Source of the DNA: Catajapyx aquilonaris
Lineage: Eukaryota
NCBI GenBank assembly: GCA_000934665.2
Contig: KZ538796.1
Span: 1 to 47,577 of the forward strand
Length of the DNA stretch: 47,577 bases
Direction: 5' to 3'
Within the stretch, counting starts at the first letter, position 1, and each line of letters begins with the position of its first letter. This document shows positions 1-47,577 of this stretch, in pieces. The notes below the pieces were generated by a model, which saw only the letters and a list, made by a program, of their open reading frames with translations, had not been told where the DNA came from and did no database searches. Both the position numbers and the translations under genes were made by a program.

Positions 1-2350
1 TCTACATGCATATTCATCAGTGGCTGCTCCAGCCTTTGCGCTAATTAGATATGAGTGACTTGCAATTCAAAAGTCTCTTTGAAGTTGAAATGTCTAATTA
101 GGTTTTGCTTCCCAAGTTGGAAGAAAGGAAGGGACGAAAAGGGGGGGAAGGAGGGGAAAGGGGGGGAGGGGAAGAAGAGAATCAAGGATGATCCCGGAAG
201 GCAATTGATTGATCCACACCTAATTTCCAGCCGCAAGGGATGGCTCGTATCACACTTCTAGAGTCTATTGCGGATGGCTTTTGTAGCAAGGCTAACGATA
301 ATGACCCCTTAGTAATGTCCCTTTCACTGTCCTCATTTGTTAAGGATGGTCGAATCAGAGGACAGGGTTTTTTTTTTGGAGCTTTTCTTAATCCTTGTTA
401 ATGAGTTGAGAACAAGGGTCTGATTAAGATCAACATGATGTTGGTAATCACAATTAGTATCATGCTGTGATGTAATAATGTGTCAAGAAATTTCGTCAAA
501 TTGGAGAATTTTAAATAAATTTTTAAATAATTTATTATACCACCAGAATGTAATTTTTCTATCAAAATTTGTCTCTAATTAACAAAATATTGACTGATCG
601 TTCTGAACCATGATGCCAAATTGCACGTGAAAATTTGAAATTTGAAATTTAATTTTTCAATAATTTACTATACCACCCCAGGATGTAAGTTTATGACAAA
701 ATATTGACTATGTTAAAATTTATTAACTCAATTTTGATTAAAATCAGATCGATTTGAATAATAATGCAATGATGTAATGTTTTATCAAATTTCGACCCAG
801 TGCGTGTTTGAATATTTCAAATACGGATTTTTTTTAAAAAATTATGCATTATACCACCATTCTATATGTATAATATTCCCTATGTTAAATATCTTAACTT
901 AATTTGATCATAATATGATGTTAAACTAGTTTCACAATAATTGGATACAACAGCTGCAGCTTGTAACCTATAAATCCTGCCCATAATATAATATTACAAT
1001 GTTGTTCATACAACTAATACACACCTCAATTTACCCCAAATTTAAACAACTCGTATGTTACATGTTATGACATGCATGGTCAAAATAACAAGCTAATAGC
1101 TATATTTCAAACATGAGTTACCTCATGTATTACAGTACACCATCATTTATATGCTGCGAATTCAACGGTCTGAAAGTTAAATTGCACTGTAACAAGCCTG
1201 TTGAGAACACTGTACTAGAAGTTGACTTTTTTACAGTGTTCGTGGCGAAGTTTGGTCTAAATGCATGAGTCTGCTTAAGTTCTTCTGTCGACTTTTGGTG
1301 TGCTCCGATCTCCTTCATCTGATCCCCTTAGGGAAAAGCATTTTCCGTGGGTCCCCTAGCTTCGCAAAAGAAGATAGATGATGTCGTACAAAATGTCTCA
1401 CTGTAAATTAAAACGGAAGGGACGTGAAACGGCGGTTAAAAATGGCGGGAAAAGTAACGGTCAAAAATGACGGGTAAAAGAAACGGTCAAAACAAGTTAC
1501 AAGTAGCTCCGCCTAACCAATGTACGTACAATGTTCCAAAATATGATTATGGCACACCATGTACTGGTTCTAGGAATAATATATGGTTGCATTAATTTGG
1601 TAGGATTTTGGCAGATCTACGAGCGGAGAATATTACAACATGTCGTTCATGCGCTATGAAATTAGACCCTTCCGGCAATTGGCTGGATTTCAAGATGGGT
1701 CGAAGGGTTGATGTATGGTCCAAGAAAATTGATCCTAGTCCGGGAGTTTTGTGGAGGTAAAAATGGCGTCCCCTGGTTATAAATCTTGCAAGATTGGAAA
1801 GTCTTGTGAAAGGTGAGGGAATAGCCTTCGTTTTTTTTTTTTTTTTGCTGCCCTCTGGTGAAATTCAGTAATCAAAATTGGAGTTACAGATTACTTGAGG
1901 TTGAGGCATTAAAGGTTTTAAAGTGGTCAAAGCATAGTTGCCAATATGTCAAGATCTGTTCTCCCAAAATATTTTTGTAACGTTTAAGAAATGTCTCTGC
2001 CATGCACATAAGTGATACATAAATAGTACTTGGAAAGTACATGTGTATTTTTAAGGATATGCTCTAATAGATATATCAATGTAGAAAGTGTCATTCCATT
2101 GTTAAGCTTTAAAAAGTATTTCTGAGATAGTTGTTATGGGACAAAATATTTTTGTAACGTCCAGGAAAAGTTTTTTAAACGTTTAGTAAACGCTGCCTGC
2201 AGATTTCGTTTCTTAATTGTAAAGTTTCGAATATTTTTGTAACGTTTAAGAATAGTTTGTCCCATAACAACGATTTCAAAAATACTTTTTGAAGCCTAAT
2301 AATGGGATGATACTTTCTAGTTTCTACATTGATATATCGATTTGAGCAAC

Positions 2351-2629
2351 ACATTTTTGTAACGTTTCTTACACAACTAAATATTTCTGTAACGTTTCTT
2401 ACACAACTAAATATTTCTGTAACGTTTCTTACACTACTAAATATTTCTGTAACGTTTCTTAAACTGCTAAATATTTCTGTAACGTTTCTTAAACTGCTAA
2501 ATATTTTTGTAACGTTTCTTACACTACAAAATATTTCTGTAACGTTTCTTACACTACTAAATATTTCTGTAACGTTTCTTACACTACTAAATATTTCTGT
2601 AACGTTTCTTAAACTACTAAATATTTCTG
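2351..2629. repeat. 30-bp minisatellite, ~9 copies (continues after the SINE to ~2935)
   Basis: Unit atatttctgtaacgtttcttacactactaa in exact 30-bp register. Confidence 0.97.
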
Positions 2630-2893
2630 ACCGAAGCAGGTTGGTGTAGGGGTTAAGCGTAAGGAGCCAGACTGCTAATCGGGAGACCCTGTGTTCGAAT
2701 GCCGGGGCCGGCGACCCTGACCGTGGTTTTCTGTGGTTTCCCACGGTCCCCCAGGATAATTCCGATGTCGTTTCCGTAAAAATAGGCCACAGCCACTTTT
2801 CCCTACCCTTGGTCCCATCCAATGGTGGTATTCCAACCCCCCTAATGGAGCGCAGTTCTCCCAAATGGGGTATAAATAAACAAAAATAAACTA
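2630..2893 (+). mobile_element. tRNA-derived SINE family 1 (tRNA-Ser(GCT)-like head)
   Basis: A-box tggtgtagggg, gactgctaatc anticodon-arm-like segment, B-box gttcgaat, A-rich tail. 14-bp TSD actaaatatttctg at 2616-2629 and 2894-2907. Second copy at 14179-14435. Confidence 0.9.
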
Positions 2894-4227
2894 ACTAAAT
2901 ATTTCTGTAACCTTTCTTAAACTACAAAATATTTTTTGTCCCATAAAAACGATTTCAAAAATTCTTTTTGAAGCTTTAGTAATTGGATGATATTTTGAAC
3001 ATTGACATCGATTTGAGTACCTCCTAAACAATACACATGTACCTTCAACGTACGTATACACATCATTTATGTGCATGACACTTCATCCAAAAATTTGAGC
3101 ACCATCAATTTCTCTATTCCCAGTCACCCTCTAGATTTTTACCGCCATCATAAGAATAGAAATACCCCCATTATTCCTCTACTACATACAATGAAGGATG
3201 ATGGAAACCAGCAGCGATTCATTTGCATGTAAAGCCCCGCCTTGTGAATCCCCCCTGCACCCAAGACGCTTTTCAACCTTAATTGGCATTTAGTTAAATC
3301 GATTGAACTCTCTGACTGACGTGGACGGATTAGTTCATTTGCCTGTCACTAGATGGAAGTACTTCGAACATGCCCCATTTTATTTTTTTTACTAGATTTT
3401 TTGGTGGATTTGTATGAAGCTATTTTTTGAGGGGGAGGGGGATGTTTGTGAACCTCGTAGTCATAGAATCGATCCAATTAGCTAGGGTGCACTCAAAGTA
3501 ATCACGCCGTAAAACAGTGCAGTCCGAAAGTGTGGTCACAATAACCCTGGCGACTACAGATTTTGCACCCGCTTTGAAACTACGGGCGTTAAATTACTTT
3601 CGCGTGCAGCGGTTTTGGGGCCTCACATAACTGGTAAGTACCGTAATTACTGCGCATTAAGTCAGCAATTAAGAGCCGAATTCATATCAGCACAAACAGA
3701 AAGATTTTACCCATCCTAGGACCCCCCCATCTTCTCCTTCTCGTTGCAAAGTGTTTCTTAGGCTATCTGGTGCCCACTATTTGCAAGGACTCAAGGGAAT
3801 AGTGCAAAGTTTGCATTTCCAGAGACGCATTTACACTTGGCCACCTTGCAGAAACGGTGTCTGGCTTCAAAATGACATTATTTCGGTCATCGCGACTCCT
3901 GTCAATATTTGCGCGCCGTTTTCATTTCGAGCTTGGTAAACAGGAGACATCAAAGTAATTTGATACCGAGCAGGAATTATTCAAAAACGGACTTATAAGC
4001 TTGCTAGAATCAGAGCAGGCAAATACTGGGGCTACGGTCGTTAAAAACGGCCGTTAAAAAGGTGGAGAAAAAACGACCGTTACAACATGGCCGTTACAAA
4101 ACGGCGGCTATAATATGACTGTTGAAAATGACAGTTACAATGCGACCGTTATTAACGACCGTTACATCATGACCGTTACAACATGACCGTTATTAACAAC
4201 CGTTACAACATGATCGTTATTAACGAC

Positions 4228-4517
4228 ATAAGGCGACACCGCGGCCGAGTGGTCAGCGCCGCAGCCTTTCATCTCTGAGGTCCCGTGTTCGATCCCCGGG
4301 TCGGACGGAGGATACTTATGTGGATAGACTTTTGATGGGTTCTCTCCATGTTTGCGTGGATTTTCTCGGGGTTCTTCCGTTTCCTCCCATTATGAAAAAT
4401 CCATCACAGCGCAGGTAATTATTAAAGTCGGGCATTTAAAAGATGACCCCAGACCCCCTAAGAGGCCCAAAGGAGGCCTATCACGGGGTATCCATTATTA
4501 TTATTATTATTATTATT
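4228..4517 (+). mobile_element. tRNA-derived SINE family 2 with V-domain-like core and (ATT)n tail
   Basis: A-box cggccgagtgg, B-box gttcgatcc. Core gttctctccatgtttgcgtggattttctcggggttcttccgtttcctcccat resembles the V-SINE domain (recall). 15-bp TSD atcgttattaacgac at 4213-4227 and 4518-4532. Confidence 0.9.
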
Positions 4518-4539
4518 ATCGTTATTAACGACCGTTACA

Positions 4540-4745
4540 CGAGGGTTTAGTCACTTATGCAGTCCTTCGTACACATAGACTGAAATATGGTTGCAACGTC
4601 CAGTTGGAAGTCCGACTGAATTCCAGACAAAGTTCTTAAAGTACGACTGAAGTGGATTATAAGCAGACGATAAGTCCTTGAAGTCGGATCGAAGTCCGTG
4701 AAGTCCGTCCTACGCTATAGATAGTGTCAAGTGACTACCCCCTCG
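4540..4745. mobile_element. MITE with C(A/G)AGGGGGTAGTCACT TIRs and 8-bp TSD (hAT or P-like)
   Basis: cgagggtttagtcactt ... aagtgactaccccctcg; flanks ccgttaca / ccattata. A decayed second copy lies at ~4831-5035 and a reverse-orientation relative at ~46749-47450. Confidence 0.75.
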
Positions 4746-6559
4746 CCATTATATGACCGTTAAAAACGACCGTTACAACATGACCGTTAAAAACGATCGT
4801 TATAATCTGGTAGTTTACAAACGACCGTTACAAGAGAAGTTAGTTACTTATGAAGTCCTTTGTACACCTAGATTAAGTCCGACGGGAGTCCGGACAAAGT
4901 TATTCTTATTAGAGTACGTCTGAAGCGGTGAAGCGGACTATAAGCGTATGATAATTCCTTGGAAGTCCCATCGAAGTCCGTGAAGTCCGTCGTACACTAT
5001 ATAGTGCGACAGACTCCACTGACTTCGACAGTCACATACTGTAAAGGTCGTTTTTAACGGTCATGTAGTAACGGTCGCTTTTAACTGTAATGTTGTAATG
5101 GTAGTTTTCAAAGGTCATGCTGTAACGGCGCGAGGTCACTTGACACTATACATGTCCATTTTTTAACGGTCATGTATAGTGCAATATTGGAACCGGCGTT
5201 TTCACACCCGTTACAATATGACGGTTGAAAAGGACCCAAAATGGGCCTCACAAAGGGCTTCACAATTACTTTTTCTTTTCCGGAAACGAATTAACATCCA
5301 ACCATATCAAATTTGGATTGTTGCATTTTCTATTCCACTCTTTTGTGTGGCAAAATGAAGCAATTTGCACACCCTGCACTGTTGGCAAAGGACGGCGTGA
5401 AAATCGGTAGTAATTGGTATCGAGAGGACAAAGGAAAAGTAGAATGAAAGAAGTGGATTGGTCAGTGACACGTCAAAACCTGTGTGTTTGCCCCCCTCCT
5501 ATTGGACTCCTCCCCCCAAATTTTGCAGGGGTTTTCCCCGGGCAGAGGCGGCCATATTGATTTTCCCATCTGAGAACACTAATTTTATGCTGTCATACTC
5601 GCTTCCGGCGAAACAAAGAAAGGGTCGGGATTGACTTTGACACGTTGCCAAATGATTTTCGACCTTCCCTTCCCCCCCCGCCTCTCCCCACCTCAGGGGC
5701 CCTTTGGCATTTGGCCTTACTATAGCCCCGAGTGTAAATGAGTTTCACGCCTCCTTACGGTTCCCTTTTCCCCCCCCCTGCTTTTTCCCTTTTGTGGAAT
5801 TTACTGAAAAAATATCAACGGATATAACGGCTAAATGCACACACAATGTTTGTCCATTACTAATTCACAGTTCGATTGTCACAGCCATTGTTGAAGTGGT
5901 TTAGAACTGCTTCCGGTAACGTTTCTGAATTTATGTTTATACAACTTTGTCTAACTGCAGTAAATCAAGTTTAATCTACAGCAAGCTTACACAAACTGTC
6001 GAACAAACGTATTTAAATTATCGCCTAGATTACAAAATTTCATCTAGCCACAAGCTACTGTTATACTTTTTTTTTAAAAAAAAGCAAAAAAAAACACTTT
6101 TAGGTTCAAATTGGCAGCCAGGCCTGGAGTTAATTTGGGTCGCCTTTACTTATAGCCATTGTGGTCCTCATGGACCCTTTAACAATCGGGCCTGGAAACA
6201 AGGAAGCGGTGCTTGCTAGTCTATTATAACCAACTAGATGTGCCTGCAGCAATTTAATAAGCTTTCCCACGCGCCGTAATTGAGGCTGTGCTAATGAGAT
6301 AACCGAGGCAAAAGGGAGCAGTACATTCATATCTTTGTTCTTTGTTGGAAGGCGATCGGGTGTTTATATGACGGTCAATAACGGTCTAAAATTTTCTTCC
6401 GAAAATTTCTCACTACTTTCGTTTTGCAGTAGTGTAATGGTAGCTCTAAAGCAAATTTTTGGTAGAATATATCATATGGCATGTTGGGACCGTTTCTCGA
6501 CCGTTTGACCGTTTGTCGACAATTGTTCTTAAGACGCTTAAGAGCAATATAATTTTTTT

Positions 6560-7200
6560 AACAAAACATTTCTCACTGCTTCAGTTTGTCATTGGTATAA
6601 GGGTATTCACGATACAAACATTTTGCCATGTACTTCAATAAACATTGTTATATCGATAAAAAAATTATTTCTTTGTTCTTTCCAATATGGCAATCTATAA
6701 TATTAAAATCCTTGCGGGAGTTGGCCGAGCCCTCTGATTGGTCCGACGCATATTGTTACCGCCACCTCCCCATTGGCCCGCGTTCTACTCATGCGCAATG
6801 GGGTGTAAACAACTCCTGTTGGGTTGCCGGGGAAACTGTCCATTCCCCTGCGATATGGTGCGCCGAATAAGTACCCCAGGCCGTAGGCCTAGAAAAGAGC
6901 GAGCGTTTTCCTAGTCAGTTGTTTATTTGTCGCTAAATCCGGGTGTAATATTTTTATATACAAATTCCTCACTTCTTTAGATTTACCTTGGTATAATGGT
7001 ATTCACGATGCAAACATTTTGCCGTGTACTTCAATAAATATGGTTATATAGATAAATATTAATTCCTTTCTATTTCCAATATGGCGGTGGTTGTTTATAT
7101 GTAGCTCAAGGCGTGTGTAATATTTTTTAATATTAATTTCTCACTTCTTTAGTTTTATCTCGGTATAATAGTACCCATGCAACATACTTTAGCCAGAATA
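6560..7200. repeat. Diverged ~170-bp tandem repeat, 2-3 units, first junction split by the Helitron
   Basis: ggtataa(g/t)ggtattcacgat(a/g)caaacattttgcc(a/g)tgtacttcaataaa...tttccaatatggc at ~6594-6691 and ~6989-7085; partial unit at 7135-7200. Confidence 0.85.
6694..6914 (+). mobile_element. Non-autonomous Helitron (221 bp)
   Basis: 5' TCTATAATATTAAAA, 3' hairpins (aggccgtaggcct; gaaaagagcgagcgttttc) then CTAG. Inserted between A and T with no TSD. The uninterrupted paralogous site is visible in the next tandem unit at ~7076-7100. Confidence 0.88.
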
Positions 7201-7937
7201 CCCCACTGAAAATACCTATAAGCCAAAATATTCAGACGCTTGTACAAATTACCCCACGTTATGTATATGACACCGGGTTTGGGCTAAACTAGACACAAAA
7301 CGGCTTACGTCCAGTTCCATTTGCTGCATTAATTTTGGGAAGCTCGCACAATGAGATACAAGCCATTGCCATAGCCGGTACAATAAACGTCTAACTCCCA
7401 GACCGTTGACGCAGATGAATAGCAACCGGTTCTGGGAGGCAAAATTTGGGTCCATGACGAGTGTATTGCACGTCATCAGTGGCAGGTACCGTTTGTTCGT
7501 TTAATTAGTGGTACAGACCTTGGGACTTGTCACTCTTCGGCCATTTCCCAAATTTTGTGGGCGCTGGGAAATGGACTCGTGATAATCATTTGGAGTACAA
7601 AAAAAAGTGCATAGTAATGGGTTCGTGTTTATTCAAAAAAGAAGCTAGTTTGGTTTGGAAGCCATGGAAATTTTGGGGAGCTCGTCCCGACATCGAACTG
7701 ATTTGTAGAGTAATCAAAGGGGAATGTTAACTCGGGTCTAAACTTATTTGATGGATTAACTTTCAGAGTTTAGGGCTGAACAAGCTTTGTACACACCCAA
7801 AGTTTCGAAAGTAACCTGAAGGCATTTAAATAACTGAACATCTCGAATAATTCAGCATCCAAACAAAATATAACGTACTGTATAACGGCATTTTAAGGTA
7901 TGTTTAAATAGTTTAATTAATCAACACTAAAATACAA

Positions 7938-8102
7938 GCCGTTAGACCGTTAAAAACGACAGCTACAATATGACCGTTAAAAGGACAGTTACAATATGAC
8001 CGTTAAGAAGGACTGTTACAACATGACCATGAAAAAGGTCCGTTACAATATGATCGTTAAAAACGACTGTTGCAACATGACCGTTTAAAAACGACCGTTA
8101 CA
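7938..8102. repeat. GACCGTTA array type A
   Basis: atatgaccgttaaa/aacgaccgttacaac units as at 4034-4227. Confidence 0.85.
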
Positions 8103-8741
8103 CTCAAAAAGAGCATACCTTTATGTTCCTAGTAATTCGCACAGCCAATACGAGCTGAACGAATTAGAGAGCAGTTTACCTTGAAGTTTATAGCCTGTTA
8201 ATACAAGTTAGGTTAAGGTGACGAAGAACATCCCTTCCCTATTTCCCTGCTCCTCCACCCCCTCCTTTTTTTTTCTTTTTGGCGTAAAGGGGATCTCTCT
8301 CGCCTGGTCCTCCTCCTCAAAAATCCCTAGGGAAATTTGCAGGTTGAAAGGAGACTCTTCGAAAAGACATTCCTGGCTCGGATGATGTCCTCCATGTACT
8401 TTTGAAGAGGTCATTTTCAGTCTGCCATTCTCAGTTACATGATTACACACCCTCCATGCCTATCTTACTGGATTCTTTTTCCTAACTAAGTTGAGGGGAC
8501 GTCAACAAGATGCGCCACTGGTATTGCAGGATTGAGTTGAAACATGTGGTGCGGTGGTGTCTGTTTGAACCCCAGAAGCTGACGGTTGAAAATGGGCCCT
8601 ATTTTGATTTATATTTTAAAAAACACCAAAATAACAAAATAAGTATAAAAAATAAAAGGAATAAAATAATAAAATGAAACTAATAAAACTAATAAAATAA
8701 AACCAATAAATATTAAAATGAATATTAAAATCAAACGAAAT

Positions 8742-9098
8742 AACCAAGATTGGCAAATCACGTGAGCGTGATTAGAATAGACTTTTTCATGGTTATTGGC
8801 CAGGCGCAGCCAGGGGGAAGATGTGGATAGAGTGAACCCAGAACCCGAAAATAATAATAAAAGTCTTATAGCACGGCTCTATTAAATTTGTCTGGTCTGG
8901 GGGAATGGGCGGTCAGGGGTAGGGGGTGGTGGGGAGGGGCAGCCAGGGGATAAGGTGCTGATAGAGTGAACCCGGAACACGAAAATCGAAAAAAGTCTTA
9001 TATAACAGCTCTTTCTGTCTGTCTGATTGATACCTGTCCACGGACAGACAGACAGATAGAGCCGCTCTATAAGACTTTTTTCTCGAATAAGTCTAAAA
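8742..9098 (-). mobile_element. DINE-1/Helentron-associated (HINE-like) element, full length
   Basis: On minus: ttttagacttattcgagaaaaaagtcttatag (subTIR plus inverted copy), (GTCT) microsatellite, 3' gaaaaagtctatt followed by stem-loop aatcacgctcacgtgatt and T-rich end. Confidence 0.8.
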
Positions 9099-9899
9099 TG
9101 AATAAAATTAAACTCATAAAATAACATAAAACAGATTAAATAAGTGAAATAAAGATAAAAACGAATACAAATGAAATAAAACTGAATAAAATAAAGAAAA
9201 ATGAATAAAATAAAGAAAGGGAATAAAACAAAATAGAAGTAAAATAAAAATAAACCTGAAATTATTAAAAATAAAAACCGAAAAAGTAAAATATCCCTTT
9301 CGTCAAGATTTCTTCATTGTTGAGGGATATAAAACATATATAGCCTATTTTTTCTAAGCCAATAAATAGTTTATCATTTGGACGAACATTCTGATTGTTA
9401 TTGTACCACTTTCATCATTTTCATACACTGTTTTGTACCTATATTGTTACTAATTTAAATCAATGTTCACAGTCGAGTCCATATATAGTGTTGGCTCGGG
9501 GTTGGCTCATCAGCACAGGTAGTAAGCAGGGTTGATCCTGATGAAGCGCGCGAAATACAAATTGTAGGCATTTGTGCCACTCACAAGCCCCTAGTTTGGC
9601 AGGTGGTCCCCGTTGCGCAGGTTCTCGTCATCCTTCCGTCGAAGCCGCAACTTCAAAACGACGAAACTTCCTCTTTATGACGCAACTTGCTTTTGCAGTG
9701 ATGGGGAATAAAGACGAGGAGGGGAACTAGGGAAGGGGCTTTGCGAGGAAGCCCATTTGGGTTTCCCATTACAAAGTTTGTGCCAGGAGACTCTCTCTGC
9801 ACCATCCTATTCCTCTTTCGCTATCCTCCTTCCCTTACAAAGAAAAGAGTGAGAAGGGACCTTCCTCACCTTCCGTCGGTATAGTGGCCAGTTGAAATT

Positions 9900-10730
9900 T
9901 TTATAGCTTTGAAATCGGTAGGTGTGCCTGAATATTGTTTTATAGATTTTCTACTGCTTTAAAATCGGGTTTCATATAATTTCGATTAAACCTTGACCTT
10001 TGACATGTATGAAAATATTGACATTTGACCCGTATAAGTCTTGGAATCAGTAGTTTGTGTTCCTGAACATAGTTTTCAATATTTTCTTCTGATAAAAGGA
10101 GGGTTTTTCAAATTACGTGAAACCTTGACCTTTGACATGTATGAAAATATTGGCCTTTGACATGTATAGCCTTGGAAATAGGTAGTTTTGGTTCCTGGAT
10201 GTTGTTTTTTAGACTTTCTTCTGATTTATGTCAGTATTTCATATAATTCAGACTGACCTTTGACATGGATGAAAATATTGACATTTGACCTGTACAGCCT
10301 TGGAATCGGTAGTTTGTGTTCCTGAATAATCCGTCCTTAATTCGGACGGCTTTTGAAATTAGATTAAACCTTGACCTTTGACATGTACGAAAATATTGAC
10401 CTTTGACATGCACAGCCTTGAAAATATGTCGGTTTGGTTCCTAATGTTGTTTTCTAGATTTTCTCCTGATTTATGTCGGTTTTTCATATAATTCAGACTA
10501 ATCCTTGACCTTTGACATGTATGAAAATATTGGCCTTTGACCTGTACAGCCTTGGAGTCGGTAGTTTGTGTTCCTGAATAATCCGTCCTTAAATTGGACT
10601 GTTTTTCAAATTATTTTGCACCTTGACCTTTGACATGTATAAAAATATTGAAATTCCATCTGGATTATAACCTTGACCTGTATAAAAATATTGAAATTCC
10701 ATCTGGATTATAACCTTGACCTGTATTAAA
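9900..10730. repeat. Tandem repeat of ~118-134-bp monomers, ~6 copies, with ~250-bp dimer tendency
   Basis: ccttgacctttgacatgtatgaaaatattg at 9991, 10123, ~10251, 10369, 10503 and 10621; ends in a 43-bp duplication. Confidence 0.92.
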
Positions 10731-11053
10731 ATAATAAATTTTAAGCAATTAAACCAGCTTTAATAATTTGGCTGATAATCACCGGTTAACTTTGAAATTG
10801 TAGCATGTGCTCTACTGATGAGCTGTTATCTACCTAAGAAATGACGTTATTTTGAGCCCCTGTACTATGAAGGCCTATAAAGATAAAAGGAATCGAGGGA
10901 TAGATCATAATCGTCCTTACAAGACAAAGGCACTTACGGGAGAAACGCAATAAAAGGAAATAGTGCAATGGAACTTTGTGTTTCCTTAGGCAAAGGGGGA
11001 CTTATATGTTGAGAGATATGTATAAGTTAAATTTTTGGTGTTTTATCAAATTA

Positions 11054-11268
11054 CTTGAAAAACTCGCTTCTGACTGGGTGCGGGGTACGGGCGGAGTGAT
11101 GTAGACCATCCGTCAGACAGTGAATGGATGATTCCTCCTCCCACCCACGAGAGGCGCTGCCTCCACCATCATTGCGCCTGCGCAGAATGGGGGCCAATCG
11201 GTAGCGTCGCGGTAACACTATACAGGGACCTTTCAGAAACCATACATGATTATGATTTTATAGGTGAT
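11054..11268 (-). mobile_element. Decayed Helitron related to 6694-6914
   Basis: cattgcgcctgcgcagaatgggggccaatcggtagcgtcgcggtaaca is a diverged reverse complement of ~6754-6802; both ends resemble degenerate reversed termini. Confidence 0.55.
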
Positions 11269-11373
11269 TCGACACCTTCATACCATTCCTTAAGGGTCAG
11301 TACAATGGAAAAGGGATATTTTGGCGAAAAGTGCAAGATTAATAGCAATTCTTTTGCAATTTAAACTCCCATG

Positions 11374-11596
11374 CAGAGGTGGGCACAGCTAACTTTCGAT
11401 AACAGCTAACTTGCTCAGAAAAAACCATGGACATCACCAAATCCTTAATGCTTAACAGCTAGAAAGGTTAGTGGAACCCCCCCTAATCATTCTAGCTGTT
11501 TATCATTAGCAATTTAGCGCCGCCCACGGTTTACTTACCGAATTAGCTGTTAGCGGAAGTTAGCTGAGCTAAAAATTACGGTTAGCTTGCCCAGCT
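11374..11596. mobile_element. hAT-type MITE
   Basis: cagaggtgggcacagctaac ... gttagcttgcccagct (right TIR slightly truncated); 8-bp TSD ctcccatg at 11366-11373 and 11597-11604; internal agctaac repeats. Confidence 0.8.
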
Positions 11597-12689
11597 CTCC
11601 CATGTCAACCTAAATTTCAGTGTTTCTGTGGAATAACACTCATGAATGCCTTACTCCATACCCATTTTCTTAAAACATTTTAATATAATGCCAAAAATGT
11701 ATTAAGAGAATGGTTACACAACATTCAAAAACACTTTACCTACAAAATTTATATTTGAAAACACAAAATCCATATTTTTTTTGTCCCGTCCATTACCGTG
11801 AAAGCAGCTTACAACGGCCTAAATCTCTCAAAAATTTCCGGTATTTGAACCTCAGTGAAGTTCATATATTGTACTGTATATGTGAAATTGTAGACCCTTA
11901 TTAAACAAGCCTTGACAGAAGCAACCCACATAAGTTATAATACTCAACACAACATTGCATAAAATAAGCCTAATTTTCATCACTGTCCCAATTCGCGTTC
12001 CACCAAGCAAAAACCAGGCCCACAAAAACCCCCCCGGACAAAGGAGATCTCTGCCCTCGTCCATAAATCCAACCCCAGCACATCTCTCGCCATAACACAT
12101 CGTGACCTGAACCCCGGATCGAAACACCCACAGAAAATAAAAAGTTACTGATAATCTTGGATTATCGGCCCTGGGTTCGTGTCCCGGACCCGATTGGGGA
12201 AACTCTGTGATTTATCAGTACCCCCCCAAAATCCGGATGCCACTACAAGCCTTGTTCGACCTCAGCCCGGATTCGATTCATAAACCAACGGGGTCTGCTC
12301 TACATGGAAACACCGGAGTGGATTCGGGCTGTCACCTTGATTAACGATTATTATAGCACCGGAATAACTTCTGGCTGCGGTTGATGTTCATTTATTCCTA
12401 GAGATGTCTTGGTGCCAGTTGGATGCTCTTGTGAGTAATTGTTTTTGGATGAAGTTGTACAAGAGTCTTAAATTCAGCATTGTTGCAAATTTCCTTATGA
12501 AGATACGATTTGTTATTGTTATGTTGATCATACGTGTGTGAATTTTATGAGTACCGTGAGGTAATATTCATAAAACAACAAATTAACTTTTGACCCTTGA
12601 CCCTTGACACTGTGACATGGAAAACATTTTAATGTATTTTTTGTTTTATGTATTTTTATTAATTTCTAATTTTATTATTATACAGGATA

Positions 12690-12990
12690 CCCGTTCTTCG
12701 CACGGGAATTGACCGGTCTATTACCATGGCACCACTGATATTGTTGAATGCCATTGTTGCCATGGTATTGTGTTGACATTACTATGGAAACAATTAATCA
12801 GAAACAGTCAATCACTGTTGATGTCATAGAAACCCTGTTATGCTATAACTATTATGGTAGCTACGGTAACCCCGTTGACGTGGTAACCCATTACCATGGC
12901 AACTGGTTTCCATAGCAACTGTTGCCATGTCAACGGGTTACTAGGTTGCTATGGCTACGTGTTACAGTTGCCATGGTAACCGGTTGCAAC
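12690..12990. repeat. Cluster of GTTGCCATGGCAAC-like palindromes next to a Helitron-like hairpin
   Basis: About 10 variants, e.g. gttgccatggtaac 12967-12980, gtttccatagcaac, gttgccatgtcaac, gttgctatggctac; hairpin cccgttcttcgcacggg at 12690-12706. Confidence 0.75.
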
Positions 12991-13051
12991 AGTGACCTTT
13001 ACCTCCAAGAGAAGTGAAAATCATTCGCTGAAGTAATTTTTACATTGCCGT

Positions 13052-13396
13052 TATTATGCGATTCACGGGTCCTGGCCTGTTAGGCTCCTCCCCCGTCCTC
13101 CGCCCTCTGAAGACGAGGTTGCCACGTCCGTGTCCGCGTCCGCCATGGCCTCACACGCCTGCCAGGAGGATGGGGGAGAGCACTTGGCNNNNNNNNNNNN
13201 NNNNNNNNNNNNGGGGGGGGGGGACAACCAGGCCTGGAAATACGACGAACCACCTATCCCTTGTTGAGATCGAACCCCGCACCAATGGCCCCTACTCGCG
13301 AGAATCACGAGCATTCCAGGCCTGATTTCTTCCGCCGCTGACGTTGGGAGGAGGTGGGTGGAGCCTAACAGGCCAGGACTCGTGAATCGCATAATA
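13052..13396. mobile_element. MITE with 37-bp TIRs and GC-rich interior (contains an N gap)
   Basis: tattatgcgattcacgggtcctggcctgttaggctcc versus ggagcctaacaggccaggactcgtgaatcgcataata (1 mismatch); superfamily unassigned. Confidence 0.88.
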
Positions 13397-14119
13397 CAAC
13401 GAATGCACGTTAATTTTACAAGTATCCTGTTCATAAGGCGCAAAGTAAGACCCTTGACCTACAAGAAAAGTGTATCCTCTTTCCACATACATTTTTTCCC
13501 CTATAACTCCATGAGGCATGCTGATCCAAGTAATAGTATGTGACCTATTGCCAGCCAAACCATATAATTCCAGGGGTAGTTAGGATCAATTCCAGCCACG
13601 TTACCTGCTCCAAAAAACTTGTGGGGTCAGCTTCGAAGCCAGAATACCCGATAATTGACTTGAAAACCAATACTCAGCTTACAGTTCAGATCAAATAAAC
13701 GTTTTTCTATCAGGATTTTGTGGTGAATCTAGAATCTTGCTGAGCCCCCCCCCCTCTCTCTCTCTCTGAAAAAAAAAATCTCAGTACCTTGGTGCCCAAA
13801 TGTGACCTCCATGGCTACAGGAAATGGCCATCAAGATATTGCAGCTTTTTTTTACCCATGGATGCAATCGTTAACGGAAATTCCATCGTCTGTAAAATGT
13901 TTATGGCTGCCACGACCCAAGTTTTCCAACTCTCTGTTGACGTAATGAAACTCAGATATATGGGAGCCCTTCAGTGTTTTTAAAGCTACTCTGGACCAAA
14001 ATGATGCTCGTCTCAGCCTCTAGGAAAAAATAGTTAAAGCTGACGAACTATTTTTGACGCTAACTGTAATTGGTTTACTTCTACTAAAATTCATATTAGT
14101 GTGAAATCTGTTCAATTGG

Positions 14120-15140
14120 TCACCTGATGTTGGACATAACTTTTGGAACCGTCAAAAAGCATATTCCTTGTAATGTTGGTTTGTTTTTGTTTTGTTTTTA
14201 TACCCCATTGCGGCGTTCCATTAGGGGGTTGGAATACCACCATTGGATGTGGTCAAGGATAGGGAAGGAAGGAAGCGGCTGTAGCCTATTATACGGAAGC
14301 GATCCCGGAATTATCCCTGGGGGACCGTGGAAAACCCCAGAAAACCACGGTCAGGGTCGCCGGCCCTGGGATTCGAACCCAGGACCTTCCGATTAGCAGT
14401 CTGGCTCCTTAACCCCTACACCAACCTGCTTTAGTTATTCCTTGTAATGTTGCTAAGTTGGACACCTCTCTGTTGTAAGTTGGGCACTTTTCCCCCATTT
14501 TAAGTTGGACAAGTGAAGTACTTACTCGTACATTACTGTACTTCACTATGAAATCAGATATATTGAAATCCTACTATGTTTGACACTTCCCTATGTTGGA
14601 CATTATTTTTGCAACTGTCAAAATGACTATATCCCCTGTAATGTTGCTAAGTGGGACACCTATCTCTTAAAGTTGGACAACTGCAGTACTTACTCGTACA
14701 TTACTGTACTGTACTATGTCTATGAAACCCGACATATTGATATCATTATGTTGGACATTTTCCTTGGAACCGTTAGTGCCCAACATAGACAAGTTTTACT
14801 GTTAAGTTGGACACCTTAATAAGTTGGCCACCTCCCTATAATAATACAGTGGACATTATTTCTGGAACTATCAAAAAGCCTATCCCCTGTGATGTTTGCT
14901 AAGTTGGACACCGGTATCTTGGAAGTTGGATACTCTTTTCCCTGTTAAGTTGGACAAGTGCAGTGCTTATACTCCTACATCTGTACTGAACTTGTCCAAC
15001 TTAAGATGAAAAGATAGAGAAGTGTTCCAAAAATAATGTGCAACATAGGGAGGTGTCCAACGTATTAAGGTGTCCAACTTAGCAGTAAAACCTGTCTATG
15101 TTGGACAGTGACAGTTACAACATACACAGGTTTTACTGTA
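14120..15140. repeat. Pogo/Tigger-like MITE-derived repeat array rich in aagttggacac
   Basis: Repeated gttggacattatttttggaac / taatgttgctaagttggacacc units, inverted at ~14990-15080; cagtaaaacctgt...caggttttactgta termini at 15084-15140 match the 31660 MITE. Confidence 0.75.
14179..14435 (-). mobile_element. tRNA-derived SINE family 1, second copy
   Basis: Reverse-complement homolog of 2630-2893 with T-rich tail at left. 17-bp TSD tattccttgtaatgttg at 14162-14178 and 14436-14452. Confidence 0.92.
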
Positions 15141-15837
15141 TTTTTCCAGCTGACTAGCAGTTTGTGAATCCCCATATTTGCTCTAAAGAAAAGTATATCC
15201 AAAACTTTTGGAGACGCGTCTTCTTTTTTTCTTCCTTAGTTAAAGGTAATGAACGAGCTTTTAATGTAGAGCAGTGCATTAAGGCTCGCTTCTTCAAAAG
15301 AAGTATCGAAGAAACCGGTTTCTTCTTTCCATCTGGAAGCTTAATATGGATTTATGGACCACTCTTGTGCTCTGGATCTGCATGCTCGGGTCTAATCGGG
15401 GTGACGGGACCATGTTTTTTTTTTTCTCTCTCTCTTTCTCCGCAAATGCGACATCTCTTGGTTTTTTTTGTAACATAGAGGATTGAACTAGAAGCTAGAA
15501 TAGAGATAAAAGAGTAGAGAAAAAATAGAGCGGGACAAGGAAGTTCGAGTTGACGTCTAGTTTCCTTCCAGAGTCACTTAAGAAAATGAGTACCATCAAG
15601 GGGGCGCCTCTGTGGCAAAGTGTGAGTGCTCATCTGTGACGTCAAGTCCTATCTACATTAGCAGGACGTTTGTCACATCTTTTAAGTTAATGGCGAGCAT
15701 GCCTGAAAAGGTTGCCTTCAAGATTTGACGTCAGCTACGATACTTTCTATTTTGATAAAAATGACAAAAATTATTTGACACACACAATATCTCATAACAA
15801 GTGGTAGCCACTAAATTGTGGTAGAGTGGGTCATTAA

Positions 15838-16468
15838 TGAAGTACTGGTGGCGCCACGAGCAAGTGGCGGGAAAAGAACGAATTAAAATTTGACCATCAA
15901 GTGAAAGTAATACGGAGCGCAAATTTATTTTTTTTAATGTAAAACATTAAATTTAAAAATATATATAATGCAAAACATTAAATTTAAAAATATATAAAAT
16001 GTAAAACATTAAATTTAAAAAATATATAAAATGTAAAAAATTAAATTTAAATATATAAAATGTAAAAAATTAAATTTAAATATATAAAATGTAAACACTT
16101 AAATTTAAAAATATATAAAATGTAAAAAATTTATAAATTAATACAATTTGGAATTTTTTAAAAAACGAATCGAAATTTGCCATCGGTATATGACCACCTT
16201 TACGTCTTGATGATCAATGAAGATGGTCATACGGAGGGTAATATTTTCGATTCGTTATTTTTTTAATTAAATAAAATGTTAAAAATTAAAAATTAATATA
16301 CGTTGATTTTTTTAAAAAACTAATCATAATTTGCACTCCGTATGACTACTTTCACTTGATGGGGAAAATTGTGTAAGTCATCGTGGATCAAGTGAAGCTG
16401 GTCATCCGGAGGGCAAATATTAATTCGCTTTTTTAGCTTCCATGGCTCGTGGCGCTACCAGTACACCA
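15838..16468. mobile_element. TTAA-flanked non-autonomous DNA transposon (Kolobok/piggyBac-like)
   Basis: TTAA|tgaagtactggtggcgccacgagc ... gctcgtggcgctaccagtacacca|TTAA; internal ~30-bp AT-rich tandem array at 15935-16140. Confidence 0.8.
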
Positions 16469-17451
16469 TTAATTTCCAGCACTTCGTGTCAGAAGCAATA
16501 TATCACGCTCGTTTAATTCAAAACATGATCGTACCCCCAGATATCCTGTCCATTTTTGCATGTAAATTAAAAGTGTCCCCAAATGGCCTGTGAATCCATT
16601 GCGGAGCTAGTGTCCACTAGGAGCTGTAAAACCCAACCTAGCATAATCCTGACATAAAGTCAAGCCGAGCATAAACATATCGAGTCTTGACGCGCATCCG
16701 CCACTTCCATCTGGTCCGCGTCCAAAAGCTTGGCTGGGTTTCCGCTGGCAAAATGGCAGACGCCAAGCACCCAAGATGAAGAGAAAGAGGTCACGGCTTG
16801 GTGATTAAGCGCGGTTCCAGCCAGTTGGCAGCAGCATATAACCACGACAAGCCCACTTAACGTCCTCCGCTTCCAAAATGTCTTCTTTTTTTTTTTGGTA
16901 GGATGGGTGGTGGTGTTGGGGGGGGGGGGGGGGNGCCATTTTCTTCCAACCCAACTCCCCCTTTTCGCATGCATTAGGCGGAGATATGTACTTCCGGGAC
17001 GAGGTTTTGAAATTCTGGAGGAGACTCGGGGCTAGAGTGTCTGTGTCAACTGACGCTTCCGCCATTTTGGTGGGGACAGAGGTCCAGGATGAATGTGGAT
17101 CTTGTGGGGTGAGCTGGATTGTTAGGTTCATTAGAATGCTTGAAACAATTGGAATTTTGTAGCAAGTTCAGCAAGAATTGATTGCATTAATCCAGATATA
17201 TTTATCGTCCTATACAGATGACCGTGGACTTGACAGTGAGGGGCGGGAACTAGGCCTTTTTTCGGTTATTCTCCCCCTTTTGGACAGTTATTCTTTTAAC
17301 ACTCTGCTTGGACTGACCAGTGACCAGAGGTGTCAATTTGTCGGTCCTAACGAGATGGTCAGGTAATACCTGGACACCACTGACTACCCTCTATGAGAAC
17401 TAATGCCGTGAAGAAATGTAGCCTATGTAGGGATAGGCTATATTCGCCCCC

Positions 17452-17969
17452 TTTTTGACCTTTTCCCTTGCCTTTTCCAGTCAAAAAGTCTGATAGAACT
17501 GCTCTGTCCGTCCGTCCATCCATCGGTGGACAGGTATCAGGGCCTAAAACTCAACAGCTAGCAACAAACGATTTTCAGATTCGGATTCAGCGGGCACTTT
17601 CATGGCTAACATCCGGTGAGCAGCTACTTGCGGTTTTCCGGGTTCACTCTATCCGCCATGGTCAAGTTTGCAGGCGGGTGGCCTTGGATTCCTTGGCAAC
17701 GGGAAATTGTCGGCTTCATTCCTCGCTGTCCAATGAGGAAAAGTATACTCGAATCACGCTCACGTAATTTGGCAATATTGTTTGACCGTTATTATCCCCT
17801 TTTTTGACCGTTATTCTCCCCCTTTGACAGTTATTCTCTCCCTCTGCGGAGCCATGACAACTGACTTGTATTCCTTGGCAACGGAAAATTGTTGTCCGCC
17901 TAATTTCTCGCTGTTCAATGAGAAAAAGTATACTCGAATCACGCTCACGTAATTTGGCAATCTTGTTTG
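17452..17969 (+). mobile_element. HINE/DINE-1-like element with duplicated 3' end
   Basis: aaaaagtctgatagaactgctctgtccgtccgtcc...; 3' gaaaagtatactcgaatcacgctcacgtaatttggcaat ends at ~17783 and is repeated at ~17865-17969. Confidence 0.78.
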
Positions 17970-20056
17970 ACCGTTATTCTGTCCCACAGCTGAGCCATAA
18001 CAACTGAGAACGTTGAAACAGAAAAGGCAAAGATGGGACACTATAGAGTGAGTTCTTAATTTTTCATAAAGAGAAAATGTGTTTAAAAACACGGAAAATG
18101 ATTCAGGTAAATTATATCCTGGTTAAATATAAAATTAAGACTCTTATTTCGCATCAACCATATGGATTTGTGCCCTATGCCAAGTGTCATAGGGCTACTC
18201 AACTTACAGCAAGTACCGTTCCCTTGTTAGTGATGAATCAAAAAAATTAACATTTCTTATGACCGTTGACGTAGATGACCGTAGACCTAGCAGTGAGAAA
18301 CAAAAAAACGGCCATTTTTTTCGTTATTCTCCCCCTTTTTGACCGTTATTCTCTCCCTTAGCGGAGCACTGAATTTAAACATAACTTACAGTAGAATGTA
18401 ACTGTTCCATAGGGTACTTGAAACTCTAAGTATTCGAATCTCGCAACAGATACTTCGGAAACCCTCCATTTCAACAACCCTTTCAGTACCCCCAGCTCAT
18501 CTGGTAAGCCTCCGTTACTTCGCAAGGCAAATGCTCCTCTTCAGGGAAGGGAAAAGTTCAACCCCAACTTGCCAGGATAACATTTCAGACCTCGACTTAC
18601 AAGACTGGGCTCTCAGATTCATCGTTATGTTTAACTAAAAGCACTCCCTTTTAACCTGTCACGTAGCCTGCCATTTGGATAATGCAATTTATGGGAATAC
18701 GGGACCTGAAAGGTGGCAGAATCTGGTTCGTGACTTTTTAGGCTAAGGCAGAGCTTCTTAACAAGTTTGTATAAACACCGTAGACTGAGAAGTGAGGAGC
18801 AAACGGCAGTTTTTTTCCGTTATTCTCCCTCTTTTTAACCGTTATTCTCCCCCTTCAGCGGAACCTTGAAACGGAAAAAAGTTAGAGAAAATGCAAAGGT
18901 ACAAGGGACTGCACTTCTTTTTCTTCATAGATTTTGACAGTTGAGGACGTCGTAAATGTCGGATTCATGTGTCGTTGTTTGCTTATGTCACCAGCACTGA
19001 CAAGATGCCAATCTTCAACTGAGCACGTAGAAAGTTTTAAAAACTGTTGGCGTCTGAGCAATAATTGAAAAAAAATGGTAGTGATTGGCCTAATTTTTTT
19101 TTTTGGCAAAAGTTTGCACACGATGGGCCGAAATGCTTTTCGACAACAAAATTGCCAAGTCGTCTTCTAACGTCTATCATTTCAAAGAAAGAAGACCTTC
19201 CCCGTTGCAATAAAATTCTAGTAATAAGACTGATAGGAAAGTCTTTGCTTAATTATAACACTTCGTCTTTGATAATTATCACTAACGAACGTCTTCCACT
19301 GTTCCTGCGCAATTATCGGCGTTTGCATACCTAAGCACTTTTCAGTTCAGCAAAAATTGCATAGAATTTTTGAGCAACTAGATTGCAAATGACGGAATAG
19401 CCAAAAAAGTCTGATAACGACGTAGAAAGATTACTGTAATATAACTATAATTAAACACGGTATATGAACATATTTAACTGTTTGAATTTGTAACTTTGAT
19501 ACATTTCCACATTGTTATTCCTCACACGCATATCAGGTTTCAAATTAGCAACGATGCGGAAAACTTCATGCAAATTAAAACTACACAAAACTCGTTCCGA
19601 ATCACAATTGTTAGTTTAATGCAATACAATTATCAGGTCTTTTCACTACCAAATTAAAATTAAAATCCTGTAGTTTGGGTGAAAAGTTAGTTCATGGCTT
19701 AATTAGTCTATAGACTTGATGTAGTAGAAAAGTTTCGCCTTTTTCTCATTCGCTTCCGAGGTACCGTACGGTAATAAAAGCAAGCGTTAACTAACCTTTG
19801 TTATCACTGTCGAGCGTGTTTCTAAAAGTTCAATTGAATCACTGGCAATCTAGGTTACTAAAGTTCGATATACTCTGAATTTTAAGGATTCATTTTAAGG
19901 TTCTCGCATAAAATGCTCATTAGCAAAAGTATTATTAAAAATTTCATGTTGCTTATAAATCATGTGCGGCAACATAAAGTAAATGAGTAACATATACTGA
20001 TATACAAAATGGAATAATATGAGCATGAAGTACTTTATGTACTGCAATGACTCATA

Positions 20057-20253
20057 CAGGGTGGACAAACTTCAAGTGTCGTTTTATAACGGCTATTAAT
20101 AGAAGCGCTTAACGATTGACGTAGCAGCGACGTGTAAAATGGCCCACTTCGATGGCGCCGAAGTGGGACATTTTACACGTCGCTGCTATGTCATCGTAAA
20201 ATCACTGCTATTAATCGCCGTTATAAAACGACACTTGAAGTTGGTCCACCCTG
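20057..20253. mobile_element. Tc1/mariner-type MITE, near-complete 197-bp foldback
   Basis: TA|cagggtggacaaacttcaagtgtcgttttataacggc ... gccgttataaaacgacacttgaagttggtccaccctg|TA; arms pair almost to the centre. Confidence 0.93.
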
Positions 20254-20427
20254 TATACAGGCTGACAATATCATACCGTACAATATTCGGAGGGAAAATT
20301 TGACATGGAAAAACTAGTCTTGTAGACAAAGGTTTGTAATTTATGTTGTTTTTAAATAAATGTAAAAATAAAATAAATATAATAATTATTATAATAAACG
20401 CATTTAGTTCGTGAATAATATCAGCAA

Positions 20428-20475
20428 CCTCCTGAGACCTGATGTCCAATATATTGGACATCAGGTCTCAGGAGG
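20428..20475. repeat. Perfect 48-bp palindrome
   Basis: cctcctgagacctgatgtccaata|tattggacatcaggtctcaggagg, no spacer. Confidence 0.95.
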
Positions 20476-21889
20476 ATAAACAAACAAATAATTTTAATAA
20501 ATAAATAAAATTAAACAAACAGTGCACTAAGGAATTTATTCATAAGTGACTAACTAACCCCTTGACTTGTACTAATTTATTCAACAAGTAAATAGAATGA
20601 TGTATACAAATTAAATAAATATAATTAAACAAACACATTCATCAATGAACGAACAAACAAACAAATATAAATATATAAATGAACAAACAAACAAACAAAT
20701 ATAAATATATAAATGAACAAACAAACAAATAAAATTTAATAAATTTAATCAACTTTACACGCTTCGATTGTAGCTTCATTGATCATCCAATGTTGTTGGA
20801 TACATCCAACTTTAACACTGCCACCATATATTCATGTTTGCTCCGCTGCTTGTAAACAATACACCCCCCCCCCCATACTTCTTCTGACCATCAACACATG
20901 TTAACAAAAAAACAACAACATTAAAAACAATGTTTTTCACCCCCCCTAAAAACCCCTGCATGCACTTCACTTACCCTTGTCCACGCCATATATCAGCATG
21001 ATGAATCGCCACCTAATGCTAGATATTGCAAGAATTTGACACCAAATGAAAGAGTGTGCTCGCATTACCTACGAGCATTTGGTCACGGTGTCTAGGACCT
21101 CGGAAAAGTGATGATGGAAAACAGCAGCAGGCCTTGGCTTTTGCCACTCTTTCGTGATGGATGATCCTTAAGCTGCAGGCGTTTAAAATTCTCTGCGACG
21201 CTTCCACCACTGGGCTTGTAGGCTCGTGGATCTTCCTACTAGACGTAGAAAAATTGTCCAAATTTTTTTTCCCCTCGACCAAAATTGCAAAAAAATGTAA
21301 TGAATTCGGTGGGAACTTCCCTAGCAATCTGTGTCTTGCTGACTCATCACTAGAGGGGGTGCCTTGATTGAATTTGCCACACGCACAAGATGCTGATGAA
21401 GTTCCTTTCGACACCCCTCCAAAAAAACAGTGTTTGAGGAGCGTCTAGAACCGGTTCCGTAACTAGATCTTTTGTCCAGTAGGTCTGATCGATATCATCC
21501 TTACGTTTTTTGTGTGTGGAGGGGATTCATAAGGCTGACGCCATTTTTCTGCCGTTCTCAACATAGAACGGATAGTCGAACTCTTCCTTTTCAATCTGAA
21601 CTTTGAATAGAACATGAACCCTTCAGAACTAGAGGAATGAAAAGAATTGGCCCAAGCCCACTGACCGGACCGCTATTTTTTGGAGCGTGGTCCAATTTCA
21701 TCAATACACACAGCTATCGATTTGGGATGATGCTAGATGCTGCATTGGATGTACGTAAGCAGCAAAGCAAATAACTATGAGGAAAGGTACATGATATACG
21801 TGAGGCAGAAAATGCGATTAAAAAAGCCAAAATCCAGCTCTATGCAACACTTCAAATATTGCTTATCCTTGTGGTTGTCTATTTTTAGA

Positions 21890-22810
21890 AATTTGAATAT
21901 TTTTATTTTCTATTTATTTTAAATTTGTATTTTATTTCCATTCTTATTTATTTTATTAGATTGCATTTTTGTTTGTTTATTTATTTCACTTTTAATTAAT
22001 TCAGTAAGCCCATGACAAACGGTATGCGTAAATCGAATTTTACGTAAGTCGGAGTCTGCCTTATTTTTTGCTCAATTTTACTGTGGAAGTCCTTATGGCT
22101 GTCTATTCTTAAAATTTTTTAATTAAAATTAAAATTAAAATTTTTCATTCATTTTCATTTGATTTGATTTTATATTTGATTTCATGGTTTATTTTATTTT
22201 TTACTTATTTTTATTTATTTATTTTCCTTGGTTTTATTTTTATTTCATTCGGTTTTTATATTTTATTTTTTACTTATTGTTGTTTATTTATTTTCCTTGT
22301 TTTTATTTTTATTTCATTATTTTGGTTTTTATATTTTATTTCATAGTTATTTTATTTTTTGCTTATTTTTTAAATTAATTTTCCCCGTTTTTACTTTTAT
22401 TTCATTCGGTTTTTATATTTTATTTCATAGTTTATTTTATTTTTTACTTATTTATTATCTATTAATTTCCATTGTTTTTTTTTATTTTTTATTTTACTTA
22501 TTTATTAAATTTCACTGTTTTTAGTTTTATTTTATTTTTTACTTATTTATTAAATTTCATTGCTTTTATTTTTATTTTATTTTTTACTTATTTATTAAAT
22601 TTCATTGTTTTTATTTTTATTTTATTTTTTACTTAGCTATTATTTATTAAATTTCGTTGTTTTTATTTTATTTTATTTTTTACTTAGTTATTATTTATTA
22701 AATTTCGTTTTTTTTATTTTTATTTTATTTTTTACTTAGTTATTATTTATTAAATTTCGTTGTTTTTATTTTTATTTTATTTGTTTTTATATTCTTAGTT
22801 ATTTATTAAC
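21890..22810. repeat. T-rich low-complexity tract with ~44-51-bp tandem units in the distal half
   Basis: tttattttattttttacttagttattatttattaaatttcgttgtt units; the A-rich mirror type occurs at 8615-8740 and 9100-9290. Confidence 0.9.
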
Positions 22811-23679
22811 TTATAATAATTATAAGTCATGTGCTTACTGAAATAATTATTATTTCAGTAAGCACATGACAAACGCTATGCGTAAATAGAATTTTACGTA
22901 ACTTGGAGCCTACAACGTAAGTCGGAGCCTTCAATTTTTACGTAAGTCGGATCCTGCCATAATTTCTGCTCAATTTTACTGTAGAAAACAATACAATCTC
23001 TCCTCGCTCCAAAAAAGAGAGAAACTGGTCTTAAAAAATGAGTGCACTTAACACTCGGCACCATACCAAACCGCGAGCAGCAGAAGGAGTTACGGGCATA
23101 GGAAATTTAGGACCTGGGCCTAGGTTCCTCCCGTTAGCGCATTAAGTCCGCCTATTAATGCGCACTGTGGGCTTCCAGCTGGGCCCTATTAGAAATTATG
23201 GGGTCTACACAGCATCCAATTTAACGGAAACTGGTGGGGGCCTGGCTTTCTAGGCTGGGATTGCTAGACGACGGTTGTGTTACGAGGGTCAGGGTGACCG
23301 GTGGTTTTTGGGAAAGGACCGGTTTTATGTTTGTGGGTCTGGCCTGCACTTGGGGTCGTAAGGATACCAAATTTATGGAAAGGGTTTTAAAATGTAGGTT
23401 CAAAACAAATGGTTGATTCGATCTGGTGTTGGGTGAAAAGTTTGCAAAATTTTGTCGACATTTTTTCTAGAATTACAGTAATGTGGTTAACAAAGTTTTA
23501 TTAGTAATTTGCAGTCTTGCGGTCTCACTGGAAATGCTAATTAACTACGCTGTTCATTAGCAGTCTACTTTTGGTGTACATGCAAATTTTTGTTAATTTT
23601 TGTCAATTTTTAGAAGCATTTAGAAGTTTGACATGTTTGTTTCTGGCAACTGGTCAGTCATTTTATGATGGTTTTGTTT

Positions 23680-24334
23680 GCTCTATAAAAAAAATTCGAG
23701 TGAAAATTTCACTCAAAAAAAGTGCAATTTCGCAAGATGCCATTTTTGAGTGAATGTTCCTTGGTTAATATTTAGTACTTTCAATCAAATCGAGTCATTC
23801 GAGTGTAATATTACTCGAAAGAAGAGTGAAAATAAAAGAGAAACGACTCTTTCAGTGAGTGAAATGATTACTCATTCTGAGTGAAAATCACTCGCGATCG
23901 ACCTGATTTTCATTCAAAAAAGGACCATTCGCAAATTGCTATTTTAGAGTGAATGTTCCTCTGGAAATATTTACTTTCACTCAAATCGAGTCATTCGAGT
24001 GTAATATTACTCGAAAGAAGAGTGAAAATAAACGACAGACGACTCTTTCAGTGAGTGAAATGATTACTCATTCTGACCGAAATGATTATACTCATTCTGT
24101 GTGAAATGATTACTAATTATTTTTGAAATGAGTGCTAATTTCTTTTTGAAATGAGTGCTAATTCTTTGTGAAATGATTAGCCCTACTAATTTTTTGTGAA
24201 ATGATTATTCATTCTGAATGAAAAACACTGTAGATCGACTGATTTTCACTCAAAACGAGTGGGATTCAAATCAAGTGGAAGAAAGAGTGAAAATCACTCA
24301 AACCAGTGAAAAAATACTTAAATTTTTTAGAGTA
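23680..24334. mobile_element. Probable non-autonomous TIR element built of gagtgaaa/tttcactc repeats
   Basis: ctctataaaaaaaatt ... aattttttagagt ends; internal duplication ~23745-23880 versus ~23945-24077. Confidence 0.6.
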
Positions 24335-24852
24335 TGGATTGTTTAAACTTGCAAAAATTATAGTAATGTATTGTTTGTGTGTGGCACACATAATAACGTA
24401 CAAAAAAAAACACTCACAAGACACCAATAAAACTCGAACATTTTTTTTTTCTGACAACTTTTGTCTTTGTTTATATTCTCAAAGTTCTTTTTCTATAAAC
24501 GAATTGACACTAAAGACTCATCAATGTTGTTTTTTTTCTCCCGGAATTACCAAGTTCACACGATACGATTTCCTGGAAAGTGGAATGGATCCAGAAATTT
24601 GAAGTTTGTGATAATTCCTCTGAGCAATAGGCGGGTATCAAAAAGTAGCGACAATCACTAGAACAATCTCTTCCTTCATCTGTTATCCTGCATCACCATA
24701 AAAAACTTTTTTTTTGGGAACACTGGGGGTTTGGGTTCAGAAGGTTTTAGGTTTTTTGGGGGGGTTTGGGTCACAGGAACGTCACAATCACATGGCGTCC
24801 ATCTTGGTAAAACATTTTTCTTTAGCCGGGAAAATCAGTCAGACACAAAGAC

Positions 24853-25046
24853 CTATGAGATGGTTGATACCGTCCTAGATGCAGCTGCAGGTATTGGCAG
24901 TGGAGATCCGTGGTCCACGATGCAAAGCCAGCATCCCATAGATAGGGTGAGCAGAAGGCTGAGCATCCATATTGGAAGTACGGAGAGGGAATGAGGTGGC
25001 AGGGCCAAATTGCGGCCGCCATGTTGCATCGCCGCAGGGTTTTCTC
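24853..25046 (-). CDS. Dpr-like terminal coding exon E (membrane anchor, stop)
   Basis: ttcaacag|GA GAA AAC; GENPAAMQHGGRNLALPPHSLSVLPIWMLSLLLTLSMGCWLCIVDHGSPLPIPAAASRTVSTIS*; TAG at 24855-24853. Confidence 0.92.
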
Positions 25047-28000
25047 CTGTTGAAGGAAATGTAACAGAGGCAGACACCTTAAGCATCACACATAGGTACA
25101 TAAATATTTTAAAGAAATATTGGCAGGTAATGTTGGGTTCGAGTTGGGTCGAGAAGGGCGTGTGGCGTTAGATGACCGTTGGGCGACGGTTAGTGACGGT
25201 TGGAACGGTTGCGACCGTTAGATGACGGTTGGTGGCGGTTAGTGGCTGTTGTACGCAGTATTTGACGTCTAAGTCGGTACATCGCGATGTACCATTTTCA
25301 AGTCACTACATCTGAATGATGGGCTGTCTACAAGTCATCCTGCATACCCTATACAGCATGAGATATGCAACATAAAATTGTCTGTGATCTATCTATGGCC
25401 ACAAGTCTTACTTATTCAATTGCATGCATTTCATTCAACAATGTGACACATCTGGCAAACTTAAGCGCTTTAGTGCGCATCGTTTCTCACTCACTCTGCC
25501 AACCTGACGTAATTCACCTCCTCCATCTGCTTTTATCTCCTCTGCCAATCAAGTAGTAATCAACGTGGCGGTAATTAAGTCAGTAAATTAGCGTCGTAAA
25601 TAACATGGGTAGCAGTTTAAGCTGAAATCCCACCTTGCATACTCCCTCCAATATATTTCAACCGCCACTGCCTCTACTTGATTTGCTTTCCAAGCATAAA
25701 AGGCCCTCCATGTCCTTCGCCTGAATAATAATGGCCGAGTAATTTCAGAGATTACAACGTTTACTGCAGTTGTAATTAAACGCAGTGTCGATTAATAAAT
25801 GCGTACGGACTTTTACATTGAGTCGCTACATTAAGCAGAGCTACTAACTTACAATGCAATATTTTTTACTTCAATTGTTGAAACTGGCAGGATACAGATT
25901 CCAAAAAAGTACATCCTTAATGAAATTCACTTCTTGAATATTCATGGCTTTATTTTGACGACAAGATTGTTCCCCATTTATCACGTTTTTTTTTTTTGCC
26001 TTTATCTACACAGTTGAATTTGCCAAGCTGACAACTATCTGGCTCTGCAACAAAAGCTAGGGGCTTGTAAACAGCTATTTCCCCCTGGCGGCAATGAATC
26101 GAAAGCTTGGGAGAATATTAACTAAGTTGAGGAAGGTCTCTTCCTTTCGATATCCGACTTCATTTTCTTTTTTGGGCTCACGTGAAAAGCAAGATTTCAT
26201 GACAGCTCCTTGAGCAAATAAATTACTTTGGCGTTTCCGTGTGCTTCAAAAGAGGCCCGCAGGCTCAGGAAAGCAGAAAAAACTTGAGAAGTAGGCGAGG
26301 AAAGTTACGATGTGAAGAATTACTTCTGACATCAAATATTTCTATGGTGGTGATAGTCGCGAGATGTGGAGTTTTTTTTCGTGGAGTAGGTTTAGGAGCA
26401 CGCTCAGGTTGATTGTTTTTGGAAGGTGACAAGAGCACCTGGGGTGTTCGCGATGTTGAAGGTTTAGTTTGTGATGGCATCGGACGCGTAGAATGCATCA
26501 GAATTGCTGTGGAATGCTAAGTGTGACTTTCTGAGTGACGGTTGAGACGGTTGGAACCGTTATGACTGTTGAATGACGGTTGGAACCGTTACGACCGTTG
26601 AATGACGGTTGGACCCACGGTTGTTAGAGTAAATCCTGTTGGGGGGGGGGGGGGTTGTACCCCTTATATGTCGTATAACATGACTGTTGGAACCGTTGGA
26701 TGACGGTTAATGAGTAACCCAGGCCTATACTAGCCTACACTCTTTAATCGGTTCAGTTAAAAATGAATAAAAGTTTAAAAGTTTAGACTTTTATTCATTT
26801 CCATCAATATTCCATCCACATTATGGAATTTCCCAATTTACTCAAGATTAATTTTTAATGCGTAGAAATTATGATAAAAATTCTGAACATTTCGTACCGG
26901 TATAATTTTACTCGTTCATGTGATCTATTCATAAGTGTGACAAACGATCTCGCCATTTCACTAATAATCATTTCGTAGATTCTCGTATGTACGATTACGA
27001 AATCCCTTATGATCTTTTAATATAGTTTTACATTTTTTTCTCTTCTACTCTCTGATGTGGATGTAACTGTAACATCTTAAATGAATATTTAGTCACGTGT
27101 TTGTTTGGCATCGCCGCTTAACAAACGTTGAAACATATATTATATCCTGACATACACAAAGGCGAAAACCTCCAGTTTGTGATAACATCCTGAAAGTTGT
27201 TGACCACTAGAGTCAGCGGTTAACTTTCCCAGCCCTTTGACACTAGAATCCAATGCTCAACTTCAAAGCCCCTCCAAACTTTTTTCAGGGATGATGCAGA
27301 TTAGTTTTCGCCATGATCTTTGAAGAGTTTCCCATCGGCAACTAGTTTTCACACATGGAAAGGCCGCGGCGTGGACCCCGAGGTCATGCCCAGCTGCACC
27401 TGACAACTGTGGGGCGTCATCCTTCCGGTGTTGGATGCTCTTTGGCTCCTATGTGGCCAGTGTGTGCACCGAACCCACCCCATCCCCTACCCCCGCATCC
27501 CCAAAAACTCACTCTCCATTTCGCCTCTTTTGAAAGAGCGCTTGATGGGTTGGAAAGCTTTCATGAGCTTCGTTGGAGAGTGGCAAACATCCCCTACCCC
27601 CCAAAACCCCATGGACCCCCTACCTACACGTCAGCTGCATCTTTCCATTGTTGTCAGAGACACCCATCACTCTACTAAAACCGCTTCTAAATGACAGGAT
27701 CATGCTCTATGGCCTCTGGGATTATAAATGGCGAACACGGCCCTGTGTTGCTCAACTTTCAGAAAATTTTCTGGCTGATGATCTCCATTCGTCCCATTGG
27801 CAAACAGACCCCCCCAAAGTAATTTGAAAATCCCTCCGCGCTCTGTAGCAAAGAATGTCATGAATAATTGAGGCCGTGTTTCACAGCGCGATGAAGTCTG
27901 CCGAAAGACAAACCGGCAGCTCCCTAGTAAATTCCTATAACGCCATGTTTCGTATTCATAGAAGCATCTTCCAGCCTAAGGGGAGAGGGTGGGAGGGAGC

Positions 28001-31000
28001 TTCCCGCATTTTAGAATCCACCAATGAGGTCTTATTCCTTACGGAAAAACGAGGTTCAACGGTAAAAAAATTTCCACCCCCACAGTATCGATACCATCTT
28101 GAAACTTGAATGTCTGAGCTTTCCAACAGCGTGAATATTACATCCCTTTCCCACGTGCTAGTCTCTTCATCAAGGTTGAATAAGTTCTCGAACGGAACTC
28201 GACAGTTTATAAGGGAGGATGAGCATGGGGGGGGGGNNNGGGGGGGGGGGTGAGACATTTGGGCGAACAAGGCCGTCGAGTTGCTGCCCGATATGGCTTC
28301 ATTAAGGCGGCCAAGGATGCGAAGCCAGCGCCGCAAGAGATGTTCATCTTCTAAGTGCAAGTTTCAACACGTCAGCCTGACACCTAGGGTTTTTCGTCTG
28401 CCTCGAGGTTGTTGAACCTGCCACATCTGGTCTTCTGACTCTAAAAGCTGGAGAGGAAACTTTAGGCTTGGCTTGCACTATTTTGAGGCTTAAAGACCAG
28501 TTTTGGCAATTCTACGGCCGGTTCTAGGAACGTGGCCAGTTATCTACACCCAGGTTATCTCGGACCAATATTCTAAAAAGTCAGCACAGAATTGCTTCTT
28601 GGGTCTGTTATGCATACAACCGCCATCCATCCGTAATGTAACGGTCCCAACCGTCACCCAACGGCCATCTAACTGCCCCAAGAGTCTCACCCGCCACAAA
28701 CCGACACCCAACTGTCATGTAACGGTCCTAACAGTCCTAACTAACCGTCCTCCAACGGTCAGTAACGGTTGAGACTCTTGGGACCGTTATATGACCGTTG
28801 TAGTGGCGGTTGAGGTGGTCAGAACCATTAGATGACGGTTAGGACCGTTACATTCCGGTTGGGTGGCGGTTGACTCGATTGGAGTCATTTGATGGCCGTT
28901 AGATTACCGTTGTGTGGCGGTTGGGACCGTTACATGACCATTAGATGACTGTTGGATGTCGGTTAGGACCGTTACATGACGGATGAATGGCAGTTGGTGG
29001 CGGTTGAAATGGTTGGAGCCATTATATGACCGTTGGATGTCGGTTAGTGACAGTTAAGACGGCTGGAACCGTTTAGATGACCGTTGGGTGACGGTTAGTG
29101 ACAGTTACATTCCGGGTAGGTGGCGGTTGACACGATTGAAGCCCTTATATGGCCATTAGATGACCGTTGGGTGACGGCTATGACCGTTAGATGACCGTTG
29201 GATGACGGATATGACCGTTACATGACGGGTGGATGGCGGTTGTGTGCATTACAGACCCAAGACGCAATTCTGTGCTGACTTTTCCATACCTACCATACAG
29301 AATGGATCCTAAATAACCTGGGTGTATATTCTCCAACAATTTGCCCACAAAACCGTCCCATCCAGAGCATGAAAATCCCAGTTCCTTTTTTCCCCCCAGA
29401 ACACTGCACGCCCAGTTGTTGCGAATTATCCCTTACGCTCACATTTTTGTTTGCAGTGTGTAGCTGGGCTCGGTGCATATAAAAAGGCTCGCAAAGCTCA
29501 TTAGAACCGTCGCTTTGGGTATTTCGTTGAAAGAGCATGCTGCAGTTACGCTTTTGCGTCCACAGTTGCTCCAAGTGTAGTGCAAATAATGCATCATGAG
29601 GGTATAAATCATGGAGAAAAGAGAGTTTGGATAGGGCCAGTTTTCGCCTCGTTTCTATTGCCACCACAGATATCCACAACTTGGCACTGATAGTAAAAGG
29701 GGTGGGGAGGGTTGGAAGGAGGAGGAGGAGAGATGCTTTTGAAAAAGGAATGTGGCTCGTGGGAAACTGAATACAATGCGGAGAATTCAGGAAGGAGAAT
29801 CCGACGCCCTATTGTGCATTTCTGCGCCGCAATCTTTATTGGAACGCTCTTTCCTTTGTGTCGTCTTTTTTTGGCGGGAAGGCTAGGGGGTGGATTCGTC
29901 TCGAAATTAGTCGCAGTGAAAATTATTGTTTCGAGGCGAATAATGGCGAATTTTGCACTCCCCACGATTAGGTGCGAGTTGGTTCTCCCTAACAGAACAA
30001 ATGCGGGGAAATGGGTAAATTCCAGTGTAATTAACTTTCAAATGAGAAATGAGTGACAAATATTAGGGGTTAGCTTGATTAAATCTTAGCAAATTCAACA
30101 ATGCCTGTACGAGGATATTAAATTATGAAAAACTCGAGGGAAAACGTAGCTTTCTTGTGACTGACTGATTTTTTGGCAGTACTTTTTTCATGAAATTTTC
30201 AATGAAATTTTTCATCCAATGAAATTTTACAATTAATGAAACATTCAATTAAATTAAATATTCAATTAAATTTTACAATTAATGAAACATTCAATTAAAT
30301 TAAATATTCAATTCAATTAAATGTTCAATTAAATTAAATGTTCAATTAAATTAAATATTTCCATTAAATGAAACTTTTCTATTAAATGCAATTTCCCCTT
30401 AAATTTAATTTGTCCATCAAAAGAAAATTTTCCATGCAAGTTTTCCATTAAATTAAAATTTGCATTAAATGAAATTTTCCTTAGCTTAAAATTTTCCAGC
30501 AAATTACATTCTTCCATTGAATGACATTTTCCTATCAAATGAAACTTTTCCACTAAAGGAAAATTCCCCAAAAAATGAAATTCCATCAAATGAAAATTTT
30601 CTATTAAATGACATTTTTCATCAAAAAATATTTCCAATCAAATGAAATTGTCCATCAAATTAAATAGGCCTATATTGTCCATCAAATGATAATTTTCTAT
30701 CCAATGAAACTTTTCTATCAAATTGAATTTTTCCATTAACTGAAACTTTCCATGAAATAATAGCTAACTGCATTTGAAACATTTCATCTGGAACTTTGTT
30801 TCAAATTGTGTCAAAATTGAACCCACCTGGTCATGTAACAGTCATGAGTAATTGAATAAGAATTATACAGAGCGTGGGAAAAATAAAGCTCGACCCAGGT
30901 AGCACAAACACCATACTTCATGCATGCAAAGCATTATTTCATGCACGGAAAACTTTGGGGAACAGCGAATTCACACTAAATATTTATAATACCTTGTTTC

Positions 31001-34000
31001 ACAAGCACTATTAAAATATTCAGTCCCCAGGTGGTGTCTAGAACCTGTTACACATCCAATTAAAACAAGCCCACCTCAGAACCTCGCATAAATGACGTAA
31101 CGCAAACGTTACGTAATTCATCACCTCGAGCCCAACAAAAACCTTGATTTAAAATGGCGGATGGATTAGAGGTGTTTTCCCTACCTGACTTACCGTTCAG
31201 GATGTGGACGAAGATGTTAGCCGGGTTAGCGTTGGACGGTACGCAGCTATAGTTGCCTGAGTCGGCCTTCTGCGCATTACCCATCACCATCACGCTTGAA
31301 TAACGGTCACTAGTGACCGTTACACCACGCGTCTTGTCGTAGTTGATCATCCGCTCGTTGTGATACCAGAACACGTACTGGGGCGGCTCGGTGCTTTGTC
31401 TCAAGACGCACGTCAGCTTCAGAGCGCTGCCTCTCTTCACGTACTTGTCTGGAGAGCCTAGGATTTCGGCTCGGGCCTCTGGAAATAGGACCAGGATTTT
31501 CATGTGCTTGATCCGGTTCAAAGTTGGGTGTGAGGAAGTAGTCACTACGGATTTGTCATGTCATGGGGATCTGACCATTATTTTTTTTTGTATATTTGTA
31601 TGAACACGTGAAGTGTCCTATGTGAAGGACGCAAGCGGACGCTAGGCATTTTTGAAATGCAGTAAAACCTGTCAAGTTGGACACCTTAGTATGTTGGACA
31701 CATCCCGATGTTGCACACTAGCAGTTTTGTTTAAAATGTCCAACATATGGAAGTGTCCAACTTGACAGGTTTTACTGCATTTCAAAGAATTATACACTTT
31801 TCTCCAGGTTTTATTGTATACAAATCAATTAAATGGGACTTACCTACGACCCTGAGGGTGACGAAGATGCTTTGTGGAGGATGTGTTGACACTTGACACT
31901 CATATATGCCAGCGTCACGTGGCTGGACGTACTTCACCTGTAATGTCCAGTCCTGTAAATATATGAAAATTTATTTTTCACAATTGTACAATAAATAATC
32001 ACAAAAATAACGGTCATAATGGTACAAAATGTGTACCATCGGGATGATCGTTATGTTTCACTTTTATCGCAACATAACGGTCATAACGGTCATTCTGAAG
32101 GTACAAATTTTGTACCATAAAGATGACCGTTACATTTTACGTTTATCACAAAATAACGGTCATAACGGTCATTCTGAAGGTACAAATTTTGTACCATCGG
32201 ATGACCGTTATTTTTGTGATTATTTATTTTGTGATTTTGTACATGTGCAGCACAATGGGGGCACAAAAAAACACTATGCAATTTGGTGTACCGTTCTATT
32301 TCCCCATAGAATCCCAATGTTACCCTGAAGGTTTGAGCAACAGACACACAAACACATGGTTCTTCAATGTCTTTCCGCTTCTTTTTTTTGTTCCTGTGAT
32401 GGAACGAAATCAGGTTCGATCGTAGTCCCTTTTCCCCCCTTCTTTCTTAGCTCGTTCAGATAAGGGAAAGGATGCCATTACACTTGAGAACGGTCGGTGA
32501 CCTTCCCAGGACATTTTCTTTTTCCAACTTGCTGAATTACCATGTTACCACGCCAAGGAATCAATTGAAATCTTCTCCTGCCTTTTTTCCAACATTCTTC
32601 TACAAAAATCCGGAACTTTCTTGGCCTCAAATGTAAGCTAATTCTATCCCTTGGTGGATGATGTAAAAATCTTGAAGAATTGAATTGTCTTGGGAGTGAA
32701 AAATCTTCGAAGGCAACGAAAAGTTTGACTTTTGTTGGCATCTAATAAGAAAACAGTCATTTCTTTTATAGTAACGTTTGGTTGTAAACTACAGAACAAA
32801 AGAAGACTGTTCTGTTGAGAAAAGAAGGATATCTCAAAACATGCTACGCTCTCCCACAGATTAGATACAATAAAATAAATTACTATGAAAGTATGGGACC
32901 ATAACCAATCCGGAACAGCCCTCTTTATCTCCCTTGAAGGTCTTTCCATCATTCCGGACCGAAGTCTTGGAAAGAAAGATTTTTCTCAGAGTTTCTACAG
33001 TATAGATGACCTCAAAATGTGATATCTCAGCTGTCAAGACTCGTCATTGAGGATTATACTGATTTTATCTTGATTTGGTGGCGTAGAGAGGAATAGTGCC
33101 TCATAGTTTCAATAATAAAAGGGTGTCCATGATCTTCTATGACCTATGTGAAGAGTTACAAAAATTACAGTAATGTTCACTTGTCATTTTGACACACAGT
33201 AACATGAGAATGAAGCTGAAATTAGTAATCAAGTTTTGGTAAAATAAAAGAGAGTAAGCCTGTCAGATATTGTGAAATTTCGGTGTCCAAATTTTTCACC
33301 CGTTGTGAACAAAGTTGTGAAATTCGACTCGCTGCATACTATTACAGTATTACCAAATGAAATGCACACGTAGATTTATTTTTTTACAGGCACAGCAATT
33401 TAATTAGATCGCAGACTAGTAGCATGAATACGTGTGGAAATATTGTACAGTATTTTTATTTCGCAAAAAAAAGTATATTACTCGTATACTCGTATACTGT
33501 ACAGTATGACAGTTTAAAGTATCCGCTTGGTGGAAATAGTGCGCATTTTCAAAAAAAATTTGGCTTCAAACTTTTCCTTCACTTTGCTGTACCGGTACTT
33601 CAAAGAATAGACACAAAAAGACAATACTAGACATTTTACTAACAATCACATAAAGTTTTTTAAACATGAACATAGTTCATAGTGACAGCTTAAATTCGGA
33701 TGCACTATTTATTCTGGCTCTTAATATTTGGCAGCAGAGCCAGATGTACTATGCGCAAATATTTGTGCTCAATAGATCCAATCCCAAACACAATGAAATT
33801 GCTGTTCATACTAAACAATACAGTGCGACTATTTAAAGTGTAACAACAACAACGCCTCGACACCTTCACACACAATTAACCAAGTTATATTCTGCACAAT
33901 TTAGTAGGATAGTGTAATATTATTTTGGTGAAGGGAGGTTGAAATCGTATTATCCTGGATGTTAGGCAAACCGTTTTTCTTCGAAGCTTCAAGTGTGGTT

Positions 34001-37000
34001 CTGCTATGTTAGGATAACCATTGAACTGTACCTTCAATTGTTCCTAACAATTGTTTGCTGTTTTCTAAACATTCTAAACCTGAACCTGTTATAACGGTCA
34101 TTTTGATCAGAAACGGTTGTAACGGTCATTCTGATCAAAACAGTTATAACGGTCATTTTGAGTTTCTACTCACCGACGTAACTGCATTTTATAACCGGTA
34201 CAACCAGGGATGGAAAAAGAACCGCTTCTTTGGGAGGAAGCGGTTCTTTTTCCATCCCTGCACATGGAAAAAAGAAGCGCTTCTTGGAAGGAAGCGGTTC
34301 TTTTTCCATCCCTGGGTACAACGCTATTTCCGCGTTTTAAAGTAGCCTACGTATTATTTATATTTACCCTTAATAAGTGAAAATTAATAGTCTGGTAATA
34401 TCGCACAACGTTTGGGCAAGTTTCTTGGAATTCATAGTGAATTTAAAAATTAATATTTGTGACTCGGCAGGCTGATCATGTTTAGACCTGCTTGACGGTT
34501 ATAACGGTCATTTTGATGAAAAACAGTGATAACGGTCATTCTGATCAAAAACTGCATTAACGGTCATTTTGGGTTGCTACACACCGATGTAATTGTCATT
34601 TTATAACCGTTACAACGCTATTTACACGTTTTAAAATACTATTTACTCTTAATCATTGAAAATGAATAGTCATAATATCGCACAACTCTTGGGGAAGTCT
34701 CTTGGAATTCACAGGTATTTCAAAATTAATATTTGTGACTCGCCAGGCTGATCATGTTTAGACGTGCTCCACGGTTATAACAGTCATTTGGGCGAAAACC
34801 AGTTTTAACGCTCACTTTGCTCAAAACACGGTTATAACGGTTATAATGCTGTTTTATATGATGAATATTGAATGCAAGCATATTTTTTTGATGACATTGC
34901 CTGAGAAATTTCAAGGTGCATTTTCCTCGTGTGACATCTCCATTTCCCCCAGACAAAAATCATCGATCCGACTTTCTCATAACAACAGTCGTCAGAAATT
35001 CCTCTCGTGAGATTTCTTCTTGCAGGGGTCGCAAACCCAAGACTCCTCTGTCCTTGTGCACATTCCGATAATAGCAAAGCCTATTCTCCTTCCCTTCTCT
35101 CCCTTGCTGGGCCCTGGAGCTTTTCATGCCAATCAATTTCTCTTTGTTCTCCCACCTCCCACCCTCCTTCTTCCTTCCTCCCTACCTTCATAGCGCCTTC
35201 CTCATTCTTCCCTCATTCATTTCTCGTCCCCAGTGTCATTCACTTTGTATCCACCCTTCTTCCTATTATCTAGCACAAGCTGCTTCTCCAAAGTCGCGCA
35301 TAATGCTCATCTTCGTATGTCCCCCAACACCACAGATAATTTATTCAGGAGACTGCGGTATTGGAGGAAGGAAAGGGTGTAAGGCAGGAGTTGAAACGTA
35401 TCTTGGAATTCATAGTGTATTTCATAATTAATATTTGTTACTTGCCAGACTGATTATGTTTAGACCTGCCTGACGGTTATAACAGTTTATAACGACCCGT
35501 AACAGCCATTTTGATTTTTTTTAAACAATTTAACGACCATGATCAAAAATCGTTGAAACTAGTTAAAACGGCCATTTTGATCAAAGCTGGTTATAACTAT
35601 CATTTTGGGTCGCTACGAACTATTATAACGATCACTTTGCTGAAAAACCGTTATAACGGTCATTCCAATGGGGTAGTCACTCCTCAAAAAAGTGTACACC
35701 GGCTCTCTTGAGTTGCGGCTCACCAGCAGGCTCACCGATGCCTCAGAGAGCCGCAGAGAGCCGAGGAGAGCCAACTACGTCACAACCCGCGGGGTTGATG
35801 ATATGACGTCCTGATGACGTCAATATGACGTAGTTTTCGCTCGGCTCTCCGCGGCTGTCCCCGGCTCTCTGCGGCTCACCAGTGAGGGTGTACACCGGCT
35901 CTCCGAAGTGACTACCCCCTTGGGTCATTCTGATCAAAATCTGTTATAACCGCCATTTTCGATTGCTACCAATCGCTATAACGGTCATTTTTAACGTTAT
36001 AACGTTATATGGGCGATTTTTAATATTATTTGCTCTTACGCTAATCAACGAGAATGAGTAGGCCCTACTCATAACATGATGTTATGGGAAGTTGTGGGAT
36101 GTTATGACTATACTCATTTTCACTGATTAAGGGTAAATAATATTGAAAGTCTCGTAAACAGTGTTGTCAAGGTTAAAAGTGACCGTTATAACGGTTGCGA
36201 CGGACTCTTACAGTTAGTGACCAAAAATGACCGTTATGCCGTTTCTGATCAAAGATGGAGGACCTGTTTGGCCGTTGAAGCGGCCATTTTGATCGGAAAC
36301 GGCATAACGGTCATTTTTGGTCACTAAGAGTCCGTCGCAACCGTTATAACGGTCATTTTTAACCTTGACAACACTGTTTACGAGACTTTCAATATTATTT
36401 ACCCTTAATCAGTGAAAATGAGCATAGTCATAACATCCCACAACTTTTGTGAACGCCCAAAATTAAATTCCCAGGGCACCTTCGGGAACTTCAAAGCATT
36501 TGTGGTCCTCGGCATCGAGAGCGGTGTCCAAGGGAGACCTGGGAGCCCCAGCCCAATCCCAACCACCCCCAACCATTTCGGCCCGGAGTGCTGGCCCAAT
36601 TACGGCCAAACACTCGGTGCAAGTCGCTTTCAGACCTGAGGAAATGTCGGTAAATAGGACCTTCGCAAACAAACGGCCCTGGGCTAACCAATTGCAGATA
36701 CCCTTCAGAGGAACAGAAGTGGTTGTGGACAAGCATAACTGGGAACAAACAGCTGGTATCGGGAAGAACCGAAATTGGACCTGATTTTTGTGTCCAATCG
36801 CAGCTGTATGCTTCCAGAACGCGATTTTTGGTATTGGTTGAACATGTAGCAGGTTGAACGTTATAACGGTTTGTGATTAGAATGGCCGTTAGAACGGTTT
36901 TGATCAGAATGACCGTTAGAACTGTTTGATCAGAATGACCGTTAGAACTGTGATCAGAATGACCGTTAGAACTGTGATCAGAATGACCGTTAGAACGGTT

Positions 37001-40000
37001 TTTGATCAGAATGACCGTTTCACAGAACGCGGTTTTGGGTACTGGTTGAACAGGTAACAATTGAATGATATAACTGTTTTTGATCTGAATGACCGTTAGA
37101 ACGATTTTGATAAGAATGACCGTTTCACAAAACGCGGTTTTGGGTACTGGTTGAACAGGTAACAATTGAACGTTATAACGGTTTGTGATTAGAATGACCG
37201 TTACAACGGTTTTTGATCAGAATGACCGTTTCACAGAACGCGGTTTTGGGTACTAGTTGAACAGGTTACAATTGAACGTTATAACAGTTTTTGATCAGAA
37301 TGACCGTTACAACGGTATTTGATCAGAATGACCGTTATGACGATTGGTAATACGTACCTCAGAATGCTGGGCATGCACAGCTTGAAACCGCTCATCACTG
37401 CTGTAGGTCGTGAGTCCCACTGTGAGCAGGTGATAATCCTTACGTCGTATCCAAGACACCTGGAAGTACGCAACAAAAAAATCTTCAACCTTTGTCAAGA
37501 CTTCATATAACATGTCATATCCACGTGAAATGGAGCATGCAAGCCGAACATGGATTTTCTTTCTCCCACATGCAGTTGAAAAGGATTCAGTTGGCAGGGT
37601 AGGCATTCACCTCGTCGGCCTTTTCCATGTCCGAGTCAGTGAGCCGTCAGCTCGCCGGGGGTTTGGAGGAAGTTAGGGGGGAGAAGAGCTGTGGGGGCTG
37701 AGGGAGAAGAGAACCCTAGTGCTCCACGAGCATTGAAAAATCCATGGGAAATTGGATGTGCTGCGAGCCACTCCAATGATTACCACTACCATGTTGATTT
37801 TCATCTGCTCGCATTGTTGTGTTATGCTGTGCATATTTATTCTGACAATTTATGTGCCAGTATAAAATTCTGGGGCCCGAGAGCTAAGCTATACAAACAT
37901 ATAAATTGTTGAACCAACAGTACGTTGTATTATTGAATTACCGGACTGTTTCAATCTAGTTCTTTTTCTCTTTAAATTTAAACTAGAAAAACCCTCGATT
38001 TTACTAGTAAGGAACGGTTTCACCGAGCTCAGTATAAGGGTGTTAATCCTAAGCGTGTCACCAGAAAAAGAGGTGGTAGAGGGCGCAGGTGTGAGCATTT
38101 TTGCATAAGGAACTAGGGGTCGGAAACGCACCCTCACCGAGTCACTCCGCCGCGTGCCGCACGCCTCTTGCACACTGCCTGCCGCAAACTTGAAAGGGGC
38201 GTAACTCGGTGAGGGTGCGTTTCCCCTAGTTCCTTATGCAAAAATGCTCACACCTGCGCCCTCTACTACCACCTTTTCTGGTGACACGCTTAGGATTAAC
38301 AGCCTGTATTATAAATCCGAGTTTCTTTTCAAAAAATGGTCATGTTTCATTGTTGACAACAATGGTTGCTATGGCAATTTTTGTGTTTTAGACTTTTCCG
38401 AGAAAAAGTCTTATAGAATGGCTCTGTCTGTCTATCTGTCTGTCTGTGGACATGTATCAGACAGACAGACAGACAGACAGACAGAGCCGTGCTATAAGAC
38501 TTTTTTCAATTTTCGGGATCCGGGTTCACTCCTTCCGACCCTTCCCCTTGGCTGCCCCCTCCCCCACCACTCCCCAACCCTGACCGACCATTTGCCCCAG
38601 ACCGGCCATTTCCCCTGACCTCCCTGTACTGGGCAGAGAAGGGAGTGCAATTCTGCCCGGGCACGTCGGGTGAAAAACGGAAAAATACCTGACCAAGAGA
38701 AGGTGACGGGGACGGNNNNNNNNNNNNNNNNNNNNNNNNNNNNNNNNNNNCCCCCCCCAGCCGGGGCTAGTGGTTAGCGCGCTCGCCTCTAGACTCATAT
38801 GTGGGTTCGAACCCGGCCGAGGTCGGTGACTTTTCTTTGGGTGAGACTGCGCCTCCTTCGGAGGGGAAGTAAAGCAGTCGGTCCCGTGTGCTTGTGACAT
38901 TGCGCGAGTGCACGTTAAAGATCCCCAGAGTTGCCAAATGTCCAGGTGGAGGACCACCCCCTGCAGTCGGTGTTTAGCCTTAGCAGCAGACGTTAAGACT
39001 CACTGATAAGATCATCATGCCCCCCACACTGCAATTCTTGTTATAACCGAGGTTCTAAGTAGGGCTGGGCGATATTTCGATATATCGACTGTCGATACGA
39101 TATTTTCCTAATATCGAAGTTGCGATATCCGACGCTTGGCATGTTCGATGTATCGAATATCGCGATTTTTCGATGTCGGTTCGATGTCGGTTTGTCGGTT
39201 TTTCGATTTTTGATATATTGACTGTCGATACGATATTTTTCTAATATCGAAGTTGCGATATCCGACGCTTGGCATGTTCGATGTATCGAATATCGCGATT
39301 TTACGATGTCGGTTCGATGTCGGTTTTCGATATTTTTCGATGTCGGTTCGATGTCGGTTTGTCGGTTTTTCGATTTTCGATATATCGACTTCGATTCAAT
39401 ATTTTTTAAGTATCGAAAGTCGATATGTAATTTCGGATATCGCACAGCCCTAGTTCTAAGTTATACTGAGCTCGGTTTTGATAAATAAACCCCGGTTATT
39501 TCGGAAAATCCTTATTCTATTTACATAGATTTTCCGAAAGAACCGGGGTTTTATTAAAACCGGGCTCGGTATAACTGGCCCTAAATGTTCAAAAGTGCTG
39601 AGTATGGCCGATTAATTGATGGTGGTATAATAGGCATGTGACATTTTCCACGCTTATTGCCTTCCATTAGGCCGATTCTTATTCCTGGTTCGCTCATGGG
39701 CGGGGGGGGGGGGGGNGGGGGGGGGGGGGTCATAGTTGCACCCCTTCCAGAACATTGACCAGGAAGCTCGTAATCCGGAGAGTCCAGACCGGGGTCCAAT
39801 CCAGAGCGGAAGTCAACTCGATTCTGCCGACCAGAAAATGAGGATGGGAATTTATAGGGCAAGAGACGGGCTCCAGAGTAAGCCACGTCATGGCGAGCTA
39901 AGTCAGGTATAAAATCTGGGCCGATTTACTGGCCAGTTTTATTTGTTTGAAATTCTGCGAGGGGATTTGAGGGGAACGGCCTCATTGGTCTGGAAATATA

Positions 40001-43000
40001 GGTTTGCTATATGTAACTCAATTATGAGTGGTGATTTTTGCAAGGAAAGCAACGAATGATGTAATGACATTAGAGTTGAATCCGGATATAATAGACTTCA
40101 AGATACAGCGGAAATCAGTATGTTATAACCAAGGTCTGTTATAGCCGAATGCAAAAGCCACATATGGAAGTTTGCCGATACTGGCATTTCAAGTCCGTTA
40201 TAACCGAAGATCTGTTATATCCGAGGCTATTATACTCGGATTCAACTGTAACTTATATAATTTAATATGGATTTGTTAGAAATTGTAAGAAATTTATTTA
40301 TACTGCTGAATAGTTTAAAAACCTACACATTTTTGGAAAGTGGCCGTTATGTCCGTTATAAAATTTTTACGTCGCCCTTATTCTATCTTTGTACTATTTT
40401 TTTATTTTTTTATTTATTTTTCAACCCCGTGATAGGGCCTTGGTCCCTTTCAGGGGGCGGAGGTTCCCAAGGAAGGGCGCTCTTTCTAGTAGTAATTTCT
40501 GACCCTCTTAATGCCATACATTTTCACTTGGCCCTGGGCAAAGAAGGGAGTGCAAGTCTTCCCGGACATGTCGGGTGAAAATTGGATAAAGATCCGACTA
40601 TCCGGTTATTCTGTCACTCCTCACCCTTCACGCTGACTCCGAATACGAAAACCGTATGTCGTTATCTCATGTGGTTTAGGCTGTGATATTTGTTCACGGA
40701 CAGACAGACGTTCTGTGACCTTTCTTTTGAAGTATAGAAGTCAGTGAGAAACAATCAAGTTTTCAAGTTTACCTCCGGATTATTTTTTAAACAGTTTTAG
40801 AGTCTTTAAAGTAGAAATTACGAGGGGTTACCCACTCTGGTAATCTGATGTACACTTCGTTTGGTAATCCTGGTAATCATAAGTGTGTAATAATAGGAAA
40901 TATCTGGGTAATCATATGCGTAATCAGGGTAATCAGAGGAGTAATCGGGGTAATCAGGGTAATTATTAGGTGATAAAGGGTAATCGTAGGAGTAATCTGG
41001 GTAATCAGAGTAATCATAGATGTAATATGGGTAATCGTGATGCAATATGGGTAATCAGGGTAATCGTATAGATGTAATATGGGTAATCATAGATGTAATA
41101 TGGGTAATCATAGATGTAATATGAGTAATCATAGATGTAATATGAGTAATCATATGTAATAATAATAATAATAATATGGGTAATCATGATGACACTTTTA
41201 GGAGAGTGAATAACCTCTAGAAATTCATAACTCTACATTGTGATAAACCGTTAAACTTTATTCCTGCCACCACGAAGGTCTTAATGCCTCTGCCCAAGTC
41301 ACAGAGAGGTTTGAAACTCGTAAGTCCAGAGGGCGGTCTTTGGCCCATCTGGAAGAGGAGGATGTAATGAGCCAGCTCAGTCTCTTTAGGCCGGGATTAA
41401 GACAAGTGAGGCCCAAGTAAAGGGAAAAGCGTCTTGGTGTCTCACTGCGACTGTATGGGCTCAGCCTCAATTCTTTTCTCAGAGGGCGCCAGCTGAGGAT
41501 TCCGGTGCAAATCCCTGGAGTAAGGAAAATTCACTTCCGATTTGTGTTCACTGTATGTTCGGACATTTTGTAAAAAAAAGGGGGCGCCATTGTAGAGCAA
41601 CAGGCTGTGAAACACGGCTTGGGAGATAAGAACGGGTTTTAAGGGTTGAAATTCGCACTTTTGAGTGGGAACTGGTTGAGCAGGTGAAGCAGTTTGTGTT
41701 TGTAGAAAGTTTCTTTGATTAAAATGGCCAATATTTGTTACCACTGGAAGTAATCCTGCCTAAAAATGGTGATATATCGATATGTCGATATTCATGGGTG
41801 ACGTTCGGAACCTTCAAACTCCTCCCACCACTTCTTTTAACATGGCAATTTGCATTAGTACTTATTACAGTACCCACATCCTAACTTCTAAATAAAATAG
41901 GCATGTCCTGAATATGGCGACCTCTGTTACACGGTTTCAAAATATAATTATTTTTGTACCGCACTGTACCCACTAATCAGATCGCTTAAGCCTTAAGCTC
42001 CTTATAGGGTGTCTGGTCTCTTTTAAAAACTTTTTATCATTTAAAAAAGTATTATAGAACGCCTCTGTCCGTCCGTCAGTCTGTGGACAAATATCAGGGC
42101 CTAAACTGCAGGAAACAGCGACAAACGGTTTTTAGATTCGGATTCAGTTGATACTAAATATTATGTTTAATGGTCAACTTCCTGTGAACGGCCACTTCCG
42201 GTTTTCCGGATTCACTATCCGCCAAGGTCAAGTCTACACTGTATAATTTCTTGGTTGCTTGGCAATGAGAAACGAGGCTGACAACATTCGATGTCATTGT
42301 TGGCCAGTGAGAATCTCATCATATCGTACTATCGTATTCAACAAACTTGTCAGTCTCATTTCCCGCTGCACAATGAGAAAAAGTCTACTCGAATCGCCAA
42401 TCTCGTTTAAAATAATATTTGGCAGATTTTTTTAAAGAGAAACGCATTTGAATTTTTTAAGCAAATTCACACATTTTAACTAATTTTCACCAATTTATGT
42501 TGTATGTTATATTTGCTTACAACTGGCAGTACTCAGGCCATTTTTAAAAAAATGTAATGACGACGTATCGAGGGTATCGATAATGTCGATATTCATGGGC
42601 GACGTTCTGAACCGTAATTGGCTCACTTCTATGAACAGACAGCCGAACATGTGTACTTCATATACAGAATTGTGCTTTTGTATTCCAATAAACACTGCAA
42701 AAATTCCTCACGATTGATCTTTGCATATTTTATTTTACATGCGCCATAAATGTTCAATTCACATTAATTATAGCTCGTTTGCACCTATTTACAAGTTCAT
42801 TAATTTTTGATATAAATCTTTATGAAGTTGAATTACGCTGCTATGATTCAAACTTTGATTTTGGACATTAAAAGCGTGGCTGACATTCCTCTGACAACGC
42901 GTACAAATATTTAAAAATTGTGAGGCTCACCATTCCATCCCCGGCGTTTCTGACGACGCAAGGCAAGAGGGCGTTGCTGTTGACTTGTGACGTAATGACG

Positions 43001-43268
43001 CTGGAGTTATCCGTCTCAAAAGTGACAGCGGATGGATCTCTTGTGGTCTCAGGTTCGGCTTCATCCGCCGCCAACGGAAGGTGCAAGGTTGGTGAGAGAC
43101 CTCCGCTACCTGACACATAGTATGGTGAGAGGGATGATGAGGATGACGAAGAGGTTATGCTGGCTGGTGACGTGCTGATGGTGCCAGGTGACGCGCCTGA
43201 GGTTTTAGAGGGCACGTCGGTTGGGGATGCCCTTCTTTTGCGGATGACCGACAGCCCACAGGAAGGAT
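24853..43268 (-). CDS. dpr13: Dpr-family (defective proboscis extension response / zig-8-like) two-Ig-domain cell-surface protein, dpr13-like; 5 coding exons, 5' end incomplete
   Basis: Spliced join 43268-42931, 37459-37358, 31952-31844, 31478-31194, 25046-24853 = 1028 nt, open frame, all GT-AG, phases 1/0/0/1/1. Ig1 motifs LLPCVV, VSWIRRKDYHLLTVGLTTYSSDERF, DWTLQVKYVQPRDAGIYECQVSTHPP. Ig2 motifs LTCVL, VFWYHNERMINYD, DSGNYSCVPSN, then GENPAAMQH and a hydrophobic C-terminus. Family call is firm; dpr13 orthology is from recall and needs a tree. Confidence 0.93.
28576..29283. mobile_element. Foldback element with ~70-bp TIRs filled with gaccgtt/gacggtt/ggcggtt repeats
   Basis: aaaagtcagcacagaattgcttcttgggtctgttatgcatacaaccgccatccatccgtaatgtaacggtc pairs with gaccgttacatgacgggtggatggcggttgtgtgcattacagacccaagacgcaattctgtgctgactttt; related fragments at 25160-25255 and 26535-26710. 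Confidence 0.85.
30190..30760. repeat. Degenerate ~18-bp AT-rich minisatellite
   Basis: aaatgaaattttccatca / ttaaatgaaacttttcta-type units. Confidence 0.85.
31194..31478 (-). CDS. Dpr-like exon D (Ig2)
   Basis: tttccag|AG GCC...AAC G|gtaagt; 285 nt; EARAEILGSPDKYVKRGSALKLTCVLRQSTEPPQYVFWYHNERMINYD...DSGNYSCVPSNANPANIFVHILN. Confidence 0.95.
31651..31786. mobile_element. Pogo/Tigger-like MITE hairpin in the short Dpr intron
   Basis: tttgaaatgcagtaaaacctgtcaagttggacac is the perfect reverse complement of gtgtccaacttgacaggttttactgcatttcaaa. Confidence 0.88.
31844..31952 (-). CDS. Dpr-like exon C (Ig1 end); absent from the ORF track
   Basis: tttacag|GAC...GTA G|gtaagt; 109 nt; DWTLQVKYVQPRDAGIYECQVSTHPPQSIFVTLRVV. 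Confidence 0.95.
32000..32232. repeat. Short tandem/inverted array with taacggtca core
   Basis: ataacggtcataacggtcattctgaaggtacaaattttgtacca duplicated; outer inverted match aaataatcacaaaaataacggtcat / atgaccgttatttttgtgattattt. Confidence 0.8.
34205..34314. mobile_element. 110-bp hAT-type MITE made of two hairpins
   Basis: cagggatggaaaaagaaccgcttc...gaagcggttctttttccatccctg; TSD ggtacaac at 34197-34204 and 34315-34322; empty paralogous site at ~34601-34620. Confidence 0.92.
35666..35922. mobile_element. MITE with CAAGGGGGTAGTCACT TIRs and 8-bp TSD (hAT or P-like)
   Basis: caatggggtagtcact ... agtgactacccccttg; perfect TSD ggtcattc at 35658-35665 and 35923-35930; internal ggctc/gagcc repeats. 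Confidence 0.9.
36089..36446. repeat. Near-perfect long inverted repeat, ~165-bp arms with 25-bp spacer
   Basis: 36089-36258 versus 36284-36446, with few mismatches and small indels. Confidence 0.95.
37358..37459 (-). CDS. Dpr-like exon B (Ig1 middle)
   Basis: ttccag|GTG...GAG|gtacgt; 102 nt; VSWIRRKDYHLLTVGLTTYSSDERFQAVHAQHSE. Confidence 0.95.
38036..38306. mobile_element. Tc1/mariner-type MITE with ~105-bp TIRs
   Basis: agggtgttaatcctaagcgtgtcaccagaaaa...ccctcaccgagt versus actcggtgagggtgcg...ctggtgacacgcttaggattaacagcctg|TA. Confidence 0.92.
38386..38620 (+). mobile_element. HINE/DINE-1-like element, 5' part (same subfamily as 8742-9098)
   Basis: ttttagacttttccgagaaaaagtcttatag, (tctg)n, (agac)n, tataagactttttt, C-rich tract; colinear with the reverse complement of 8890-9098. 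Confidence 0.8.
38759..39018 (+). mobile_element. tRNA-derived SINE family 3 with Deu/Nin-domain-like core
   Basis: A-box gctagtggttagc, B-box ggttcgaacc. Core ccttcggaggggaagtaaagcagtcggtccc...gcacgttaaagatcccc resembles arthropod Deu/Nin-domain SINEs (recall). The 5' flank is an N gap, so the TSD cannot be tested. Confidence 0.75.
39060..39452. mobile_element. hAT-type MITE, CpG-rich (atcga repeats)
   Basis: tagggctgggcgatat ... atatcgcacagcccta; perfect 8-bp TSD gttctaag at 39052-39059 and 39453-39460; internal ~133-bp tandem duplication. Confidence 0.93.
39459..39581. mobile_element. Hairpin MITE, possibly PIF/Harbinger-like; left end disrupted
   Basis: agttatactgagctcggtttt...ggaaaatc versus gattttccgaaagaaccggggttttattaaaaccgggctcggtataact, ending ggccc|taa. 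Confidence 0.65.
40073..40248. mobile_element. Pogo/Tigger-like MITE
   Basis: TA|gagttgaatccggatataa ... ttatactcggattcaactg|TA; internal gttataacc repeats. Confidence 0.82.
40838..41190. repeat. Degenerate 9/12/21-bp gggtaatca minisatellite
   Basis: gggtaatca, gagtaatc and tatgggtaatcatagatgtaa units. Confidence 0.9.
42043..42409 (+). mobile_element. HINE/DINE-1-like element (same subfamily as 17452-17783)
   Basis: aaaaagtattatagaacgcctctgtccgtccgtc...agattcggattcag...caatgagaaaaagtctactcgaatc. Confidence 0.78.
42931..43268 (-). CDS. Dpr-like exon A: N-terminal S/T/P-rich linker and start of Ig1
   Basis: Acceptor gtttcag|AT (ct at 43269-43270), donor ATG|gtgagc. Translates xPSCGLSVIRKRRASPTDVPSK...TDNSSVITSQVNSNALLPCVVRNAGDGM. 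The acceptor position is less certain than the donor. Confidence 0.85.
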
Positions 43269-43317
43269 CTGAAACGATAACAATTGAAATGCTATAACAA
43301 TTGATGTCTGAATCGAG

Positions 43318-43410
43318 GGCGACACGGTGGCCGAATTGCTAAGGCCGCAGCCTTCCACCTCTAAGGTCCCGAGTTCGATCCCCGGATCGTACAGAGGATG
43401 CTTATGTGGA
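43318..43410 (+). mobile_element. SINE family 2, head-only fragment
   Basis: ggcgacacggtggccgaattgct...gagttcgatccccggatcgtacagaggatgcttatgtgga aligns with ~4232-4324. Confidence 0.85.
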
Positions 43411-43429
43411 ATTGTATGGAGGATAAACT

Positions 43430-46170
43430 GTTCTTTTCAAACCAAACTTTAAGAAAATAAGCGCGAAATCGCATTTTAAGATGTTTCATTCCAAATCAGT
43501 CAAGACCGTCATGACAGTTAGGAAACCCGTTTCCCATCTAATGCTCATGGTTTCAAACGAAACTTTAGAAAAATAAGTACGAAATCACATTTTAAGATTG
43601 ATCCAGAATAAGTTAGGAAAACCGTTAACCGACTTCTCAACTCTATGGCTCATTGTTTCAGATCAAATGTGGGAAAAACAAGCTCAGAATCACATTTTCA
43701 GCATATTCTAAATCAGTCAAGGCCGTTAGGAAAACAGTTAAACGACTTCTTCGCATTGTTTGAAACCAAACTTTGGAAAAACATGCGCAAAATCGTATTT
43801 TCAGCCTGTTCTAAAATTTGTCAAAACCGCTAGGACCGGTATGACAGTTAGAAAAACCGTTATTTTAGTCCCATCTGCTCCACGTCTCATTTTAACACCT
43901 CTACTATGTTTTTTGGTCAGTCCTTTGGATACATCATTTCAAGAGGTGATTTGGAGGTGATTCACTAACAAGGCTCCGAGTTACTTACTCACAGCTTGTT
44001 GACTTGTAACATTTATATTCGTTGCTAGTGGGTAAGTTACACCGACCTGGGGCAGGTATTCATTCATGACACACTGTACATGGTCCCACTTGGAATTCAT
44101 AATTCCATTATTTGCAGTGCAACTTCAATATTCATACACTGCATTGTAAATATTGTAATCATTTCATTACATACGTACATTCAAATTCTCAAAAAAAAAT
44201 CGATTCCAATTTTTTTTAACTTTAATATCCTTACGTCCTTTACAATCTTTTGACCTTGCCGTCTTTGGGAAGCTCCCAAGAAAAGTGGGAAAAGGAAATG
44301 AAATGTATATCAGTGAATAAAATTAGGCTCCGACGATATCGACCACGATGTAAAAAGAACCTCGTTTCTCGTTCCCGTATAAACTTTACCTCCGTCGTGA
44401 TAAGAAAGATTGGGTATTCGGAGAGTGGAGGTTGAATTTGCACGAACTTTCCTTGGATTTGCTTCGTGACGACCCCGAGGTGGCAAATGAAACTTTGCCT
44501 AGATCTTCCGCAAGTCAATTGCACAAGCCAAAATTCCCTAACCAAATTTCGCATGTTACCTGAGTAACAAGTTAATAAAAATATATTCTCTCACGTTTTT
44601 GGGGGGAAAAGAATAGGCTGGCCCAAAATGACGGTTAGAAAAACCCATTTTTGATCAGAATGACCGTTATAACCGTTTTTGATCAGAATGACCGTTATAA
44701 CCGTCTATTCTATCTTTGCCTCATAAATTAACCATAATGTCATAGTATTTTACTTATACGTGTTTCAAAACTAACTATAGAAAAATAAGTGTGAAGTCAC
44801 ATTTTCAGCCTGAGTTACGACCGTTAGAACCGTTAGTGAACGGTTAATTGCAACGAACTCTCGCAAAAATTAGTTCCATTATTGTAAATTAGCTTTATAA
44901 GGACCCTTAGTGTGTGGGTCGAGTGTGTGGAGAGCAATTGATACTGTTTCATCTAGTACTATAGTACCCATAACTAATGTGATTTCTAACTTGAATGTTT
45001 TAACCTTAATGTAAATTGCGTCGACATTAATTACTCCTTCCGCCTCTCCGATCCTTTTGAAAACAATGTAAATTTCATTTCCGGGCGTTGCCTGCCTAAT
45101 GGTACTGAAAAGGATAAAGTCGTTCACGTCCACTATTCCCCCACATTATTATGCAATGTGACCACAAAATAAACAATGCATTTTCGGAACTTGTATTCAT
45201 TCCGGGATACATGTAGCTTTCATTTGTAGCAAATTAAGCATGATTTGGTGGCCTATATTTAAATTTTTAATTTTGTGCCAGTTAGGACTACATGGCGATT
45301 GCGGGAATAACCTACTAGAATCAGGAATGAAAGGAAAAGCGACATTTGTTTTAAATTTTAAACTGTTGGAAAGTTCTGAAATTTAAATGATCCATAACTA
45401 GAATGTGAATGTACAGGTCACAGATTGTCATGACGATGACCGTTAACATATAACCTTGACGGAAATCATTACGTCCTCCTCACCCTTCAATTTTTGTACT
45501 ATGAATTAACATAATGTCATAGTGTTTTTCTCTATATGCTTCCAACCTAACTTTAGCAAAATAGGCCCGAAATCACATTTTTAGCCTGATCTAAACTAAA
45601 TATAGACCGTTATGACCGTTGGAGAACGTAACGATTTCCTAACGGCCATTTGTGATCAGGTTTTTCTCTCCAAAAATTGGATATGGAAATGAATGGAACT
45701 ATGAATCGTTTTAAAAAGTATAAAATTTATGAAAATAAATTCTCTCACATTTTTTTGAAAATAATAGGCTGACCAAAAATGACCTTTACGAAATCGTTAC
45801 GTCTTCATCCTTTTAATTTTGCACTACAAATCAACATAATGTCATAGCGTGTCATAGTATTTAGAATTTACCTGCCTCAACCTTCAGCTAAATATGCTTC
45901 AGCTGATCCAAAATCATTCAAGACCGTTATGACCGTTAGAAAATCGTTACTTCTTCACATTCTTTGTACTATAAACTCACATAATACCACAGTCCTTTGA
46001 ATTTACCTGCTTTAAACCTGTTTAAACCTAAATGTAGCAAAAATAAGCCAGAAATCATATTTTCAGCCTGATCCAAAATCATTCAAGACCGTTAGGACCG
46101 TTATGACCGTTAGGCAAACCGTTAGACGACTTCTCCCATCTGCACCACGTCTCATCTTCACCCCCTTTCT
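43430..46170. repeat. Dispersed blocks of a diverged repeat (aaactttagaaaaataag...aaatcacattttcagcc...agaccgttatgaccgttag)
   Basis: Blocks at 43430-43900, 44560-44860 and 45430-46170; two blocks end in cccatctgc(t/a)ccacgtctcat; unique spacers in between. Confidence 0.7.
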
Positions 46171-46748
46171 ATCTGTGTACCCCCCCCCCCCCAAAGTCTG
46201 CAAGAAATCCCAGCAGAAAATCCATCGCCACTCTATCCCCTTCCATACGATGCTGGAGGCTGTATCGATTTTCATCTCAGTTATCCGAACCCGTCCTGAA
46301 ATTGTAATAAGGGAGACATAATCTGGGCTTGATTGAAGAGCTCACAGACTCTGCTGGCAAATGGCTTCCCTTTTTAGCAGCGTTCGGTTCCACTCGGCCG
46401 AGATTTTCAACAGCAGGGGACCCCCCAACCCCCACCCCCTCCAACCCCCTCTCTCGAATAGGATAGATCTAGCTAGACTCAAAGTAACATCCATTACGTC
46501 AGGACCACTCGGAATTGGAGACCTCGCCTTTGCTCCAATAATGGCTTTGATTATGCAGCACAGAGTAAACCCAGCCCCTGAATGTGTTGGATTGGTTTCC
46601 TGGACAGAGGGGAACCCATTATGTATCCAACCTTTTCATGTAGTGTTAGATGTACAAGGAATTATTAGCTCTGTGGTCCAACTTGTCAGAATCTGCCCAC
46701 TGCAACTGAAGTATCATACTTGTAGTTAGCACTGGTTTTTTCGAGTTC

Positions 46749-47450
46749 GTCACTTGATACTATAGTCATAGTGTACGACCTACTTCCTAACAACCGGACT
46801 TCAACGGGACTGTACGGACTTCGCCTGGACTTCGCGGACTTTATGGACTTCAGTGGGACTCCACGGATTTTGTCCGGACTTCACTCGGATTTCGAACTTC
46901 GCCTGGGCCTCGCCTGGACCTCACCTGGACCCAGTGGCGGATCCAGCAATTTTTTCTAGGGGGCGCAGGGCCCGCCGCAGGCGAAAAATTTTCGGTTCAT
47001 GGTCACAATTCTTCCTCGCGACCCCAAATTTGGGGCAAAAAGGAAAAGAACCCATAGAACAGTGCAATTTTGCACTGTTCTAGAGGATTTTTGTGAGTTT
47101 TCCCCCAGTTTTTTATTTTCTTCCGTTTTTTTCCCTAGCTGGGGGAGCCATAAGGGGGGGGGGGGGCGATCGCCCCTTCGCCCCCCTGGATCCGCCCCTG
47201 CCTGGACCTCGCAAACTTCAACTGGATTTCCTGAACTTCAGTGGGACTCCACGGATTTTGTCCGGACGTCACTCGGACTTCGGACTTCGCCTGAGCCTCG
47301 CCTGGACCTCGCAAACTTCAACTGGATTTCCTGAACTTCAGTGGGACTCCACGGATTTTGTCCGGACGTCACTCGGACTTCGGACTTCGCCTGGACTTCG
47401 CCTGGATTTCAATAGGACTTCGGCCTGGGTGTACGAAGGACTTTATAAGT
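46749..47450 (-). mobile_element. Expanded relative of the 4540-4745 MITE with a 100-bp tandem duplication
   Basis: gtcacttgatactatag...gtgtacgaaggactttataagt mirror the ends of the 4540 element; 47201-47300 and 47301-47400 are near-identical. Confidence 0.75.
46932..47200. mobile_element. hAT-type MITE nested in a ggact-repeat element
   Basis: cagtggcggatccag ... ctggatccgcccctg; perfect 8-bp TSD cctggacc at 46924-46931 and 47201-47208. Confidence 0.93.
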
Positions 47451-47577
47451 CCGGTTTTTTCAAGAGTATTGCTCATTGTGAGTAGTATATATATGCGGCT
47501 CATGAGACAATGGATCATCAATCACTCGTTGACAGCTCACTTCCGGTCTAATCCATTGTTCTCGAACACCTGCTTCC

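Follow-up and report, generated by a model that had tools for sequence, protein, structure and literature searches.

Locus-private minisatellites with a common CCGTTA core at a dpr-family gene of Catajapyx aquilonaris

Arrays in and around a dpr-family gene

The stretch analyzed here (the window) comprises 47,577 nucleotides of the Catajapyx aquilonaris assembly GCA_000934665.2 (contig KZ538796.1, positions 1 to 47,577, forward strand). It carries, on the minus strand, a gene of the dpr family, an insect-type nerve-cell recognition gene, with an Ig exon at 31194–31478 and an upstream exon at 42931–43268 (splice sites from sequence; the record of run X5 ends at 43270). Core-bearing arrays occupy the introns and flank of this gene, and the 31194–31478 exon itself carries a perfect 22-bp palindrome of two cores (31301–31322). 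The nearest dpr paralogue (70%) sits on a different contig, which is likewise rich in arrays and whose spacers differ. Arrays were found at two dpr paralogues and at DIP-like and neurexin-like genes, a tentative link to neural genes. A stretch with another dpr exon (L029) contained 0 cores in 10 kb.

The word GACCGTT/AACGGTC is present in 92 copies, 65 on the plus and 27 on the minus strand, against 4.6 expected from a dinucleotide model and 14.8 from a third-order model, and GACCGTT ranks first among the 7-mers of the window. Twenty 10-kb genomic stretches taken without selection gave a background of 11 copies in 200 kb. The first-pass annotation had claimed that one core recurs with differing flanks, and this was borne out. 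All except three of the cores sit in eight array types or in the exonic palindrome; types A, B, C, D, E, F, G, and H hold 18, 5, 17, 7, 25, 9, 2, and 4 cores, respectively, and the palindrome holds 2. The consensus word of the arrays is (T/C)GACCGTT(A/G), that is, Y-GACCGTT-R, of which CCGTTA is the fixed part. CCGTTA density was 23.5 versus 1.85 per 10 kb, the repeat-rich region being enriched.

The array coordinates of the first-pass annotation were correct, and several unit structures needed revision. Type G (1425–1495, minus strand) consists of 13-bp units whose core adjoins the word GGCGGGAA, which we take to be E2F-like. Type A, described earlier as 17-mers, is built of alternating 13- and 14-bp units with a period of 27. 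Its first array, A1 (4034–4227, plus strand), was invaded by a high-copy SINE-like element (4228–4517, plus strand) with a 15-bp target duplication, followed by a hAT-like MITE with a GAAGTCC interior (4540–4745) inserted at a core; the 8-bp duplication of this MITE overlaps the core, with 6 of 8 bases matching. Arrays A2 (plus) and A3 (minus) follow at 4753–5230, together with partial local duplications of the same MITE, and A4 lies at 7938–8102 (plus strand), with relatives on contigs C1113, C4127, C331, and C3259. Type H is a small cluster of 4 cores (6370–6520). Type B (17200–18870, plus strand) has five spaced copies of a 100–130-bp unit with 20–22-bp core repeats and adjoins a GTCC-microsatellite element, presumably Helentron/HINE-like. 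The strings quoted earlier for types B and F are exact at 17803 and 45921, once each; the remaining copies are variants.

Type C comprises C1 (25160–25337, plus strand), which abuts a piece (25258–25337) of the dispersed palindromic MITE M1, C2 (26530–26720, plus strand), and C3 (28546–29325), a locus-unique inverted duplication in which core arrays face each other. Type D (31975–32245) is a 79-bp higher-order palindromic unit found at this site only among the matches listed. Type E (34070–37345) has 24–28-bp core repeats set in locally duplicated 300–400-bp units and a 106-bp higher-order array, and includes an inverted duplication (36089–36446) that is 98% identical. Two elements were inserted into it, each with an 8-bp target duplication: a high-copy hAT-like MITE in a core variant (34205–34314) and a MITE at a core (35666–35922), whose duplication overlaps the 5′ side of the core. 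Type F (43430–46140, plus strand) consists of spaced 110–170-bp units with 9-bp core doublets and triplets, and has one relative on C8091. Array E4 (44620–44705) is embedded in F-like sequence, so that E and F in part make up a single compound unit.

In self-BLAST, matches fell within types, and cross-type matches of at least 45 bp occurred for E/F only; the contexts thus do not form one transposon consensus, in line with the first-pass annotation. With the cores masked, cross-type alignment scores were at most 25, and within-type scores reached up to 76 for B, E, and F. For A and C, within-type scores were just 12–28, so this comparison has little power for types with short spacers. A contig search covering A, C3, D, E, and F placed C3 and D on the window's contig alone among the matches listed, E and F on at least two contigs each, and A on at least five; many dispersed copies were not seen for any of these types.

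Genome-wide clustering of CCGTTA

The feature is clustering genome-wide, without an excess of single sites. The earlier idea of a genome-wide code, taken as a site excess, is unsupported, as the number of single sites equals or falls short of expectation (ATGACCGTTA, 430 versus 701 for the reversed control). TGACCGTTA pairs, by comparison, numbered 112 versus 6 for the reversed control, with at least 16 of the 112 on the window's contig. Single-base changes inside CCGTTA reduced the pairs to 2, 4, and 19, with controls of 2, 8, and 17, respectively. Changes 5′ of CCGTTA still exceeded their controls (36 versus 13 and 135 versus 48). CCGTTA triples numbered 373, compared with 56, 51, 66, 57, and 49 for control hexamers; with the controls limited to these five, there may be further favoured cores. 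Within 200 kb of DNA taken without selection, 68 CpG hexamers make triples, and CCGTTA makes none there. The clustering is specific to CCGTTA. A Myb-plus-E2F composite was not in excess, since about 40 of its 55 matches (control 33) belong to one unrelated dispersed element. Inverted core pairs were likewise not in excess (5 loci; 10 strand-counts versus 14 for the control).

Core clusters with unrelated spacers were found on at least 30 contigs. Median spacer identity was 0.73 inside 55 runs and 0.44 between sources, and identity between loci was about at random level, the exceptions being type A and the 9-bp arrays. Arrays consisting of nothing but the 9-bp core are present on six or more further contigs, where their flanks are unrelated. 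The contexts are for the most part locus-private minisatellites, and the proposal that several dispersed families retain the core was not upheld. Three contigs are rich over most or all of their length (the window's contig, C2208, and C4194), and C4194 and C3259 have array types in common with the window. On the gene-bearing contigs C462 and C687, the arrays form 10–15-kb patches.

The check proposed in the first-pass annotation, whether the core is kept better than its flanks, gave a weak result. Conservation within arrays was 0.895 for core and 0.859 for spacer, a figure inflated by the choice of loci for exact cores, and of the 39 arrays compared, 25 had a core better conserved than the spacer (one-sided p 0.054). 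Variation concentrates outside GTT, the least variable part of the core. Variants counted per source numbered 17 at core position A1 and 10 at T5 plus T6 (p 0.0015 against 1:2, subject to ascertainment bias). The middle C, where C-to-A changes (10) outnumber CpG transitions (8), is one of the most variable positions. This pattern suggests a reader of YAACNG/CNGTTA, as judged from the sequence variants. The match to Myb-type sites proposed at first pass stood. The plant MSA (Myb) word is given as GACCGTT in PMC5950925, and the hexamer CCGTTA, according to PMC11789646, is bound by both Ovo and A-MYB. The core is identical to the first and contains the second, and Ovo specificity would fit it equally with Myb.

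Sequencing depth and relation to transposons

Contigs of three DNA runs from one sample span the arrays. Depth was about 16–47x in array-containing bins free of high-copy elements and 500–25,000x in most bins with the common MITEs and SINE of the window; depth does not measure copy number, and the assembly may itself derive from these runs. Depth and coverage in the three runs ruled out an assembly artefact or a collapsed high-copy repeat. A contaminant contig was ruled out by the SINE and MITEs common to window and genome, and a telomere-like repeat by the longest pure 9-bp array seen, which has six units and is internal. Array sequence had no Rfam match as structured RNA. The small clusters may or may not be cell-cycle promoters; the 118 short ORFs near arrays gave no Pfam match.

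A single transposon consensus was ruled out by the lack of cross-type homology beyond E/F and of common termini; with single-copy depth, the missing termini indicate that the arrays are not one transposon. Terminal inverted repeats common to copies were found just for the minority of arrays inside M1 or the hAT-like MITE. Arrays inside two unrelated MITE families point away from one transposase. Target-site duplications were found only around elements inserted into arrays, the array-bearing units having no definable ends, and most clusters lacked flank homology to the other loci examined. A CACTA origin is disfavoured by six CACTA transposase loci, which have no arrays and at most one core each.

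The main rival to a host factor is that transposon ends provided the seeds. TAACGG would serve the transposases of several DNA transposon families in this genome as a subterminal binding motif, and the closely spaced copies left by old insertions would have slipped into locus-private arrays while the ends decayed. Host factors would be unneeded. DNA transposons of this genome carry TAACGG near their ends, and such ends could supply seeds. One TIR element, whose 1446-aa ORF shares 47% identity with a widespread protein family that has no name, has paired TAACGG in both ends, as do its MITEs; we assume that this element is Academ-like. At 3 of the 4 loci inspected, TA-flanked MITEs have TAACGGTC in one of their ends, and an array on C4822 terminates in a module resembling the end of the 1446-aa-ORF element. 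MITE ends contain or adjoin arrays at roughly six loci, type A comes after a MITE end on C1113, and M1 pieces numbered 14 across the array loci (458 kb) versus 1 across the others (343 kb). However, the pair in the TIR element reads TTTCCGTTA/GGTCCGTTA and not TGACCGTTA, and the random-level identity of spacers between loci also speaks against such seeds. Flanking inverted matches were present at only 7 of 77 clusters, with no sequence common to them by inspection. The outer end of the C3 foldback matched no genome family (10 versus control 14), AACCT..TAACGGYC was not enriched (76 versus 103), and neither 148 of 174 long ORFs nor 118 short ORFs near arrays belonged to a transposase family. 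Together with the poverty of the CACTA loci in cores, these points leave transposon-end seeding a rather unlikely origin, although one to be taken seriously.

Origin and significance of the arrays

The reading that we tentatively prefer, at somewhat short of an even chance, is that the arrays are locus-private minisatellites that may have arisen through slippage that kept the core in register, and that a host factor of Myb or Ovo type may favour this core. Each array grew by tandem duplication in place, its unit junctions falling in register at the core, and arrays spread across kilobases via local direct and inverted duplication. Individual arrays hold several spacer types, and spacers differ from locus to locus; in one case, a unit is common to arrays at two loci. 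The core could have served as microhomology for slippage or template switching, with adjacent sequence picked up as new spacer. The word itself would be favoured through binding by a putative transcription factor of Myb/Ovo specificity. Selection might retain duplications that multiply factor sites in large introns, or factor binding might make the sites more likely to break and duplicate.

A neutral founder would account for part of the same evidence. One minisatellite lineage would have spread by microhomology-mediated insertion (e.g., of circular DNA), with the core used at each landing or rearrangement and hence kept, and the spacers replaced locally. The presence of type A on at least five contigs, mostly without common flanks, fits this account, as do the dispersed 9-bp core-only arrays and the weak conservation of core over spacer. 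In one suggestive case, the C1113 unit resembles a hybrid that combines type A with the interior of the adjacent MITE, and Rsp-like repeats invading 1.688 clusters by microhomology give a precedent (PMC7403614). A neutral founder does not predict, however, that GTT is less variable than the equivalent A at position 1, that same-hexamer arrays with other 5′ flanks are in excess, or that the core exactly matches the site of a known factor, and we consider it improbable. Very unlikely is a chromosome-level signal (a pairing centre or dosage-compensation entry region), in which a few regions gather repeats with a common protein-binding core as in the TTGGC-core repeats of C. elegans pairing centres read by zinc-finger proteins (PMC7227075): it would suit the three array-rich contigs named above and the array types of the window on C4194 and C3259, but arrays lie on at least 30 contigs, often as 10–15-kb patches in gene-bearing ones, and the contigs are unplaced.

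Known systems share parts of this picture. Several MITE families amplified E2F sites in Brassicaceae (Henaff et al. 2014, as cited in PMC5950925 and PMC7329337). There, as here, one host-factor word was multiplied in repeats of more than one element family, and function is doubtful for most copies. Those sites lie in high-copy MITEs, with >70% in TEs according to the citing papers, whereas the present arrays are mostly locus-private, single-copy by depth, and without element ends. Caenorhabditis Helitrons carry HSF-1-bound heat-shock-element clusters at >10 per kb (PMC6927752), host-factor sites likewise densely clustered in repeats. Those clusters are described as confined to annotated Helitrons, whereas for most of our arrays, whose factor binding is putative, no carrier element was found. 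The CCGTTA sites of Ovo and A-MYB described for piRNA genes and for piRNA clusters of the ovary (PMC11789646) share the identical hexamer, the CNGTTA tolerance, and enrichment in a repeat-rich region; that paper gives about 2.5-fold enrichment at a cluster and reports no minisatellite arrays, its main text nowhere using the word "satellite", in contrast to the intronic tandem arrays here. Euchromatic 1.688 and Rsp-like satellite islands on the Drosophila X are also small, locally expanded arrays among genes, with hybrid repeats formed at microhomologies, but they are two long-unit families homologous across loci (PMC7403614), whereas just 6–9 bases are common here. No description of CCGTTA-core minisatellites was found in the literature searched, which mostly excluded subscription papers. 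Human minisatellites with a common core are destabilised by PRDM9. These and the C. elegans pairing centres (PMC7227075) resemble our arrays in that differing repeats share one short core, while a reader protein, a location at chromosome ends, and a mutagenic effect would be hypothetical for our arrays.

A broader version of the host-factor reading, which we regard as doubtful, is that germline binding of a Myb- or Ovo-type factor causes CCGTTA to break or slip, that further sites come with every duplication, and that this feedback gives rise to motif-dense multi-kilobase domains with unrelated spacers in introns of particular genes, namely the two dpr paralogues and the DIP-like and neurexin-like genes, which it may mark for germline or neuronal control.

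Dozens of minisatellites whose spacers are unrelated have here come to share one site, mostly without a carrier, whereas known multiplied host-factor sites ride transposons. If transposon ends are the cause, the arrays would document an ordinary yet well-resolved path by which element ends become minisatellites. Should a Myb/Ovo-type factor be responsible, they would provide a directly testable case of a transcription factor shaping the birth or retention of tandem repeats, offering natural replicates with built-in controls of core versus spacer.

Clustering of the core in the window and the genome

In the window, which takes up the entire contig C1523, GACCGTT occurs 92 times, both strands counted, against 4.6 copies expected from a dinucleotide model and 14.8 from a third-order model, and it is the top 7-mer of the window. 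By comparison, 20 unselected 10-kb stretches of the 285.6-Mb assembly contain 11 copies in 200 kb. A SINE and several MITEs are common to the window contig and other contigs, so the contig belongs to this genome. Eight array types (A–H) contain 87 of the 92 cores; of the other five, two make up an exonic palindrome and three stand alone. The first-pass annotation had described at least six different repeat contexts sharing this core, and both that description and its array coordinates were confirmed. Type A, given there as 17-mers, has a period of 13/14, and types E and F, listed separately, are partly one compound unit. The core-array pattern is real and sharper than first reported.

A genome-wide binding code had also been proposed. 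Single sites did not bear this out, as ATGACCGTTA has 430 genome matches against 701 for its reversed control, with 39 of the sites in the window. Clustering, however, is genome-wide. Head-to-tail TGACCGTTA-N(1-25)-GACCGTTA pairs number 112 versus 6 for the reversed control, on at least 30 contigs and with at least 16 pairs on the window contig among the matches listed. A looser pair pattern (348 versus 353) counts against enrichment; its reversed control word is presumably common in other repeats. One-base changes within CCGTTA abolished the pair excess (2, 4 and 19 pairs; controls 2, 8 and 17), and changes 5′ of it left an excess (36 and 135; controls 13 and 48). CCGTTA triples reached 373 versus 49–66 for five control hexamers, and inverted core pairs showed no excess genome-wide. 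These counts indicate that CCGTTA is the constant part and that its copies are arranged in tandem.

Other words form arrays as well. GTAATC/GATTAC arrays (window 24055-24255 and 40820-41220; also contigs C462 and C2208, about 70% identity) are a second motif-array family accompanying the same loci. Further arrays surround GTTGCCATGGCAAC (12894-12985) and TGACCTTTGAC (9902-10740), which we take to be RFX-like and nuclear-receptor-like words, respectively.

Local growth of arrays in register at the core

Spacers were compared in 72 runs from 32 sources. Within runs they are homologous (median best identity 0.73, 55 runs); between sources they are unrelated (0.44). The 72 runs have the profile Y-GACCGTT-R and periods of 7 to 40 bp, and many arrays mix several spacers with the core as the joining point. 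Direct flank matches, a sign of local duplication, were found at 27 of 77 clusters and inverted matches at 7, versus 1.5% of random pairs; inspection of these seven revealed no shared terminus. Genome searches covered types A, C3 (the type C foldback at 28546..29325), D, E and F. In these searches C3 and D turned up on the window contig alone, E and F each on at least one further contig (C4194 and C8091), and A on at least four others. A type E 16-mer has three genome occurrences, all in the window, and the outer end of C3 does not represent a genome family. Array bins without high-copy elements have read depths of about 16-47x, whereas most bins that hold the window's common elements reach 500-25,000x. 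Type E and F arrays differ between alleles; both results come from contigs of three DNA runs of one sample, possibly the assembly source. Cores fill a 10-15-kb patch on C462 and C687, and C2208 and C4194 are core-rich from end to end.

Arrays grow locally in tandem, in register at the core, and are duplicated locally in direct and inverted orientation. Spacers are locus-private and MITE carriage is occasional. The core would serve as microhomology at which new spacers are captured, for which Rsp-like and 1.688 hybrids offer a precedent (PMC7403614, in excerpt).

Transposons and genes at array loci

That the seeds were decayed transposon-end motifs is a possible but rather unlikely origin. A TIR transposon that looks intact (L196:104-6400, contig C7397) encodes an ORF of 1446 aa and has paired TAACGG some 300 bp in from either end; its MITEs carry the pair in both ends. 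The flanks of its motif are unlike TGACCGTTA. The protein, from a widespread family with 164 relatives, nearly all unnamed, weakly matches DUF6589, and we assume the element to be Academ-like. MITEs derived from the element are numerous, and degenerate TTTCCGTTA arrays are present elsewhere in the genome. A minority of arrays lie inside MITEs, including one inside M1, a dispersed palindromic MITE, common to C514 and C768. On C1113, where a hAT-like MITE ends, a type A array comes next, with a unit similar to a hybrid of type A and the MITE interior. Analysis of 148 of the 174 longest ORFs near arrays, and of 118 shorter ones, yielded no transposase family, and six CACTA transposase loci have at most one core each. 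A piece of M1 (25258-25337; M1 has 61 genome matches) adjoins the array at 25.2 kb of the window; M1 pieces number 14 in 458 kb of array loci versus 1 in 343 kb of other loci, an excess that large introns may explain. Four elements have landed in window arrays, and their target duplications fall on cores or next to them.

Several other elements were observed. A MITE group with 8-bp target duplications (window 4540-4745, 35666-35922 and 46730-47410; L012:3480-4010; L129:3009-3157) has related ends and differing interior arrays of GGACTTC, GGTACTCC or GAGAGCC units. A hAT-like MITE at window 39060-39452 contains CGATAT arrays, is flanked by an 8-bp target duplication and has very high read depth. 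A young 340-bp element (L176-L181) exists in about 40 near-identical copies; its inverted ends are poor and its target duplications 8-9 bp long.

The window contains two minus-strand exons (31194..31478 and 42931..43268) of an Ig-domain gene. Those of its relatives that bear names come from insects and other hexapods, and one carries the label defective proboscis extension response (dpr). The dpr exon matches 17 contigs, at least three of them array contigs among the matches listed. Its closest paralogue (70%) lies on C3259, together with arrays whose spacers differ and one array resembling type A; no cores lie in 10 kb around the dpr-type exon on C1522. Other array loci lie near LRR, two-pore channel, ligand-gated channel and LDLa/Sushi exons, and presumably, from translations read, near DIP-like, neurexin-like and PDZ genes. 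Counted without a control set, this association is a lead only. Inside the dpr exon, two cores make a perfect palindrome of 22 bp (31301-31322) through the choice of synonymous codons; the paralogue has almost the same peptide and neither core. Only five such inverted pairs exist genome-wide, and this one may reflect chance, hairpin-templated correction or selection.

A candidate reader of the core

The proposed match to the Myb consensus holds. A table in PMC5950925 lists GACCGTT as the MSA motif of plants; CCGTTA, according to the excerpted PMC11789646, is the Drosophila Ovo motif (CNGTTA second), is common to A-MYB and is enriched at ovarian piRNA clusters. With each variant counted once per source (76 runs, 36 sources), variation is lowest at the two T positions (6 and 4, versus 17 at the A position; p 0.0015). 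The middle C ranks with the positions that vary most, and C-to-A there is about as frequent as the CpG transition. Judged from sequence, this pattern is that of a putative YAACNG/CNGTTA reader. At L128:2689-2790 (contig C48), three cores and CCAAT boxes alternate with a spacing of 32 bp, and CCGGAAGT comes after them; the arrangement presumably resembles a cell-cycle-type promoter; no gene was identified there among the shorter ORFs examined.

Core identity to tandem-repeat consensus units is 0.895 versus 0.859 for spacers, at loci picked for exact cores, and the core exceeds the spacer in 25 of 39 arrays. The margin of the core over its flanks is mild, which counts against a reader. Nothing but the core is common to the loci, and its protection inside them is only slight. 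A neutral founder with a self-renewing handle, of which this slight protection could be the product, seems improbable beside the variant pattern. A chromosome-level signal is very improbable; pairing centres (PMC7227075, in part) have the same design, and the likeness is one of design alone.

E2F sites in Brassicaceae MITEs (as cited in the portions of PMC5950925 and PMC7329337 consulted), heat-shock elements in Caenorhabditis Helitrons (PMC6927752, in excerpt) and MITE-derived germline promoters (PMC9757741, in excerpt) work alike, but each has a carrier, whereas most arrays here have none. A literature search of limited coverage found no description of such core arrays. Excerpts of 10.1101/788265 give Myb a role in neuronal receptor expression. 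A host Myb/Ovo-type factor, favouring the word through selection or through mutagenic binding, is our tentative candidate and would account for the word on which these arrays converge.
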